Assembly: GCA_905178155.1 (NCBI GenBank) | Contig: CAJINV010000007.1 | Coordinates: 814,627 to 878,626, forward strand | Reading direction: 5' to 3' | DNA length: 64,000 bases | Source of the DNA: Amoebophrya sp. A120 | Taxonomy: Eukaryota; Protista; Dinoflagellata | Part shown: positions 1-64,000 of the stretch, one piece after another | How positions within the stretch are numbered: position 1 is the first letter of the stretch | Layout of the letters: every line of letters starts with the position of its first letter | Notes under the pieces: model-generated | The model's input: only the letters and a program-made list of their open reading frames with translations | Told to the model about the DNA's origin: nothing | Database searches by the model: none | Made by a program: the position numbers and the translations under genes

Positions 1-2
1 CG

Positions 3-1070
3 CCCGCTGCTGCCTCCAGTAGCGGCTCTAATCTCGCCGATCCCGGGCCGAGTCCTATCCCGGAGTCCATCGACGAGCAGACCGCAGAGTTAATTAATCT
101 TTTATCTGATGTTATCGAGCTACCGGAGGAAACCCCCGCAGGAGGCGCCGAAGCGCAGCCAGCGGGTGAGAACCCCGCAGCCAGTTCTAGCGCAGCACCA
201 GCCACGGCGAGTGCAGGACACACGTCCACAGCACTTGTAGTCGACGATGGCTGGGTCGGTGACGATGAGCTGGAAGAATACGACTTCGTCACGGCGTCAG
301 AGGCAGAATCGGAGACGATGGACATTGACCAGCAAATTAACCAAATCATGCTGAACTCGATGTCCGCACCAAACAGGAAAAAAGTAATCAAGGAATCGAA
401 AACCTGGGACAGTTTCGCGCGCGGCGTGACGAAACTCGATCTCGATTTATTCCCGAACGCCATTGCGTTCTTCGACGATCTACCGCTAGACGCGACCGTG
501 AAAGAGATGACTTCCGCGCAGCTCGACTCGTTTGTGTCGCAAAGCATCGCGGAATCCACAGCAAAAACATACCAATCCTTCCTCTCCGTAGTCGTGCCGG
601 AGGTCTGTGACCTCGCGGGAAAAATAATCTGGCCGGTAAAATCGGAAAGGCAGGCGATCGCGTTCTTCTGCTTGTACCAGATGGCCATGCGGAAGAACCA
701 CAAGGACAAATTAGTCGACGGCAAAATAAAATGGGGCAATTTCACGACGCTGCAGGCCGCAATCAACGTGTACAATTCCACCAGGCCGGAGTTATGCGAC
801 TACAGCCTGTCCAACAAGACGTTGCTTTTCTACAGACTGTGGAGATCCTTCAAGAACTTGGCGTACCACGCGCCCCGGTCGCGAAAATTGCCGATAAAGT
901 TTGAGGAAGTCATGCTAGTAATCCAGCAAGCCTACAAACAATTCAAGGAAGCGCACAAGTCGATAGACTGGGACGAAGCCCAGCCCGCGTTCAACCGGGT
1001 GACGATTTCGGCCGCGCCGCAGGCGCCGCCACGATCGGACCTCAGAAACCGGAAGTCGCGAACAAGTTGA
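3..1070 (+). CDS. 5'-partial ORF: acidic linker plus N-terminal (core-binding) part of tyrosine recombinase
   Basis: Frame is open from nt 3 through the ATG at 318; motifs SQSIAESTAKTYQ and RKLPIKFEEV are typical of the N-terminal part of DIRS YR. Confidence 0.7.
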   Translation, partial: PAAASSSGSNLADPGPSPIPESIDEQTAELINLLSDVIELPEETPAGGAEAQPAGENPAASSSAAPATASAGHTSTALVVDDGWVGDDELEEYDFVTASEAESETMDIDQQINQIMLNSMSAPNRKKVIKESKTWDSFARGVTKLDLDLFPNAIAFFDDLPLDATVKEMTSAQLDSFVSQSIAESTAKTYQSFLSVVVPEVCDLAGKIIWPVKSERQAIAFFCLYQMAMRKNHKDKLVDGKIKWGNFTTLQAAINVYNSTRPELCDYSLSNKTLLFYRLWRSFKNLAYHAPRSRKLPIKFEEVMLVIQQAYKQFKEAHKSIDWDEAQPAFNRVTISAAPQAPPRSDLRNRKSRTS

Positions 1071-1888
1071 AGAAGGCTATCGCGCTGCAGAGCGTCTGCA
1101 TAATCGCCATCGGTTTTTTCGGCGTCAGGAGAAGCGCTGAAATCAGGGAGCTGGAGTACAGCGACGTGGTCAAACACCGCATGAGCAGCGGCGAAATCTA
1201 CTTCGAAGTGCGAACAAAATTCGCCAAAAGCGATCGGTTTGGGAGGCAGTCTTACTGCGTCATCCCCGCCCTAATCTCACCGGTAGTCATGACGTGGAAG
1301 AAATGGGCAAGCGGTTTCATCGCGCACCACTCTAATCGAAGATACGCAGAAGCCGACCACCCGTTTTTCTTCGGCATAGGTGCCACGAACTACAAGGGCC
1401 GGGGAAAGAAAGTCAGCAAAGACTTCGTTCGCCACCACGTGAAAGAACAGTTCGTGTACGCGAGGAAGGGTACTTTCCAAGGTTCCGTGTCACTGCGACA
1501 CTCGGGCGCCCAGTTCTACCGGGACTCGGACCCGCGCGGTGAAGTGGCATTTTCCCAGGGCGGCTGGCGCAATAGCATGTGCCTAGATGGGACGTACGCC
1601 CCAATCAGGCACGACCACCTAATCTCACTCGTCAATCAATACTCGCAATCGGCCGCGAAGAGGTCTGAACAAGTTATGATAGTAATCGAATGCGAGAGAA
1701 CCTGGGCGCTCCCGCCGTCCTCGGTTTCCAAGCTCGGGGCATTGGAAAGCGCTACGCGGAGATTGAGCAGCAATTTCATCTCGCGCGCCGCGATCGAGAC
1801 ACACGCACCAAAGATCGCTGCAGGCCTGTTAAACGGCTCCATCAAGCCACAGTGCTTCCGCATTTTCCATGAGATCCTGTGCAACTAA
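1067..1888 (+). CDS. Tyrosine recombinase catalytic domain (-1 frame relative to upstream ORF)
   Basis: FFGVRRSAE (R), AKSDRFG (K), VSLRHSG (HxxR box with H->V), GGWRNS (W), GTYA (Y); frame open from 905. Confidence 0.85.
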   Translation: MKKAIALQSVCIIAIGFFGVRRSAEIRELEYSDVVKHRMSSGEIYFEVRTKFAKSDRFGRQSYCVIPALISPVVMTWKKWASGFIAHHSNRRYAEADHPFFFGIGATNYKGRGKKVSKDFVRHHVKEQFVYARKGTFQGSVSLRHSGAQFYRDSDPRGEVAFSQGGWRNSMCLDGTYAPIRHDHLISLVNQYSQSAAKRSEQVMIVIECERTWALPPSSVSKLGALESATRRLSSNFISRAAIETHAPKIAAGLLNGSIKPQCFRIFHEILCN

Positions 1889-2174
1889 TCTCCGCTGTCT
1901 CATACTGTATTTTTGTTGAAGCAACTGGGCGCGTTTTTTTGTTAAAAAGACGAAGGTGACGTCGACCAAAGGTAATTTTTTTCAAGAAAAAAATACGAGT
2001 TGCACGCAATCCGACATCGAGACATGAGATGCTAGATCCTCCCTTTCGAGCCTTTGTGTTCCGCAGTGCCCGCGTTGGCTGAGCAATCATTTCGGAGAGC
2101 AGGCACAGCGCCGCTGAAGCCGCTTCCTAATCTTTGCCTCTCTCGTTTTGCGTTAGGACGTGTTTCAGTAATCC

Positions 2175-5100
2175 ATGCTAGGTCGGAAAAAAGATGGCAG
2201 CAGGCTTCCCACCATATGGGAGGAGGACCCGCATAGCCCGCGCGCGAGAGCTTCGAATAAGCGCTCGGCACCTGCGAGCACGTCGCCGTCGCCCGCAGGC
2301 CCCGCCACAGCAGCCGCGCACGATATCCACAGCACGGGGTACACAGGTGTAGCAGGCACCAGTCGCCCACCGGCAGCGCATATCAAGACGGGTTTCAAGT
2401 TCCGCACTAGGCACAGGGAGCCGATCCCGGGGGTGCACAGCGGGGCGACGCAAGAAGAAATTAGTCTGGGTCTCAACCCGAAGTCAAGCCATACCTTCCA
2501 TGAGTACATCCACGCCGGATGTCCCACGACGTCCGACGAGATCGCTGACTTCGTCGCGTCACTGCCGGGGCCGGACGACGAGTGGCGCCGCGCAGAGGAC
2601 ATGTGCATGATCGAGGGGAACTCCCTCAACTTAGAAAACTGCATCAGGTACGGTGTCCCACCGGCAAAAATACTGGAGTGGTTCGGTGGCTACAGGTTCG
2701 ACATGACAGACCCAGACATGGCGATAACGAGGCAGCAGAACTACAGCAACGCATTCGACTACGCTGAACTTTTCACGGACGAAGTATACCGCTTCTGGCG
2801 CGACCGGAAGCTAGTCCTGTACGACGTGAAAAGGGAGAACACCTTGGGGCACCCAGATAGTCTCATGATCGCCCCCGCCACAATCCTAATCCAAAAATGG
2901 GGGCAGAAGCTGAGACTAGTCACCGACTGGAGCTCCAAGGGCACTATGCTTAATCCATCCATCTACCCGCCGCCAGTGGACTACAGTAACATCCAGCGCC
3001 TCCTTTGGGACATGCAACCGCTGGCATGGTTAATCGGACTAGACTGGAAGGATTGTTTTGCACACTGGCCGCTGTGCCCCGAGCACAGGCGTTTCTTCGG
3101 CATGGACCTCCCACACACGGAGAATTCCGGGTGCCACTGCTTCATGCCTTTCGGTGTGAAGCCGGCGCCCGGCGTCAATGATGCAAACATAAAAACCATG
3201 ATTGCATGCGGAATCAACGCCGGGATTCGGGCCCAGTCGTGCGATTACGTCGACGACGTCCGAGCGCTGTTGAAGCACATGCAAAACAGCAAAGAGGAAC
3301 TCCAGAAAGAACTCGACAAAATGTTTGTAGTTTACCAGCAACTGGGAGCCATCCTGCATACCAAGCCGGGGAAGCTAATCAAACCGACCCAAGTCTGCCC
3401 TTGGCTCGGGCTAGTAATCAACACAGTGCTGATGCGGGTTTACATCGAGAAGGAGCGTCTCGATTCGTACATCGCGGACGTCACAGAATTCCTGCGTATC
3501 GTCGACGACGCGAAGAGCAAGAAGGCTGAGAACCCGAGGGCCAAGGACCTCGCGGCTGTCGCGGGCAAACTGCAGTCTGTGACCATCGTAGTCCACAACG
3601 GGCCTCTGCACCATCTGCATGAAGATCTGAAGAAGACGGGTGTGCATAAGAGGTGGCAGACTGACAAAAAATTCAACCCGCGCGTGCAAATTTCTGACAA
3701 ATCCGTAGATCAGTTGAAATGGTGGCTTCGAGTGCTCCAAGCTAACCCGTACGCCAAAATCTTCACAAGTCGGCCACTCCACAGGGAGCACACGCAGCAG
3801 GTTTCCTGTTTCCTGTGGCGCTCGGATATCCTAGACCACGGACCGCAATTCCTCAGGTCGCTGCCCCCCGCACGCTTCACCGTTATCCACGGCGACGCAT
3901 CCACGACGGTGGGCATGTGGGGCGGTACTATCTCTGGAATCAAGGAGACGTTCCAAGGCAAGTACCCGCCGGGAATCGCGATATCGAGTATCAACGTGAA
4001 GGAGTCGTTCGCGCTCCTGATGTTAATCAAAGCCGCGAACAAAAACCAAGTCCGCATGCGCGACCAGCTTCTAATGTACTACACGGACAACGTCACTTCA
4101 AAGCGAGTCGCAAACAAGGGATCCTACCACGACCCCCTGCTCGCGGATATCTCCAGCGAACTACGGGAACAGTTAATCCTCTACGGCAACGAACTAATCG
4201 GCGCGAAGATCGACGGGGACGCAAACCCTGTCGCGGATTGCCTTTCCAGGTTCGCCGACGAGCTCCTCGCGTTTCGCGACCCGTGTCCAGAAAGACGCTT
4301 CAACGCCAGGGCCTGGGGCTCTATCTCCGCGAAGTTCAAAGGCATGTCCTTCGAAGGTTTCACCGCCGGGGACAACGACCCACTGGCGAGAATCGGGAAG
4401 AAGTACAACGAGCGCGTCCCGGTTTTCCACCACTACAACGAGTGGGAGGCGGGCAGATCGTGGTGGTTCCCACCGATCTCAATAATCTTCCCTGTAATCA
4501 AGTACATCAACAAACTCGTACACACAGTGCCCCTGGAAGCAAGGCCGAGGATAGCGCTGTGTGTCCCGAAGCTCGGCGACAGGTTCACGAAACTACTGGC
4601 GCCGCTGCTGCTCGCGATGACGTTTAAGCAGGGCACGCAGTGCTTTGAAAAAGCTTCTGGCGAAAAAGTCACCGCTGAGGACACTTTCTTCGTCTACTCG
4701 ACGGCCCCGCTTCCGCTGTGGAGCGTCGACAGAAACAAGTATAATCTCGCCCCGCAGGTTGAACGACTCAGGGGCTCCGCAAAATGGAAATACCAGCTTA
4801 ATCTACTCGAAAAACCAATAATCGGAGGGCTCGGTGAGGGTGAAGAAGATTTTTTCATCCACATCTGCCCGGTGATGCCGGTAGAAACACCGAAAGGTGT
4901 CGCCGCGGCGCTCTACAAGCTCTTCCCAGCAGCGTCGAGGTACCACGAGCCCGTGGAAGCCAAGCCGTTCGGCGGCTTCGAGCAGCGCGGTCGGGTGGTC
5001 AACTGTTATGCAATGTTTAACAAAGGCCCCCCCCGGGGAACATTGCTGCACAATTACAAGGGGAATTACTATGACGACTCGAGCGACGCCAGGCGCGACC

Positions 5101-5327
5101 GGTTTCAAAAGATCATGTGCGATCTCGCGGCTGCCCTCGTAAGCACCCACGCAGCCCGCAAACAGCAAGGCTACTCGGGCACCACCGTCGGCATCCCGCT
5201 GAACATCGGGACGGGGTACAACGGGGGGAAAGTTGAGGACTACGCTTTAATCCTAGACAGATTTGCAAAAGACACTAAGCCTACTGGCATCAAAGTCAAC
5301 TTCTACCTGCCGGAACAGAAGCCGTAA
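2175..5327 (+). CDS. Pol: reverse transcriptase - RNase H - DIRS-type adenine MTase-like - macrodomain
   Basis: RT: LDWKDCF, MPFG, YVDD. RNase H: GDAS, SINVKE, YTDN, ADCLSR. MTase-like: WWFPPISII..IALCVP. Macro: FIHIC..GVAAAL..FP and IPLNIGTGYNGG. Confidence 0.9.
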   Translation: MLGRKKDGSRLPTIWEEDPHSPRARASNKRSAPASTSPSPAGPATAAAHDIHSTGYTGVAGTSRPPAAHIKTGFKFRTRHREPIPGVHSGATQEEISLGLNPKSSHTFHEYIHAGCPTTSDEIADFVASLPGPDDEWRRAEDMCMIEGNSLNLENCIRYGVPPAKILEWFGGYRFDMTDPDMAITRQQNYSNAFDYAELFTDEVYRFWRDRKLVLYDVKRENTLGHPDSLMIAPATILIQKWGQKLRLVTDWSSKGTMLNPSIYPPPVDYSNIQRLLWDMQPLAWLIGLDWKDCFAHWPLCPEHRRFFGMDLPHTENSGCHCFMPFGVKPAPGVNDANIKTMIACGINAGIRAQSCDYVDDVRALLKHMQNSKEELQKELDKMFVVYQQLGAILHTKPGKLIKPTQVCPWLGLVINTVLMRVYIEKERLDSYIADVTEFLRIVDDAKSKKAENPRAKDLAAVAGKLQSVTIVVHNGPLHHLHEDLKKTGVHKRWQTDKKFNPRVQISDKSVDQLKWWLRVLQANPYAKIFTSRPLHREHTQQVSCFLWRSDILDHGPQFLRSLPPARFTVIHGDASTTVGMWGGTISGIKETFQGKYPPGIAISSINVKESFALLMLIKAANKNQVRMRDQLLMYYTDNVTSKRVANKGSYHDPLLADISSELREQLILYGNELIGAKIDGDANPVADCLSRFADELLAFRDPCPERRFNARAWGSISAKFKGMSFEGFTAGDNDPLARIGKKYNERVPVFHHYNEWEAGRSWWFPPISIIFPVIKYINKLVHTVPLEARPRIALCVPKLGDRFTKLLAPLLLAMTFKQGTQCFEKASGEKVTAEDTFFVYSTAPLPLWSVDRNKYNLAPQVERLRGSAKWKYQLNLLEKPIIGGLGEGEEDFFIHICPVMPVETPKGVAAALYKLFPAASRYHEPVEAKPFGGFEQRGRVVNCYAMFNKGPPRGTLLHNYKGNYYDDSSDARRDRFQKIMCDLAAALVSTHAARKQQGYSGTTVGIPLNIGTGYNGGKVEDYALILDRFAKDTKPTGIKVNFYLPEQKP

Positions 5328-5457
5328 TTCCAACACTCGACGTGAGTCGTATTTTTTCTTCAATCGAAAAATGAAAGAAGTCATACTCTCGGAGCAAAAT
5401 TTCTCCACGGAGTCACAAACTATTCGCGCTGGCGCGTTTACTACAGTGCCTAAGGTG

Positions 5458-5610
5458 GCTAAGCTCTCGCGCCTCGACAGCTCCGGTTGTCGCCTCGTGT
5501 CGCTGAGATCATCAGTCTCTCTCTTATTCGCGACTGAGGTTGTTTTAGGGCGAGCCCGACGTGCCGGCAAATGGGCAACATAACGAATCGATCTTTTCAT
5601 AGTGATCAAA
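5458..5610 (+). repeat. Split direct repeat copy B1
   Basis: Identical to 6009-6161 (gctaagctctcg...gtgatcaaa). Confidence 0.95.
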
Positions 5611-6008
5611 GTTATGGACTCTGAGTAGCGCGTAGCGGTTCGTTTGAGTTCCAATTTTGAGAGCGGTATTAGATCGTGTTCGTTTTGTTCCCAGTGTTCT
5701 CGTAGAGTATTTGCCGGGGTCTGGTACACGCATCCGGGGTATAAACAACGTGTCCATAATCCTTTAATCCTAATCGCTAATCCTAGTCGTATTCGCAATC
5801 ATAATCAAAAATTTTCTTTTTACCCACCCTCCCACACCTCAGCGAGCGTGGCTTAGTCTACGTCCAATCCACTAATCGCCGCAGAACACCCATTCAAAGT
5901 CTAACTCTGAAAATCTTATTCGTCTTTCGTTAAACTTGTGTCTGTGACATGTTCTAATACCAATCTTACTGTCACGTCCCCTCGCCCTTCAACAGGGTGC
6001 GAAGGCTT

Positions 6009-6161
6009 GCTAAGCTCTCGCGCCTCGACAGCTCCGGTTGTCGCCTCGTGTCGCTGAGATCATCAGTCTCTCTCTTATTCGCGACTGAGGTTGTTTTAGG
6101 GCGAGCCCGACGTGCCGGCAAATGGGCAACATAACGAATCGATCTTTTCATAGTGATCAAA
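6009..6161 (+). repeat. Split direct repeat copy B2 (element 3' end)
   Basis: Identical to 5458-5610. Confidence 0.95.
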
Positions 6162-7119
6162 ATTATGCTCGGTATCTGTCATCATGAAAAATGCGAAATA
6201 GATGAAATAGCAGATCAAATTCGAATTCCTGTGCCGGTCGACGCCAGTAGCATGCACTTGGGATGGTCACCCACCGAAGATCCCTAAAGACGGCCACCAA
6301 AGTTCAAATATTTGATCGAGAAATAATCTTCCACAACGACGATCAGACTCATAGGAAAAAAAAAACTTCTAAAGACCACGAAAATGAAGAATAAGATCCG
6401 CAATAAATAGAAAATATGAAGATCAAGATGGATCTCGTTCGGAGCAAATGATCTGTCGTGATGCAACGCCAGTTCTTGTGTAGGAACAGCGTCTGATCAA
6501 TTTGCACGAGAGAGTTAACCTTTACCACATCTTCATTCTTCCCTTATTGTTTCCAGGGAGTGTTGCTTATTTCGCACCTAATGCACGATTTCTGCTCTGA
6601 TGCACACACTAACACTAAGTATTGACTATACTTAAGCCAAAACTTACAGCCGTTTGTTGTTTATCGCTTCGCACTTTTTTTCAAGACCAACGCTTCTATA
6701 CTTTTATCAAGCACGAGGACGAAAAATCAAGACTTCACGACACGTGTTTTAATTCAAGGAGTACGACGCGTAAGCAGTTTAGCGCTATCTTTTGAGCAGT
6801 TGTGTTTTTTGTTTTTAGTGGAGTTGATGTGTATAATTTATTGTTTTGATAGGTTTTGCTTTTGTAGTTTGACCGCAGGGTTGTGGTTGACCATCCCAAC
6901 GTTCACAAAAGAGGACAGTCTTGTTTTGTCAAAAGGATTTTTTGGAATATTCAGATTCACTACTAGTTAGACGAAAGCGGTTCATACGACCTTGGAATAA
7001 AGTTTTAGACAAGGTGCTTTTTTTTTTTGAATTTGTAATGTTCAGTTTTAAGATTGCCTGCAGCTGTTGTGTAATGTGAAGAAGTACTAAACTATTGCCA
7101 GTATATTTCTCAATAGACC

Positions 7120-10100
7120 ATGCAGCCGGCGAGCATTTTGCACCGCGACTGCGATCCGAAGCACCAGCACGATCACTTGCATGTGCACTTTGCGGACAAT
7201 AAGGAAATAAATTCCCTACCTAGCGACCACACATCACGTCAAGTCGCCATGGTGCCTGATCGTGCTGGTGGAGATCTAGATCATGCAACGACTGATGTAG
7301 TCAACACGTCAACAAAAAAGTTGGTATCGCCGCCACGTCGACCTTCCTCGCTGCACTATGATGATGAGGATCCACGACCTAGAACAATGGAGGCTCCTGC
7401 AGGAGAAAAAATAAATGTTGACAATAACTTTAACTCGACCTCCACGTACAACTACCCCGGTGCGGCCGCCCGGGACCACGAGAATGCGGCTCTACTGCTG
7501 AGTGCGGGAGATGAAGTTGTTGTACTAGTGGATACTACTAGTGCTACGAATGGTGCAGAAGTGGGACACGTTCATGAACATGCTGCTGCAGATCAGGAAC
7601 AGGAGATGGAGAATGATGAAACACAAACAACCCCCTCGTCCCGCGAAGGCTGTTGCCGGTGCACGAAAATGTGCGTCCTGATCCTTCTCCTCATATTTCT
7701 TGTCCTCGCAGGCGGTGCGTGCGTTTTCATTTTCGTTCCCTGGTTCGACGGTTGGACTGAATCCTGGTACACAAGATGGAGAAAAGGATGGGACGACTCT
7801 ATTACAGTGAAAAGTGCCCCCCACTCCTGAAATTGCAAAAATTTGTGATGCGAGGTTTCCAAATGAAAACTTTTCGTCATGCATGAAAGGAGTATGAATC
7901 TACTTTCTGATGCAGAGCCTAGGCGTGTATCGCATCGCCTGCATGACCAGCGCCGCTCTTGCTAGCGTCTTTTGCTATACAAATTTTTGCTATTCACGAT
8001 TGGGAACCTGTGATGCTGATAGATGCAAGAGGGCGAGTGTTTCACTTGGAAGGGTTTGCAATACAAACGCTCCCAAGTTCGGGGGTGGGAGCATTTTTCA
8101 TTGCAATAGACTCTCAACAGCCTTCATGGCCTTCTCAACCTGGTTCTCAATCTCAACACCACGTGGAGATCGACTACAACGACGGCCCAGGGGTGTGGCC
8201 AACAGCGGACTTAGAAAACGTTAAGGAACCAGTGGGAATGATGCACGAGAAATACCACGGCTTTTTGACCCAAGCCTCGATTGACTACGTGGAAAGGAAT
8301 TTCTACAAAAAAACTGTTGTTCCTGTTCCACCTGGTGGAGCACCACCACCTCCACCTCCGCCACAACCTCCTGTCCAGACGAAAATTCCGCGAAATCTGA
8401 TCCTCACGGCGTTTTTTGACGAAAAGGATGTGACCTTGGACGAGTTTTTGCGGTATCAGAAGTGGCGGGACCCGACAAAAACAGAAGGGTTTGCGCAGTG
8501 GGCCGAGTTGAACGCCGGACCGGGAAAGGAGTTTGAAGTGAAGTTCTTCAACCTGAATGCGGCCAGAGAGTACCTGCAGGAGCATTACAAAAAGGAGATG
8601 CTCTGGGCATTCGATGCGTTCGATACCTACTGCATGAAATCCGATTTGTTCCGCTTGCTAGTCCTGTACCGGGAAGGGGGGGTGTACATCGACTGGAAGC
8701 TCGCCCCGGTCGTCGACTGGGACAAGTTGTTGGAGATGGCGTTTTCCGGGACGGAAAAGTTCCGGTCTCCAAGAAAAGTGACGAGAGACCCAGTGACGAA
8801 AAGGGTCGTTTCGGAGGAAAAAATGCAGTCCAAGGACGACATTGGACTCATCTTCGCCTGCCAAGACTTCACGTTTTCGTTTGGGGTCGAAGACCCTAAC
8901 TTTTTCGAATCATTCCCGGCCATCAAGCAGTTGCCGAACTGGCCGAACCAAGACTCCTCACTACAAGGCTTGATGAACGCTTTCATCGCGGCGAAACCGC
9001 TAAACTTACTCCTCGGGGACATGATCTACCACTTATTCCGCCGCGTGGAATTGCACGCGTACGGAAACACCGTGTGGGATACCACGGGGCCGATAGGCCT
9101 CTACATCTCCTTACTCCGCGTAGACCCGGTATGGATGTGTCAGGTTTGAAATCGTCAGAGTTGAAATAGTTTGCCATGCATAAAATGGATGCCAGTTCAA
9201 GTGGCCCATGTTGGAGCCCAGTTTTCAAGTGGCCCATGACAAGTTTTGGTGGTACCTAAATCCAGTTTGTAATGCTGTTTGGGTAAAGAAGACGCCTTTT
9301 GTCATGCTACTTTAGCAGCTCTATTTCTACCCCTCAACAGGCTTGCAATATGCCTCCCTTGCCTACTCTCCAAGACAGGCGCTCTGTGGGTTGCATTTTA
9401 TGCATCACAAATTATTTCAACTTTGACGATTTCAATCCTGACGCTTCCATACCCGGCCACGAAAGTGACAAAAATGCCAGAGGTGCTGCAGCAGGCCCTC
9501 GCGCGGCACCAACTACGAGCCGCGCGAAGGACGTTGTTTCGAACCGGGGGGCAGATGACACAGACTTCACCTACTACACAGCGTCACCAGGGTTTAATAA
9601 ATCTTCAAAACCGTGCACAGACTAGTGCAGCTCCGAACAATTCGACGCCTTCAAACCTCGCCGGTTTCCTCGACTCTGCGCAGTGGACTATCCAACGACA
9701 AGCGCGGCGGAAAAACGGCGATGTGCTGGGAAAGTGGGAGTGTTCGCAGCTCCAGGGGGGGCCGGGCGACGCGGCGTTTCTGGTCTACAACGGAGGGAAG
9801 CACTGGTTTCCCAACCACGAAATCGCCTATTCCCATCCGGGGAATGACCCAGAGATGGATAAGCTCGCCGTGGTAAAAAACGTTTGGTCGGGCAAACACG
9901 CGGGCGGCGGATGGAACCACGACGGCACCCAAGCGCTGCCGTCCGACATCCCCCGCCACCTCAACGGGCGGAACTACATGGAAGACTGGAAGGAAAGGAA
10001 GTGGTTCGCAGCCAACTGCTACGCATTGCAAATATGTAGTCTGGGTCCTAGAAAGGATCGCAATTTGTGATGCGAATTCTACATCATGACGAAATCAAAA

Positions 10101-10384
10101 TCTGCCATGCATGGCCAGCAAAAGGTCCCATTTTTTCTGTATGCCGAGAAAAGAGGGGCGCATTAGGCAGCATTTGGAGAGCTGCTCGAAATAATTATCT
10201 GTGATGCTAAAGCTTTCATGCGGCCCGACGATATCCGGGTCTGGCAGAAACTGCATGACAAATCTCGCACCACTGCTCTTCCAGACGACCCAGACATAAT
10301 ATATTTGCATTTGATAACTGTTACGAGGAGGTTCCAGGGGTGTCATGGCCGGGCGTAGCGGATAAGGAGTACCAGTGTCGCTAA
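7120..10384 (+). CDS. Type II membrane glycosyltransferase family 32 (OCH1/Gly_transf_sug-like), 4 exons
   Basis: Exons ~7120-7799, 8114-9129, 9457-10019, 10322-10384 join in frame after introner removal; TM helix, KIPR, KSDLFRLLVLYREGGVYID, NAFIAAKP, TTGP. Confidence 0.85.
7800..8108. mobile_element. Introner family C
   Basis: TIRs; DR GACTC/GACTC; frame restored. Confidence 0.9.
9130..9451. mobile_element. Introner family A (TATGGATGTGTCAG)
   Basis: DR CCCGG/CCCGG. Confidence 0.9.
10020..10316. mobile_element. Introner family B (TGCAAATATGTCTGGGTCT)
   Basis: DR ACTGC/ACTGT. Confidence 0.85.
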
Positions 10385-11258
10385 GAAGGGCAAGCCAAGG
10401 GACGACGAGAAGCTGCGCAATGAATGCAAAAGCAAATAGTTGTACAAGGGTTTATAGTTTGTATAATATTGGTATTGCTGCATCAGCATCAATTGGCTAG
10501 TACGAGTAGTTTTTTGGGAAGATGATGTTCGTTTTGCAGCTTCTCTTGGAAGAACATTAACAAGAATAAATCTACTAAATGGTGAAGAACTGTATAATTA
10601 TTTTCGCTTTCTGTTTATTCTCGCTTGGCCGTTCTCCCACCACAAGATTCAGATTCCCATATACTTTTCAGCGACAATATTACATGCATATCCATATTGT
10701 TTATCATTGATGTTGACATAGATTTCGATCTCTCTGGAGTATTTATCTATCTGAAAGCGATGAAACTCTTGGAAAAGTTCATACCTGGCAGCACTCTACT
10801 TGAGGACCTCCGATTTATGAATTTTCAGGAAGTTGATGTCGTCGAGAAAAAGCTTACAGGTTTAGAGTTTAGCATTGCATGTTAGCATGCAGGTGAGAAG
10901 GATGAGATAGAGATTGAAATTGCAAAGGATCTTTTACTATGGCCTCGAATTTTTTTTTTGATCCATGTCATGCCCGGGCAGCACGGAAAGAAAGATAAAG
11001 AAGTAGTATCCTCGAGTCGAGAAGTTTATTTTGAAAAGAAGTTGTTTATCAGATAAACAACTTCTTTGCATCAAAATGATTTCTGTTTTGAAAACAAGTC
11101 AAACTACTTACCCCTGTGTAAAATTTTAGTATATTTCCCTCCCAAATTTACATGATCTTCAAGTAAAGATAATCATGTTCTTCATGCCGTGTATAATCAG
11201 AACCACCATTTAGCAGATCATATCATCGTGAGACGATGTACAACTAGGCGACACAACA

Positions 11259-11493
11259 TATGGAGTTCTCAAATGTTACATTCTCAACTGTTACATGATT
11301 TGTCATGCAAAACTACCATTATCATCCACACGATCAAGCTGCTCTGCATGACAAATCCTGGAAGGGCCAAACAGGCTGACAATCTGCGCCAAGTCTGTCA
11401 TGCAAGACGCGCAATGCCCCCCCTTTCATTTTTCCCATTCTTGCATCACAAATTCATGTAACAGTTGACAATGTAACGATTGAGAACGCCATA
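11259..11493. mobile_element. Introner family D (TATGGCGTTCTCAAACG), outside any CDS
   Basis: DR CAACA/CAACA. Confidence 0.9.
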
Positions 11494-12767
11494 CAACATT
11501 TCCGGTTCCGACCAGATAAAAATCGCGCTTGGAATTAGAAGTCCAGACCGATTTAAATTATACAACAACATCTTAGTTTTACAGCTTCAGGGGGTAGTTC
11601 TAGTTCTTTTACCTTTTACTTTTTCATCCACAGGGTTTTTTAGGCCGCGTCATCAACAACTTTATCTTGTTTTCCGCACCTCGTCAGTTGTATCTCTACC
11701 GACGACGAGGAGCAGAAAGAAATTGAACATATAAGCGCCTAAATTATAGCCCAAAAGTAGTAGAGATGGAAGAAAACAACGAATGTGAAACAACGATGTG
11801 AAAACAACGAATGTGAAAGAGATGGAAGAAAGCAAAAAATGCACAAGAAGGCATGATCGCCCCAGTAAAACTAGAACTACCTGAGTAAAAAGACGATGCA
11901 GCTCTGTTGGAATCCATGATCGCCCATTGAAGGTTTCTAACAAGCAGCACAGCAGGATCTTCACAAAAAATCGAAGAAGGCTAAAGCAAAAATAGCTGCA
12001 TCGTCACGAGAAACTACTACAGAGATGAGCTGGTCGTGTTTGTAGCCTAATGAAGGAACAACTGCAACTTCTATCACTGGATTTCTATGCTATGAGGAAA
12101 CTGCAATTTTCGATTTCGACTTCGAAGTGTTCTTAGACTTTCTCGACGCGGGTCCGAGTTGTATCGTTATGTCAACATTAACATCTTTAACGCCGAGAGA
12201 GCCACCGACCTCGTTAAAAACTTGTTCTTTGAGCGGGGATGTTGAAGAGCACAAAATTGTTTTTTGAGTGCAAAAAGTTAGTTTTTGAGAGCAGGTCCTG
12301 GCCGCTCCTTCGTCAGTTTGTTTCTTGAGGGGGTTCTTGTGATCTTGAAGATGAACAGCACGAGTGAAAAAGAAAATCTTGGAAAGCATCAGAAAAATTA
12401 GCTTCTGGCCAGTTGTCCCAGGCATCAGCAAAAATGACCCAAAATCCGCCCAAAAATTATACTATAGTAGTAGACAGGCAGGCGTCTATGTAAGATTGGT
12501 TTTATTGTTTCGAAGAAGTTTCAAAATTTTGAAGCAAGCCGACAAGAGATTGATGTCGTAGTGCTTACTCAAAAAATTATGTCGTAAAAACGAAAATAGC
12601 CGGAAAATAAGTCAATAAACAAACGGAAAGTGAAATCTAAAGATCGAGGAAGAGGACGAGAAGAGGCGGGATATTGATCCCAAGAATCGCAATCAGATTT
12701 TTCACCGCGGAATCAGCCACGACACCATAGTCGACTGTCGATCGGCAGCTCCTGTGTCAAGAACAGC

Positions 12768-15700
12768 ATGGTGGCAGCCAATATGGCGTTCTCAAACGTT
12801 ACATTCTCAACTGTTACACGAATTTGCAATGCAAGAATAGCAAAAGTCAAAGGAGGAAGGCTGCACCTCTAGCATTACAAACTCCGCACAGATTTAGGTG
12901 CTTTTTAGCCCTTCGCAAATTTGTCATGCAAAGCAGTTTGCTCGTATGGATCTTGATGGTAGTTTTGCATGACAAATTCATGTAACAGCTGAGAATGTAA
13001 CGTTTGAGAGCGCCATAGCCAATCACAGCAACGCTGCCGGCGATTGGAACAACGCGTCCAAGTGGGGGCCTCCTAACAAAGCGGCGAACAACAAGTGGAA
13101 AAGCAGCAAGAATGCTGGCGACCACAACTCCAACTGGAACAGTAGCACCGGGAACAATGGTGCAACGTGGGGAAACAACAACAATAACTGGAAAAACAAC
13201 AAGAAGAATTGGAACAAAAACAACGCGAATCATCAAAAGGCGAACTGGAACAACGGTGCTAGTGGTTACAACGACGGGATGCATAATTACAACAGCGGAG
13301 GTGGTTCATGGGGACAGGACCAACAGCAGGGATGGAGCAACGGTCACCAAGGTATGATGGCGGGTCAGGATCAGCAGGGAGGTCCTGCTGGGTACAGCAA
13401 TGGATACGGTGGCAGCAATGGTTCTTACAACAACCAACAATACGATCAACAGCACCACCAGATGGGTACTAACACGACGGCGTCCGGTGCTGATTACAGC
13501 CAGCAGATGCAGTACGGACAAGAGCAGCATCAAAACGGTAATATGATGGACCATGGACACGGACAGTACAGCCAGCAACAGCAATACAACCTCCAGCAAG
13601 TAGATCCGTACAATCCCATGAGCGGCAACGTGGACCAGATGTACAGCCAGCAACAAAATATCACACAGAAAAAAGCTGGCAGGGCATATTTGTAATGCAA
13701 AAATAAATACACAAAAAAATCTGTATTGCATATCCGAAACAGCATGCTATGGGGCCACCCATGACAACTTTTTCTGTGTATTTATTTTTGCATTACAAAT
13801 ACAAATATGCCCCGCCAGCTTTTTTCTCTGGGATACAAAACGGATCGTACAATCACGAGACGAGTTCCATGATGCACCAGCAGCACCAGCAGAACAACAT
13901 GCAGCCAGAAGTTTACAACAACAGCAACGGGGCACCAGCTAGTCATGGCCGGGACGATGTGCCCCCCGTCGGCATGATGCCAGCTGCGGGCATGCATTCC
14001 GACAGTCAGAGTAATCAGGGTCCCTCCCTCTCGGACCAACTACGGGAACAGCTGATGCAGCAATTAAAGAAGACCCAACAAGAAGCGGCGGCTGTAAATC
14101 ATCTTCGTGAGGGTCAAGCGAATAAAAGCTCCGAGAAGCGGCGCCCGCGGGGAACAAGGGTATAGGATTTTGGCGATGGAGATATACTGCCTGTCATGCA
14201 GGAGAACTGCGGTGAAGGTGATTTAGGTTTTATAAAGTGCTAGCTCGTCATGCATCTGCATGCATGATTGTTCATTAAATTATCAAAATCAATATCATAT
14301 ACAAGAATGTCGTTACTACAGAACACCCCTGCGACGCCGATCTCGTCAAACACTTCGCCGTTGAAACCGGTCGCGTTGGAAATAGATCCCGACGAACCGG
14401 AGCTGAAGGTATGATATGATAAAACTACAAGAAGAGCGTGTGTTTGTGATGCATAACAGGTACAGGAACTGCCGGCGTATTACTATCTAAACTGCAGCAG
14501 CTGGTCAAAAATGCAGGCGAGGGGTATGTTCGGGGGTATGTTCGGGGGTGTGTCAGGGGTATGCAAATGGCCGTCAATCACGGGCGGATTACAATTTTTT
14601 GGCGAAAAAGCAACAGGTGGGGTATAAACATACCCCAGACACACCCCAGACACACCCCAGACATACCCCAGACAGACCCCCGAACACACCCCAGGCAAAA
14701 AGTCCGAACATACCCCAGACACACCCCGGACACACCCCGGGCAGACTTTCCGACACACCCCGGGCAGACTTTCGGACACACCCCGGACACACTTTGGGAC
14801 CTCGCCACGCGAGATGTGCAATGGCGGGCTCCAGTTTGTCACGCGAGCCGCCACCCTGTCGAGCTTCCCGGGCCCCGTTGGCAAGGCCCAGGGACGAAAG
14901 GCGCCCTCGGTCAGCGCGGGGACCCGGTCCCCGTGTCATGACCTGGGGGCCAGATTTGGGCGCTTCCCGGACACCGTACGGCCCAGGGGCAAAAGCCCTA
15001 GGTCAGCGCGGGGACTCGGTCCCCGCGTCATGACCTAGGGGCCAGCTATGGGCGCTTACATCCCGGAAACCAACCGCATGGCCCAGGAACAAAAGCCCTA
15101 GGTCAGCGCGGGGACTCGGTCCCCGCGTCATGACCTAGGGGCCAGCTTTGGGCGCTTCCCGGAAACTAACCGCACGGCCCAGCCAGGGGCAAAAGCCCTA
15201 GGCCAGCGCGGGGACTCGGTCCCCGCGGGGCCAGCTTTGGGCGCTTCCCGGAAACTAACCGCACGGCCCAGGGGCAAAGCCCTAGGCCAGCGCGGGGACC
15301 CGGTCCCCGCGCGCGTCATGACCTAGGGGCCAGCTTTGGGCGCTTCCCGGATGGAAACTAACCGCATTACCGAGGAGCAAAAGCCCTACCTAGGGCAGCG
15401 CGGGGACTCGGTCCCCGCGTCATGACCTAGGGGCCAGCTTTGGGCGCTTCCCGGAAACTAACCGCATTGCCGAGGCGCAAAAGCCCTAGGTCAGCGCGGG
15501 GACTCGGTCCCCGCGTCATGACCTAGGGACCAGCTTTGGGCGCTTCCCGGAAACTAACCGCATGGCCGAGGCGCAAAAGCCCTAGGTCAGCGCGGGGACT
15601 CGGTCCCCGCGAGCGTCATGACCGAGGGGCCAGCTTTGGGCGCTTCCCGGAAACTAACCGCATGGCCGAGGCGCAAAAGCCCTAGGTCAGCGCGGGGACT

Positions 15701-18700
15701 CGGTCCCCGCGAGCGTCATGACCGAGGGGCCAGCTTTGGGCGCTTCCCGGAAACTAACCGCATGGCCGAGGCGCAAAAGCCCTAGGTCAGCGCGGGGACT
15801 CGGTCCCCGCGTCATAACGTAGGGGCCAGCTTTGGGCGTTTCATTCCCGGAAACTAGCCGCACGGCCCAGGGGCAAAAGCCCTAGGTCAGCGCGGGGACT
15901 CGGTCCCCGCGTCATGACCTAGGGGCCAGCTGCAGACCCGGCGCCAGCTTCTTCCTTTCTGTTTTCTTTGTTCGCGGTAGGTTAACGGGTCTAGTGTGGG
16001 CAAGCAGAGGGGCTCCGTCCGCAGATCTGTCGCGGATCAGGGGACGCAGCCCACACAGAAACACCGGGCTGCAGGGGTCTGCCTGCCCAGTGCCACCACA
16101 ACCCCCGAACTCGTCCCAGACAAATGCCGGAAGGTCGCCGCACGGGGACTCTGTCCCCGTGCTCGGACCTTGTTTCTCATGCAAAATCTTATTCTTTCAA
16201 AACAAAGCCTTCTGATAGTGATACTAGTACTACCGAGAAGGAATTTTGTTTTGTAGATGAACTACCTGCTATCCACGAACTTCTCTCACGACAGACTCCC
16301 GGGGGTCCGGAAAACCAGAAAAGCAGCATCCATCGTCCGAAAAGTAGCAAGTTCCTGAAATCTGACGACAAGTCTGACGATAACTCCACCAACAGCAAAA
16401 AATCTCGGGTTTGCACGCCGCCGCTCCCTATGGATTTCAAAAATGTCTGGGTCTGGAAGATTGTGATTGTCAGATTTGTCATGCAGCTTTTCCATGATTC
16501 ATGAGGTCTGGAATGCAGGACCTAGCATCACAGATTTTTAGGGGGCCTCCTGATGCCTAGTCCGCATGACGAATGCCCTCTCCACGTAGCACAAGGTGGA
16601 CTCTTCTTGCTGTCCACGTAGCACAAGCGGGTGTCCACCTAGGGTATTGGCAGAGGCTAAATCTGTTCTAACGCCACGGTATTGGCAGAGGCTAAATCTG
16701 TTCTAACGCCACCCTGACAGGAGTCAAATGTCAAAGCGATACGATGCACGTAGCACAAGCTGGACTCTTCTTGCTGGTCATGCAACACAGATCTTTTTAG
16801 AATCCAAAAGCAGCATCACAAGTTGCAACCTTCCAGACCCAGACATATTTGCATTTGATACTCCCCCCAAATAGTACTTCTAATTCACATTCGGACAATA
16901 AAAACAACAAAACATCTTCCAGTCTGCTTTCCGGCGCGAATTCTTTATTCGCGGGCAGTCCAGGAGGAGTGGAAGGCACGAATTTGAATCCGCTGTTAGC
17001 CGCTGCGGCGGGTGCGGGCGGCGCTGGAGGTGGGGCGAGTAGTGGAGCAGGAGCAGCTGCTGGTGCTCCGGGTTCTTCGAATCCTGCTTTATCAAATGCA
17101 AAAATGTCTGGGTCTGGAATGTTGCCGGGTTTGTCTTTGTCGTGCATATTTTGCATGACCCAGGATGTCTGTAATACAGGACCTAGCATCACAGATTTTT
17201 AGAGGGCTTCCTGGTGCCTATTCCGCATGAAAAATGCCCTCCCCGCGTAACACAAACTAGACTCCTCTTGCTGATCATGCAATACAGATTTTTTTGGAAT
17301 CCAAAGCTAGCATCACAAGCTCCAACCTTCCAGACCCAGAGATGTATGCGCTTGATACGCTTTGTCCGCGTATGACCAGATGTTCAACGACCTCCTCGGG
17401 TTCTACACTGCGAACCCAAGTTTGATCCCCGGCTTCCCCGGAGGTTTACCTGGTGCAGCAGCTCCGGGAGCAGGAATGATTCCCGGAGCAGCTCCCGCTG
17501 GTTTGCTGCCGGGTCTGGCCGGGTTACCTGGGTTGCCCGGAGCTGCAGGACCGCTCGGGGTTCCAATGCCGGGGTTTCCAATGGTGCCGGGCTTGGGTGG
17601 TTTTCCAGGGCTCCCAGGAACTGCGGGGTTGCCTGGCGCTATCCCCGGATTTCCGGACCCGACGGCCCTGTTTCCAGGATTGGATTATGGGAAAATTCTG
17701 GGCGAGACCTGGGGTGCAGCGGGATTGACTTTGGTATAGTTGTTTCTTCCCATAGTACTTTGATGCATCTTGAGCATGACAGAAGATCTCGATGTGGTCG
17801 TGTTTGGTGAACTTGCTGCTTGTCCAGTACTTGTCGATGCGAAGAACTTAAATGTTAATATATCTGAAATCACCGGTTGTACAACATGATCTCCAAAACA
17901 GCCCCCGCCGTTCGACGGCTCGGTTACCTTCGACGAGTGGATGGCACAGTATGGGACTCTCAAATGTTACATTCTCAACTGTTACACGATTTGTCATGCA
18001 AAATTGCCATCAGTATCTGCATGATCAAGCTGCTGCGCATGACAAACGGCAAACAGGCTGAGAATCTGTGCCAAATCTGTCATGCAAGACGCGCAAGGTC
18101 CCCCTTTTCACGTTTGCCGTTCTTGCATCACAAATTCATTTAACAGCTGACAGTGTAACGTTTGAGAATGCCATACACAGGCGGCTTTCGCCGGAGCTGG
18201 TGGTTTTCCCGGAGCTGGAGGACCAAAGGTTGCTGGTGGCCCTTTTTCCGCCCCCGGAAGTGGACTGATGGGCGGTGCAAAAGGTGGGAAATTTGGCGGC
18301 GGCGGTGCACCAGACGGTTGGTGGAATTCGATCGGGAAACACGGAAGCAGTAGTAGTGGTGGTCCTACATCCACCACAAACGAGTCCGAGCGTCCCCCGC
18401 CCACCTCCTGGTACGCGAATAAAAACGGGAAAGGTGTTGCAACCAACAACCCAGTATGCATTGCAAAAGTATCGTATTCGTATAAATGCATCACAAATTT
18501 CCTCAGCATGAGAATAGAAGTTGTAATGCGGATTTGACTTAACGAAAAGATTTGTAATGCATGATTGCAATACGAGTACGACGCTTTTGCACAGGATACC
18601 CAGACTCCACAAACAAGCCCGGTGCGCATGGGAAGAACAACCCGGAGGCGTACCAGAAGATGATGCGCGAGTGGTACCAGTCGTGGGATCCGACCGGAAA

Positions 18701-21700
18701 GTGGTACGGACTTATCAAAAGCAAAAGTGTCTGGGTCTGGAAGAATGCAAGGTTTGCCATGCATGTTTTGCACGACCCATGATGCCAGTGGTGCATGGCC
18801 TAGCATCAGAGACCTTAAGAAGGCTCTCTGATGCTTATTCCGCATGACAAATGCCCTCCCCGCGCAGCACAAAGAAACTTGACTCCTCTTGCTGGTCATG
18901 CAATGCAAGTCGTCTTAATCTTAAATGAATCCAAATCCAGCATCACAAGTTGCAACCTTCCAGACCCAGACATATTTGCAATTCATAGGACTGCACAAGG
19001 GGCCGAAGGGGTCGGGATTTACGCTATCATCCGGAAAGGGTAACATGTTGAACAAGGACATAAATGGCGGGAGTAGTATTCTGGCTGCGGGAAATACCCA
19101 AGAAAAAAACATTGTAGGTGTAACTTTTTTGGAGGAACAGCATTACAAATTTGTCTGGTATGACAGCAAAAACCTGTCATGCGCAGATAGTACGTGAAAA
19201 CGCCCTTTCGTGTACCCCACGATGCATGCCAAGCATGACAGACGCAATCATCTTGCATGTTAAGCATCACAAATTTACACTAACAGCGTTTTTTTCTAGG
19301 ATAGGAAAGGAGAGTAACAGCAACTGGTCGAAGGAAGAATGGGCGGAGTGGATGAGCAAGTACTACGCGTTTTACCAGAATTATGCAAAGAAAAAAGTGA
19401 TGTTACAGGTACACACTGTGCTGCAGACCCAGCAATAGAGACAACCTCTCTCCTGCCGCATAGGCATAAAAGGCTTTTTTCGTACGTGTTTTCCCTTAGG
19501 ATTTCTGCATTGCAGGTTTATTTCTCTGTAAAAATGTAGAGCAAGTTTGTGTTGCTGAAGTTTTAAAACAAATGTGTCACTGTAACACTGTTTTCTTGGG
19601 ATAAAAATCAGCAGGGGATCAAGGGCGGAAAATTGATGAAAGGAGCTCCGTTAGAAATGATGCTCGGAGGTGGAACTGGCGCTTCTTCTACAACTGGGAA
19701 AGGAAAAGAGTACAACATTAACTTTGACGACGACGAATCTGACGCGGATAGCACCAGCAGCGACGGTAAGAACGACTCTGTGTCCAACACGGACAGCAAA
19801 AAACGCGAATCGGACGGAGAGGGCGAAGATCTTGATACGAAATTATCACGAGAAAAAAGTGTTACAGTTACACATTTGTTGGAGTTTCTGCATCACAAAT
19901 TTTCTCTGTGTGGCAGAGAAAACTTGTAATGCGAAGATCATAAGGGAAAACAGGAAGGAAACGAAGCTCCGAAGCATTTCCTGCATGAGAAAGGTTGTCT
20001 CTGTTGCCAGTCTCGCATGACAATGTGTAACTGTAACACTTTTTTCCTGCGATAGAAATTGGATGCCAGCGAAGATGACGAGAATGATCAAGACACAAGT
20101 AATATCACACGAAAAAGTGTTAACGTGAACGGAATTTGTAATGCAGTAATGCATCGCAAAACGTGCCCAGATGTGTCATGCATAGCATGCATATTGGGCT
20201 ACATTTGTGATGCATGATTGCAATCTGTGGAAACCGTTAACCTTAACACTTTTTCTTCTGATAAGTAAAAACATCAAGCGGGAGAAAAAACTGTCGAAAG
20301 GATCCACCATGGCACTGTCTTCGGGCTCTTGTACTTCTACCTCGTACTATGCGGACGAGCAGGGAGAGTTCCACAAAAACTCTGGCTCGTCCAATCATGC
20401 GGAACCGATCCCGAAAACGCCGGAGTTCCTCGCAGCGGAAGGGGGAGGAGTTGGTATGGACAATCACAATCAGCACGTTGCAAAGCAGAAAATAATAAAC
20501 GGTGGTGTCGAAGAACATCAGAACAAATCCTCCACGACTTCCGGAAACATTAAACGGATCAGCGGTTCGTTTTTATCATCCGGCAAGAATCTAGCGCCGC
20601 CTCCGGGCTTAACGAACGAGGACGAACTCGCCGAGGTTCTGGGTGTAGCTGACGGTGTCGGTGAAACCGACCACATCAAGCAGATGAACAAAACTTTCTC
20701 GGCAGCTTCGAACACCACGACAATGACAAAAACCATCTCCACTACCTCCGATAATTCATCCTCTTCCTCGGAGCAGCCCTTAGTCGCAGCGAGCAAAAAC
20801 ACGTTTTACGACAAATTTTCCGGGGGGAAAGACGAACCGAAGCCGTTGAAGGAGAAGGTTTTTGACTTTCAGAAGAAGGAGCTGACGCACGGGTTGCGGT
20901 TTTACTACTTGTTGGAGGAAAGGATGCAAGCGTATGAGGCGAAATACCAGGTGCAGTGGGATCTGAAGGTATCAAATGCAAATATGTCTGGGTCTGGAGA
21001 GTTGGAACCTGTCATGCCAGCTCGACATTTTTCCTGAGAGATCTGTATTGCATAACCAACAAAAGTGGCAGCCATTTTTGTCATGCAAAAACACAGTTTC
21101 TCATGCGGAGTACGTATGAGAAAGCGTTCTGGAAAGTTGTCATGCTGGGCTGCCTTCGAAATGGTTTCTATCATCCACATTTTAGCATCACAAGTTTCCA
21201 GACCCAGACATATTTGCATTCGATAGAAGGACCCGAAGGACAAGACGTTGCAGGAGAAGGTGTTCCTGCATTTGCTATCCTTCGTCACGAACTGCTGGAT
21301 ATCAAATGCAAATATGTCTGGGTCTGGGAGATTGCGAGACTTGTCATGCTAGTCTTGCATGACGCTGAGCTCTGTATTGCGTGGCCGCAAAGATGAGCTC
21401 CTCTTGCCTGTCATGTTGCAAAAACGCAGTTTCTAATGCGGAGTAAGTACGCAACTCAGAACCACGGAAAAACTTGTCATGCTTGGCAGTGCAGTACAGT
21501 GTGCTCATTCTTGTTCCCTGACTTGCATCACAAGTTTCCAGACTCAGACATATTTGCAATGCATACTGGAGTAGTGACAAAACGCAGTGCTCCTCCGCGT
21601 TGATCTTTTGGAAGGTGGTGCAGTATCCTGTGCAAAAGTATCGTACTCGTATTGCAGTCATGCATTACAAATCCTTTTCTTCAGGTCAATCCGCATTACA

Positions 21701-24700
21701 AATTTTATCTCTCATGCTGGGCAAACTTGTAATGCACTTATACGAATACGATACTTTTGCAATGCATATGCAGGACGTTTTCGCGATGCTGAAATACTAC
21801 GGGGTGAAACCGTTCACGAAGGTATAATTAGACGTCGGTGCTTCTGGAAACATATGCGATTTGCGGTTTGTCATGCACATTTCAGAACAAAAAAATAAAA
21901 AAATCAGTTTTTCTCCATGGCTGCTGCGGGATACGAGAAATTCGTTTCTAAGTCCGAAGTATCCTGTGCAAAAGTATCGTACTCGCAGTAATTGCATTTA
22001 TGCATTTATTAATCCTTGGAAATATCCATATCTAGCTGCATATTTGCAAAATGTAGCGAAAGGCAACCCGCTACCGGGCCTGCCATGTTCATCTTTCACG
22101 CCCGCGCCCGACGTTTTCGCGTCAGCGAGTTGCTGGGGAGTCGAGCGGAAGCCGGAGGTTCATTCTCTGGCACCGCTGGCGCAGTTAGTAGATAGCGAAT
22201 ACATCCTAGCGCTACCCCTTTGGCGAAGGGTCAGCCGAACGGATATGCGGCTGCACCAGAGCCGCGCGAATCCAGGCGCGCTGATTGTTTGCAATTCTGG
22301 AACTGGGCCAAACGCAGCGGCTGTAGCGCGCCGCAACTGGCTGCAGCCTCTCAATAGTGGCGGTCGGCAACTCTTTTTAGCGACCGGCGTGGCGCGTCTT
22401 CTTGCAATTTTAGGATGCGGAAAAGCAGGCCGCCAGCATTCGCCAAAGCCGGGGGCCATTCGTGAAAAGCCTCCAGGTGGTCTCCCGGCCAGCGCGCATG
22501 CACCCAAAAAGCGCAGCAAATCCGAGGAAAGCACCTCCACCGAGCGCTAGCCCACCGCGCAACATGCCTAGTAGCTGTATTTCGCTGAGCATGTCCCGCT
22601 GCTCCAGAAACTCTTGGCCGTACTTCAGCCAGGTCGCAAAGCAACCGCCCACGGTTCCGGTGCGATCGGGAAATACTGTCAGGCATCTTGGGTTCGCATA
22701 AAGATGTCGCATGAAGACCAATACCCCAAACAAATACCCCTTGAAGGGGGTACTTGCTGGGGGTATTCGTCATCGTTGTGCACCGAGCTGAGTCCAAAAA
22801 TCCCGGGGGGTATTGATGGGGGTATTCGTACGGGGTATTGCTTTGGGGTATCGCGTTGGGGTATTGCTTTGGGGTATGCGTTTTCGCATTGGGTGAGCTT
22901 GGCGAAGGTGAAACGCGAGCGGGAAATTTCCATCATTGCAAAATCCCAATTTGTGTTTCACCCAAACCCGAGCGGGGAATTTCCATCATTGCAAATTGTA
23001 GCTTGCCTCTCACCCAAACCCGAGCGGGGAATTTCCATCATTGCAAATTGTAGCTTGCCTCTCACCCAAACCCGAGCGGGGAATTTCCATCATTGCAAAA
23101 TGGCGAGCGTCAATACTTTCAACTCCCCACACCGTCTGACTTCCAAACCCGAGGATTTGGCGGATGGCTGGTCGCCTCGCCAACTCCTACGCGCGCGGAG
23201 ACACATCCAGACGAAGCCTGGGCGCACCCTCGCGCCCAGGCTTCGTTCGGGTGTAGAAGGTGCGCAACACAGGGGCGCCGCACGGCAGGCGGCTCCACAC
23301 GAAAGTCAGAGCGCTGCTCCTGGCCTCGCCTGCAGCCCCACTCCCCTCTCCCTTTGGCTTCCCGGAAGGCCTCGGTCTTCGGCACTTTCCTTTGGCCAGT
23401 CCGGAAAACCGAGCTGGGAATTTCCATCATAGCAAAATGCAGAAAATGGCTTACAACGACACCTTCTGACGCCCTTTCCCGCACTTTCAGTGGAGCGGCA
23501 AAAGGAAGCACGAGAAGGAAGGCTGGCAGACCGCCGGTCAGCTGCCAAAAGCTGCTGCTGCGAGTCCTCTACATTTTGCAAATATGCGCACAAATATGGA
23601 AATTTTCAACGACTAAATTTACAAATTTCTTTCTCAAGGCAAATCAGCATTACAAATTCAATTTGTAATGCTGAGGAAATTTGTAATGCGATTTCTACGT
23701 AGTGCGATGCTTTTGCATTCGATACGAAGCGAAATCTGTGGAGCACTTCATCGAATTGGAAAAAATGTTATGCACTACAAATTTCCGGTGCATGTACAAA
23801 ATGCATCACAAATGTCACCAACTTGGAGCATGCCACTTGTCATGCTGAATAGAATTGAAAGAAAGTTTTGTCATGCGGAAACCGCATACGTTTACGTACA
23901 TGATGTGCAGGAAATTTACTGTGGATAGATGTTTTACGAAATTTGCCCACCAAACGCCACCCTGCTGAATGCGCATTTGGACTCGGCTTTCATCCGGCTC
24001 ATGATGATTTTCGGGGACGAACTACTGGCGACCCGGAACGAGTCCGGATATGATCTATCAAACGGAAAAATCCCCCCTCCCCATATCGAAATGGAAATCT
24101 GTGATGCAGGATTTGAGGTACCAAATCGACTTGTCATGCTAGAAGGCCAAGCGCCGCAGTCGTGGTCTCGTTTGCAGGCAATTTGTCATGCTGTTTCCCA
24201 CTCTCAGCTGCCTCCTATCATGCTGAAGATGCAAGGCTCCCCCACGCCACCCAGCACTACAGTCCGCATCTTTTCCCGTGTAGCATGACAAAGCTGATTT
24301 GTGACAACAAATCTGCATCACAGATTTCCGCTTTGATATGGGGAGGGGGGATTTTTCCTTTTGATATGATCAGGCCTTTCACTTGATCATCCGGCGGAGG
24401 CGCGAGTACAAGCTATGCCTTGCAAAACTATCACACTCGTAGCAATTGCAATCGCAGCTAGTTCGCATGACAAATCTCCATCGGAAAGCTAAATCGGCAT
24501 GACAAATCCACTCGATATGCTGAGCAAGTTTGTCATGCAATTCTTACTACGTGTGCGTACTTCTGCAATGCATACAAGCCGTACAGTTACAATTACCGGT
24601 ACATTTTTCTGCTCTATCAAGTATCCCACGAAAAAAATGTTACAGTTACACATTTGTAGTCAATTCAGCAACACAAATTTCTCTGCATGAGAGAGAAAAC

Positions 24701-26667
24701 TTGTAATGCAGAAATCCTACGGGAAAACACCTACTCAACGAGGCTCCTATGCATATCCGGCATGACAGAGCTTGTCTGTCTTGCTCGGTGTGCAACACAA
24801 TGTGTAACTGTAAAACTTTTTTCTTGCGATACCAAGCCGCGTTGGACTACTGCAAGGACAATGATTACTTAGAGGAATTGGAAAACCACGTGCACTATGA
24901 ACTGCAAAAGTATCGTACTCGTATACATGCATTACAAATTCACTCGGCATGAGAAATAAAATGCGTAATGCTGATTTACCTGAAGAAAAAGATTTGTAAT
25001 GCATGACTTTACAATACGAGTGCGATACTTTTACACAGGATATGCACCAGTGGGCGGAGCAAGACCACGTGACCGGGAATCTGAACAAGGAAAAGTGCAC
25101 CAAGTACCACACTTTTGCCCCGCCGAAGAAACTGTCCGAAGATGACGTCGACGGAGAGTTATCCTTCGTGGAAGCGGCGGAAGGTGAGAACACGACTGGA
25201 GCAGGTGCGGAGTCATCTGTGGTCGGAAGAGTGGTCCCGGACGAACTTGGGATTGGTTCGGACTTGATCTTTCCGCCGATCGGAGGTTGCTCCAGTACAA
25301 CTTCATCTACCAGCAAGACGAGCTCTACGACCAGCAAGAACACGACCAATGCTGCGTCGATGAACAGCAACTCCAAGACCACCTACCACACAGCGTACGG
25401 AACTACAAGCGGGTCCTCCTCCGTGCGAAATGGCGGCGCGTCTACCACTGTGAACCACAGATTTCTCGGGTCTTCTTCCATGAAAAAGGGAAAAAAACAA
25501 GCTACTGCGGGAAGTGGTACGAGCATGACAAACAGCAAAACGTCGAAAAATCACCACCTTGTTCAACATCCTGAGTCCGCCGTGAAAAAGTTCGTGGACA
25601 CGCTGTACTCTCCGGAACTGGAATATGGCATTCTCAAACGTTACATTCTCAAGTTTTAGACGAACTTGTCATGCAAAACTAACTTAAGCTGCATAAGCCG
25701 CCAGATAATCAAGCTGCTTCGCATGACAAATCTCCGAGACGCTAAGCAGCATCTAAATTCGTGCCAAATCTGTGATGCGAAAGCAGCAAGCTTACCCCTT
25801 TGACTGTTGCCATTCTTGCATTGCAAATTCATGTAACAGTTGAGAATGTAAGAGTTGAGAACGCCATATGGAACTCGTTTCCCCAGACTCCTTCGGCTGT
25901 TCTCCCGGTGGCTGCAGCGTAAACTCGGTGAATATCGCACGAAAAAAGTGTTTCACTGTAAGGATTTTGCAGGTTTTGCATCACAAGTTTGTTTTACATG
26001 ACAGCGGAAATTTGCCATGCGGCGTTCTTAAGGGAAAACACAGCTAGAAATCCATTGTCTTGCATGTATAGCATGACACACACTTCTGCGATCCATTTTC
26101 TGCATCACAAGTTCACAGTGAAACGCTTTTTTCTCGCGATTGTGAACTCGTACTCGGTGATCGGCTCTTCCGTATCCTGTGCAAAAGTATCGTACTCGTA
26201 GTAATTGCAGTCATGCATTACAAATTTTTTTGCTAAGGTAAATCCGCATGGCAAATTTTAGTGCTCATGCTGAGGGAATTTGTAATGCATTTATGCGAGT
26301 GCGATACTTTTGCAATGCATAATCCGGAAACCGTCGCGATTCCATGGTGACTGCCGGTTCCGCGTTGTCTGCGAATAGCATGGACGGCGAAGATGAAATA
26401 AATAACGAGCAGGACGTCGCTGGGTGCTGTCATGGGGAGACCACCGAAGATCGGGATGAACAGGATGTGTTTAAATCGACAGAGAAGGACTACCTCTTCC
26501 CCGAAGACAACATCGACGCGATTACGGGAGGCGGTTTGGGAGCGAAAGTAGCAGGAAAGAAAGACGAGGACCGGGAAAGTGACACTGAGGGGGAACACGA
26601 ACAGGAACAACCGTCCATTGTCAAGTCGCTTATCAAGGAGATGTTGGGAGCGGGTGGGGACAAGTAG
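12768..26667 (+). CDS. Large hypothetical low-complexity protein (N/Q/G-rich N-terminus, PG-rich region, helical domain at ~20.8-25.1 kb), ~28 exons
   Basis: One continuous frame after removing 23 introners and 4 GT-AG introns (14160-14321, 14409-16207, 17734-17901, 21822-21937). Confidence 0.7.
12782..13017. mobile_element. Introner family D
   Basis: DR GCCAA; opposite orientation to 11259. Confidence 0.9.
13659..13835. mobile_element. Introner family E
   Basis: DR CAAAA; almost fully palindromic. Confidence 0.9.
14521..14790. repeat. Inverted GGGGTATGTTC / CATACCCCAGACA short-unit repeats
   Basis: Visible 11-12 bp units in both orientations. Confidence 0.8.
14890..15931 (+). repeat. GC-rich tandem array, ~96-bp unit, ~11 copies
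   Basis: Unit contains the CGCGGGGAC-tcg-GTCCCCGCG hairpin followed by TCATGAC-CTAG. Confidence 0.92.
16429..16860. mobile_element. Introner family B with internal insertion
   Basis: DR CTCCC. Confidence 0.9.
17090..17357. mobile_element. Introner family B
   Basis: DR TGCTT/CGCTT. Confidence 0.9.
17950..18175. mobile_element. Introner family D
   Basis: DR CACAG. Confidence 0.9.
18455..18598. mobile_element. Introner family F (TGCAAAAGTATCGTACTCG)
   Basis: DR CCCAG. Confidence 0.9.
18713..18987. mobile_element. Introner family B
   Basis: DR GGACT. Confidence 0.9.
19095..19303. mobile_element. Introner family G
   Basis: DR GGAAA. Confidence 0.88.
19382..19603. mobile_element. Introner family H (GAAAAAAGTGTTACAG)
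   Basis: DR AGAAT/AAAAT. Confidence 0.85.
19844..20054. mobile_element. Introner family H
   Basis: DR GAAAT. Confidence 0.9.
20103..20263. mobile_element. Introner family H-like
   Basis: DR AGTAA. Confidence 0.88.
20970..21225. mobile_element. Introner family B
   Basis: DR GAAGG. Confidence 0.9.
21300..21565. mobile_element. Introner family B
   Basis: DR CTGGA. Confidence 0.9.
21624..21768. mobile_element. Introner family F
   Basis: DR TGCAG. Confidence 0.9.
21960..23724. mobile_element. Introner family F carrying 1.6-kb nested element
   Basis: DR CGAAG/CGAAG. Confidence 0.88.
22009..23616. mobile_element. 1.6-kb non-autonomous TIR element nested in an introner
   Basis: ~48-bp imperfect TIRs (core GCATATTTGCAAAATGTAG), ATTTA direct repeats at 22004-22008 and 23617-23621, internal ~52-bp tandem repeats at ~22915-23100. 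Confidence 0.8.
23769..23927. mobile_element. Introner family M
   Basis: DR AATGT/GATGT. Confidence 0.85.
24056..24366. mobile_element. Introner family I (GAAAAATCCCCCCTCCCCATA)
   Basis: DR TGATC. Confidence 0.9.
24414..24574. mobile_element. Introner family F-like
   Basis: DR CAAGC. Confidence 0.88.
24622..24831. mobile_element. Introner family H
   Basis: DR TCAAG/CCAAG. Confidence 0.88.
24896..25042. mobile_element. Introner family F
   Basis: DR TGCAC. Confidence 0.9.
25624..25868. mobile_element. Introner family D
   Basis: DR TGGAA. Confidence 0.9.
25933..26141. mobile_element. Introner family H-like
   Basis: DR GTGAA; ends ATT. Confidence 0.88.
26173..26321. mobile_element. Introner family F
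   Basis: DR TTCCG/ATCCG. Confidence 0.88.
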
Positions 26668-28729
26668 GTTTATTAAAAGTAGTGAAGTGAAGAACGAGCG
26701 GAAGAAGTTTGAATGAGATTGAGGTTATACCGCAAGCTGTTTATATCAAATTCAAAAAGTAACTACTAGAGAATACAAACTGAAATTTTGATGGAAAAGA
26801 CCAGTACAGGGAAACATGAATTTCTGCTGCTGGCAGCGACTTCTTTCTGTTGTCATCGATGAATATGAAAACCACTAGAGAATTTAGGACTTGAGCTTCA
26901 ACTACTAACGTCTCTCTTCACATCTTCTGTCCCATAGAACAACTACCCTCGGTGGAGGTTTACAAAATGCAAAACAGTGCCTAGCAGCTTCCGTCAGCAG
27001 CATAAATACAAACCGCAAATAAAATTTTGATTGCACAGTCGGCAGAGTCTGAGTCGTCGTCACCTCGACCTTCTACCGATTTCTTCGTTTAGACTCATAG
27101 AACTTCAACTTTACAGCACAATTTTGAACTAAATCTACTTACAGTAATATACTTACCAGGTTTTTACGAAGTTTTGAAAATAGAAGAAGAACGCACCATT
27201 ACAGCAGGGTAGTGTTTCCAAAATTCGAAAACACAAGACCATTGAATTTCTCGAGCAATTATAAACCGATATTACAGATTCGGATTCGTCCTGCTAGTAT
27301 AACTTCGGCGAGCAAATGCTTTGACAGAGCAAGACAATTTAGATTTACGAGTTTCGATACCGTTAAAGGAACTTATCTTTGCGCCTTCAAAAAGGATAAT
27401 GACAAAGAAGCAACATCTTACCTTCTTGTTTACTTTTTTTTGGTGCAACGCGAACTCGCTTTACTACTAGTAGTAGGTGTAGGCCGATGAAAAATTATAG
27501 ACTGACAACTTTTTGTCAAAGAACTTTTTACCGGAGGACAAAGATCTCGCTGCTTCGCACCCAGACGGTGTTGCCAGGCGCATTTTCTGTGCGTTTGGTC
27601 ATTAATATGCGAATCAAGCAGTCGAGCTTTTAACTCACACATCATATCTAACGAGAACTCAAACTGATTACTTTTCCTTATGCTTTTACTTCTACTTTTA
27701 CTTTAGCAATTCGTTTCTCGGTTGACAACTACTTCTCGAACTGTTTACGGTTTTACCCACATCGTCTTCAGATTTAGACATCAAGTTTCGCTTTACAAAA
27801 TTGAAAATTCATTGCCACTGCGTGGCGCTATACTTTAAGAATGCTGGTGAGGATTTACAAATACAATTACGTGGCGACCTGCTGATGGATTCCGCATCCG
27901 CTTGCGCAACCGCAGCTGGAACTCCATACCAACCTGTCATAGTCGACTAGCTTAATGAAACTGGGATTTAAAAAGGATTTTACGATGTCAAAAAAGTTTT
28001 ATCAAAAAATGCCTTGCTACAGTACTGATTTACGATTTTATGAAATTTCTATGAAGATCAAGATTTACCGCCGCCGACGTATCCTGAAGGGGCGATCATG
28101 AAACCGCGCCACCCAATACTTTTCTTCGCATTTCCTTGCGCTCGTTTTGTGAACTAACGACCTGCGTCACCAAGCAGGAGTAGTTACATCAAGGCGGGCA
28201 GACGAGGAACTTGCTGAGATAATTTGCCGCGGTTTTGAAGAAGATTGAGATTCCCTTTCAAGTAGTAATTTCCAAGACTACTTCAACTCCTTTCGTACTA
28301 GACCCTATTTACCGCGACGGACTTATCTACGATCCGGGTCCGTGCCAGAACTTTTTCGTTTCCAAATTTTACAATTAGCGATGAAGAACTTCGTTTCCGG
28401 ATGTTTCGCAGCTCCCCAAATCGGATGGATAGGGACAATAGAACCGAAAATTTAAGGACGTTTCCGTTTCTCAATTCATCGCAATCTCTGAAAAAGTAAA
28501 ATACAGTGTGGAGGCAGCAGGGAAACTACCTTCCTTATGGTGTAGATGGGGGCGCGGTGCAAATCTATCGTGTGTGTTGTCTTGAATCAATAGAGTGGTG
28601 CTCTGTTCATCTTTTTCTGAATTCAGCCACATTTCTGGAGATCTCTGTGACGCGAGACGAAGAGAGTCAGGACCAGGAGGAGCGGTAGAAAACTTCCGAA
28701 AGTTGACACGCTTACAGCTTCCCCGATTA

Positions 28730-30130
28730 TAAGAAGGCCGGAGCGCTCTGGTTTGGCGCTCGTTAACTCTGCGCGGCGCCGCCCTTGGGCTTGAGACCGG
28801 GCGAGCACTCAAGCAGGGAAACAGTTTGCGCAAGAGCCCCCCGGGTCCGGTCGGAGGGGGGCCGCAGAATCACCGCCGTCGGCTGGCGTCTCCGTACCCG
28901 GGTGAGGCCATTGCGAAGCAGTTGGGCCAACCGCCAGTGGGTGAGTGTCCGCCGTGGTCGGCAAAAACGTCGGGTCGCAGCCAGCGCGCTGCCAGTACAG
29001 TTGCGCCACGCACCTCTTGGCCCCTGGCTGGCCGGGCCGTTTCTTTTCGGGGGAGCGAGGCCGTCTGCCCGGTGCGCGGGCGCGCCCTTTGCCCGAGCCC
29101 CCGCCCCCATCGTGGTGAAGGTATTGCCGCCGTGGCTCATAGGGCCGATGGGCTCTGGCGAGCGTCTGCGTCTCGCCTTTGGCGGGTTTGGGGCGGGGTG
29201 TGGCCCCACCGTAAAAACTCTGGGCGGCTGATCGAATGGGCGCCGCCCGCCCGGCTTGGATGGTTTGGGCCGGCGCGCGGCCCCCGGCTTTCGGGACTGG
29301 TCGGAGGGAGGTATCCCCGTCTTCGCCGACTGAAGGCGAAAGCTAGCACGCCGCGGAACCAGCAACGCCCGGAGCAGCCCTGGCGGCCCTGTTTTGGCTC
29401 CTATCCTGTGGCGCCTGTTGGCCTCCCACGCAGACACCCGGGAGGTCAGTGGCGGGCACGGCGTACATTTTGGGCAGCCGGCCCCGTTGTATATGCGGCC
29501 GGGGGTGCGTAGTTTCAGGGCCCAGCGGGGTCATTTCCTTGCATGCCCCGCCCCGCCCCACCGTGTGCAGCGGCCCCGCGCGCCCCGTCAATCTACCGGT
29601 GCCCGGCTGCCTACTTGGGGCCCGGTGGGCTGGTCCTGCCCCGTTGGTATTACTGATTGGCGTGCGCGAAGGCCTTGGCGCCTGCCTCCCGCCTGGGGCC
29701 TGCTCGCTCCCTCAGTGTTTTTATGTCAGCGCGCTTTCGGGGCGTGCGCGTGCTTCGTATGTCCGTCTGGCGCCGCCTCCATCGACAGTGAGTTCCTGCT
29801 CGTGGCCGGCCGCAGCCCGCAGCCATTCATAGGCTCCGTCGTGAGTATTGTCTTGCCTGGTGTTGATCATCCGCACGCCTGTTGGGCCTAGGCCACGTTG
29901 CGCGGTGTCCTGCTCCGGGGCCGACCTCTCCTTGGCGTTTGAAGGGTCGTTCCGCTTGTGGTTTTCACCTGATGAACAAAAATGTTGTTGAGCCGACCCT
30001 TACAGGGGCGCGCAATCTTTGTGCCCGAGCGATGTGGTATCTCACGAAGTGCAGCAGGTTGGCGCTCCACGAAGTGCAGCCGTTGCGATGCACGTTGGTT
30101 GGTACCGACGAGGATGAGTGGCTGAGACGG
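28730..30130. repeat. GC-rich island, probable unclassified mobile element
   Basis: Sharp composition shift versus AT-richer flanks; overlapping non-protein-like ORFs; ends not defined. Confidence 0.35.
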
Positions 30131-30559
30131 AGTTTCAAGTGAGTTGCTCAGCAATATGTACGTATCTTTGTGTTGTAGTTGCCGCAACAACACAAAGATA
30201 CAACATACGCACCCGTGAGAAAGCTGCGGTCTTCCCGCGCACGTTTTTACTTTTAGCTGTTGATCTTGGTGATTTCTCTGAGCATCCCCGTCCACTGGTG
30301 GCGGGAGCATGCGCACCAAAAGAGAAGCATCGCACCTCGTATGGAAGAAAGGGCCCAAGCCAACCAACGTAGAAATGCACTCCGTTTCGTTCTGACAGAT
30401 ATCGGCCAGGGGAAGGCCAAACTGTAACGCCCAGCCAGCGCAAGAGCCGGAGAACGTCTAACATTCACTACCGTGCGACGCCTTATTGCGCACTGACAGG
30501 CTGACTCGGGATTGCTCTTGCTGACTGAAGCATAACACCGCGGTCTTCACACAACAGGA

Positions 30560-33500
30560 GTGCGAGTGGCCACAGTGGTCTCCGCAGCTAGCTACCACCT
30601 GTGGACAAAGCAAGCAGGGCAAGGCGAAGCCATTGCTGAACGAAGACGAAACTGCAAACACCTACAATTCAGTGGTGACAGACTACAACTGGAGCAGCTG
30701 CTCTTCGCAGAAGTAGAGCAGACTACAGTAAACCGCAATCAAGAAGATGTCGTCCGCATCAATAAATGGAATTTTCGCCGCGAGCGGCGAAAACCCCTAC
30801 ACGGGAATCATGTCCGGCGACCCAGACAGGACGTGGCAGAGGAATCTGAAAAGCGCGGATATGGCGTATAGAACTTGTTTTCATACTACTTAGTACGTAA
30901 AACTAAAAGTTTATTCAGGATAAACGACCATGGTACGCCAGCCTGCCTCGCATGGCAAATCGATCTACTTCAAATCTACTATATCACCAGCACAACCACA
31001 TCAAAAAAACAGCCGCCTCTCCCTGACGAAACGAAGGCTCTACGACAAGTCAGACCCACGATACGCGGCACAGTATATGCGATTGAAGCTGCACAGCAGA
31101 CAAGCCAGGTCTAGCCGAAGCGTCGAGTCGGCGCAGTCATCGCTGTACGATTTAGACGCCTCCTATGGATGTGTCAGGATCGAAATCGACAAAATCGAAA
31201 AATTTGTGATGCGTAAAATGTGGGGCACTGAAGGCCTGTGTTGGGGTTGGGGAGCATGCAAATGAGACCGATTGTAAGCCTGTTCAGGGGTACACAATGT
31301 GCTGCCAGAGTAGCACTACAGGAGGAGTCTTCTTTGCCCAAACAGCATGACAGACTGGATTTGGGTATTCCCGAAATTAATATTTACATTGCTTGACTTC
31401 CAGGTTCTGGTAACGCATACCCCTGGCGACAGGTGGCCTCGACAGGTGACCTCGACAGGTGACCTCGACAGGTGACCTTGACAGGTGACCGCGACAGGTG
31501 AACGCCCTGCCTTGCCCCACTAGTGCCTCGCGCACTAAGCCACTATGCGCGCGCCTGGTGTGAGGCGAGGGGCGGACGCTGCCCGCCCCGATGCCGAACA
31601 CCCTCTCCCACTAGCGCCACTAGGGACGGGCACAAGGCCCCAGCGTGGGGACCCTGTCCCCACGCTCGGGTGGGCCTTGTTTGTCATGCGCCACTTGGAA
31701 ACTGAGGCTTCAATTGACTTCGATTTTATGCGTCACAAATTTTTCGATTTTGTCCATTTTGATTCTGACACTTCCATACCTCAGACACGGAATGGAGCAA
31801 AAACCCCATGCACAGGTGTATCCTGTGCACAAGTATCGTACTCGTACGTTGTAATTGCAGGCATGCACGACAAATCTGATTTTCAAGGTAGAATAGCATG
31901 ACAAATTTAATTTTTCACGCTGAAAAATTTTTTAATCCGATTCATACTAACGTGTTAGTACGGTACTTTTGCAATGCATAAGGTGGAGCAGAAAACGATA
32001 CTCCAGCTTCTGGCCGCACGAACACACGCTCAGGTTGGAGCATCATGCGAACAGGTAATGAGTCGTAGAGCGTGGTTCTGAACAGAGCGATGGTTTTTGT
32101 TGCATGTTGACCTGCATGTTGAGGAGAGGCGAATGCGTTTGATGTTTTTGTTTTGCGTCAGTAGTTGGTTCTGGCTCACAAAAATGTACACCATCACAGC
32201 CTCCGATTCCCCGAGGCCAACAAACCCTCGATGGTGCAGAACAACGCGAATCACAATGCCCCGGAGATTATGAACTGCAAATATGTTATCTGGGTCTGGA
32301 AGAATGCAACTTGTGATGCTGTCTTTGGATTCTAAAAAAATCTGTATTGCTTGAGTGACCAGTAAGAGGAGTCCAGTTTGTGCTATGTGGAGAGGGCATT
32401 TCTCCTGCGGTATCGGAATCAGGAAGCCCACTAAAAATCTGTGATGCTGGGTCATGCATTACAGGCGTCATGGGTCAGGCACAATATGCACGACAAACCT
32501 TGCAATCTTCCAGACCCAGACATTATATATGCAATGCATAGAGATGATTCCTGAGGATTGGTCGCCACGAGACAGTACCTTCTCCGGCACGGGGTGGCAC
32601 CGCAAGTCGATAACGAGGGGTGGGGAGTACAGCCCGAACAGCAAAACGGGGAAATTAGAAGCGTTTAAGGTGTCCCCGCGAAGCCCGCACCACAAGAACT
32701 TACACCAGGAAATCCACGGAGACGCGTACGCGAGCGACATGAGCGGGCTGATAAATGTGAATGAGTCGGACGTATCCTGTTGTGAACCAAAAGTACGTAG
32801 TATCGCACAATCGTGGTTCTGCATGACAGAGTTTCTTTCTGTAGCGAAACCTGCATGACATACTCGATGTTTTTTTGTTTCCAAGAAATTAAAATTTGTG
32901 ATGCAAAATTATCTACGTACTGTGCGATAAAGTACAAGTTTGGCAAGTGCATAGGACGACCTGCGGAACGACTTTAGTCAAGATTTCTCTATGCAAGGAA
33001 AAAACTGTGTATAGTGTATACTTTATTGTTGTGCAGGCCGCGTTGCAATACAGTTACACTTGTCATGCTGGACGTGCATCAGAGGCTATTTTCATACGTC
33101 TTTTCGCGTACTTGCTACGCATGACAGGTTTTCTCTGTCATGCAAAGCAAATCTGTAATGCTGTTCCTGCAAAAAAGTTACTCTTACACGCTTTTTTTCT
33201 TGGATATTCTCCCAGTTTAGTTCCATGTACGACCCGGGGGAGATGCAGAATATGGCCTTCAGTGTCGGAGTGGGGACGACGGGGGTATAGATAAAAGAAG
33301 AAATTCGCTTTTATGCATGACAAAAGCGGTATTTACTGCAGAACCCCGCATGACAAATCGAACATACAAAATCATATCAGCGCGGCTCCCGCGGCTACCT
33401 AGTGAGCAGAACGGCGGACCGAAGACCACAGACCACGCCGATTTTAGCTTCGAACAACGGGAGGTCAGTCAGGGTATCGAGAAACGTACAGTTCCAGGGC

Positions 33501-35553
33501 AGTTACGTGAACAACAGGACAAGGTATAGCGGATGTTTGTCTTGTTTGTTTGTCATGCGTACAGAGAAGCAGCGCTCCTGTTTGTCATGCATGATTATGA
33601 TGATGAGCGCATTTGAAGCGTAAATATAGTTGACTGCTATCACAGACCAACCGCCTCGCGCTTTAACGCCCCAGGATTCGACTTCGGCACCGCGTACGAC
33701 AAGGCGGGCTTCAGCGGCTACCGAGCGGGTATGCATTGCAAAAATGTCTGGGTCTCAAAACTTGTGATGCTAAATGGCCATCATGATTGACTGTGCCCTT
33801 AAGTGCAGTGCAGCATGACAAATTTTTCATCAAACGCTCTGTCGTGCGCAGGACGCATTACAACCTGCGTTTTTGCATGACGAAAGTGGGGTGCTTTATT
33901 TGCTGCTTATGCAACACAGTTTTTTTTTCCAGACCCAGACATATTTGCATTTGATAGCGGGGAATTACCCGTCTACCTCCGATATTGACGGGAACGACGC
34001 TCATGGTCACATTTACGACAGGAAAGAGATGTTGAAACTCGACAATGCTGTTAGGAACAAAAACGTCTCCGGACACGAGTGGGGCAGGAAACGCGGAAAT
34101 TGGTTCGAAAGGAGGGTAAACGTGGTGGACCACGCCTACAACGGGATGTGGCCGGAGGTATAATTTTTTTACCGATAATTTTTGTTTTTGCATGGCATTC
34201 GCAATAAACCAGTCTTGCAGCTGTTCTGCCATCAACCAGCATGACACGAGTAGATTGTCGAAACTTATCCACTTCTTGGTATTTGTAATACAGGATTGGT
34301 CTCCCGTCGGGAAACTTTCCGCCATGCAGAAACAGCACCGCGAGGTAGAGATGAACAACGAGAGGAGAATATCCTCGGTAAAAACGTCCCCACCTCATAG
34401 TCAAGATGGGAAATCTGCTAGACAAATCTACCTACTTAGGGTGTTGCGCATGACAAGATCGGCGTCGTGCTGTCATCCTGTTTACCTCGTTCACAAGCAT
34501 CACAAATCTAGCGCACCATGCTGATTGGAGCATTTATAAATTCCAAAACGCGACTAGAGGATGAATACCTGTCATGGGGCTCCGCATGAGAAACATTTTG
34601 GGCATGCGTTTCCGCATGACAACGAACTCTGGGGTGGGGACGTCTTTACTCAGGATTGAGAAAACGAGCCAACGACGCTTTGTGGGAGAAAACCATGCGA
34701 AGACTCCGCGAAACGCGCATGTACGACGATTTTCACTCCTCCAAATTCTACAAGCGAAGCAACAAAGCAATGCAAAGATCCCTCACCATCGACATTCCCA
34801 CCGCCGGCGACAAATATGCAGGAACGCTTTTGCGACCGATGGAGAGCGGCAATCCAGTATTAGCATCATCTTCTTCACCAGTGGTAAATAAAGCCGGTGG
34901 AGGAGGTGGACCCCCGTTGACAAAAGACTCCGACTATACCAATGGACCGCTAATGCCATCTTCCACTCACGCTGGCGGGAAAACAACGGACTGCGAATCA
35001 GTTTTCTCCATGAACCCACAGCACAACCGGAGTCAGCAGCTATCCGATATCCATTGCAAATACGTCTGGATCTGGAAAGGTTGAACCTGTATTGCGTGTA
35101 TCGCATTCCAAAAAAATCTGTATTGCAGCAACAAGAAAAGGGCCGCACTTTCGTCATGCAAAATGGCAGTTGGTAATGCGTGCTGCGCATGAGAGAGCGT
35201 TTGAAAAATTTGTCATGCTGCGCCGCACTTCAAGGCGCGCTCAATCATGACCATTCGGCATTACAAGTTTCCAGACCCAGACGTATTTGCATTTGATATC
35301 CGACACGAGCAAACAATTATCCAACGTCGACGGAGGGGAGAATTTGAACAGTCCAAACAGGAGCCCGAACACCAGGCAGAGGGAAGCGCAGCAACAGATG
35401 ACGGCGATCATGCAGAGTCAGGGATCGGGGAACTTCCCGAATTTGTCAGAAACGAGTAGGGACTCATCTGCTCTGTTCCGGGCAGTAAACAGCCCGGCGC
35501 GATTGTCGAAAGAGCCCCTCAATGTGGCCAGGTCACAGACGATTGTGATGTAA
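30560..35553 (+). CDS. Hypothetical protein, multi-exon (start uncertain)
   Basis: Frame continuous after removing 8 introners and GT-AG introns (30866-30941, 32034-32199, 33285-33380, ~33524-33645, 34158-34293). Confidence 0.6.
31164..31778. mobile_element. Introner family A with nested Helitron-like insert
   Basis: DR CCTCC/CCTCA. Confidence 0.88.
31377..31679 (+). mobile_element. Mini Helitron-like element nested in an introner
   Basis: Removal restores cccgaaa|tttgtcatgc as in the sister copy near 60597; no TSD; 11-bp stem hairpin then CTTG; 13-bp tandem repeats. Confidence 0.75.
31819..31980. mobile_element. Introner family F
   Basis: DR AGGTG. Confidence 0.9.
32269..32540. mobile_element. 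Introner family B
   Basis: DR GAGAT. Confidence 0.9.
32773..32953. mobile_element. Introner, F-related
   Basis: DR GGACG. Confidence 0.85.
32990..33206. mobile_element. Introner family G
   Basis: DR TTCTC. Confidence 0.88.
33730..33956. mobile_element. Introner family B
   Basis: DR GCGGG. Confidence 0.9.
34370..34657. mobile_element. Introner family J (TATCCTGAGTAAAAACGT)
   Basis: DR GAGAA; ends ATT. Confidence 0.88.
35048..35298. mobile_element. Introner family B
   Basis: DR TCCGA. Confidence 0.9.
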
Positions 35554-36863
35554 CGGTACTGTTGTCATGATGCACGACAATTGCGATAAATTTTGAAACA
35601 ACAACTTAATCTTTCAAAATGTTGGATTTGGTGCTTGTATGTTTCCATGGTTCTACTGACCTTTGGTGCTTACTGATTTTTTTTCGAATTAGACTCGAAG
35701 CAATAGCAAACTTAGTCAGATAATATTACCTTTTTCCTTTATTTTAGTCGAATTTTATACGAATCCCGGAGCCACAGGGTAGATCAGGAAGAGAATGTCT
35801 ACTTTTGGTTCCGGGTTTAGCGTAGACAAAATCTAACGACCACGTTTATTGCAACTTTTACCTTAGACAATATTTATCTTACAGTTACAGCGAAAGCGAA
35901 AATTACAGAGGCGGTTGAGCAATAGTTTGAGTTTTACCTTTAACAAAACCTGACGGTATGAGGAATTGCTTTCAGATGAAGTGCCAAGTTTCACCCCTAC
36001 AACAGAATGAACAGATCCATCTCCCCGTTTCAACACAGCTACACCTCCTCCCTTGCAAAATTTAAGATAGTGAAATGTCCATTCTTGTCATGGCGAAAAT
36101 GCAAATTTGTTTGATCATATATAACCAAGAGCATGTACTTAGGACTTTGTGCGCTTTTACTACACCTTTGATTGTACGAAAGCTAAATTACCATGAGAAA
36201 TTCATCTAGCGACGCTATACTTTTAAAAAGCCCATACTCGCATGATAAACGTTGCGTCGCCGAATCTCAAAACGACCCTGTTGAAAAAAGTTTGGAAAAA
36301 ATGAATTATGATCACTAGCACGCTCAAAATCCAAACCAAAAGCAGCTGGTTTGCAATCCCTTGCGTGACGTTTGTTTTCACCAAACTTGGTGCAATATAA
36401 CGAGAAAAAGAAATGAAGATCATCCGAGAAAAGGCGCGAGTTCATCAAATTTGCAAAGCAGCTACTTCCATGAAAGTCGCCAAACCAAAAATGCGCAATT
36501 TTAACCGGACAAAAGATCCGCACGCGATCCCTGTAAAGACATCAAAATCTTTTCTCCGTGGCCATAATAGCGGTAACAGTTACAATTTTTTTTAGTAGAG
36601 AGCCACAGCGCGTCCTCTACCGGTTTTCCATGATTTTCACGCAGGCAAGCGAACGAATTATTTTGTTGAAGGTCGACACTGATCATGCATCAATCTACGC
36701 ATACTAGAAATTGTTTCTGTACTAGCACGACGAGAATCATCAAGCGATTTCAAGACCAGAGGAACAATTTTTCTCGTGGTCACGACGATTTCTGTCGATT
36801 GAGTAAAAGTTTGAACAAGGTCTACTTCTAGGGACGACTAACAAAAACACCGACATCAACGAA

Positions 36864-38010
36864 ATGTCCTCCTCCGAGCAGCAAGACAGTTCCTCTCGGC
36901 GTGACGACCGTAGAGCCCGGTCCAGATCTCGGTCCCCCCGGGTGGGGAGTAAGTCGAGCAGCAACGCCTTAGACAAGCGAGAAAACAACCGTCCGCAGCA
37001 TTCGCTCTCCACCACGGCCAACAGCAAATACGACACTTCGAACTTTTACGTCCGCTACTACGTCGGCCACCGCGGGAAATTCGGGCATGAGTTTTTGGAA
37101 TTTGAACTGCGCAGCAACGGCCGGCTGCGCTACGCGAACAACAGCAACTACAAGAACGACACCATGATTCGGAAGGAAGCGCATGTCACGAAGGCGGTGA
37201 TTGTATCATATGTACATAGGTCCCCACCCCAGAGTCAACAATGATTGGGAACTTAGCAACACAAACCCAGAAGTTTTGGGAGCCACGCATGACAAGTTGC
37301 GGTCCATAGTGTGCTAGTGCATGGAAGTAAAAATGTGACAACCGCATCAGAAATGCATCTGCTTATCCTGTTTAGAGCATTGCAAATTCCATCAAAACGT
37401 GATTGGAAATGCCTCGTCTCATGGAGAGGCGCATTACAAATGTTCCTGTAACGTCAAATCTGCATGACAACCATGGGGTGGGGACGTTGTTACTCAGGAT
37501 AGATTGAAACTCTGCTGAAAATCGTGGTCGACTCGGATATTTTGACCTGCGACGATGACAAATGGCCGGAACCGGACCGGGTGGGGCGACAGGAGCTGGA
37601 GATTATTCACGGCCGCGATCACATCTCCTTCACCACCAGTAAAATCGGGTATGACAGTGCACAACTTCCCCTCCGTCTCATTTGTATAGCTTGAACGGCA
37701 ATACAAGCGCCAGCGAGAACGCAGGTTTTGCATGGAAAATTTGCACAGGATTATAGTGCTGTTTCAGTTTCCAGAACTTGTCATGCAAACAGTGCCAAGA
37801 GGCACAGCCTTGGTTGGGCATTTCACATGACAAATGAGAGGGAGGGAGGGGGTTGTGCACTGTTATATCGGGAAGATCAAGGAAGTCCACGAGTCGAACG
37901 ACAAGGACGGGCTGGAGAAGTTTTACTACCTCGTGCAGGACTTGAAGTGCTTCGTTTTTTCCTTGATGTCTTTGCACTTCCGCATTAACCCGGTGTCGAA
38001 GGCGGTCTGA
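36864..38010 (+). CDS. mago: Mago nashi (exon junction complex core), 3 exons, RS-rich N-terminal extension
   Basis: [25 protein letters not shown]|[36 protein letters not shown]|[20 protein letters not shown]; exons 36864-37203, 37507-37649, 37873-38010. Confidence 0.97.
37204..37501. mobile_element. Introner family J (mago intron 1)
   Basis: DR GATTG; removal restores colinear Mago. Confidence 0.95.
37650..37867. mobile_element. Introner family K (mago intron 2)
   Basis: DR TCGGG; removal restores colinear Mago. Confidence 0.95.
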
Positions 38011-39268
38011 TGCAGGAGCTCTACTTGAGGCGATTTAAATACAATCCGACGAGAGAAAGGACCACTTGTAGTATTTGGACTTACAACCACCACGGAGGTA
38101 GAGGTTTGATCGGAAGAGGTGTTGTGTTGACGGTGTTGTTGAGCTAGAAGAGAACAAAGATGATGTTGCCGCTTTCAACATCTAAACGACACGCAGACCA
38201 AGAACCGCGCAACATCAGCAGGAGCCAAAAATTAGCTGCAGGTTTGCCAACTGGGAGGTGGCCAAGGATTAATACGGTCGCTTGCTTTATTACCAATAAA
38301 ACTGAAGCAGGGAAGACTCTTCAGCATCTGCTTCTGTCGTGGCGGCCCTTCTATCATGTCACCGTGCTAGAACTCACTGTCACTTTCGAACCACACTACT
38401 AGAAGTACATCTCCTCGCGATCGCCCCTGTTTTGATGCTTTCCAGAAAAAAGTATGAAAAAGCCTTAGCCTGTTTTCGTGGCTTTTAGCGAGGTCGTCGA
38501 GGACTGCATCTGTACGATGAAAGTTGTTCATCGTGCATTGGAGGCGATTGCGGTGTTCATTTTCACCTAAAAAAAACCAGTTCGGTGAACGAAAAGAATC
38601 AGGAGCACGTCGAAAACGAAACCACGACTTCTTTCTTGGACGAGGTTTTTCCTGCGACCCGACTGGTAATGACAAAGATCATGCTCGTCTTCATCCCCAC
38701 CTGTGTGCAAACAAGAAACTACCTAAGGTCCAAAAAATGAAGATCGCTTTCGTTTGATATCAAGGGTCTCGCCGCCCTGCAGACTAAAATACTGTTGAAT
38801 TTATGCATCCGGAAGTTCTTCTTGAGAAGTTATGGCTGATCTTCTGATGACAGATCCTGTAGCTACATGAAAGCACGCGTAGACAAGGATTGACCGAAGG
38901 TTCACCGCATCGCTTGTTCTCCATCCAGACCGTCGTTTACTCCTACTGATCGAGTTAAAGTGCCTATAAATTTCTTACGACTATGATTAACTTCTCGGAT
39001 AAGTACTTGTTATTTTCGCTGACCGCATAAGACAACTTGTACTTTTAGTTGTACTGCTTATATACTTCTTCTACCCGCTGGGCCGCACATCTTGAAACTT
39101 TTTCGGATTATTTTGTGTTGGCAGAGTAGTGCTATGAAGTTGTAAGTCACAACATTCGGTTCTTAAATTGAAGTGAGAGAAAAAAACATCATCAGAGCCG
39201 GCGCTGCGAATCCACGTCGTAAAAGAAATTTCTCCCAGTAGATCATCCAGTTGATATACAAAAGCAAA

Positions 39269-42200
39269 ATGAGCGTCTACCTCATCACGCTTCCTTCCTG
39301 CCTGGTCCTGGCGTTCTCCGGCATCTGCCTCAGCATCGCCCGGGCCTCGGAGATCTACCTGTGGGCGATCAAGGACCTGCACTTTTTTATGCATCACAAA
39401 AGTGTAAATCGTAGTCGTCCCCGAGGACCCGATAATACATAGGAGTAATTGGAATTGCATCTTCAACAGAAATTTTGATCGAAGCCAGGAAATTGTCACG
39501 CGGAACCAGCTAGCAAAGAAATGCAAAACACAGCTGTCGCCTGTCACTGTCATGATTGCAATTAGTACGAGCACGACCGCCACCGCGATAGTACACTTTT
39601 GCAATGCATACTCCCCTTTTTCACGGCGTTCACCACGTTCTTCATGCTCTTTTTCCTCGCCCACGCACTGGGACAACAGGGTGGAAGTGAAAAAATCAGC
39701 AAGGAACGAACTACATCAAAAGCAAAAAATAAAACAACGAAAATAACTGCAGCAACTGCAACGACGAGCAGAATGACGACTACGCAGGTTTTCCTTCTCC
39801 TAAGCGCAGCAACCACCTGCAGTGTGCTGTTTTTCTCGCACAAGCTCTTCGATGAGCCGTTGTTGCAAGAATTTCTGGAGGAATACAACGCTACGACAAA
39901 TAAAAGACTGGCGGGCAAGACCGTTCTCATCACAGGCGCGAACTCCGGGGTCGGTTTGGAGTCTGCGATCTGGGCAAGTTCGGAACTGGGGAATGCGAAA
40001 ACTGTTTTTCTAGGCACCAGGAACGTGCAGAAGTGCGAGGAGGCAAAGAGAAAGATTCTGGAGCGTTTGGTGCCTGGGGACAAAAAATTAGATCAAGACT
40101 ATTTTATTGCACCTCCCGGTCGGAGTTTTGATACAGCTACAGCTTCTGGTGCCGCGACAGTATTGACAACTCCATCGGAAGCTGCCGCTCTGTATCCACA
40201 GGAAATTTGTTTTTGTTCCCGTACACGTATACAAACCAGCTGTCTGCATGATAGAACTTTTCTTCAATCGTATTCACATTCAGCAGGATGTTGACAAGTG
40301 GCACGCACTATTAAGTCAGCGAACAATAAATTTGTGACGCGCTACTTTGTATGTTATACGTGTGGACGGGATCATGAACAAATTTGTATTGCATACCCTG
40401 AAGGAAAAAATCGGAGACCGCTTAAAGTGCTTCAACTTCGAACTGATTCCGATTGACAAGCAGAAAATCGAATTGGAAATCAAGAAAACGCTCGAGAAAA
40501 CGAACGTATCAAATGAAAAAAATGTCTGGGTCTGGAAGAGTCATGCTGTTTCTGCATGACACAGAAGGTGTGGCATGGAAGCACTAGCATCACAGGTTTC
40601 GACAAGCTTCCGCAATGCTGAATCCGCATGACGAAGCCCTCATTTTGGTGACAGAAAGTGAGCAGCTTTTGCTGCCTATGCATCAGAGATTTTTGTGTGT
40701 TCTGAAATGCGCATCACAAGTTGCATTCTTCCAGACCCAGACATTTTTACACTTGATAGGGCGTAAAAGTCGACATTTTAGTTTCCAATGCGGGCTTCGC
40801 CGGAGGAAGGAATCACCACGCCATGTACATTTCGCACAAAATTTTGCAAACTCTGTTGAAAATGAAGTCCAACCGGAACCTGAAAACCGTCACCGTCTCC
40901 AGCATGACCGCCTGGCTGTTTTGCGCGCTTCCCTCGGTGTACTTTCACTACAGCATTTTGCAGCCATTTGTGCGAAATTTCGTGGACGGCATGTGCGGCG
41001 TGGCGGCGGAGGAAATCAAGAATTTGAAAGCGAAGGGACTCGATGTTCAACTACCGGTGTTCTATCCGCGCGTGAAATTCTATGAGAGTGCACAGCTTCC
41101 ACCTGTCCCCTTCATTTGTATAGCATGATGAACAGCAATAGAAGCGTCAGCAAGAGTGGCGGTTTTGCATGACAGATTTACACAGGAGTGTAGAAGTACT
41201 GCTTGGGCTGCTGGCAGAATTTGTCGTGCAAACCGTGCGAAGAAGCACAGGCTGGATTTGGTATTTTGCATGACAAATGAGGGGGGCGGGGAGTAGTTGT
41301 GCACTCTGATAAATTCTGGCAAGTTCTCGGAGGTGACACCGAGGACGAGATCGCGGTTCCGCTTGCGTTTGTACGCACGAGCATAAACCTATGGAACTGT
41401 CAGGATTGAAATCGACAAAGTTGAAATAACTTGTAATGCATAAAACGGATACCAGTTAGACCTACAGTTTGTAGTCGGCGCATGACAAATTTTCCCGGTC
41501 CTGGAAGCGAGTCTGTCATGCGGTTTAGGGCAAAGGAGCTGCCTTCTGTCATGCTAGTCAGCAGTCCAACTTTTGACCCTTTCCAGGACTATAATCTGCC
41601 TCCCGTGCGTCCTCTGCAATAGATTCAGTTTTTGTATCGCATTTTATGCATGACAAATCATTTCAACTCTGACGATTTCAAACCTGATACATCCATAAAA
41701 CCCCGGGCTGATGGATAGTTTCCTGGGCGAGAACTTCATGCGGACGGCGAAAATTGGCGCCCTGCCGATCGTGAAAGCGGTGCTCATGCTCGCGGAGGAG
41801 CCGAACGCAACCACGGGGAAAAGTCGTGCTGTGGTGGACAAGAAAATGGACGAAGAAAGACTAGAACCTGGAAAAACAAACTCCGTCCAAGAACAGAAAC
41901 AACTACCGGACACCAGCACTACTAGGGCCTCCACGGTTGGGAGGGAGCCGACCTTATGAACTGCAAAAGTATCGCACTCGTATAAATGCATTACAAATTT
42001 CCTCAGCATGAGAAAAAAAATCTGTAATGCGGATTTACCTTGGAAGAAAGATTTGTAATGCATGTTTGCAATTACTACGAGTGCGATACTTTTGCACAGG
42101 ATAGACCTGTGTGCACCATGATTTATCCGTCACGAACTACTTATCAAATACAAAAGTGTCTGGGTCCGGAAGCGGGTACACTCGTCATGCAGGTTTTCCA

Positions 42201-42511
42201 TGACCCATGTTGAGGTCCGGAATGCGAGACCTAGCATGACAAACTCTGTGAGGTCTCTGCCATGCCTCTCCTGCATGAGAAACGCCCTTCCAACTTGGTC
42301 GAAAGTAGACAGCTTTTGGCACTCATGCAACACAGATTTTTGCATGATTCGGAGTCAGCACGACAAGTTGCTATTTTCCAGGCCCAGACATATTTGCAAT
42401 GCATACTACTGCTTCTCCGACGATTTCACTTGGTCGAAGGGAAGCTGTATCGATTTTGTGGAGGAAAGGGAAAAATTGGATAAACTGTTCGCGGAGGAAT
42501 TTTTTTCGTAG
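39269..42511 (+). CDS. Membrane-anchored short-chain dehydrogenase/reductase (retinol DH-like), 8 exons
   Basis: GKTVLITGANSGVG, VDILVSNAG, VTVSS and SINPG motifs restored after removing 7 introners; N-terminal hydrophobic segments. Confidence 0.85.
39388..39610. mobile_element. Introner F-like, degenerate DR
   Basis: TIRs present; flanks TTTTT/CTCCC; removal of element plus 5 nt keeps frame. Confidence 0.75.
40193..40395. mobile_element. Introner family M
   Basis: DR CTCTG/CCCTG. Confidence 0.82.
40507..40758. mobile_element. Introner family B
   Basis: DR GAACG/GGGCG. Confidence 0.85.
41081..41311. mobile_element. Introner family K
   Basis: DR AATTC. Confidence 0.9.
41390..41697. mobile_element. 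Introner family A
   Basis: DR AAACC. Confidence 0.9.
41955..42103. mobile_element. Introner family F
   Basis: DR GACCT. Confidence 0.9.
42142..42405. mobile_element. Introner family B
   Basis: DR CTACT. Confidence 0.9.
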
Positions 42512-43406
42512 AAGATAACTCAGGCAGAACAGGACTCCTTCGACTTCTTCGTTTTTTTTCGCTCTACGAAGCACAAGCAAGTACTCCTTTGATTGTCTAC
42601 GAATCAAAGCAAATTCAGCAAGTACTTCTTGATGTGTCGACGGCCGCGGGTGTTTCATCTTCTTGATTGTTCTTGCTTGGAGGCACTGCTGCTGCTGCTG
42701 CTGCTGCCTGACGGGATCAAGACTGTTGGTAGTGGTTCATCGGTTGATTGTAAAGATATCAAAGGAAAATCTATCACACCGCGCTCCTATCGGTCTTTCG
42801 CATTTTTCTCCTGGTGTTGCACTAGCCCCACAGCAAGTTCTACCTAGCTTCCTGTCGGGTGATGTCATCATCTTGTACTACATTCTGTGCACCGAAAAAA
42901 AATCCACATCGGTTTTAATTTCGAGCAGTAGATCACTGTTATTCTGTTGCGCCTCCTGAGGACATGGATGTAGTACATGTTCTGTCACTGTCCAACGAAG
43001 TATCTGTTTGTTTTTTCTGTGATCTCTTCGGTGGAGCATATTCGCTGTTGATGAAGTTGAAGAATTTGAACTTCGTGAAGTTCTTGCTTAACGATCCTCG
43101 GTCCCTAGTTTCGCTTGCATCGCATGCGCTCCGCTTATATCGGTTCACGCTTTATTGCGGTGGAAGAGTTCTTGTCGGGTGCAGTAGGTACTTGTTAGTA
43201 TCACTATAACATCAAGTGCCTCTATTCAAGAACCCAAACACGGTGGTCTACTTCGTCACCGGAGCGACTAGGACTGCTTGGAAAAATTCTGGCGCTTTCA
43301 AGAACAACCAGGACATTATTTAACGACCCCAGTCATTTTATTTTTCTCTGCTTTTCGATTATTTGATTTTGATTTGACGTTGACCACCACACAGACGACT
43401 AACATC

Positions 43407-46400
43407 ATGCCACTGTTTCATATTTCGATTCTTTTTTCTTGGTTGGTGCGCATTTTCACCAGCTTCAAATGGCGACGCAAGAAGCTGCTGCTCAAGAACA
43501 CCACCGCGTCAAGAAATCGACAGCGGCGCGTCCTGGTGTCGTGGCCAGTGCAATTTTTCATACAGCACATGGTGGCGACACTGATGTTTTTGACAGCAAT
43601 TATTATGCTGTTGACCACGACCGGGACGCTTTTCCTCACGAAGACGTCGTGGCGTAATAATGCATCAACTCCGCGACGAGGACCTTGGGCCGCGAGGACC
43701 TCCGATGACGTGGAGGACTACAGCCTGATTTTCAGCACAACAACGTACTCGACGCGCCGGACTACAAGAAGTACAACAGTTGATGCGGGGGCAGCCGCAG
43801 CTCCTCGTCCTGGCGAGGTCGTAGTGGACATGAGAACTAGAAGGCCTACATCAGACGCACCTGCTCTGGTAGTAAAAACCACGACACGAGATGAACAACT
43901 ACAAGAACAAAGATCAGCCGCTTTTTTTGTCCACGGTATCGCTTTTGTGAAGAGGAGAAATTCTAGAGGACGCAGCAACACAAAGGACGTGAGCGGGAGT
44001 TTTGAAGTAGATGCTGATCATGTAGTTGTTGGCGGTCCACACGAGGACTACATGAACGGCATCTCGTCGTCCACCTCCCCGTCGTGGAGTTTGTCCCCAG
44101 TAAGAACTACACCCGCAATTTTTACGTCCGTGGAAGTACTAGATCCTGTTGATCTTCCCAGGACGAGGAGTTCTACTACACGGAAGACGGATTCACTGTT
44201 TCCACGACCCAGCAGGAGTTCATCTACTTCTACATCTACTTCCGCCTTCGGACAAAAAGCTGAAGACGTTGCTGCGTCCCTGGTTCCTGAAGTTGTTGAT
44301 GTAGGAGCCCCGACATCGAAAAGTAGAGCCAGAACTTCTGTGAGCTTTTCGCTTTCATCCTTTGCAGAAAGAACAACAGGGGAAGATGAACAACAACAAA
44401 CAGGGACCAATGAAAGGACAAATGCTGACGTCGACAAAGGCAGGAAGCTGCCAGAGAGGAAGAACGCAGCAACAGGAGGTGGGACACCAGAAGCGACCCA
44501 TCAAAGGACCACAGCAAGAACACCTTCGACCGACGCCACAGAGAAGATAAAAGACAAAGACAAACCCGAAGCAAATAAAAAAGATAGCACAACATCAAGA
44601 AGCAGGCTGGTGGGCGAAGATGAAGGTAATCAGCAAAGTACTATTGTCAAAAGAACCAGCTACCCGACCGAGTGGAACCGTTCGCCAAATGAGGAAGACT
44701 ATCCGCCGCTCGTCGTCCCTGCTAAGGTGGACCTCCAGCAAGGTGCTATGGGTAGCAGCAACTACCCGGACGAGGGCGAGGGCTATGAGGACCTTCTGGG
44801 AGCCCCCTACCTGAGAAAACTGTTGCTGCTGCCAGAGTTGGAAAGAGCGACACGGCATCCAGCTCTGTTTTTTTCGAAAGAATTGGTTCTCGCCCCGGCG
44901 TATCAAGTGCAAATATGTTGACTGGGTCTACTTCACATCTGGAGGATTGCTAGGCTTGTTGTTATGCGCGGTCTTTCTTATGACTACGCCCCTTCAGGGT
45001 TGGCGTTTCTTCGTAAGAAATGGAATGCTAATGCAGCAGCTAGCACGACAGGTTCTGTCTCTGTGTTGAGGTTCTTACCATGCCTAATATCGATATCCCT
45101 CTTCTGCATGATGAGAAACCCCTCCTCAACTTGGTCAAAAGTTAGTACAAACTGTTGGGAAAAATCGTGCAAGACAGATTCATCAGACTCTTGTGTGCTA
45201 ACCCACGAGCTGCACAGGACGGCGCATCACAAGGTTGCCAGACCCAGACATGTTTGCGAAGCATACGCAGAGGGAAATTTCCAACACGACGCGAGAGGAC
45301 CCCGGACGGGAAATCGCTGTCCGTGTGGGAGACGTGGTGCCTATGCAATTATACAAACCTGGATGTCCCGTACTGCTTGTACAGAATTATCATGATGCAA
45401 CATTGCCAATGATAGATGTAGTTGTAGTACAAGTACTCGTTGTAGCTGCCATATGAGGGAGGTTCTACTTGGAGAAACGTTTTGTCATGTCCCGATCAAT
45501 ATCTTCCATGATTCAATGAAGATGCTGAGATGATGAAACAAGCCCCGCATTTGAAGAGGCGCTCGCCGTACGGGACATCACGGTTTCCCGAGGACAGCGC
45601 AAGCAGACGAAGTCGGTCCGACGCAACAAGGTGAGAAGAAGAAGGAAGTTGTTAGTTTGTTCCTGTTTTCCAAAGCGGAAGCCGACTTTTTGCAAAACCG
45701 AGTCCCGTATCAAATGCAAAAGTGTCTGGGTCTGGAAGGTTGGAACTTGTGATGCCAACTTTGGACTCTAAAAAAATCTGTATTGCATGACCAGCAAGAG
45801 GGGTCTAGTTTGTGCTACGCGGGGAGGGCATTATTTGTCATGCGGAGTAGGCATCAGGAAGCCCTCTAAAAATCTGTGATGCTAGGTCGTGCATTACAGA
45901 CATCCTGAGTCATGCAAAACATGCATGACAAGTCTCAGAAGCTTCCAGACCCAGACATTTTTGCATTTGATATCTCGGAGCGGGGCCGGCGCTCGCCCGA
46001 CTATGACCAGTTTCGGTATGGAGTCGTCAGACGTTACATTCTCAACTGTAGTTGCGTGAATTTGTAATCGTAAGAATGTGAATGACATCAAAAGTGAAAG
46101 GGGGAAGATTGCGCCTTTTGCATCAATACAGGCTTGGCGCAGATTGCTATCTAGCGCGTCGACAACTTGTCACGCGAAGCAGCTTGATCGTGTCGATATT
46201 GTTACTGATGGAAATTCTCCATGACCAATGCACGCAACAGTTGAGAATGTAACGCTTATGAATTTCATATCCGGAGTTTTCTAGGTGGAAAAACGCAGCT
46301 GCTGTTGGGTATTGTGAAAGCCTGGAGCCCCCACAGAAACACTGCGGAGGGGAAAACGGGATTCTCGGCTGAGTCCGTGATCAACGGGAGAGCGCGAATA

Positions 46401-48656
46401 GCGGGAGGGGACCAGGTTTTCGAGTGGTCAACACCATGGGGAAAGAACTTGAATGCGGGTCGGAAAGATACCTGGTCTGTTTTCGCAAGCTGGTTTATGT
46501 CTGACTGCCCGTTCCGAGACACTGTGAAGGCACATCCTCATCGAGCAAATAACTACAACAACTCGCCGCTGGCCGCTCGTGGGATCCGCGAACGGATGCG
46601 ATCTGCTCCCGAACAAGAAGACGTACTGCAGGCGGCTCGTCGCGTGATCTTCCTCACGGCGGCGTCTTTGGTGTCCAAAAATTCGCACTGGTTCCACTTT
46701 TTGCAGGAAACAGAACGGAAAGAGGGAGAAGCAGTCACCAATGGCAATGCCCGCAAAGTCAACAAATACGTATCGCACAGTCACCACCTGCAATGCCGGC
46801 TTTTGGCCAGCGGTATCCTCAGCATGGCCTGGATCGAAAATCCCTGGTCCCTGCGGTACCTCCTCGCCGTGACCAAAAGTCCTCGCTACCTCAAGCCCAC
46901 GAAGTACGAGCTCCCAGGCACCCGCGACGACCTGTACAGTGACGAAGACACTTGCCGACCAGTGCGGGAAGCCATGCGCGGGCGGATATCGTAATGAAAA
47001 ATCCCCCCTCCCCATACGAAAAAGGTATGACTCCGAAAATTTGCGTTGCTGATTTGCTGTTTCCTAACCCCGTTGCAGTGGGGGGTGGAAAACAGCAGGC
47101 AGTGTCATCCCGGGCGTCCGTTCCCCCGCAGGCGTGAATGTGAGGGACGATGTAAGGAGAAATACATATCTACACAAGGACCTGGGGGCTGTATCTCCAA
47201 CTGCCGAACGGCAACCCAGCGAGTACAGATTAAGCGGACGCAAGCCAGAAGAACACAAGAGGAGGAACGAAGTCCGAGACGGCAAGAACAGCAGCAGCCA
47301 CAGCCTTCCTTCTATGCCGTTTTATGACTTCTGCATGCCTTTTGTAAGTAATTTGTATAAAAAAAAAAAAAATTTGCGTTGCTGATTTGAGGTCACAAAT
47401 CACATCGGTCTTGCAAGAAGACAAGGGCAGAAGCTTCCGCCATATTATGGAAGCGACTTGCGACGCTGTTGGGCCTAAAGCGGGGCCGTTTGCCATGCTG
47501 AGCAACTAGATCCATACGCCCCTCCCTAGCGTGGGGATCTGGCCGCAGTGCCTCTCTGCAATACAAGGCTGATTGGTGTACACAAATCCAGCATCAGAAA
47601 TTTCGTTTTGATATGGGGAGGGGGGATCTTTCCTTTTGATAGCGGAAGAAGCTAAGTTTCGCAAACTTTTTGAAGCAACTGGCGCTAGCGGCGAGGGAAG
47701 ACAACGATCCGAGGAGATGGATTCTGGGGACCACGGACATGAGTAGGCAACATCAAAATGCAACTACTAGCACTGCTCTTGGGACGACAACGAGCAATGT
47801 CGAGGCTGGGAAGAGGAAACTGAAACAAGACCTGTTACATAATATCGTACACGATCATGATGTTGACCTTGAGCTTGACACTGAGGACGAAGATTACCTG
47901 CTTTATTTTACAGGAGAAGGAGCCGGGGCTGGCTACGGAGATGTTGACACCTCCAAAATCTCCGCCCTGTTGAACAGCCGCGGTGGAGGACAGTCTCTGA
48001 CCGAAAAGAGGACGACTGCTACCCACAGTAGTCTCGTCGCTGAGGACCTAGACGAAGAAGAACAAGAACGGCTACTAGAAGAGAAGACCCGTACCAAGAA
48101 AAAAGCTCGCGCGATCCGGATTTGGCACACGCTGCACTTGGAAGGACTTGCGCTGGCCCTGCAGCGCGATGGCGAGCTTTGGTGTGAGGCGTGGTTTCGG
48201 GAGCATTTGGAGGAGTTGCTGACAGAGACGACTACACGACGGGCAGGGTCCTCATCGCATTTCGCCTCGCCACTCCAGACTTACAGCAAGCGAGACCGAA
48301 GGCAGTTCTACTATTTCTTCCAATTTTTAGCCGTGAGTCAGGCCGGTGCGAACGGGCTTTCCTGTGTGCAGCGAGGACAAGCAGAACTACAGGGTGAACT
48401 ACAAAACGACTCGTCGCAGCTCCTACACGACTGGCCTGGCCTGATTGATACTGCTCTGGTATTTCTAGACCAACGTCGCAGTGAAGCAGGTGCAGTGCTG
48501 ACCCTACACCCTAATACAACAAGAACGACGTCGGCGGGGGCAGCTGCGCCAAGAAGCAGGAAAAATCACGTCTGGTTTCTATGGCCTGCTCCTCAGGAGG
48601 TGGAGGTCACACACCAAGAACATTATTGTTCCAAGCTATCATGCCTGGATATGTAA
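43407..48656 (+). CDS. Hypothetical S/T-rich protein with N-terminal TM segments, 5' part; may continue into 48956-63766
   Basis: Frame continuous across 5 introners; joining at 48.65-50.55 kb could not be resolved. Confidence 0.55.
44901..45265. mobile_element. Introner family B, aged
   Basis: DR CGGCG/CGCAG. Confidence 0.8.
45342..45596. mobile_element. Introner, aged (GATGTCCCGTAC inverted core)
   Basis: DR GTGCC/GCGCA; ends ACA; frame kept. Confidence 0.65.
45708..45972. mobile_element. Introner family B
   Basis: DR TCCCG/TCTCG. Confidence 0.88.
46017..46269. mobile_element. Introner family D
   Basis: DR TTCGG/TCCGG. Confidence 0.85.
46987..47641. mobile_element. Introner family I with nested retro-insertion
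   Basis: DR GCGGA. Confidence 0.9.
47057..47368 (+). mobile_element. Poly(A)-tailed retro-insertion (LINE/SINE 3' fragment or retrocopy) nested in an introner
   Basis: 21-bp TSD aaaatttgcgttgctgatttg at 47036-47056 and 47369-47389; A-run from 47359. Confidence 0.85.
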
Positions 48657-48955
48657 ATTTCTACTCCTAGTATCTCAAAAATTTCGTTCAGTGCGCATCG
48701 ACACTCGACCAGAAGGGCGAATCGATAAGATAGAAAAGGTGCGCGTTTGTACTAGTGTTATTTTGCATGTGCTTTCTTCAGCATGAGGCGCGCAGCTGCT
48801 GTGGTGCCTAAGTACTCATCTGGAATGAGTACAAAAAACTGCTAGTGCCGCTTCCAAACGTGATTGCAATATACAGAAAAAAGAATTGTCGAAGATGTTT
48901 GTCTTTCTCTTTGTCTTTGTCCCTACACCGCGACCACCACCTGAGCGGGCCATAA

Positions 48956-49556
48956 GTGTCGCAAGGAGTAGACCCAGACGAAGCCCCTCCTCCTGGTCGT
49001 AAGAACGCAGCTGTCAACAGCCGCTTTTCTTCCGGATTTGTTGTTAACCTCGTCTTGCTTGACATGCTGCAGCTTCCGTTGCGCCTCACGTTTTTGCTCC
49101 CAGAGCAAACTGATGTTGCACCACGACGACCCCGAGAACAAACGGGCACGGGTTTGAAAGTGGGAGAGCAAGAAGCTCGTCATCTTCTACTTCCAGAAGA
49201 AGCTAATGCAACTGCTGATTTCTCTAAAAAGGGAAGATCTTCGACACCAACGCACTACCGGCATGATGAAGAGTCATCTTTTCCTGCTGCTGTGGTGAAG
49301 CAACAAACTACCCTAAGTCTAGCCCGTGCACAACTCGGAGTAGAGGTCGCGCGTGAAGATATATTGCGTCGGGAGGTGCAGGTGCGCGCGGGCCGCGTGA
49401 CAGTTAGTGCAGCATCTTCTTCTATTGTTCATCTTGGGCCGCGGGACATCGACTTCCACGACCAGGCGCGTAGCAACCTGCAGCTGAGCCATCATGATGC
49501 CGACAACAAAGTTCGGCGTTGTAAAGTGCTGTATTTTGAGAATCTAATGGAACCCG
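48956..49556 (+). CDS. Probable internal exon
   Basis: ~200-codon ORF ending at introner 49557; 5' boundary unresolved. Confidence 0.4.
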
Positions 49557-49835
49557 TATCCTGAGTAAAAACGTACCCACACCAGAGTCAGGATGGGGAT
49601 TTTGCAACACAAACCTAGGAGTTTTGTGAGTCACGCATGACAAGTTTCAGTCCGTAAGGTAGTGCAAGTTAGCAAGGAAAGCAGCATCACAAATCGACCT
49701 TCTGATCCTGTTTACAGCATTACAAGTTCCCAAACACGATTGAAAATGCCTGTCATGGGGTTGCGCATCACAAATGTTCCTGTCATGGCAAATCTGCATG
49801 ACAACTCTGGGGTGGGTACGTTTTTACTCAGGATA
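49557..49835. mobile_element. Introner family J
   Basis: TIRs near-perfect; ACCCG repeat displaced by 3 nt on the right. Confidence 0.85.
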
Positions 49836-50268
49836 AAAACCCGACGTCGATCATCACGCGCCGGTCGTACAGGGCGCAAAGCCTACCTCTGCAGGCCCTC
49901 CCGATTTCTTTGAGACCTGGCTGGGCGCTCGGTGGACCCTCGATATCAAACGCAATAATAGAGTCATCGAATCGACTGGGGGGCCGTAGTGGTTCTCGGG
50001 AAGATTTTTGTAAGAGGAGCATAATGCTGCAAACTTGTTGTCAACATCTTGATCATCTTCATCCGCATGTAGTTTGTAGAACACGTCGACACAAATTGTA
50101 TCAGTCATGCATGGATGAAAGTCAAAGTAAGTTCCGTTGCTCATTTCTTTTATGTCGCCAAGGGCACCAAGGGACTAAAAACTTTTCGCGTTGCGGAAAG
50201 CGGTGATGTTGTAATATGCTAGGCATTGAACAACTTCTCAACATCAATAATGAAAACGTCTGAATAAG

Positions 50269-50530
50269 TATGAGGGTGTCAGGTATTGAATTTTCAAGTA
50301 CTTTCAAAATTTTTATTAGCTATTGAAAACCGCACTTTAACTAATGTATGATTTTCATTTAAACTTTAAATAGCTAGATCAGGGGCTATGTGCGTCGCGC
50401 GTGACGCCGAATGCCCCTGATCTAGCTAGTTCAAATACAGATGCAAAATTTTAATTACTTTAAGTGCGGTTTTCAATAGCTAATAAAAATTTTGAAAGTA
50501 GTTGAAAACTCAACACCTGACGCCCTCATA
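50269..50530. mobile_element. A-related foldback element, non-exonic
   Basis: DR ATAAG; ~120-bp arms. Confidence 0.9.
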
Positions 50531-50556
50531 ATAAGATGCTAGCGCTTGCATTCCAG

Positions 50557-53500
50557 AGCCTCTGGAATGCAAGCGCTAGCATCTTGTTCAGACGTTTTGC
50601 TTCTGCAGCTGGGTCAGCACAATTTGACAAATATGTACTCTGCTCGTCCCGATGCCGATCATGAACCACCAGATCTAGTTCGATGTTTTTTGCGTTGGAT
50701 ACTCGACCGGGCGGCGCAATTCTCTTTCGCAAGCTCCCTGCACGCGTTTGATGCTTTTGGACTTGGAGGAGGAGCTTTTTACCCTGTTGCACCAAGGAGC
50801 TCCCGAAACGTATTTGATGATGTTCTACTTGGAGCATTTCCAGAAGTTGTGCCAACCTCTAGTAGTACTTCATCGGTAAAGGTACGTGAAGAACTTCTTC
50901 TAAAACAGTTTTTCAATACACTACACCCGCAAAAAGCTTTCTCTTTCGCGTGTCCTGATTCTGTGCTCCGACGGTCAAGAACAAGCTACGAGAACAAGCT
51001 ACGTGCACGACGGACCAACAAGCGAACCGAGAAGCGGATCTTGGAAAGTAGCGAGCACAAAAATTGGCAATCGGTTCTTTCTGAAGGGACGGCGGCGGGA
51101 GAAGATGGTCGTGACAAAGAGGATGCAGTGCTGCAACTAGATCAACAGCGGGAAATGATATTAAACGAGGAGCCAGACGATGCTTCCGAGGTAGACTTCG
51201 CTCCTGCTTTGTTAGGTTTATGCAGTGCAAAAGTATCGTACTCGTATAAATGCATTACAAATTTCCTCAGCATGAGAAATGAAATTGAAATTTGTAATGC
51301 TACATTGCCTTAAGAACAAGATTTGTAATGCATGATTGCAATACGAGTACGATATTTTTGCACAGGATAAGGTTGGCGGGAGCAACAGAAACCTAAATTC
51401 GAGCGCACGCCAGTTTTTCTACCTGACGATGATGAACCGTGGAAAAAGGAATTGGCAACCGCGTGCGAGGCCTTTGCGCAGCGGGGCCAGGCGGTGTGGG
51501 ACTCTTTGTCGTTCCAGAAAGAACAGTTTTTCGGAAAATTACACCATTACCGGTTGCTCATCTTGCAGGCCGCGGTGACAACGGCCACGGTGGATGTATT
51601 TGTTCCGCGGGGGTCTGGTGAAGGAGTTCATCTTGAGAGGACCATGGTTGAAGATGAAAAGAATAAGAAGGATAGTAACACTAATCAGGTTCTTCAGGAT
51701 GAACTACTTGAAGAAACAACGCCGGCGGATAAAGAAATGGACCTTCACTACAGCACGAGGGGCAAGACGAAGATGCTTTTTGCAGACGCGGCTTCCTACG
51801 GAGGCGAAGGCGGTGGTGACGACAACTACCAAGTGTCTCAACAACTTATACCTGTTTCGCTTCCGCCGTTTTTGCGATTCGATGTGGAATTAATCGCCTT
51901 GACGTACCTTTTGCGACCCGATACGCCTTGGCCAGGTGGAGCAGGGTATAGACAAGATCATGCAGCAGGATTTTTTACAGCACAGCCAGCTCCGACGTCC
52001 TTGCCCTTTGAAGAAGATGTTGTTGAGACTACAAGAACTTCTTCTACGGCAAAAGCAGATAAAGTAGAGAAGCGATTCGGAACTGGAACAAGCACAAGCA
52101 GCGCCGGAGCGGCTTCTGCGCAAGGGAGTAGATCACGGCGACAGGGTGAACGAGGAGCAAGCACCGCTAGTACTTCGGACTTATTTGTGGACGCATTTGG
52201 GTCTGCGGTGCGGGGAAATTTCAAGACGGTCCGGAGTCTGGCAAAATTTAGTCGCAAACTGCTGGCTGCCGTGAGCAAAACTTCTAGTGCCACTTCTCAG
52301 ATAAAGGCGATACTTTTACCGAAGACGAGTAGTGCCGAAGATGACACGAGCCGTAGTGCTACCAGTAGGAGAAATCAAAACGTGTTTTTGGATCATGATG
52401 AAACTGATCTTCATCATCTTTCTTCCGACGATCAAACACCGTCTCAGAGCAAGTTGGCCCCGTCTACTCCAGCAGATCAAGTAGAACATACTGCGTCCAC
52501 CTCGTCCCTCCTAAGTGCTGATCTGGAATTTAACGAACACCTTTTGAGGCTCCTGCAGGAGCAGGGAATGACAATGAATTCTGATATGGGCGAGCAGACC
52601 CAGAAGCCGAGCGGCAGACCACCTGGACGCACAACTATCGGGCCATTGGGAAGAATTTCAAATAGAGACGACGAACAAGCACAGGAGGAACTACAAAAGC
52701 GACAACCTCGGCAAGGAGATGAAGAAGGACAACTGGGCATATCGTCCCTGCTGCAGCGTGTCTTCGCGACCAACACGAATCTCCTGCCCGTCTTGCGCTC
52801 CTTGCGCGGCGCTGTGGCGATATTATTAGCTGGGGGCGACACGACACCAACATCTAGTTCCGGCGGCGAAAAGGATAAAGTGCCATCAATTTTTTCTAAT
52901 TCTTCGATGTTGAGCGAAGTAGAACATGAAGTTCTTACAGTAAAAGGACTACTAGCACCATCGACAGGTGGACGACGAGCTCCTGCACGACGGCGTAACA
53001 AGGACTTGGAGCCGCAAAAGTTTTCTGCGCGCATCGATGAGACAGTGCGACAGCTCCTTCCTGAAAGATTTGGCGACGTCGCTGGTACTAGCCGTAGGAC
53101 TTATCCCATGTGAAATAAACCGACACAACCCATGATATTGATTACCCCATAGTGGAGATGATGAAAATTTTTGCAATTCATTGTTCCTTCTGGACGACAA
53201 GGACAAATCCAAACACACGCATGACAGTCACCAGTAGTGCTGCAATCGTGCTTGGCTGTAGGAAAATCCGCATCGGATAATTTATTATATGCTGAACCAG
53301 GTTTGTACTTCTAGAACAGCACGACAATTCTCAAAAAACGGAAAGTAGAAAATGGCGCTCATGTTGTGCGGGAGGACAAGATGCCGCGTCAGACGTGTCG
53401 TTCTGGGCATGATGCAGAGTTGTATTTGCATGACAAAGAGTGTCGTGGGATTCCTTCTCCTCATTGGTCGTGCGTGTTTGCGCATGATACGGCTCTATCC

Positions 53501-56500
53501 ACGTGCGATGTACGCGACGCAAGGAGGAACTTTGTCGATCAACACGGTGTCGAACCGCAAAGCGATCTAATCCCGACGGAGCTTCTAGACGATTACACCT
53601 GGGTGGCCGAAATGCAAGCGTGGCAGCACGCGAAGCTGATTGTATGGATTGCAAATATGTCATCTGGGTCCTCTGGAAAGATGCAAGCTTTATTGTCATT
53701 GTACATTTTATTGCATGGCCCCCCACGCCCACCGTGTGTTGTTGCCTCGGCATCACAGGTTTTGTGATGGCTTTTCAATGCGGCTCTCCCGCATGAGAAA
53801 TGCCCTCTCTGCAGCGTTAGCAAAAGCTGGACGGCGGCGCTTGCTGCTCATGCAATAGTGCACACTTTTGTACTAGGACTAGGATCTTCCACACCAGGCC
53901 GCATCACAAACACAAGTTTGCATACTTCCAGACATCCAGGGATATTCGCAGTGGATAAACCGAGATGCTCCGCCATTTTTTTCTCCAGCACAGCCGAACC
54001 GATCTCCATACCTTCGCGTCGCTGCAGCTGCTCACCTGCAGCTTATTGCAGGTTCCGGAATCTTCATCTTCGCGTAGTACGCAGGGGGACGTCGGCAACG
54101 GGGACGATAAAAATTCGTTTTCTACAGATGAAAAACAAAGAGTAGTCCAACAAGAAAACATCGGAGCTCAGTTGGACTCTATTTTCCGGAGTGCCGTATT
54201 GAACAGAGAAATATTAAGCACGAGGTCCTGGACCGAGCGATGGAAATCGAAGCAGCGATTCGACGAATGCCGTGCCGTCGCGCGGCGCGAGGGAGCTGGT
54301 GCCTGCAACTACGTCGGCCCGGCCACCTCCGCTGCGGAAATAAATTCTCACGCAGCATCTTGCTCGTCGCGCCACCTGTACGCCGACATCAAAAATGGTA
54401 CGGACTATGTTGATTCAGCACACCATATTGACCATGAAGATGAGACCAGCTCCGTCGTCGATTTACCAACAGCTGCAGTACGACCTCCACCACACGGACC
54501 ACGTACCACATCATCTGCCGCGGGGCTGCCTCAGTTCCGTGCCTTTCTGCTCCAGCAACTGGCGTTGATTTTAACGGATGTTGTGGCAGAGGAAGATCTT
54601 CCTGTGGAAGAAGAAGGTCGACGTGGTGAGCCGGTATTTTCAAAAACACATGCCGATCGTAATCGATTCACAACTTCAGAATTATCATCTCTTTTCCTCT
54701 TTCAAACCGATTTTCTGCGGGAAACGTTTCTGAGGCGAGAGTTTGATCCGCAAATCGCGCTGGAGGATGCGCGAAACCGATCTTCGTCGGCAGCTGCAGG
54801 AGCAGTAGACCAGGACACAGTAAAGCAGAACAACGAGTACTTCTCGAGCAACGTTCCCTACCTGTGCCAGCCCGAGCGGCTCCTGTACGTGCAAGAAGAG
54901 AAAAAGCACCAATTCGGACCAGCACCGGTAGAAGAACTACAAGGTGAAGCAGACGAAATTATATTTCACCGCCGTAATATATGGATGTGTCAGAATCGAA
55001 ATTGACAAAATCGAAAAACTTGTGATGCATAAAATCGATACCAGTTGGAAGGCAGTTTCCAAGCGGCGCAAGACAAATTTCGGGAGCACCCAGATCGAGT
55101 CTGTCATGCTGTTTGGGCAAAGAAGACCGCTCCTCTCATGCTACTCTGGTAGCACATTGCATACCCCTAGACAGGCTTACAATCGGTCTCATTTGCCTGC
55201 TCTCCAATACAGGCCTCCAGTGCCCTGCATTTTACGCATCACAAATTTTTCGATTTTGTCGATTTCGATTCTGACACCTCCATATAATAAAATGAACACC
55301 GACCTGGTTTTCAAGAGCGCTCTGGCGTACCTGCGGCGTTTTCGGGATTTGTTTATACAGGGGGCGAAGAATATGGCCCTGAGCGACCCTCTGTCGGGCT
55401 ATCATGTGACGGACGTTTTCTCCACGATCTCCGATAGTGGTCAGAGTAAAACGATGAAAACCGGGGAGATACAACTGGTGCAGAAGTCCAGTGCCGGAGG
55501 TGGAGGTGGAGAGGGCGACGAGGAAAAAATGATATTAAATCGAGATGAAACTACTGTAGTGTCGAGTTTAGATCGCAAAATGCGGGGCTTTCGGAGAAAC
55601 TACGACAATAATCATGTTCTTGCACCAGATGAGGAAGTGGAGCTGAAGATGAAGATGACGAGCAAAAATCGCGCACAACAAGACGGAGTACCAAGTGTTG
55701 AAAAATCTTCGAACATGCAAAATCCTCCTGAAGCGGCCCCTGTAGTCCTCGTGAGTGCTCAACATCAAGAAACTAGTCCTGGGACGCCACGACGGTCGTC
55801 AACTACATCTCCTCTACTTCGTCTGCTATGGGAGCAGAACGAAGCTAGATATAAGGCGGAGAACGGTACAGAGACTTGCTTTTTGCGCGAGAACTACCTG
55901 TGGCCAGGAGCCCCGACGGTGGTCGTCGTGGAGGGTGGCGACGAGAGGCTGGCGGGAGAGAACTACAAGGTTGATGATTTTCTTTCAGCCGGACGAGGCA
56001 CAGGAACTACTGCAACCGGTAGTAGGTGGCTGAAGAACGACAAGGCAAAGGCTCTTTTGTCAACATCTTCCCACCACCCACTTCGGCCTCCCTGGTTCTG
56101 GCAAGATTTGCGGTTCACGGAAATGTGCCACGACGCTAAGATCTTCAACGAGGAGGCGGAACAAAGGAGAGTGAATCATGCTGCTCCTGCTGGTGCCTCA
56201 TCAAATAAATTTCTTCTAAAATCTACTGTCGCAACACCTCAACGACCAGCACTAAATGCACTTGCTACACAAGACGAGAACCACGCGACCCACCAGGACG
56301 AGCTGCAAGGCGTTTCGCGCCGCCTCTATGTCACAGAAAAAAGCTACCAGGTCAGCACTTTTGGGAAATGCAAAAATAAAAAACTAAAATACGACAGATA
56401 CACAAGTTAGGACGCGTGCTGTCTACAGATTTTCTCTTTTCTGTGTATCTGTAGCTGAACTCATCTAACTTTTGTAATTTTTTTTCTTTGATGCATTTGC

Positions 56501-59500
56501 ATTGCATCAAATGTCAATGTGACCCGCTAGCATGATTTTTTTGCTGGATAGTCTCTCCACAGAGCTGATGAAGGAGCTTCCCGTCGTCCTTGAAGAACGG
56601 AATGACGGTGACGCTGCGCAGAAAAGCACCTTGACCTCGCACCGCATTCTGCTCCCCGATAAGCTAAATGCCACCTCCACCCGGGCAGGAGCACTGGATA
56701 GTAGTACTCAGTCGGCGGGTATCCAAGAAAAAAACTGTGTTAGTGTAACTTTCTTTGGCTGACAGAATTACAGATTTGCTCTACATGACAAAGAAAATTT
56801 CACATGCGTGGCTTCTAAGGGAAAGCACACACGAAAAGAGGACTTCGTGGTTGTCTGGCATGACAGGCGTAAGTCTCTTGCATGTTTTGCATCACAGATT
56901 TACACGTACACAGTTTTTTTCTTGCATAGCGGGTGGCCACGACGGAGGCCTGCACAATGTCAATGCAGGAACTGAAGAAGTACGATCGGCTGAGGACGAC
57001 CTCCCGTATGGCAAAATCGACACCCCGCGGTTGCAAAATCCAAAAGTTATACAAGTGCCGACGAGTAAGCAATCGGAATCGATTGCGATTCGTCCACGAT
57101 CTATTCCCCCACCTCCTGCCGCGACCACTATTCCACGAAGTTACTCGCAAGGATCGAATGAATTTACAAGCCGCAACATCAAACGACATGAACTTCTGGA
57201 AAGGCAGAAAAGAGCAACGCATCTTATTGAGAGGAAAGATTCCCCCTCCTCATATCGAAAAGGTATGTAGTTTGTCAAAAAAATTTCCACTACTGATTTG
57301 CGACCACAAATCGTGTCTGTCTTGCAACAGGCGGGCAAATAACTACCCAAGGAGTCCGCCGCGTTGATTTATTTTATGTAGGCGATTTGCAGCAACGCTC
57401 CTGTGCCTTCGAGAAGTACTGGGCAGGCCCCCTCTGGTGCTGCGTTCAGCGCCAACACGACCACAGCACCCCTTTCTATGCCTATGTTGCGCACCAGGTC
57501 CTCCTCGCGACCTGCCTCTAGTACGACCTCACTGACACTGCAAGAAGACAAAACTGATTATGTTGTGTACTACCCAAGAAATCTTTTGATTATGGTATCC
57601 CACGAAAAAAGTGTTACAGTTACACATTTGTAAGGCAATGCAGCAACACAAATGTCCCTGCATGAGAGAGAAAACCTGTCATGCAGAAATCCTACGGGAA
57701 AACACCTATGAGAAGAGGGTCCTATGCATATCCGGCACGACAGAGCTTGTCTGTCTTGCTTGACCTGCAAGACAATGTGTAACTGTAGCACTTTTTTCTT
57801 GCGATATATGGAGAGGCGGGGGGATGTTTCATCTTGGTACGTGAACTGGAGCAGCTAGCGAAAGAAAAGGATCCGGACAGGGACAGGGTTATGGAGTTCT
57901 CAAACGTTACATTCTCAACTGTTACATTAATTTGTCATGCAAAACTACCATCATCATCCACAAGATCAAGCTGCTGCGCATGACAAATTTGCGAAGGGCT
58001 AAACAGCGCCTAAATCTGCGCGGGATTTGTAATGGAATTTTTGCAATCTTCCCTCTTTTGCTTTTGCCATTCCTGCATTGCAGATTCATGTAACAGTTGA
58101 GAATGTAACGTTTGAGAACGCCATATGGGTGAAAGAAAGGGCACTCGTGGAAGAAATGAAAAAGACACAGGAGCTCATATTCCGCAACGACATGAGACGT
58201 GATAACATTAACGTAAGAGACGTTGATCAGCAAATCTATGTCAACACGCAGAAGGCACTGCAAAGATTGCAGGACTACCAAAATAAACGAATTTTACGTC
58301 TCGACCGCCACCTGAAAGGACATGTAGATGTTGCTGGTGGACCAGGACTTTCTACGAATGCAACTACGGTGGACCACGAGCCTCCCCTTGATGGTCGTAA
58401 GGTCGGGGAAATGAATATGAACAAAGACACGTCCATATGCATTGCAGATATGTCCTCTGGGTCCTCTGGAAGATCGCCCGGTTTGTCATGCATGTTTTGC
58501 GTGAACACGTCGCATGATGCCTGTAATGCATGACCTAACATCAGAGATTTAGATTTTTAGAGAACTACAACTACTTTTTACTTCCTGATGCCTATTTCGC
58601 ATGACCAGAAATGCCCCCGCCTCTGCGTAGCACAAACTGGATTCCTCTTCTTGCTGCTCAAGCAATACAATTTTTTTTAGAATCCAAAGACAGCATCTCA
58701 TCACAAGTTGCAACCTTCCAGACCCAGACAACACATTTGCAATTCATAGTCCACAGCATCTTCAGCCCCTCCTTCGGTTGATGTTATCATCCCAGATGAA
58801 AAGAATTCTGCAGTCGAGGGCGTCGACAACCCGAAGGGCCATCAATATGAAGATGAACCTCATGTTGATGTGGATGCAGTACACAATCTCATAAATGGTA
58901 AACCAAGTACGGAACAAAATTATGTCACAACTACCTACGATATCAATTGTAAAAATGTCTGGGTCTAGAAGAATTCATGTTTGTTATGCTTGTCTGGCAT
59001 GACTCTTAAATCTGTCGTGCACGTTACCCAAGAGCTCCGTTTTTCTGTGATGCAGAAGCGCAGTTTGTCATGCAGAAAAGGCTTCACCTAGGAGCTCAGA
59101 AACTTGTCATGCTGAGCCAGCATTTGTAGCCCCATCATGACACGCCACTCAGCATCACAAGTTTCCAGACCCAGACATTTTTGCATTTGATATACGAAAA
59201 CCTGGGTTTTGGCTGGTGCGCAAACGAGACCGGACCGATCGAGTATCATGATGAAAAAATCTCCCTCCCCATATCGAAACGGCACGTCCTCTCCGAAAAT
59301 TTGCAATGCGGATTTGTGGCCACAAATCGCGTCTGTCTTGCAAGAAGGCAACGCCACAGGCTCCGCCGCATTATGCCGGCTGCCTTTGATGCTGGTGGGC
59401 CTACTAGTACAGCATAGACGTTTACTCTGATGCTAAACGGCTAGGCCAGCCCCTCTCTACTCAGGCGCGATATTGGCCTGCAGCCCTTCAGTGCAAGACG

Positions 59501-62500
59501 CAGCGGATTTGTGTACGCAAATCCAGCCTCCGAAATAACTTCGTTTCGATATCATGGGGAGGGGGAATTTTTCTTTCTGATATCGAGACAAGACACCTGG
59601 CAATTGCTGGAGATGTCGAGAGACCCAGTGGAAGAGGCGTGCCATTCCTCGATTATGACCTGCTCAAGCGTTACAATCTCAAATCGGCTACCATAGAGTC
59701 TGCTAGGTTCGTTTTGTGTTGCATGATGAGCATGACAGACTCGCACAGCGTTCCACTTTCTGCAATACAAAGCTCGCCAGATTCTAGTAGTGCGAATTGG
59801 GTGGACTCCAGAACTTGTCATGCGCAATCCTGTGGGAGTAGGGTAGATCATGCACCTCTTGCATCACAGATTTCCATATTCCATTGTAACCACTAGAGAT
59901 TGCAAAAGCTGAGCAAGTCATATCGATTCCTCGAAGATTCTGAAAGAAGAGTGCGAAAAGTCGTGCACGGCGAACGAGTGGAAAATACCGGGACTCAGGT
60001 ATCAAAAGGAAAAATCCTCGCTCCCCATACTGACAGGTAAGGTATATTTTTGGAAATTTGTGATGCTGACTTGTGCTCACAAATCGTGTCTGTCTTGCAA
60101 GAAGGCAACTCCGCAGGCTCTGCCGCACTGGCGTGATTGCGCAGGCGGTTTGTCGTGCTGTTAGACCTACAGCGCGGACGTTTTCCATGCTACGCGCCTA
60201 GGCCCCCACAGCCTCCCTACTCACGCCTGGCAATATGGGGCTGCAGTGCTCTCCAGCAAGACAGCTCGGATTTGTGTACACAGATCCAGTGGCAGAAGTT
60301 TCGTATTTGTTATGGGGGGGATTTAGATTTCTCGTTTCCATATCGTGCTGCAGCTGGATGGAGGACGCAGGCCGCTACCAAGGTCCTTCGACTTATGGAT
60401 GTGTCAGGATCGAAATCGACAAAGTCGACAAATTTGCGACGCATAAAATACAGGGCACTGAAGGCCTGTATTGGGGAGCAGGCAAATGAAACCGAGTGTA
60501 AGTCCGTTTAGGGGTAATACACAATGTGCTGCCAAAGTAGCACTACAGGCGGAGTCTTCTTTGCCGAAACAGCATGACAGACTGGCTTTCGGTACTCCCG
60601 AAATTTGTCATGCGCCAGTTGGAAACTGAGGCTCCAACTGCCATCGATTTGGTGCATCACAAATTTTTCGACTTTGATGTCAATTTCGATTCTGAAACTT
60701 CCATACGACTGCCGGGGCTACATGTACTCGAACAATTGTCTCATCTTCGTGAACAACACCCCTACAAGAGTTTCGGAGAGTCACGAAGTAGCGAGCAGAC
60801 AGCCGAGGCCAGGCTGGATTCGCTTTCCCTGCATGAAGAAAGTGGTTTCAAGTTCAACGTCTCCTGCTTATTCGTCCAGTATAATCCCTACGACAGGTAC
60901 TGTCGCTGCACGAGGACCATCATCTTCTGCGAGCCATACTACAACTGCGACGGGACGACCATCATCTTCTGCGAGCCATAGTACAACTGCGACGGGTCGT
61001 GGACCATCCTCTGACACAACGACGACAACATCAACATTAACATCTTCCCCCACGAGGATAACGTCGCAAACGAATATTAAACCATGGGACGAGAGGACCA
61101 TGCAGATGAACCCCCGTCCCAAGAATGCGACAATCTCGGACGACGACGATCCTGGAGTGCAAGGAGGACAAAAAGACCCCCAGCAGCAGGAAAATGCTCT
61201 CGACAGCCAAGATGGCCAGATCTTCACGGTAGCTATGCTAATGCTCTCGATCGCGCTTGCAGTAATATTTGGTCTTGTCGCCGTCTTTCTCCTGATCTGT
61301 ATTTTTTCGCTGGGTGGATCATGTGGAAGTTGTTGTGCTACGACCTGTATGAAATGCAAAAGCATCGTACTCGTACTAATCGCAGATACGCATGACAAAT
61401 CTGATTCCAAAGATAAATCAGCATGACAAATCCCATTTTCCATTCTAAGGAAATTTGTCATGCGATTTGTACTAGTACGACACTTTTGCAATGCATACCC
61501 TGCACATATTTCTCCTGCGAACTCCCCTGCGTGTGCGTGTGGCGTGATGAGGAGAAGGCTACCGCGCTGAAGGATATTAGTGGTGATAGAGCAGGTCCTC
61601 GAGAAGATAATAGTAACCCACCTGCTGCAAGCCGTGGCGGCCCTCGTGGCCGGGCGAAGGTGAAGACTGCAAGAGTTGAAATGGAGAGAGGGACGACGAC
61701 AACGCCCACTGGAGGTGCCAAAAAGAACGAAGTAGTCGCACCTGCCTCTCGCACCACTGCCAAAAGGGAACAAGTGGGTGAAGCCACGGGAGCTGCAGCT
61801 GCCGCCCGGTACGCGAACTTTCGGAAAAGTTTGAAACTGCATGGGCGGGGGGCGGCCACCGCTAGTACAACCACAGAGGCTGCAAAACGATCAGCTGGTG
61901 ATGTCGCTGCACCAACTACACAAGCTGCACAAGGAAGGGCACCAGAAGTTGTTCCCCTGAAAACGGATGGCGGTGGAACAAACTCAAGTAAAAAAGGGAA
62001 CAAGAAGGTTCAAAGCCATGCTCAATCAACATCGCCATCTTCAGTGGTACCCGCTCAACAACAGCCCCCGCCCAGTAGCCGGCCAAACCTGACGCAACCT
62101 ATGATGATCAACGTGGAGTATGACCACAAGTTGCGGAACTTCCAGGACATGGGCCAACGCAAATTCCTTGTCGGAAATCAGTTTCAGGCCGTTAAAAGTC
62201 GTGCGTTACAGCAAGGAAATGTTGATAATGTCTCGAAGCTTCAGCCACCTGCTGTCAACGGAGCTAGTACTGGTGTAGAAGAAGTACCTCGAAATAAAGA
62301 TGTTGATATGGTCGCTTATGAGGCCTACCTGCAGCAGTATAACCAGAATCAGCTGCATATGGATGTGTCAGGATTGAAATCGACAAAGTTGAAATAACTT
62401 GCCATGCATAAAATGGATGCCAGTTGGAACCCAGTTTCCAAGTGGCGCATGAGAAATTTGGGTAGAGGCGGAATCCAGTTTGTCATGCTGTTTGGGTAAG

Positions 62501-63766
62501 GAGGACGCCTTTTGTCATGCTACTTTAGCAGCTCTATTTCTACCCCGCAACAGGCTTACAATCTGCCTCCCTTGCCTACTCTGCAAGACAGGCATTTTGT
62601 GGGTTGCATTTTACGCATGACAAACTATTTCAACTTTGACGATTTCGATCCTGACGCTTCCATACTGCAGCTGCAGCAGCAGCAGGCCCAAGCAGTCGCG
62701 CCGCTCCGCGTCAAGGACCACTCCTACATATGACTTGCTCAAACGTTACAATCTCAAATGTCGTGACAATAGAATCTGGAATTTGTGTTGTGTGATGGGC
62801 ATGACAGACTCGCGCAGCGTTCCACCTTTTGCAATACAAATTTCCCCAGATTGTAGTGGGGTTTGGAGCTCCGGAACTTGTCATGCGCAACCCTATGAGA
62901 GTTGGCTAGATCATGCTCATCATGCAAGACAGATCTCAGATTCTATTGTAACGTTTGAGATTGTAACACCTGAGCGGGTTTTTATACTACACACCCCCCG
63001 CCTTCGTTTTGGATCAGAGACTGGGCCTTGTTGGAGGTACAACTTCTACTGCCGAGGAAGCAGTAGATCGTCGTACTCACAAAGAACAAGAGGACAGCAG
63101 CACAGCTGCAGCTTCGCTCGGTAAAAACTTCGACAACCTGTTTCGTTTGCCGCAAGAGGACCAAGATCAGCTTGCTCACCGCCCCTTGGATGAAAATAAT
63201 TTTAAGCTGCGACTCGAGGATCACGTTGAAAACGACAATGAACGCCAACTCCTTCCTATTAAGAGGAAAAATCCCCCCTCCCCATATCGAAAAGGTATGC
63301 TTCCGGAAATTTGTGATGCTGATTTGCGACCTCAAATCACGTCTGTCTTGCAAAAAGGCAACTCGACAAGCTACGCAGCATTGTGCAGGCGGTTTGTGAT
63401 GCTGATGGGCCTACAGCACGGACGTTTCTCATGCTAGACGCCTAGGCCAGAGCCTCTCTACTTAGGCCTAGTATGGGGCTGCATTCCTCTCCAGCAAGAC
63501 AGATCTTATTTGTGTACGCAAATCCTGCATCAGAAACTTCGTTCTGATATGGGGAGGGGGGATTTTTCCTGTTGATACTTCCTGCGTTTACGTTCTCTCC
63601 TGGTGATCAACATCATTCTGCGCTTACGTTCTCCCCAAGAAACACGACCGTCAAGGACGAGAGAGGCGACGAAACAAATCAGCGGACAAGCACTGATTCG
63701 TCCATGATTTCACCTCGAAATTCTAGCCGCCCGGTGACTTATCCCAACGGAAGACGAGTGTCTTAG
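50557..63766 (+). CDS. Large hypothetical protein, 3' part with Cys module, S/T stalk, TM helix and Cys-rich juxtamembrane tail
   Basis: Frame continuous across 18 introner sites; CEKSC..CRGYMYSNNC, TM IFTVAMLMLSIALAVIFGLVAVFLLICIF. A few junctions have degenerate repeats. Confidence 0.6.
51219..51369. mobile_element. Introner family F
   Basis: DR AGGTT. Confidence 0.9.
53102..53489. mobile_element. Introner, aged
   Basis: Weak TIR; DR GGACT/CGGCT; frame kept. Confidence 0.6.
53643..53957. mobile_element. Introner family B, aged
   Basis: DR GATTG/AACCG; frame kept. Confidence 0.75.
54980..55284. mobile_element. Introner family A
   Basis: DR TAATA. Confidence 0.9.
56327..56550. mobile_element. 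Introner family E
   Basis: DR GCCTC/GTCTC. Confidence 0.8.
56720..56928. mobile_element. Introner family G
   Basis: DR GCGGG. Confidence 0.9.
57225..57839. mobile_element. Introner family I, aged, host of a nested introner
   Basis: Right TIR split by 57596-57806; DR CATCT/CGTGA; frame kept. Confidence 0.7.
57596..57806. mobile_element. Introner family H nested in family I
   Basis: DR TATGG/TATGG. Confidence 0.9.
57890..58125. mobile_element. Introner family D
   Basis: DR AGGGT/TGGGT. Confidence 0.9.
58436..58748. mobile_element. Introner family B
   Basis: DR GTCCA. Confidence 0.9.
58941..59192. mobile_element. Introner family B
   Basis: DR TACGA. Confidence 0.9.
59244..59582. mobile_element. 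Introner family I
   Basis: DR TCGAG. Confidence 0.9.
59654..59922. mobile_element. Introner family L (TATGACCTGCTCA)
   Basis: DR TCGAT. Confidence 0.9.
60000..60342. mobile_element. Introner family I
   Basis: DR TCAGG/TCGTG. Confidence 0.8.
60394..60705. mobile_element. Introner family A
   Basis: DR CGACT. Confidence 0.9.
60915..60996 (+). repeat. 42-bp coding tandem duplication (PSSSASHxTTATGR)
   Basis: Two near-identical in-frame copies. Confidence 0.85.
61348..61497. mobile_element. Introner family F
   Basis: DR ACCTG/CCCTG. Confidence 0.88.
62358..62664. mobile_element. Introner family A
   Basis: DR CTGCA. Confidence 0.9.
62729..62986. mobile_element. Introner family L
   Basis: DR CTACA. 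Confidence 0.88.
63257..63577. mobile_element. Introner family I
   Basis: DR CTTCC. Confidence 0.9.
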
Positions 63767-64000
63767 TCTTACAGTTACAACACACTTTAGCAGATTTTTT
63801 TTGAAGGAGAACGCGAATGTGATCTGCATGTTGGGGGCATACAAAAATTCTGCAACAAGAATTGTTCATTGTGCGGAGAAATCGCAAACGACAAAAGCAT
63901 GTATAAAACTACTGAGGTGGCTCCTCGTCACGCGCAACATCTTCTCCCTCACACATGTTGACAGAGCTTGTTTGCGTTGCATCGTAGTTCTGGAAGATGA

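What the first reader, a model, noticed from the sequence alone, without database searches (positions are those of the whole stretch)
4790..5327. YR retrotransposon Pol ends in a macrodomain (RT-RNaseH-MTase-Macro fusion)
Seen: after the RT, RNase H and MTase-like segments, the same ORF carries ~170 aa with FIHICP..PKGVAAALYKLFP, VVNCYAMF..G, RRDRFQKIM and TVGIPLNIGTGYNGG..DYALILDRF. Established: this pattern resembles Poa1p/TARG1/DarG-type macrodomains (ADP-ribose binding or hydrolysis), which viruses use against host ADP-ribosylation. Inference: the element may carry a counter-defence module protecting its RNA/cDNA circle or proteins, paired with a DNA-marking MTase. I do not know of this fusion in DIRS-order elements.
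Basis: partly seen in the sequence, partly recalled or inferred. Interest (0 to 1): 0.85.

Follow-up and report, generated by a model that had tools for sequence, protein, structure and literature searches.

The report
Retrotransposon Pol carries disarmed macrodomain
A recently inserted jumping gene has, fused to the end of its copying enzyme, a domain predicted to fold like enzymes that strip ADP-ribose tags, but the residues those enzymes need for cutting are replaced, so it likely binds rather than cuts and may shield the element from a host defence.

Summary
Observation confirmed. One open frame (2172-5327, 1051 codons) carries RT, RNase H, a Dam-like segment and a C-terminal macrodomain (about 4806-5315). 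The domain scores 81.7 bits on a profile of 40 relatives (best shuffle 6.7), folds at pLDDT 84.6 and aligns with DarG (Z 14.0), Poa1p/TARG1 (13.1) and SCO6735 (12.5). The enzyme reading is weak. The position equal to SCO6735 Gln85 / DarG Lys80 / TARG1 Lys84 is Met (Gln in 40 of 40 relatives), the Asn27 position is Pro, and the adenine-binding Asp is Gly. The fold core and the GxG phosphate loop are kept. The element's terminal repeats match over 153 of 153 bases, and each change needs 2-3 base changes, so they predate this insertion. Best reading: a non-catalytic binding module or decoy on the Pol of a PAT-like element. No second copy was found, so conservation is untested. I found no paper with a macrodomain in a DIRS-order element, but ADP-ribose-type domains in other retroelements are published. 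This scan earlier noted eraser domains in LTR elements (another genome, and a copia of this genome), none in a YR element. New variant; interest 0.5.

The parts
4806..5315 (+). C-terminal macrodomain of Pol (aa 879-1048), ALC1-like class, with a rebuilt ligand pocket
4827..4829 (+). Gly886 (GGG) at the adenine-binding Asp position (Asp 30, Asn 7, Ser 3 of 40 relatives)
   Evidence: TARG1 D20 role from a PMC6397177 passage
4869..4871 (+). Pro900 (CCG) at the SCO6735 Asn27 position (Asn in 34 of 40 relatives, Pro in none)
5013..5015 (+). Met948 (ATG) at the SCO6735 Gln85 / DarG Lys80 / TARG1 Lys84 position (Gln in 40 of 40 relatives)
5205..5228 (+). Phosphate-binding loop IGTGYNGG: four glycines kept; Cys, Leu, Ala of the family replaced by Thr, Tyr, Asn
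2172..5327 (+). Pol ORF, stop to stop 1051 aa, first ATG at 2175: N-terminal extension, RT, RNase H, MT-like segment, macrodomain
2619..3491 (+). Reverse transcriptase (LDWKDCF, MPFG, YVDD at 3246)
   Evidence: Pfam RVT_1 E 0.0026, below the curated cut-off; motifs
3867..4271 (+). RNase H with the D, E, D, D motifs present
   Evidence: motifs (motif meaning recalled); Atlas RT_RNaseH clusters 0.93, family on 12% of members
4272..4751 (+). Dam-like MT segment (FPPI at 4467), activity unknown
   Evidence: Atlas Dam clusters 0.92 and 0.88, family on 13-17% of members; no profile hit
300..1888 (+). Tyrosine recombinase gene upstream of Pol, in two frames (3-1070 and 905-1888); a 47-nt GT..AG stretch at 999-1045 would join them
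   Evidence: tblastn best E 0.04, 9 of 10 listed rows annotated recombinase or integrase; catalytic motifs read by eye (recalled)
5458..5610 (+). Split direct repeat B1, identical to B2 over 153 nt
5612..5823 (+). Split direct repeat A2, starting with the TTATG junction core; a second copy lies outside the window (inferred A1)
   Evidence: contig depth 88.9 vs 42.4 and 74.2 vs 22.8; a contig joins 5612 with a different upstream flank
6009..6167 (+). Split direct repeat B2 plus TTATG core: right end of the element

Best explanation
The Pol frame of a young tyrosine-recombinase retrotransposon ends in a domain predicted to have the DarG/SCO6735 macrodomain fold, with three pocket residues of that family replaced, so it likely binds rather than cuts and likely acts as a decoy or shield against host ADP-ribosylation of the element's RNA, cDNA or proteins. 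Shown: the fusion, the homology, the substitutions, the kept core and glycine loop, and identical terminal repeats. Inferred: (1) the domain was captured from the giant-virus/phage/protist family of stand-alone ALC1-like macrodomains; (2) DIRS-order elements have no protease (PMC3783388), so it would stay on Pol and travel with the template and the cDNA; (3) it lost hydrolysis and probably tight ADP-ribose binding but kept a phosphate-binding cleft; (4) it would cover phosphate ends or modified bases, or hold a host ADP-ribosyltransferase, as catalytically dead SCO6735, DarG and TARG1 mutants still inhibit DarT (PMC9411070 section 9). Steps 3 and 4 are untested.
For: Fold and family. Pocket: Gln in 40 of 40 relatives vs Met; Asn in 34 of 40 and Pro in none vs Pro; Asp/Asn/Ser in 40 of 40 vs Gly; Cys in 39 of 40 vs Thr. 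Q85A removes all SCO6735 activity on DNA and protein, and N27S nearly all on DNA. Kept: His24, Lys34, Gly126 and Gly128 equivalents and the Tyr/Gly/Arg/Pro columns that are invariant in 40 of 40 relatives. The changes predate insertion: each needs 2-3 base changes while B1 and B2 match at 153 of 153 sites. A last domain could be cut off by a stop at no cost to RT, yet the frame is open over the longest branch of the tree (3.66 vs median 0.95), which suggests selection on the fold (inference). Codon use matches the rest of the element (0.126 bits/codon vs 0.115 for RT).
Against: Only one copy is in hand, so conservation and dN/dS are untested. The domain keeps just 22 of 40 family-conserved columns, fewer than any relative (28-40), which also fits general decay. 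Loss of the adenine Asp argues against ADP-ribose itself as the ligand. Net charge is ordinary (+3, inside the relatives' range of -10 to +13), so nothing points to nucleic-acid binding. No host ADP-ribosyltransferase was shown, as no genome is held. The long branch may partly predate capture. The codon test is weak: two neighbouring host frames have a similar GC3 (0.66-0.68 vs 0.69) and the host set was picked by eye. The 40 relatives include near-duplicates (L001/L002, L007/L010/L011, the six UDG-clade rows).
Confidence: 0.45

Rival explanations
1. It is an active ADP-ribosyl hydrolase with a rewired active site, erasing marks on the element's RNA, cDNA or Pol.
For: The ALC1-like class already uses different chemistries: TARG1 a Lys plus acid dyad, DarG a Lys, SCO6735 neither (PMC7050489 passage). 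SCO6735 catalysis is proposed to run through the Val25 backbone and a water; Val or Ile there is called SCO6735-specific, and the window has Ile where 38 of 40 relatives have Gln. His24, Lys34, Gly126 and Gly128 equivalents are kept, and new polar residues (Thr, Tyr, Asn) sit in the phosphate loop. ADP-ribose-type domains recur in retroelements (PMC12477816, PMC4977317 passages).
Against: Met, Pro and Gly replace three ligand-contact residues at once, none of these replacements occurs in 40 relatives, and the paper calls the Asn conserved in almost all active macrodomains.
Confidence: 0.2
2. It is a captured passenger in slow decay: a once-active eraser now kept only as a folded tail, with no present function.
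For: Lowest retention of conserved columns (22 of 40) and longest branch; changes also at non-catalytic columns (Trp, Leu, Pro, Arg); one copy at 80-85% identity or more in the two DNA-like runs of one sample.
Against: No stop or frameshift in 185 codons of a terminal domain; the invariant Tyr, Gly, Arg, Pro and the glycine loop survive; confident model (though helped by the relatives' alignment).
Confidence: 0.2
3. It is a chromatin reader like the ALC1 macrodomain: it binds poly-ADP-ribose at damaged or open chromatin and steers the cDNA circle there for integration.
For: The ALC1-like class holds both readers and erasers; human ALC1 aligns at Z 11.7; chromatin readers are often fused to retroelements (bioRxiv 2021.11.30.470311 passages).
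Against: The adenine-binding Asp is Gly, and Gln85 is said to be conserved in ALC1 homologues too but is Met here; integration is done by the recombinase, a separate ORF, not by Pol.
Confidence: 0.1

Closest known systems
SCO6735-like / DarG / TARG1 / Poa1p macrodomains (ALC1-like class; PDB 5E3B, 5M3E, 4J5S, 6LFR, 2FG1)
   Same: Fold (Z 12.5-14.0, rmsd 2.5-2.9 A), His24, Lys34, Gly126 and Gly128 equivalents, GxG phosphate loop.
   Different: Met at the Gln85/Lys80/Lys84 position, Pro at Asn27, Gly at the adenine Asp; fused to a retroelement Pol.
Stand-alone macrodomain family of giant viruses, phages and protists (PHROG 335; Marseillevirus UDG fusion; phage Tk.4; NADAR fusion in a choanoflagellate; Polarella glacialis protein)
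   Same: Nearest sequence relatives, up to 31% identity over the aligned domain; best viral fold hit E 4.6e-9.
   Different: All 40 keep Gln; none of the 19 loci or 21 proteins showed RT, RNase H or YR at E<=0.1 against the window's own domains (10 of the 19 loci are under 3 kb).
PAT-like YR retrotransposons and SymbioDIRS-Dnmt3 of Symbiodinium (PMC3266345, PMC5890265)
   Same: RT-RH-MT Pol with split direct repeats; dinoflagellate DIRS-order elements have A-coding-B-A-B ends, both orders of YR and Pol, and an enzyme domain captured into Pol.
   Different: The extra domain here is a macrodomain after a Dam-like segment, not a cytosine DNMT, and it looks non-catalytic.
Retroelements with ADP-ribose-type domains: fish epsilon-like ERVs with macro-domain ORFs (PMC4977317, citing Basta 2009, which I did not read); NADAR in Ectocarpus Gypsy Pol and oyster Tx1 ORF1 (PMC12477816)
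   Same: A reverse-transcribing element carrying an ADP-ribose-handling fold; role unclear in print.
   Different: Other orders of element; in fish a separate ORF; NADAR is another fold and is described as highly conserved.

Membership tests
Macrodomain, ALC1-like class | Macro alpha/beta/alpha fold closest to DarG, TARG1, Poa1p, SCO6735 | tested here: met
   (top 15 VIA rows are all ALC1-like class or BT1257); profile hits
Macrodomain, ALC1-like class | GxG pyrophosphate-binding loop | tested here: met
   IGTGYNGG keeps the Gly126 and Gly128 equivalents
Macrodomain, ALC1-like class | Asp (or Asn) that binds the adenine amine (TARG1 D20) | tested here: not met
   Gly886; Asp/Asn/Ser in 40 of 40 relatives
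SCO6735-like hydrolase | Gln85 | tested here: not met
   Met948; mapped through the profile alignment to 5E3B and 40 relatives
SCO6735-like hydrolase | Asn27 | tested here: not met
   Pro900
SCO6735-like hydrolase | His24, Val/Ile25, Lys34 | tested here: met
   His897, Ile898, Lys908
DarG / TARG1 hydrolase | Catalytic Lys80 / Lys84 (same position as SCO6735 Gln85 per PMC9411070) | tested here: not met
   Met948
ALC1-like hydrolases | Removes ADP-ribose from DNA or protein | not testable with these tools
   needs an assay
PAT-like YR retrotransposon | Pol with RT and RNase H | tested here: met
   RVT_1 is below the curated cut-off, motifs are intact
PAT-like YR retrotransposon | MT (Dam-like) domain after RNase H | tested here: inconclusive
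   Atlas lead only; no profile hit; one E=6 phage hit; fold failed
PAT-like YR retrotransposon | Tyrosine recombinase ORF | tested here: inconclusive
   no Pfam, PHROG, NCBIfam or PDB hit of that kind; weak tblastn to annotated tyrosine recombinases, best E 0.04; motifs by eye
PAT-like YR retrotransposon | Split direct repeats A1..B1-A2-B2 | tested here: met
   B1/B2 seen; second A copy inferred from contig depth and a junction contig; A1 lies outside the window
PAT-like YR retrotransposon | RT/RH tree groups with PAT-like elements | not tested
   no reference YR-element sequences were obtained

The most novel reading that the evidence does not exclude
A DIRS-order retrotransposon carries a pseudo-macrodomain that blocks a host nucleic-acid ADP-ribosyltransferase by binding alone. 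That would expose a DarT-like anti-transposon defence in a protist, against which several element families of this genome have separately captured ADP-ribose domains.
Probability: 0.18. Interest if true: 0.8.

Novelty: new variant of a known kind. Interest (0 to 1): 0.5.

Why it matters
It adds a third order of retroelement to those carrying ADP-ribose-handling folds (ERVs and Gypsy, Tx1 LINEs in print). That pattern hints that hosts use ADP-ribosylation against retroelements, which is not established. A natural macrodomain lacking the adenine Asp, the Asn and the Gln/Lys while keeping its fold is also a direct test of what a non-catalytic ALC1-like domain can do. The 170-aa domain is easy to express and assay. 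If it is only a decaying passenger, it is one more case of domain capture by Pol.

Tried and rejected
No whole genome is held. Searches for other copies or relatives of the element found none: protein searches with the macro and RT-RH regions among proteins of 578-1840 aa, viral contigs with Pol, RT and YR, metagenome contigs with Pol, exact look-up, scan notes by sequence. These searches need close relatives, so they do not show absence. The macro profile against longer proteins gave 7 hits of 7994 scored: six UDG fusions and one Polarella protein, none with RT (the tool calls this weak evidence). The metagenome scan with A3 stopped at 52 of 64 parts. Prokaryote genomes gave no confirmed hit. 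Expression: no RNA holder listed; raw RNA runs X4-X6 covered neither the element nor its neighbours, so they are no test; RNA-guess contigs X7-X9 cover host DNA at 6555-7800 but not the element, which is not counted as evidence. Single-sequence fold of RNase H plus MT failed (pLDDT 33.6). Direct PDB sequence searches gave nothing useful. P0003 was rejected as a repeat artefact. DUF6408 and phrog_22123 hits cover only 19 and 34 residues and were set aside. The tree was the quick version only and does not place the window domain, so no donor is named. An ART-like N-terminus in the Polarella protein, seen by eye, got no Pfam or PDB support. No complex prediction was run.
Full report
Observation. 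The frame 2172-5327 (+) is open for 1051 codons. Family libraries do not name the last domain: Pfam gave RVT_1 (E 0.0026, under its cut-off) and no Macro; PHROGs and NCBIfam gave no macrodomain.

The last domain is a macrodomain. The Atlas feature search put a Macro-named cluster third at 0.93, with Pfam Macro on 29% of its members. phmmer of the last 185 aa against 1.84 billion representatives gave 15 hits at E<=1e-3. The top hit is a TPR/HEAT repeat protein matched over 32 residues and was dropped. The other 14 form one family (best E 4.7e-10, 35% identity). A profile of the window domain plus 13 of them hit 22 PDB sequences at E<=1, led by BT1257 (2AFC, 7e-9), SCO6735 (5E3B, 3e-5), Poa1p (3e-5) and DarG (2e-4); TARG1 scored 0.029. 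I then pooled 40 relatives: those 14, 7 longer proteins and 19 loci; P0003 and a second member of the P0016 cluster were left out. On a profile of these 40 alone the window domain scores 81.7 bits, its reverse -1.8 and the best of 2000 shuffles 6.7. AlphaFold2 gave pLDDT 84.6; the alignment rows are macrodomains, so the model is not independent of them. Foldseek found 59 PDB chains at E<=1e-3. VIA-align ranked DarG first (Z 14.0, rmsd 2.5-2.6 A over 137-138 aa), then BT1257 13.6, Poa1p and TARG1 13.1, SCO6735 12.5 and alphavirus domains 12.5 or less; rows within 1 Z are ties.

Where the family lives. The best viral fold hits are a Marseillevirus protein labelled uracil-DNA glycosylase (E 4.6e-9) and phage Tk.4. 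Six of seven longer relatives are UDG fusions and one is a Polarella glacialis protein. One is a NADAR fusion from a choanoflagellate transcriptome. Three of the three relatives scanned match PHROG 335. Four of the five viral loci lie on contigs of 209-505 kb, with neighbours such as kinases, EF-Tu-like and MSV199/T5orf172 genes, which fits giant viruses (inference). None of the 19 loci or 21 proteins matched the window's RT, RNase H, MT or YR at E<=0.1, but 10 loci are under 3 kb. The quick tree puts the window domain on the longest branch (3.66, median 0.95) without support, so no donor can be named.

The pocket is rebuilt. I mapped SCO6735 residues through the profile alignment to 5E3B. PMC9411070 (section 9 read whole, plus passages) reports that Gln85 is equivalent to TARG1 Lys84 and DarG Lys80, that Q85A removes all activity on DNA and protein, that N27S removes nearly all on DNA, and that Asn27 is conserved in almost all active macrodomains. 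PMC6397177 (passages) gives TARG1 D20 as the adenine-amine contact and GxG as the pyrophosphate loop. In the window: Gln85 position Met (Gln in 40 of 40 relatives); Asn27 position Pro (Asn 34, Cys 3, Tyr, Asp, Ser 1 each); adenine position Gly (Asp 30, Asn 7, Ser 3); the loop GCGLAGG is GTGYNGG (Cys 39, Leu 33, Ala 35 of 40). Kept are the His24, Lys34, Gly126 and Gly128 equivalents, an Ile at the Val25 position, and the Tyr, Gly, Arg and Pro that are invariant in 40 of 40. Of 40 columns conserved in at least 70% of relatives the window keeps 22; relatives keep 28-40. The relatives include near-duplicates, so 40 overstates independence.

The changes are older than this insertion. The codons are GGG, CCG and ATG, 2-3 base changes from Asp, Asn and Gln codons. 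The element's B repeats match at 153 of 153 sites (5458-5610 and 6009-6161), which for split-repeat elements means a recent insertion (established logic, recalled). So the parent element already had this pocket. A useless last domain could be cut by any stop without harming RT, yet 185 codons are open; I read this as selection on the fold, with the caveat that part of the divergence may predate capture. Codon use fits the element (GC3 0.69; 0.126 bits per codon against a host set, RT 0.115), a weak test since two neighbouring host frames have GC3 0.66-0.68. Net charge is ordinary.

The element. A recombinase-like gene lies upstream of Pol in two frames. Profiles miss it, but tblastn gives weak hits (best E 0.04), and 9 of 10 listed rows are annotated recombinase or integrase. 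A 47-nt GT..AG stretch at 999-1045 would join the frames; a frameshift mutation fits as well. An earlier unchecked note on intron-bearing YR elements in this genome (e1-10628424) made me favour the intron. The right end reads B1, TTATG, A2, spacer, B2, TTATG. Contig depth over 5612-5823 is two to three times that of the element body, and one contig joins 5612 from a different flank, so a second A copy exists outside the window. The Atlas links the RNase H-MT region to clusters with RT_RNaseH (12-20% of members) and Dam (13-17%). MT plus split direct repeats is the PAT-like layout (PMC3266345 and PMC6681497, passages and Background). One contig covers the element body in each of two runs of one sample, with no other copy at 85% or 80% identity; that sample may be the window's own source. 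The host is probably a marine parasitic dinoflagellate relative according to earlier scan notes; I did not test this.

How it most likely works. DIRS-order elements lack a protease (PMC3783388 passage), so the domain would stay on Pol and sit on the template and cDNA. I give 0.45 to a non-catalytic binder acting as shield or decoy; dead SCO6735, DarG and TARG1 mutants still inhibit DarT, which is the precedent. An active enzyme with new chemistry gets 0.2, since this class has changed mechanism before (PMC7050489 passages) and the Val25/Ile feature is present. A decaying passenger gets 0.2 and a poly-ADP-ribose reader for targeting 0.1.

What is in print. No paper in the library held macrodomain + DIRS + tyrosine recombinase + retrotransposon (0). 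Other searches: 'macro domain'/retrotransposon/Ngaro, any two terms (171 papers, 25 listed, none with 'macro domain'); macrodomain + retrotransposon + reverse transcriptase (12); 'macro domain' + retrotransposons + transposable elements (6); A1pp + retrotransposon (1); Appr-1 + retroelement (2); ADP-ribos + DIRS + retrotransposon (7). Most were seen as listings only. Passages read show macro-domain ORFs in fish epsilon-like ERVs (PMC4977317, citing Basta 2009, not read), NADAR in Ectocarpus Gypsy Pol and oyster Tx1 (PMC12477816), and DNMT capture into the Pol of Symbiodinium DIRS elements with both gene orders (PMC5890265). Passages of bioRxiv 2021.11.30.470311, PMC12130899, PMC7789003, PMC8120803 and PMC5087735 added background only. 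The library lacks most subscription papers; Repbase and Dfam were not available; I opened no supplements, and the Ectocarpus TE annotation notes and the DIRS domain tables could bear on novelty. Earlier scan notes report a TARG1-type domain in an LTR Pol of another genome and an eraser in a giant copia of this genome; both are unchecked leads.

Verdict. Real feature, new variant of a known kind: a macrodomain on the Pol of a DIRS-order element, not found in my searches, but probably disarmed and seen in one copy. Interest 0.5.

Noticed in passing
window 999-1045: The recombinase gene changes frame here; a 47-nt GT..AG stretch flanked by AACCGG on both sides would restore the frame if spliced. 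An intron in a retroelement is unusual; a 1-base frameshift is the alternative.
   Followed up: partly
window 2128-2168 and 1973-1985: A pyrimidine-rich tract with CTAAT and two AG ends lies just before the Pol ATG (2175), and a T-rich tract ending in CAAG lies further upstream; Pol may be made from a spliced RNA.
   Followed up: no
window 5611-5616, 6162-6178 and the loose end at 5612: All three junctions share TTATG. The base before it is G at the internal junction but A at both host junctions. The flank upstream of the other A copy holds the same 14 bases as the right flank, 16 bases before the junction, so the target may be a short host repeat.
   Followed up: partly
contig X1 record 1: The contig runs 6652 bases upstream of the window start before it breaks, so the element may be 12 kb or longer, large for this order.
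   Followed up: no
P0025 (Polarella glacialis, 557 aa), residues about 145-200: By eye an ADP-ribosyltransferase-like stretch (YHWT, G-GVY) precedes the macrodomain; Pfam and PDB searches gave no support.
   Followed up: partly
P0019-P0024, P0015: This macrodomain family is fused to uracil-DNA glycosylase in six proteins and to NADAR in one, which points to work on modified DNA; it falls below the Pfam Macro cut-off.
   Followed up: partly
window 7800-64000: Many dispersed repeat families with inverted arms interrupt host frames, with very high contig depth; they resemble introner elements.
   Followed up: no
window 14600-15930: A GC-rich tandem array with a unit of about 96-100 nt, preceded by 11-nt repeats.
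   Followed up: no
window 7947-9149: Host gene with a DXD glycosyltransferase domain (PF04488, E 5e-8) next to the element.
   Followed up: partly

Follow-up and report, generated by a model that had tools for sequence, protein, structure and literature searches.

A single splice register accounts for the removal of introner elements in Amoebophrya sp. A120. In the window, the whole 64,000-nucleotide stretch of DNA analysed here, the element plus 5 nt is skipped at 28 of the 28 element junctions listed from RNA-like contigs, and only one register fits them all, with the 5' cut placed 1 nt ahead of TAT and the 3' cut 4 nt after ATA. The intron therefore reads N-TAT...ATA-NNNN, in which bases +1, -1 and -2 are free. 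This 1+4 nt cut takes exactly one copy of the flanking repeat, so the original mRNA is restored for any target sequence. We consider it probable (roughly 0.6) that the elements are removed by a relaxed U2-type spliceosome, predicted to read TAT/ATA in place of GT/AG.

About 65% of A120 introns are removed without GT-AG, and how this happens was left open in the covered parts of the publication of the elements (Farhat et al. 2021, PMC7789003). Since TAT-starting A120 introners are described there, the element class is known, and it is the splice register that is new here. The -1/+4 register is not stated in the literature searched; parts of it might appear in the images of Fig. 3/S19-S25 or supplement parts 1, 4 and 5 of PMC7789003, in files 13-14 of PMC12130899 or in the journal version of Roy et al. 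2023. The register reduces what looked like disorder among splice sites to one rule, explains why 5-bp-TSD elements do no harm whichever way round and at whichever target they insert, and makes it possible to re-annotate tens of thousands of introns.

Introner elements and their host genes

The curated set contains 72 elements, 70 top-level and two nested, which together make up 32% of the window. The top-level elements and their genes are as follows, with terminal triplets in brackets where they deviate from TAT or ATA.

7120-10384, + strand: gene (773 aa) with three introners, 7800-8108, 9130-9451 and 10020-10316 (starts TAC), placed by frame only
11259-11493, strand unassigned: the only top-level element outside coding sequence, in inverse orientation to 12782
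12768-26667, + strand: gene (1632 aa) with 23 introners spanning 12782..26321
Introners 1-8 of this gene: 12782-13017, 13659-13835, 16429-16860, 17090-17357, 17950-18175, 18455-18598, 18713-18987, 19095-19303 (TAC)
Introners 9-16: 19382-19603, 19844-20054, 20103-20263, 20970-21225, 21300-21565, 21624-21768, 21960-23724, 23769-23927
Introners 17-23: 24056-24366, 24414-24574, 24622-24831, 24896-25042, 25624-25868, 25933-26141 (ATT), 26173-26321
30747-35553, + strand: gene (635 aa) with eight introners spanning 31164..35298, namely 31164-31778, 31819-31980, 32269-32540, 32773-32953, 32990-33206, 33730-33956, 34370-34657 (ATT), 35048-35298
36864-38010, + strand: mago nashi gene with two introners, 37204-37501 and 37650-37867
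39269-42511, + strand: gene (525 aa) with seven introners spanning 39388..42405, namely 39388-39610, 40193-40395, 40507-40758, 41081-41311, 41390-41697, 41955-42103, 42142-42405, based on X6 joints and pieces
43569->63737, + strand: gene (at least 3842 aa) with 26 top-level introners spanning 44901..63577
Introners 1-9 of this gene: 44901-45265, 45342-45596 (ACA), 45708-45972, 46017-46269, 46987-47641, 48580-48954, 49557-49835, 49944-50701, 51219-51369
Introners 10-18: 53102-53489, 53643-53957, 54980-55284, 56327-56550, 56720-56928, 57225-57839 (GTA), 57890-58125, 58436-58748, 58941-59192
Introners 19-26: 59244-59582, 59654-59922, 60000-60342, 60394-60705, 61348-61497, 62358-62664, 62729-62986, 63257-63577
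50269-50530, strand unassigned: nested element, a near-perfect palindrome with a 5-bp repeat, inside 49944-50701
57596-57806: nested element inside 57225-57839

The preliminary description of this DNA had proposed 70 introners of at least 13 families, mostly 144-390 bp long, with TAT...ATA ends and 5-bp direct repeats, and our analysis agrees with it on each of these points, coordinates included. Sizes of 144-390 bp are found in 66 of the 72 elements. TAT start and ATA end occur together in 66/72, and the TAT start in 70/72. The direct repeat is perfect in 49/72 and has at most one mismatch in 62/72. Grouping of 69 elements yields 13-29 families depending on the threshold (19 at the middle threshold, eight with several members). 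A scan that required an exact 5-nt direct repeat, TAT..ATA and a TIR score of >=10 returned 44 pairs, whereas 10 local shuffles gave 0-1 each, and the pairs by repeat length (25 at 2 nt, 5 at 3, 1 at 4, 44 at 5, 0 at 6, 0 at 7, 1 at 8 and 0 at 9) show that length 5 is specific. When any terminal triplet was permitted, 43 of 50 strong pairs still started with TAT. Two of the 59 TIR-scan matches (19249 and 24680) were discarded as spurious, as were cross-pairings from another scan. In the loci of a second assembly, the 5-nt direct repeat is present in 247 of 332 elements.

Both orientations occur, as had been proposed: the interior scores are 42 forward and 169 reverse for 11259 against 12782, and 23 forward and 95 reverse for 18455 against 21624. 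The TIR sequences had been called unrelated, which is not wholly the case, because a TAT-S-N-A-N-T-G-C-A-A-A-type profile is common to their outer ~13-15 bp (over 200 elements). This pattern of TAT, ~7 variable nt and then As matches the published criterion for A120 introners. Predicted pairing of the TIRs forms a terminal hairpin in 63 of 67 folded elements, and 61 of 69 elements carry stops in all three frames. GT-AG ends are found in 1/70 elements at the true register and are possible in any register for 3/70, in line with the earlier view that most elements cannot be GT-AG introns; the terminal dinucleotides form 42 combinations among 70 elements.

The elements are short insertions with inverted repeats and 5-bp flanking repeats, likely non-autonomous DNA transposons. 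Of 92 ORFs with at least 230 aa, taken from 390 kb of loci, none matches transposase or integrase families, the long elements of the loci (631-2459 bp) contain no recognisable transposase, and a 415-aa ORF in locus L064 has no Pfam match. In addition, a homologue search with exon 61504-62352 gave no match, and an Rfam search gave 0 matches.

A single splice register

The junctions come from contig sets X3-X6, taken as RNA from the tool's guess and from their skipping of GT-AG introns; these RNA-like contigs represent two samples of one study. The joints listed are 15 of 811 in one alignment and 15 of 19 in the other, which places minor alternative sites outside the view. The register was stated as a prediction ahead of the contig alignment that fixed it. 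With the register counted as nucleotides 3' of the element, register 0 is excluded by 14 joints, 1 by 12, 2 by 8, 3 by 5 and 5 by 4, and register 4 by none. The same register is used by opposite orientations of one family (45708 versus 40507 and 53643), and elements with weak end pairing that TIR scans missed (45342, 48580 and 53102) are removed exactly all the same. One joint, 40737-42383, was set aside as chimeric, joining two copies of a family. Neither retention of elements nor use of unrelated GT-AG sites was seen among the listed transcript junctions.

The evidence for the individual genes is as follows. The gene at 12768-26667 has 14 of the listed junctions in X3/X6 and none in X1, together with record-length checks and its ORF; X3/X6 contigs skip one GT-AG intron as well. 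For the gene at 30747-35553, the RNA record span equals the exon length of the model, 1532 nt. The spliced mago nashi product is identical to A120 protein P0002 (206 aa), and its unspliced frame ends at 126 aa. The gene at 43569->63737 has 11 joints in X3-X5, its spliced model matches the beginning of A120 protein P0121 exactly, and the outer element 49944-50701 is skipped in RNA-like contigs as 763 nt.

Four introns are particularly informative about the register.

39387-39614, + strand: intron with unique register; joint 39386-39615, no slide, in one X6 contig; the repeat copies match at 1/5 bases
48579-48958, + strand: intron with unique register and decayed direct repeat; joint 48578-48959, no slide
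49556-49839, + strand: intron with unique register, 284 nt (element plus 5) removed; joint 49555-49840, no slide
57224-57843, + strand: intron with G at -7 that keeps the usual register, based on the annotated protein

The three junctions with decayed repeats (39388, 48580 and 49557) fix the register uniquely, hence the direct repeat is a trace of insertion and not a splice signal, and it is dispensable for removal. The proposal that element plus 5 nt is removed thus holds at all listed junctions, and 49557, which had been set apart as an exception to it, is none: repeat-guided removal of 287 nt there is ruled out by the RNA joint. The element at 57225 rules out an invariant A at -7; as it keeps the register with G at that position, the A is not required for the 3' cut to track the TIR end.

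Signals shared with GT-AG introns

Nine GT-AG introns of the same genes served for comparison, one of them placed by joint (21822), one by loose end (14409), five by exact length sum, and 14160 and 17734 by frame only.

14160-14321, + strand: GT-AG intron
14409-16294, + strand: GT-AG intron
17734-17901, + strand: GT-AG intron
21822-21907, + strand: GT-AG intron
30866-31012, + strand: GT-AG intron
32055-32199, + strand: GT-AG intron
33285-33380, + strand: GT-AG intron
33524-33645, + strand: GT-AG intron
34158-34293, + strand: GT-AG intron

GTA starts 9/9 of them and GTAT 8/9, and A occupies -7 in 9/9 (background 0.41, p about 3e-4), a count that rests on these window introns, ab initio GT-AG calls in the loci being too ambiguous. 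The internal motifs GCATNACA and TGTNATGC each occur at 3.85/kb in GT-AG introns and 4.2-4.6/kb in elements, compared with <=0.1/kb in CDS and non-coding DNA. Terminal pairing is absent in 8/8 folded GT-AG introns. These nine introns could be aged introners. Since hairpin-less introns share the signals, the orientation-symmetric, hairpin-defined excision system proposed in the preliminary description becomes a live rival and not the best reading. Removal does work in both orientations, but the cut is asymmetric (1 nt outside the TIR on the 5' side and 4 nt on the 3' side).

End variants in a second assembly

Loci L001-L135 of a second assembly, with genes on both strands and window overlap only within elements, provided an out-of-sample set. 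Among 13 terminal-triplet variants, 12 affect coding-strand positions +4, -6 or -5, sparing U+2, A+3 and A-7 (p=0.002), and the sole exception creates a GC donor. The strand assignment is weak for four of the 13, and the stronger calls give 8/9 (p=0.02). Neither GT nor AG is favoured at positions +1, -1 and -2 (G at +1 in 33 versus 36 in the mirror; AG in 10 versus 5 among 106). Selection for GT/AG inside target sites was rejected; in the window, G is at +1 in 25/69 (p=0.06).

Proposed mechanism and alternatives

In the proposed mechanism, an integrase-like transposase, itself unseen, would insert elements either way round, mostly in coding DNA, and duplicate 5 bp. TAT would then provide U+2, A+3 and U+4 of the host GTAT donor, and ATA would provide the A at -7, possibly the branch point, a putative role suggested by base conservation. 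The motifs GCATNACA and TGTNATGC, ~45-55 nt from each end, may flag introns, while the hairpin may draw the ends together and help place the 3' cut. Because TAT and ATA are mutually reverse-complementary, both signals are offered in either orientation. Several points weigh against a spliceosome. Bases +1, -1 and -2 are contacted by the standard spliceosome and show no bias here. The putative branch point lies within the predicted stem, and its 7 nt from the 3' end are short compared with the 10-63 nt in C. merolae. U1 snRNA was undetected in A120 (covered parts of PMC7789003). In favour of a spliceosome, the same source recovered 83 of the 89 spliceosomal proteins in A120, along with U2, U4, U5 and U6.

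A more far-reaching version, which we hold tentatively and at somewhat less than even odds, is that one A120 spliceosome needs neither terminal dinucleotide and recognises N/UAU at the 5' end together with an A at a distance of exactly 7 nt from the 3' end (AUA-NNNN/). Such a self-complementary code, carried on both strands of a TA-ended, 5-bp-TSD transposon, would make any insertion perfectly removable, and A25 would be explained by moving the rule by one base (TTA at +1). In Table S4 of PMC7789003, as covered here, 9/9 of the commonest non-canonical A120 ends are NT-, and 9/9 in A25 are TT-, which also counts in favour of the relaxed spliceosome. A spliceosome without need for G+1 or AG would, if true, widen the known limits of splice-site chemistry.

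Separate machinery, non-spliceosomal or a second spliceosome, might instead measure from the base of the TIR hairpin, cut 1 nt 5' and 4 nt 3' and ligate the exons; such a mechanism has been proposed for the nonconventional introns of Euglena. The paired TIRs, the free terminal dinucleotides, the register kept at 57225 despite G at -7, the undetected U1 and the comparable Euglena fixed-offset code with its circular excised introns (PMC12501133 and PMC11170887, as covered) all suit such machinery. Pure pairing, however, predicts symmetric tolerance of end mutations, yet 12 of the 13 variants leave U+2, A+3 and A-7 of the coding strand intact; moreover, GTAT, A-7 and the internal motif are present in introns that lack a hairpin, and weakly paired elements are still removed exactly. 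On balance this explanation appears unlikely, though worth serious attention. The exact predictions (the 5' site, the branch at A-7 and the dispensable repeat) discriminate the relaxed spliceosome from Euglena-like hairpin splicing.

Two further explanations dispense with RNA splicing and have little probability. Excision from DNA at some life stage, as with ciliate IESs, followed by transcription of excised templates, would fit the transposon anatomy and a sampling that did not separate life stages. It is very improbable given that the DNA-like X1 contigs (kind unrecorded) cross element-exon borders and contain 0/15 joints, with the caveat that contigs drop rare variants, that the asymmetric cut is identical for opposite element orientations, and that the end constraint tracks the coding strand. 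Slighter still is the chance of cDNA artefacts, in which reverse transcriptase jumps the hairpin between direct repeats. A hairpin with a short repeat is the known setting of template switching and is present here, and the joints come from cDNA-derived contigs alone, the raw-read run X9 giving one read on the window with the locus uncovered; but 39388, 48580 and 49557 have the same register without usable repeats, most elements would interrupt all three frames, and the intact Mago nashi protein requires removal.

Relation to known systems

The elements belong to the A120 introners of PMC7789003. In the covered parts of that paper, the IR motifs begin with TAT and finish with a stretch of As, direct repeats measure 3-5 nt (5 bp in Fig. 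S19), the ends are non-canonical, and there is no cognate transposase. Host strain, TAT-type TIR, repeats and repeated families with non-GT-AG removal are all shared, the loci analysed here likewise yielded no transposase, and the assignment to Amoebophrya non-canonical introners in the preliminary description is borne out for this very strain. That account describes repeat length and position as variable, with "no clear splicing signature" and with borders said to "remain unknown", in contrast to the 5-bp repeat, common register, dispensable repeat and signals shared with GT-AG introns found here. Gozashti et al. 2025 (PMC12130899) report A120 TIR DNA-type families, fam38 being "Ginger, 5-bp TSD, TA/TA termini"; their automated TSD calls are 2 to 6 bp or missing, the splice-site origin they assign differs between families, and the rows covered give no common register.

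Euglena nonconventional introns resemble the elements in their terminal hairpin (predicted here), free dinucleotides, fixed offset from a conserved triplet and a code derived from non-slidable junctions (PMC12501133, PMC11170887, as covered). Their signature, N3CDG...CHG-N5-6|R, has offsets of 3 and 5-6 nt with CAG/CTG, whereas the offsets here are 1 and 4 in N-TAT...ATA-N4 and the exon +1 base is free; Euglena conventional introns are reported under a separate code, whereas GT-AG introns here share the signals. In the covered parts of PMC11282704 and 10.1101/2025.08.15.670264, Fritillaria borealis has non-GT-AG introns that derive from MITEs and are processed by a U2-type system, a precedent for transposon-like introns under such handling, which is only proposed here. 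It retains A at position -2 in 88% of its unambiguous introns, whereas -2 is free here, and the elements do not, as a rule, have the GT/GC...AG termini of U2-type introns. GingerRoot/Ginger elements (PMC6839031, as covered) are integrase-related and share TA...TA termini, TIRs and a GC-rich target preference with the elements of the window. GingerRoot elements are 3.9-12.9 kb long and encode a transposase, and their TSD is 6 bp, as is that of Ginger2; the TSD of Ginger1 is 4 bp, and that of the A120 elements 5 bp.

Census and anatomy of the introners

An unbiased scan for inverted repeats with exact direct repeats on either side, controlled by 10 shuffles, singles out a repeat length of 5 bp and the terminal triplets TAT and ATA (44 pairs, against 0–1 per shuffle); with any triplet permitted, 43 of the 50 strong pairs in the window start with TAT. 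The final set, drawn from relaxed scans, RNA junctions and an annotated protein, is composed of 70 top-level and two nested elements, occupying 32% of the sequence. Both triplets are present in 66/72 and a perfect direct repeat in 49/72, whereas a GT–AG reading is possible for only three of the 70. The elements occur in both orientations and form 13–29 groups depending on threshold. These results bear out the preliminary description, which counted 70 elements of at least 13 families in both orientations, sharing the 5-bp repeat and TAT/ATA grammar and mostly unable to be GT–AG introns. A further TAT-starting element apparently begins at 63739 and runs past the window end (63739–64000), and the annotated A120 protein P0121 departs from the unspliced frame at about 63739.

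RNA junctions and splice register

The RNA evidence takes the form of contigs, drawn from one study and two of its samples. Between 16000 and 35900, contigs of the RNA-like sets X3 and X6 contain 14 element joints and one GT–AG joint (among the joints listed, 15 of 811). The DNA-like set X1 has none of these 15, and excision at the DNA level is very improbable. Between 39000 and 54200, sets X3–X6 add 14 element joints (among the joints listed, 15 of 19); one further joint was dropped as a chimera between repeat copies. All 28 listed element joints skip the element plus 5 nt. Further junctions are accounted for by record lengths, including exactly 1532 nt across eight elements and five GT–AG introns.

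A junction between repeat copies that differ is unable to slide. The pattern N|TAT...ATA NNNN| was predicted after the first junction set, before the second gave three such joints (39386–39615, 48578–48959 and 49555–49840), each with its 5' cut 1 nt ahead of TAT and its 3' cut 4 nt beyond ATA. None of the 28 joints excludes this register, whereas 14, 12, 8, 5 and 4 joints exclude the five alternatives. In addition, P0121 adds elements 60000 (registers 4–5 fit) and 57225 (register 4 only), although the annotated proteins may derive from the same data. Element 49557, previously singled out as an exception, is regular, its joint showing the common register. Since the repeat copies match at just 1–2 of 5 bases at the three fixing sites, the direct repeat is an insertion scar rather than a removal signal. 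That the joints are a cDNA artefact is the least probable reading.

Spliced genes

When every element is taken out with 5 nt, and nine GT–AG introns as well, six genes result.

Spliced gene products in the window (basis: removal of element plus 5 nt and of GT–AG introns)
Gene product, 773 aa
Gene product, 1632 aa
Gene product, 635 aa
Gene product, 206 aa
Gene product, 525 aa
Gene product, at least 3842 aa

With 0, 3, 4, 6 or 7 nt removed beside the element, the longest frame reaches only 603–687 aa (removal of 2 or 8 nt gives the same frame as 5), in agreement with the frame restoration claimed before. The mago nashi model is identical to protein P0002 of Amoebophrya sp. A120, and the long gene's model is an exact prefix of P0121, also a named protein of this strain. 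Mago nashi (36864–38010), which encodes a core component of the exon junction complex, is interrupted by two introners; its product has a long N-terminal extension rich in Ser and Arg.

The 22.9 kb of coding sequence hold 69/70 top-level elements, and the 9.3 kb of non-coding DNA a single one (p about 1e-9). This bias, with long 3' UTRs free of elements, is the opposite of the usual transposon distribution; it may stem from targeted insertion, a preference for GC or the loss of copies outside coding sequence.

Signals shared with GT–AG introns

All nine GT–AG introns start with GTA (eight of them with GTAT), and all nine carry an A at −7, the positions occupied by TAT and ATA in the elements. 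The density of GCATNACA in elements is 4.6 per kb and that of TGTNATGC 4.2; GT–AG introns hold each at 3.85 per kb, against at most 0.1 elsewhere. Both motifs are located about 45–55 nt from each end. We favor removal by a relaxed U2-type spliceosome (probability about 0.6), in which the A at −7 would be a putative branch point and the motifs may have a role. A hairpin-measuring, Euglena-like removal is less likely. Terminal pairing is found in 63/67 elements and is absent from GT–AG introns. The mirrored register is excluded for each of 45708, 40507 and 53643, members of one family with 45708 in the opposite orientation to the other two. Of the orientation-symmetric, hairpin-defined excision proposed earlier, removal in both orientations and paired ends stand, while symmetry of the cut does not, and the hairpin ranks below the spliceosome.

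As an independent check, a motif scan provides 135 outside loci (L001–L135, 390 kb, all from one assembly), with TAT..ATA in 237/306 unbiased hits and 332 elements called. Gene strand, assigned by a coding model, is confident for 131/332, with neighbors concordant in 77/78. Terminal variants fall at +4, −6 or −5 in 12/13 cases (p=0.002; 8/9 with stronger strand calls, p=0.02), and the remaining one creates a GC donor. The window gives 5/6, and the pool, which includes this discovery set, 17/19. No constraint is seen at +1, −1 or −2. Element 57225 has G at −7 yet keeps its register, which weakens a strict branch rule. In Table S4 of PMC7789003, T occupies +2 in every one of the nine most frequent non-canonical ends of A120, and those of A25 all begin TT, end bases that fit the inferred pattern genome-wide.

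Relation to known elements

The class is already known, as the A120 proteins match and published elements agree: A120 introners with inverted repeats starting TAT and repeats of 3–5 nt, one example being 5 bp (Farhat et al. 2021, PMC7789003), and an A120 family labelled 'Ginger, 5-bp TSD, TA/TA termini' (Gozashti et al. 2025, PMC12130899). According to PMC7789003, there is no clear splicing signature, the splice sites vary in position with respect to the hairpin, and the location of the borders is unknown. No statement of the splice rule was found in the literature searched, among it a review from 2026 and two more recent texts on Amoebophrya; published figures may bear on the point. Non-autonomous DNA transposons are suggested by the terminal inverted repeats, the 5-bp direct repeats of unconstrained sequence, the division into families and the nesting. 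GingerRoot elements share the TA termini but have a 6-bp TSD (PMC6839031), which argues against membership. No transposase was found among 92 ORFs (at least 230 aa) in the 390 kb of outside loci.

Other features of the sequence

A DIRS-like retroelement (3–5327) is free of introners. In the Atlas, its 1051-aa ORF (2172–5327) shows resemblance to RVT_1/RNase H/Dam clusters (0.96), and it has no Pfam or significant PDB hit; the upstream ORFs 3–1070 and 905–1888 look tyrosine-recombinase-like by eye only. A direct repeat of ~150 bp after it (5455–5610 and about 6010–6165) was likewise seen by eye, and a scripted check did not recover it. In outside locus L064, an insertion of 2.2 kb in an introner (476–2934) includes a minus-strand ORF of 415 aa that lacks a Pfam hit. 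Introner 21960–23724 contains an insertion of ~1.6 kb (22030–23600) that has inverted ends of its own and related copies elsewhere; in RNA the full 1770 nt are skipped. The 1886-nt GT–AG intron 14409–16294 encloses a GC-rich tandem array of ~100-nt units (14500–16150).

What the first reader, a model, noticed from the sequence alone, without database searches (positions are those of the whole stretch)
10015..61502. Mismatches between the two direct-repeat copies are mostly synonymous
Seen (manual tally): of 13 DR pairs with exactly one mismatch, 10 are silent third-position swaps: tgc/tgt 10020, cct/ccc 17090, cag/caa 19382, aaa/aag 23769, tat/tac 24622, tct/tca 26173, tcc/tca 31164, gct/gcc 40193, ttt/ttc 46017, cgc/cgt 56327. 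Three are not (45708, 57890, 61348). A purely intronic copy should mutate without regard to codons. Inference: either both copies can end up in mRNA (sliding or microhomology-guided junction), or the intronic copy is constrained as a splice signal. The sample is small and several aged copies have multiple non-silent differences.
Basis: partly seen in the sequence, partly recalled or inferred. Interest (0 to 1): 0.8.

Follow-up and report, generated by a model that had tools for sequence, protein, structure and literature searches.

The report
Hairpin introns cut by fixed ruler
In already described hairpin-ended jumping-gene introns of the algal parasite Amoebophrya, silent differences between the two 5-letter flanking repeats really are over-represented, but assembled transcript-like contigs show one fixed cut (four letters kept from the first copy, one from the second), so the bias likely comes mostly from ordinary selection on the copy left in the gene, with a remainder still unexplained.

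Summary
The tally is right: 10 of 13 single-mismatch 5-bp direct repeats (DRs) are silent. It replicates in 370 elements from another assembly (64 of 115 mismatches silent; neutral 26%). The elements are the published TAT…ATA introners of Amoebophrya A120 type. RNA-like contigs at 12 mismatched junctions all fit one register: DR bases 1-4 from the upstream copy, base 5 from the downstream copy (intron N-TAT…ATA-NNNN). Two junctions with unrelated DRs fix it exactly, and one ignores a perfect repeat 3 nt further on. Sliding is not the main route, and the DR has no splice consensus. An excess remains: the silent/non-silent rate ratio is 3.1 (2.2-4.5) against a ceiling of 2, falling to 2.3 (1.7-3.3) when all DRs count. 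Extra silent change in the exon copy fits best; minor alternative registers are untested. The scan reported the fixed register before on other pieces of this genome.

The parts
10015..10321 (+). Element 10020-10316 with DRs ACTGC/ACTGT (mismatch at base 5, silent Cys); intron by fixed register 10019-10320
   Evidence: RNA-like joint 10013>10316 keeps the downstream base 5
17085..17362 (+). Element 17090-17357, DRs TGCTT/CGCTT (base 1, silent)
19377..19608 (+). Element 19382-19603, DRs AGAAT/AAAAT (base 2, silent)
23764..23932 (+). Element 23769-23927, DRs AATGT/GATGT (base 1, silent)
   Evidence: joint 23764>23929 keeps upstream base 1
24617..24836 (+). Element 24622-24831, DRs TCAAG/CCAAG (base 1, silent)
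   Evidence: joint 24617>24833 keeps upstream base 1
26168..26326 (+). Element 26173-26321, DRs TTCCG/ATCCG (base 1, silent)
   Evidence: indirect: preceding piece runs 26142-26168 and the next piece starts at 26323 (tables 5 and 8)
31159..31783 (+). Element 31164-31778, DRs CCTCC/CCTCA (base 5, silent in a weakly supported frame)
   Evidence: not covered by RNA
40188..40400 (+). Element 40193-40395, DRs CTCTG/CCCTG (base 2, silent)
   Evidence: joint 40189>40398 in X1, X3, X4 (one sample) keeps upstream base 2
40502..40763 (+). Element 40507-40758, DRs GAACG/GGGCG (bases 2, 3 non-silent)
   Evidence: joint 40504>40762 in X1, X3, X4 keeps upstream bases 2-3
44896..45270 (+). Element 44901-45265, DRs CGGCG/CGCAG (bases 3, 4 non-silent)
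   Evidence: joint 44899>45270 in X2 keeps upstream bases 3-4
45337..45601 (+). Aged element 45342-45596, DRs GTGCC/GCGCA (bases 2, 5 non-silent)
   Evidence: joint 45338>45599 in X2: base 2 from upstream, base 5 from downstream copy
45703..45977 (+). Element 45708-45972, DRs TCCCG/TCTCG (base 3, Pro/Ser)
   Evidence: joint 45705>45976 keeps upstream base 3
46012..46274 (+). Element 46017-46269, DRs TTCGG/TCCGG (base 2, silent)
   Evidence: joint 46013>46272 keeps upstream base 2
48575..48959 (+). Element 48580-48954 with unrelated flanks GTTTC/AGTGT; exact intron 48579-48958
   Evidence: joint 48578>48959 with zero ambiguity
49552..49843 (+). Element 49557-49835; downstream repeat ACCCG displaced by 3 extra A; exact intron 49556-49839, one codon gained
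   Evidence: joint 49555>49840 with zero ambiguity, skip 284 = element + 5
56322..56555 (+). Element 56327-56550, DRs GCCTC/GTCTC (base 2, silent)
   Evidence: not covered by RNA
57885..58130 (+). Element 57890-58125, DRs AGGGT/TGGGT (base 1, Arg/Trp)
   Evidence: not covered by RNA
59995..60347 (+). Element 60000-60342, DRs TCAGG/TCGTG (bases 3, 4 non-silent)
   Evidence: not covered by RNA
61343..61502 (+). Element 61348-61497, DRs ACCTG/CCCTG (base 1, Thr/Pro)
   Evidence: not covered by RNA

Best explanation
These TAT…ATA hairpin elements with 5-bp flanking repeats are missing from transcript-like contigs at one register, keeping repeat bases 1-4 from the upstream copy and base 5 from the downstream copy, so the cut is likely measured from the hairpin ends and the silent bias likely arises mainly because the copy left in the exon can only change silently. 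Shown: the register (intron = N-TAT…ATA-NNNN), its independence from repeat identity at two exact junctions, the lack of any base consensus in the repeat, and the silent excess. Inferred: the repeat is a target-site duplication; at each of the five positions one copy is exonic and under purifying selection while the other is intronic and roughly neutral; the hairpin (1-nt 5' and 4-nt 3' overhang) acts as a ruler for a modified spliceosome or another splicing machine. The part of the excess above the two-copy ceiling most likely reflects extra silent change on the exon side (faster third-position turnover, or recombination with element-free alleles). That last step is untested.
For: Register: 11 listed joints plus 1 read from contig pieces all allow a cut after DR base 4; the intersection of the 11 listed ranges is base 4 only, and 48580 and 49557 give it exactly. 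The same contig set also skips a GT-AG intron (21819>21906), and the listed exon pieces match the window with 0 other letters, so they behave as spliced RNA of this strain. All 9 'predominant' A120 non-canonical boundaries in Table S4 of PMC7789003 begin N-T, as this register predicts. No consensus in DR bases of 431 elements, while TAT/ATA are 97-100% conserved; first intron base G144/A109/C96/T82. Non-silent mismatches behave like neutral changes: BLOSUM62 mean -0.48 vs -0.43 expected, flat across positions (11, 11, 15, 14, 11), and about 0.9 times the private substitution rate of element interiors, while silent ones run about 2.8 times (crude calibration). Polarity estimates lean the predicted way (exon-derived share about 0.8 for silent, 0.2 for non-silent).
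Against: The plain two-copy model predicts at most 43-44% silent; observed is 74 of 136 (54%) and 57 of 90 for single mismatches, reached in 0 of 400 simulations at each of three omega values, so an extra term is needed and is not demonstrated. None of 62 non-silent swaps would make a stop codon (3.4 expected, P=0.03), a weak hint of coding constraint on the intronic copy. The polarity estimates do not differ significantly from 0.5. RNA evidence is contigs only (majority paths), from one study and two samples, and the runs are only guessed to be RNA. 24 of 39 joints were not shown.
Confidence: 0.65

Rival explanations
1. The 4+1 register is the major one, but a minority of transcripts use other in-frame registers, so the intronic copy is sometimes translated and its non-silent changes are partly purged.
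For: Silent/non-silent rate ratio 3.07 (2.16-4.46) above the ceiling of 2; 0 of 62 stop-making swaps; single-mismatch DRs are more silent than doubles (57/90 vs 17/46, P=0.004). Contigs drop rare variants.
Against: No alternative joint among the 13 listed (four runs). Sliding near the cut predicts the strongest bias at DR bases 3-4, yet the ratio there is lowest (2.1, vs 3.8 at bases 1-2 and 4.1 at base 5; wide intervals). Non-silent swaps are not conservative.
Confidence: 0.17
2. The intronic copy is constrained or mutates slowly regardless of codon (a weak splice signal or protected hairpin-edge bases), so most mismatches come from the exon copy.
For: An intronic rate near 0.3 of the exonic rate with omega 0.1 would reproduce both the ratio and the polarity estimates (my arithmetic). 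In the subset with a calibration, 0-fold mismatches were 30 of 1063 (0.028) against an interior rate of 0.043.
Against: No base preference at intron +1 or -4..-1; no significant deviation in pairing of +1 with -4 (90 vs 103.5 +/- 8.5); elements with unrelated flanks splice normally; pooled non-silent rate is about 0.9 of the interior rate.
Confidence: 0.12
3. The junction is guided by microhomology between the two repeats and slides freely, so either copy is routinely kept.
For: Perfect repeats (47 of 66 in the window) cannot reveal a register.
Against: 12 of 12 informative junctions fit one register; 48580 and 49557 are cut exactly there without matching repeats, and 49557 ignores a perfect repeat 3 nt on.
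Confidence: 0.03

Closest known systems
Introner elements / non-canonical introns of Amoebophrya sp. A120 (Farhat et al. 2021, PMC7789003; seen: abstract, passages, sections 11, 12, 35, supplement passages and part 3 with Tables S4-S6; figures not seen)
   Same: Terminal inverted repeats starting TAT, 3-5 nt direct repeats over the boundaries (5 bp in the Fig. S19 legend), about 240 nt, removed from RNA, no boundary consensus. A window exon hits only A120 proteins (82-91% identity).
   Different: The text calls splice sites variable relative to the hairpin and the border unknown; it does not state the 1+4 register or analyse DR mismatches. Its Table S4 (all predominant donors N-T) agrees with the register found here. 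Figure logos that I could not see may show it.
Euglena nonconventional introns, 5'-N3CDG…CH'G-N5-6|R code (Nomura et al. 2025, PMC12501133; seen: abstract, section 8)
   Same: Paired terminal motifs at fixed spacer distances from the exon edges, short spacer at the 5' side and longer at the 3' side, no GT-AG.
   Different: Motif TAT/ATA with spacers 1 and 4 instead of CAG/CTG with 3 and 5-6; no clear purine preference at the exon start here; unrelated lineage; spacer rule tested by knock-in in Euglena, only read from contigs here.
Introner-like elements of Symbiodinium and Polarella glacialis (bioRxiv 10.1101/2020.10.14.339549; seen: passages)
   Same: Dinoflagellate TIR elements with target-site duplications that become introns at fixed positional relationships.
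   Different: Those recruit GT/GC/GA and AG splice sites from the element or the duplication; here only 14 of 431 elements give GT-AG under the register.

Membership tests
Amoebophrya A120 introner elements | 8-20 nt terminal inverted repeats beginning TAT | tested here: met
   TAT/ATA 97-100% in 431 elements (partly by the search rule); arms pair in folds
Amoebophrya A120 introner elements | 3-5 nt direct repeat overlapping exon/intron borders | tested here: met
   5-bp DR, 47 of 66 perfect in the window; the cut lies inside it
Amoebophrya A120 introner elements | Removed from transcripts without GT-AG ends | tested here: met
   joints skip element + 5 nt; runs are RNA by guess and by removal of a GT-AG intron
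Amoebophrya A120 introner elements | Repeated families across the genome | tested here: met
   569 of 646 elements have a family neighbour, median nearest divergence 10.7%
Amoebophrya A120 introner elements | Host is Amoebophrya sp. A120 | tested here: inconclusive
   only hits of one exon are A120 proteins at 82-91% identity, likely paralogues; exact strain not shown
Euglena-type nonconventional introns | CAG/CTG-type paired motif at +4..+6 with 5-6 nt 3' spacer | tested here: not met
   motif is TAT/ATA at +2..+4 and -7..-5; works like it, is not a member
Euglena-type nonconventional introns | Excised as full-length circular RNA without lariat | not testable with these tools
   feature taken from review passages (PMC11282704)
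Canonical U2 (GT-AG) introners | GT/GC…AG ends supplied by element or duplication | tested here: not met
   14 of 431 are GT-AG under the observed register
MITE / TIR DNA transposon | Cognate transposase and demonstrated mobility | not tested
   constant 5-bp duplication and TIRs are suggestive; no autonomous partner searched for

The most novel reading that the evidence does not exclude
Amoebophrya A120 removes tens of thousands of introns with a hairpin-measuring machine that cuts 1 nt before and 4 nt after a TAT/ATA stem with no sequence rule at the junction itself, and slips register often enough that both target-site copies stay under protein-level selection.
Probability: 0.17. Interest if true: 0.75.

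Novelty: already known. Interest (0 to 1): 0.42.

Why it matters
How Amoebophrya splices its non-canonical introns is open; U1 snRNA was not found in A25 or A120 (PMC7789003). A precise geometry (N-TAT…ATA-NNNN, independent of repeat identity) removes the apparent variability of A120 splice sites, allows correct gene annotation, and gives a testable ruler model parallel to the one shown in Euglena. It also explains how an element can land in any exon sequence without changing the protein. The residual silent excess is a small population-genetic puzzle that genome-wide raw reads could settle.

Tried and rejected
No whole genome is held for the window and the contigs behind the loci are not held, so the count is limited to the window plus about 654 kb of loci. 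Raw RNA reads X8-X10 did not lay on the window (4-398 reads, nearly all partial), so allele fractions could not be read. No listed run is on record as RNA for this stretch ('no RNA holder listed'). A protein search with the exon at 60713-61342 found nothing, so the non-silent DRs at 57890, 60000 and 61348 stay unpolarised. No usable paralogue pair for calibrating exon against intron rates (one pair 75% identical, one 99.8%). Double mismatches as single multi-base events: rejected, 9 of 23 adjacent, about the 40% expected. Base composition as the cause of the excess: interior rates for A/T and G/C bases are about equal and the ratio was computed with those rates. Frame-calling bias: DRs were masked; the ratio stayed 2.7-3.2 over margins 4-20. 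False elements: 1 in 128 kb of shuffled sequence. The idea that the contigs are DNA of an element-free strain: rejected because a GT-AG intron is also skipped and the junctions are hybrids of two copies. Dropped before counts: 3 window elements without a usable frame (11259, 32990, 34370), 1 nested element, loci elements below the frame threshold (377 of 613 kept), and, in the main ratio, 9 elements with 3 or more mismatches (ratio with them 2.34). Two aged window elements with 3 mismatches (53643, 57225) were not in the counts. PMC13326754 held none of my five search terms and is not used.
Full report
What the elements are. The window (49% GC) holds 67 elements with terminal inverted repeats that begin TAT and end ATA, flanked by 5-bp direct repeats: 66 outer and 1 nested. 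Of the outer ones 47 have perfect repeats, 13 one mismatch, 4 two and 2 four. Removing each element plus one repeat joins long reading frames, all on the + strand. One exon hits only proteins of Amoebophrya sp. A120, at 82-91% identity. The anatomy matches the A120 introner elements of PMC7789003 (section 11; Fig. S19 legend). The system is therefore published.

Checking the tally. Ten of the 13 single mismatches are silent; 45708 (Pro/Ser), 57890 (Arg/Trp) and 61348 (Thr/Pro) are not. The frames at 31164, 57890 and 23769 are weakly supported. The four double-mismatch repeats (40507, 44901, 45342, 60000) contribute 8 mismatches, none silent, so the fair window count is 10 of 21.

The right null. 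About 27% of random changes at these sites are silent. After a duplication each position has one exonic and one intronic copy. The exonic copy can fix silent changes, so silent sites have two free copies and non-silent sites about one. The ceiling is a rate ratio of 2, or about 43% silent. Against it, 10 of 13 has P=0.013 and 10 of 21 has P=0.40.

A larger sample. A scan with a terminal-repeat motif returned 134 loci from one other assembly, about 654 kb after merging overlaps. They do not overlap the window outside repeats; that they are the same species is inferred from shared element families. They hold 613 elements, 377 with a confident frame. Among the 370 with at most two mismatches, 64 of 115 mismatches are silent, and 47 of 77 among singles. 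Pooled with the window (431 elements), 74 of 136 are silent, a rate ratio of 3.07 (bootstrap 2.16-4.46). Counting all 440 elements, including those with three or more mismatches (some are indel-shifted, some may be mis-joins), it is 80 of 168 and 2.34 (1.71-3.31), which no longer excludes 2. Simulations of the two-copy model with age variation gave 37-43% silent and never reached 74 of 136 in 400 runs per setting. So the bias is real, about half of the excess over neutral is ordinary selection, and a residual remains for point mismatches.

Which base is in the RNA. Contigs of runs X1-X4 (one study, two samples, RNA by guess) skip the elements plus 5 nt. They also skip a GT-AG intron (21819>21906), and the listed exon pieces have 0 other letters. 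One search showed 15 of 39 joints, 3 at mismatched repeats; one more (26173) is read from contig pieces. One search showed all 13 joints, 8 at mismatched repeats. Upstream bases are kept at position 1 (23769, 24622, 26173), 2 (40193, 46017, 45342), 2-3 (40507), 3 (45708) and 3-4 (44901). The downstream base is kept at position 5 (10020, 45342). At 48580 (GTTTC/AGTGT) and 49557 (ACCCG/AAAAC) the joint is unambiguous and lies after base 4. The only register common to the 11 listed joints is after base 4. At 49557 the true repeat sits 3 nt further on; a homology-guided cut would skip 287 nt, but the contig skips 284 and the protein gains a codon. X1, X3 and X4 (one sample) agree at 40193 and 40507, and no alternative joint was listed. 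Raw reads X8-X10 did not lay, so minority registers are untested. Independent support from print: all nine predominant A120 non-canonical boundaries in Table S4 start N-T, though the paper's text calls the border unknown.

Is the intronic copy a signal? Repeat positions show exon-like composition with no consensus. The first intron base and last two bases take any value, and only 14 of 431 are GT-AG. Non-silent mismatches are flat along the repeat (11, 11, 15, 14, 11) and no more conservative than chance. Relative to private substitutions in element interiors (0.043 per site, a crude clock), non-silent mismatches run at 0.92 and silent ones at 2.8. Polarity estimates put about 0.8 of silent and 0.2 of non-silent changes on the exon copy, neither significantly different from 0.5. 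Against this reading, none of 62 non-silent swaps makes a stop (3.4 expected, P=0.03), and in the calibrated subset 0-fold mismatches were 0.028 against 0.043.

Mechanism. Shown: a fixed cut leaving intron N-TAT…ATA-NNNN, independent of repeat identity at two exact junctions. Predicted folds give a stem with a 1-nt 5' and 4-nt 3' overhang in 2 of 5 introns folded, those with intact arms. Inferred: the stem is read as a ruler, as spacer-length experiments show for Euglena nonconventional introns (PMC12501133 section 8). Whether a modified spliceosome does it is unknown. For the residual excess I favour extra silent change in the exon copy. Recombination or conversion from older element-free alleles would import only silent differences and reach the outer repeat positions first. 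The ratio is indeed higher at bases 1-2 (3.8) and 5 (4.1) than at 3-4 (2.1), but the intervals overlap. Minor alternative registers and slow-evolving intron edges remain rivals.

Novelty. Five paper searches found no text stating the 1+4 register or analysing repeat mismatches by codon position. PMC12130899, PMC11282704, PMC12005148 and the dinoflagellate introner preprint were seen as passages only; figures of PMC7789003 were not seen, and most subscription papers are outside the library. Earlier notes of this scan report a fixed register on two other pieces of this genome and a similar silent bias in another protist; I had reached the register before reading them, and they are not independent evidence. 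Verdict: real observation, known elements, first interpretation mostly not borne out, one useful mechanistic detail and one modest open excess.

Noticed in passing
window and loci, 431 elements: Under the 4+1 register 202 of 431 introns are phase 0, 101 phase 1 and 128 phase 2 (chi-square P=5e-9), although no splice-site bases are recruited from the exon, which is the usual explanation for phase bias in introners.
   Followed up: no
window 21960-23724: A 1765-bp element (a short-family element that appears to carry an inner insert with its own inverted ends) is skipped whole in RNA-like contigs (joint 21954>23725). Ten mechanical ORFs of 80 aa or more overlap it; not searched for a transposase.
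   Followed up: partly
window 49557-49835; L020 9475-9802; L015 3093-3245: The three coding elements whose perfect repeat is displaced from the called hairpin end are all displaced by exactly 3 nt, as a fixed ruler would require; in L015 the end itself may be miscalled.
   Followed up: partly
window 11259-11493: An element in an apparently non-coding 3' region is also skipped in RNA-like contigs (joint 11252>11493).
   Followed up: no
window 49944-50701 and 57225-57839: Nested elements (50269-50530 and 57596-57806 inside). Aged elements 53643-53957 and 57225-57839 have 3 of 5 repeat mismatches, yet excision at the 4+1 register leaves a stop-free frame.
   Followed up: partly
window about 14900-15950: GC-rich tandem array of roughly 90-100 bp units; about 82% identical to a stretch of L055.
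   Followed up: no
window 39388-39610: A right-hand element end with no clear left-hand partner, probably a decayed element.
   Followed up: no
window 7117-10384: Gene with several A120 relatives carrying Pfam PF04488; from memory a glycosyltransferase sugar-binding domain.
   Followed up: no

Follow-up and report, generated by a model that had tools for sequence, protein, structure and literature searches.

A fixed excision border for the inverted-repeat introners of Amoebophrya sp. A120 and its bearing on GT-AG introns

In the marine parasite Amoebophrya sp. A120, transposon-derived introner elements left the transcript at a fixed border wherever a junction could be resolved, 1 nt before the TAT and 4 nt after the ATA of their terminal inverted repeats (TIRs), the intron being N+TAT...ATA+4 nt; we hold this conclusion with high confidence. 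The DNA analysed, hereafter the window, is a stretch of 64,000 nt, and its source was confirmed as A120 by the exons of two genes, which were 100% identical to the deposited proteins P0001 and P0004.

The introner elements of strains A120 and A25 were published by Farhat et al. 2021 (PMC7789003), who reported inverted repeats beginning with TAT, direct repeats (DRs) of 3-5 nt, element families and RNA-supported removal. Non-canonical introns make up about 60% of the A120 total, and the accessible parts of that account leave borders and mechanism open: splice sites were termed variable, the border was given as unknown (Fig. 3 legend) and no required bases were named. The predominant donor classes in its Table S4 are all NT (9/9 per strain), which fits the present register, but aligner bias could produce the same picture. 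The same parts report IR/DR at 15% of canonical A120 introns, no cognate transposase in A120, and a spliceosome in which U1 was not found in A25 or A120 and most other parts were present. For the same organism and elements, the present analysis fixes the border, singles out +2U, +3A and A(-7), and describes an aged intermediate. Introner elements of A120 and the ageing of introners in fungi were already known; no earlier fixing of the A120 border was found in the accessible parts of a mainly open-access literature, including PMC12130899, PMC11282704, PMC12005148 and PMC11453091. A fixed border turns apparent splice-site diversity into random target-site bases and allows the exact annotation of some 30,000 repeated introns.

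Transcript junctions and the splice register

The window was crowded with TAT...ATA inverted-repeat elements bearing 5-nt DRs. Elements such as 20970 and 39388 possessed a terminal inverted repeat starting with TAT (mean 16.6 of 20 matches), and the bordering DR matched at 5/5 positions in 44/54 window elements and 353/467 elements of a sister lineage (see below). Ten families had at least five members, and removal from RNA was seen at no fewer than 22 joints. An Rfam search gave no match within the window and no snRNA there, and the TAT...ATA repeat pattern had no match in viral contigs.

The joints came from assembled contigs of one study, presumed to be RNA, a presumption supported by their spliced joins and by zero depth across the long intron; three raw-read RNA runs (X9-X11) contributed 1, 4 and 60 matched reads and no junctions. 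At least 30 joints were listed, comprising 22 at repeat elements, five at GT-AG introns and three short-sided ones from other copies, which were dropped. With k as the number of upstream DR bases retained in the exon, k=4 was the sole value that fitted all 22 repeat-element junctions among the joints listed (k=3 fitted 18 and k=5 fitted 17). Three joints, from two genes and two runs, were unable to slide (both=0), and all three gave k=4. The informative elements were as follows, with mismatched DR bases taken from the genome assembly.

39387..39614, + strand: introner with a broken DR (TTTTT/CTCCC, displaced 6 nt), ends TT..CC, terminal stem; joint 39386 to 39615, both=0
48579..48958, + strand: introner with no remaining DR (GTTTC/AGTGT), ends CT..TG; joint 48578 to 48959, both=0
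49556..49839, + strand: introner with a DR displaced 3 nt, ends GT..AA; joint 49555 to 49840, both=0
44900..45269, + strand: introner, DR CGGCG/CGCAG, cut after DR base 4 or 5; joint 44899 to 45270, both=1
31163..31782, + strand: introner, DR CCTCC/CCTCA, cut no later than DR base 4; joint 31158 to 31779, both=4
45341..45600, + strand: degenerate introner ending in ACA (substitution at -6, A-7 retained), cut after DR base 2-4; joint 45338 to 45599
20969..21229, + strand: introner with TAT at 20970, ATA at 21225 and DR GAAGG/GAAGG, GT..AG at the true register

The element at 49557 had an intact DR 3 nt further out, which the cut ignored, and the element at 44901 had an AG one base past the cut, which was not used; the cut therefore follows the terminal repeat. 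Of 17 elements whose DRs matched poorly, six had a displaced copy, and in five of these the displacement was 3 or 6 nt (p=0.018; the six include the two window elements with displaced DRs listed above). The fixed cut removes exactly one 5-nt target duplication, and it accounts for small in-frame insertions beside an element entering protein.

The earlier note had proposed this same register, to be checked at mismatched DRs, and the three joints that cannot slide bear it out. It had also foreseen that introner 20970 becomes GT..AG if cut after DR base 4, as indeed it does, with GAAGG on both sides. The argument that it gave for the register fared less evenly: the enrichment of introner motifs in GT-AG introns holds, whereas one acceptor on which it relied was mis-called and the ATA that it expected before canonical acceptors was not enriched (both below). 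The register also exposes aligner GT..AG calls at other offsets as artefacts; 7/19 possible GT-AG readings in 436 sister elements lay away from it. Introner 31818-31984 would be read by an aligner as GT..AG at cut +2, and is GT..GT at the true register.

Protected bases at the element ends

A pattern scan of one other assembly yielded 134 loci (734 kb) with elements of the same families. One of these loci, L134, is the ortholog of window positions 20687-21281 at 90% identity, and the other assembly is therefore treated as a sister lineage. L134 shares introner 20970 with intact ends, of which the left was selected by the pattern and the right was not. A presence/absence polymorphism was observed beside it: at L134 positions 1-19 the right end of a sister introner, the only end seen, is followed by ATGAA, and the window (20684-20688) has a single ATGAA as the empty site.

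By the coding score of their flanks only, a procedure that was correct for 56/56 window elements, 467 of 527 sister elements were oriented. The 436 with a DR match of at least 4/5 were kept. Elements in an advanced state of decay escape detection, whichever arm is affected. On the 5' arm, +2 had changed once, +3 once and +4 twelve times; on the 3' arm, -5 had changed eleven times, -6 three times and -7 twice. The outer base was thus protected on the left arm (+2 against its mirror -5, 1 vs 11) and the third base on the right arm (-7 against its mirror +4, 2 vs 12), an asymmetry with a Fisher p of 2e-4 for outer versus third base and binomial values of 0.006 and 0.013. Because transposon constraint alone would be symmetric, this asymmetry goes beyond it, and a strand mutation bias is argued against by the opposite directions in which the two positions shift. 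TIR positions 4-16 showed no arm asymmetry in the same 436 elements.

The statement that the +2 U is always kept proved nearly literal (T in 435/436). The A at -7 was not absolute, as the two changed elements show. Position +3 was conserved on both arms, and +3A may also have a role in splicing. The register names three bases and one branch candidate. At +5, C predominated (C 278, G 135 and A 2 of 436), and no base preference was found at +1 or at -4 to -1 in the sister elements. GT-AG introners were not enriched (12/436; 9.6 expected). In 467 elements, the 83 single DR mismatches were spread evenly across the five positions (16, 19, 13, 19 and 16). A preference of mismatches for position 1, suggested by 5/8 cases in the window, was dropped on this evidence.

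GT-AG introns and the probable ageing of introners

Nine GT-AG introns without terminal repeats were found in the three modelled multi-intron genes of the window and mago. Five had direct transcript joints (spliced contigs, run X2), and all nine agreed with the deposited proteins P0001 and P0004. They are listed here with one adjoining exon.

14160..14321, + strand: GT-AG intron, GTATAG...ACAG, motif present; transcript joint
14409..16294, + strand: GT-AG intron, GTATGA...ACAG, 1886 nt, tandem repeats inside; transcript joint
17734..17901, + strand: GT-AG intron, GTATAG...ACAG, motif present; transcript joint
21822..21907, + strand: focal GT-AG intron, GTATAA...TCAG, 86 nt; exon length, motif-blind model and P0001
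21908..21958, + strand: coding exon holding the 'ata-cgag' at 21931-21937; its encoded residues are present in P0001
30866..31012, + strand: GT-AG intron, GTATAG...ACAG; joint with both=0, P0004
32055..32199, + strand: GT-AG intron, GTAATG donor; transcript joint, P0004
33285..33380, + strand: GT-AG intron, alone in having ATA at -7..-5, with the GCATGACAA motif twice; P0004 and the A25 ortholog frame
33524..33645, + strand: GT-AG intron, GTATAG...ACAG, motifs present; P0004 and P0005
34158..34293, + strand: GT-AG intron, GTATAA...ACAG; P0004

The donor was GTAT in 8/9, in agreement with the earlier observation that most GT-AG introns here start with GTAT; the exception, 32055 (GTAAT), had been absent from that list. 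The acceptor at 33380, read earlier as ata-tcag, was likewise right by P0004 and the frame of the A25 ortholog, and an alternative of the motif-blind model (acceptor 33406 with donor 33502) was discarded on P0004 and P0005. In P0005, the A25 counterpart, the protein sequence is conserved over the sites of all five introns at 30866, 32055, 33285, 33524 and 34158. The intron at 34158 lies in the exon context GGAG|G, which would have given a GT..AG introner at birth. The 1886-nt intron contained tandem repeats of 11 nt and about 100 nt, and the 100-nt unit also occurred in sister locus L050 at about 82%.

The focal intron, 21822-21907, had been assigned an end at 21937 in an 'ata-cgag' acceptor. 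From 20965 to 25618, a spliced contig held 1103 exon nt; acceptor 21907 yields this same length, 1103, whereas 21937 yields 1073, and only 21907 makes the full transcript match (6643). P0001 contained the ten extra residues predicted by 21907, and the motif-blind gene model, knowing only GT and AG, likewise chose it. The end at 21937 is therefore wrong, and 'ata-cgag' is coding sequence. Among the joints listed there is no direct joint for this intron, and its acceptor rests on exon-length arithmetic, the gene model and P0001. In borders it is a canonical U2-type intron, with a GT donor and a YAG acceptor in use. It carried TTTGTCATGC at 21867-21876, an instance of the internal motif described below. 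Its ends matched at 10/20 positions (null 6.0 +/- 2.1; joint highest of eight), its fold had no end-to-end terminal stem (z +1.59), its flanks matched at 2/5 DR positions and AAA stood at -7..-5. Its best score against introner families was 4.4 bits (own control maximum 7.1), with the motif region alone matching.

An ATA at -7..-5 of canonical acceptors, whose enrichment the earlier note had predicted, was present in 1/9 window introns (33380 alone). In the sister lineage, 55 GTA..CAG introns, predicted from sequence and drawn from 305 predictions of which 219 were without a repeat match, had it in 2/55, and in 0/39 among GTAT donors, no more than chance; the prediction thus failed, which is one of the outcomes that the note itself had named as counting against it. 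The intron model had placed 6/8 short window acceptors correctly. An A at -7 occurred in 9/9 window acceptors, like the protected A of introners, but this was found post hoc and may be chance. It was discarded as a rule for all canonical introns, since it stood in 24/55 sister introns (background level) and in 3/11 of those carrying the motif.

The internal motif gave a different result. In the 1062 nt of the eight short window GT-AG introns, a count that leaves out the 1886-nt intron, TGTCATGC or its complement occurred eight times (0.2 expected) and was present in 6/8 introns, so that the claim that GT-AG introns retain introner motifs stands far above chance. The density was 7.5 per kb, vs 4.8-5.6 per kb in introners, with one match in 8617 nt of intergenic DNA and about 0.2 per kb in ORFs. 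Among the predicted sister introns the motif was present in 10/26 with GTAT vs 1/29 with other donors (p=0.0016), in 8/24 vs 1/29 after two mis-called introners were removed (p=0.007), and in 7/23 GTAT introns when a nested insertion was also dropped (p=0.016); 44/55 were without it. A role of TGTCATGC as a strand-specific branch site was ruled out, as both orientations occur (4:5, 11:8 and 409:403).

Donors converged on GTATAG/GTATAA in seven window introns (14160, 17734, 21822, 30866, 33285, 33524 and 34158) and in sister loci L009, L023, L028, L045, L049 and L060. Position +5 was A in 7/8 GTAT donors vs 2/436 repeats. These donors, unlike the TATC/TATG of the repeats, possibly form a pairing site for a divergent U1 or for U6.

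One predicted sister-lineage intron had the features expected of an aged introner. The 140-nt GTATAG..TCAG intron at L060, minus strand, 8389-8528, lies in a cullin gene and matched an introner at 91% over 91 nt (75.6 bits vs a control maximum of 24.5). Its homology ran along the intron, its TAT aligned with the family's end in register, both repeats had decayed, and its GT-AG borders lay at the insertion site. The junction was gapless against A25 cullin (tblastn), which places the acceptor at the insertion site; a first reading, with the acceptor inside the old repeat, was dropped for the same reason. The exon context ACTG|G implies G..CTG at birth, so that a single change, at -2, was required.

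In the window's nine GT-AG introns, by comparison, introner-family homology never exceeded 11.3 bits, no terminal-repeat remnant was detected (end complementarity 5-10/20 vs null 6.0 +/- 2.1) and no DR remnant was found. Introners that are GT-AG at the true register kept their repeats (16.6 vs 16.7 of 20, p=0.68), and mismatched DRs showed no drift to the canonical G/C/A/G bases (25 towards, 25 away). The claim that introners mature into canonical introns as their TIRs decay therefore stands in part: L060 and the GTAT-linked motif speak for it, and the lack of TIR, DR and family homology in the nine, of drift to AG and of faster repeat decay speaks against it. The route was seen once in about 53 introns. 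Ageing looks real in at least this case, and it is likely that a minority of introners age into ordinary GT-AG introns; for the window's introns and as a general rule it is unproven. L060 shows a way for introners to become permanent ordinary introns. In sister locus L040 (minus strand, 10751-11147), an introner was nested in a predicted 397-nt GT-AG intron of what is presumably an RNA-binding-type gene.

Proposed mechanism, rival readings and known systems

We favour, with moderate confidence, a reading in which introners leave the transcript as N-UAU...AUA-NNNN, with both cuts at constant distances from the TIR and set neither by the DR nor by GT/AG. In this reading, a modified spliceosome lacking U1 likely does the cutting and recognises +2U, +3A and A(-7), and the GT-AG introns are likely old introns plus a minority of aged introners. 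That excision needs neither GT nor AG is itself likely. A terminal hairpin would bring the intron ends together, with 1-nt and 4-nt overhangs; a terminal stem was found at introner ends, and the whole-fold z was only -1.33. A(-7) may be the branch nucleotide, from which the 3' cut would be counted, so that AG would not be needed, and the chemistry would be that of a spliceosome without U1. Short, fixed branch-to-acceptor distances occur in Giardia and Trichomonas. Ageing could begin with an element that has G at both +1 and -1 from birth and is one change away from GT-AG; the repeats and A(-7) could then decay and the donor drift to GTATA, and the internal TGTCATGC motif would persist longest. 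Only tentatively do we extend this to a U1-independent and AG-independent code, N-U-A...A-N6, in which the repeat supplies the donor (+2U, +3A) and the branch point (A-7), the position of the 3' cut is measured from that branch, and elements that by chance are GT..AG exit the code, lose their repeats and become GTATA-type canonical introns. If this code were true, the genome would display the full route from transposon to ordinary intron.

That the exact junctions are artefacts of DR assembly errors or of contig building is very improbable. The joints do come from contigs of one study and the flanks from the assembly alone, but errors would be needed only at +1 and -4 to -1 in ten separate elements, the listed contig pieces have 0 other letters, the independent assembly contains many DRs broken in this way (83 single mismatches in 467), and the arm asymmetry is independent of RNA. 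With the register accepted, excision might still be non-spliceosomal, by a nuclease and a ligase acting at fixed distances from an RNA stem, as proposed for Euglena. We regard this as rather unlikely. In its favour, introner ends have no GT, no AG and no +5 G (C 278, G 135 of 436); on the other side, NTAT is common to canonical and introner donors, and the protected +2U, +3A and A near the 3' end are the bases that a spliceosome reads. The literature also cuts both ways, in the parts accessible: U1 is missing (PMC7789003) and in Euglena a paired motif is flanked by spacers of constant length, 3 and 5-6 nt (PMC12501133), whereas a conserved U2 spliceosome removes the non-GT/AG introns of tunicates (PMC13326754).

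The share of aged introners admits two extremes around our preferred reading. The strong form of the claim in the earlier note, in which all or most GTAT-AG introns are aged introners of an older wave with ends decayed beyond recognition, draws on a motif density equal to that of introners and tied to GTAT donors, the one clear intermediate (L060), the A at -7 in 9/9 window introns, and a canonical share of 24.8% among strain-specific A120 intron positions (reported in the accessible parts of PMC7789003). We think it quite unlikely, since ATA(-7) stood at 1/9 and 2/55 with no repeat or DR remnant, the exon +1 was G in only 1/9 window GT-AG introns, the DRs showed no net drift to G/C/A/G, and 44/55 predicted sister introns lacked the motif. 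The same parts of PMC7789003 also give positions common to A25 as 19.4% of A120 introns, 98.6% of them canonical vs 35% overall. This last figure, that conserved positions are canonical, also favours the opposite extreme of no ageing of note, in which the GT-AG introns are old, GTAT is a donor consensus mimicked by the repeats, and the motif comes from nested insertions or is a functional intron signal. The introner nested at L040 and donors that run on as GTATA/GTATT, unlike the repeats, agree with it. It is nonetheless fairly improbable: L060 is introner-derived along its length with its ends in register, intergenic DNA, as safe for insertions, is almost free of the motif, and only 1/29 non-GTAT introns carry it.

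The nonconventional introns of Euglena follow the code N3-CDG...CHG-N5-6, after which a purine stands (Nomura et al. 2025, PMC12501133, accessible parts). Like these, A120 introners lack GT-AG, have paired ends, are cut at a constant spacing from the paired end motif (1 nt and 4 nt), and share DRs that blur the border and a proposed MITE origin. Unlike them, A120 introners follow N1-TAT...ATA-N4, with long family-specific repeats and a true 5-nt duplication; they have neither the CDG/CHG motif nor the spacers of 3 and 5-6 nt, and the purine start is not followed (exon +1 A/G only 56%). Fungal introner-like elements degenerate into regular spliceosomal introns (PMC3609843 and PMC4457414, accessible parts). 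The repetition and ageing are shared with A120, but the fungal elements are spliceosomal from the start, whereas an A120 element has to exchange a code measured from its repeats for GT-AG. As in Fritillaria and tunicates (PMC13326754), the majority of introns depart from GT-AG, and the genome has machinery of the U2 type; unlike A120, those animals conserve U1, and 'inverted repeat' and 'MITE' are absent from the main text as accessible. The introners of Aureococcus, Micromonas and Polarella share the TIR and the target duplication of which one copy is spliced out, but keep canonical splice motifs (PMC7789003 and PMC12130899, accessible parts), in contrast with the 12/436 of A120.

Several other features of the window were observed. 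Long ORFs that lack introns (273 and 1050 aa) occupied positions 1-5330, and a duplication came after them, with its repeats near 5457-5620 and 6010-6165; we take this region to resemble a tyrosine-recombinase retrotransposon from its motifs, and Pfam gave no match for 2502-5324. Between two genes, 28700-30000 was GC-rich (59%), with almost no contig cover and no Rfam match. The Mago nashi gene (PF02792, 36864-38010) had about 60 extra N-terminal residues and two introners. The introner at 21959-23728 was 1770 nt long, with intact ends and DR and a large internal insert, and by length arithmetic it was removed in the transcript. Moreover, an element at 50269-50530 was nested inside another at 49944-50701, each with its own perfect DR.
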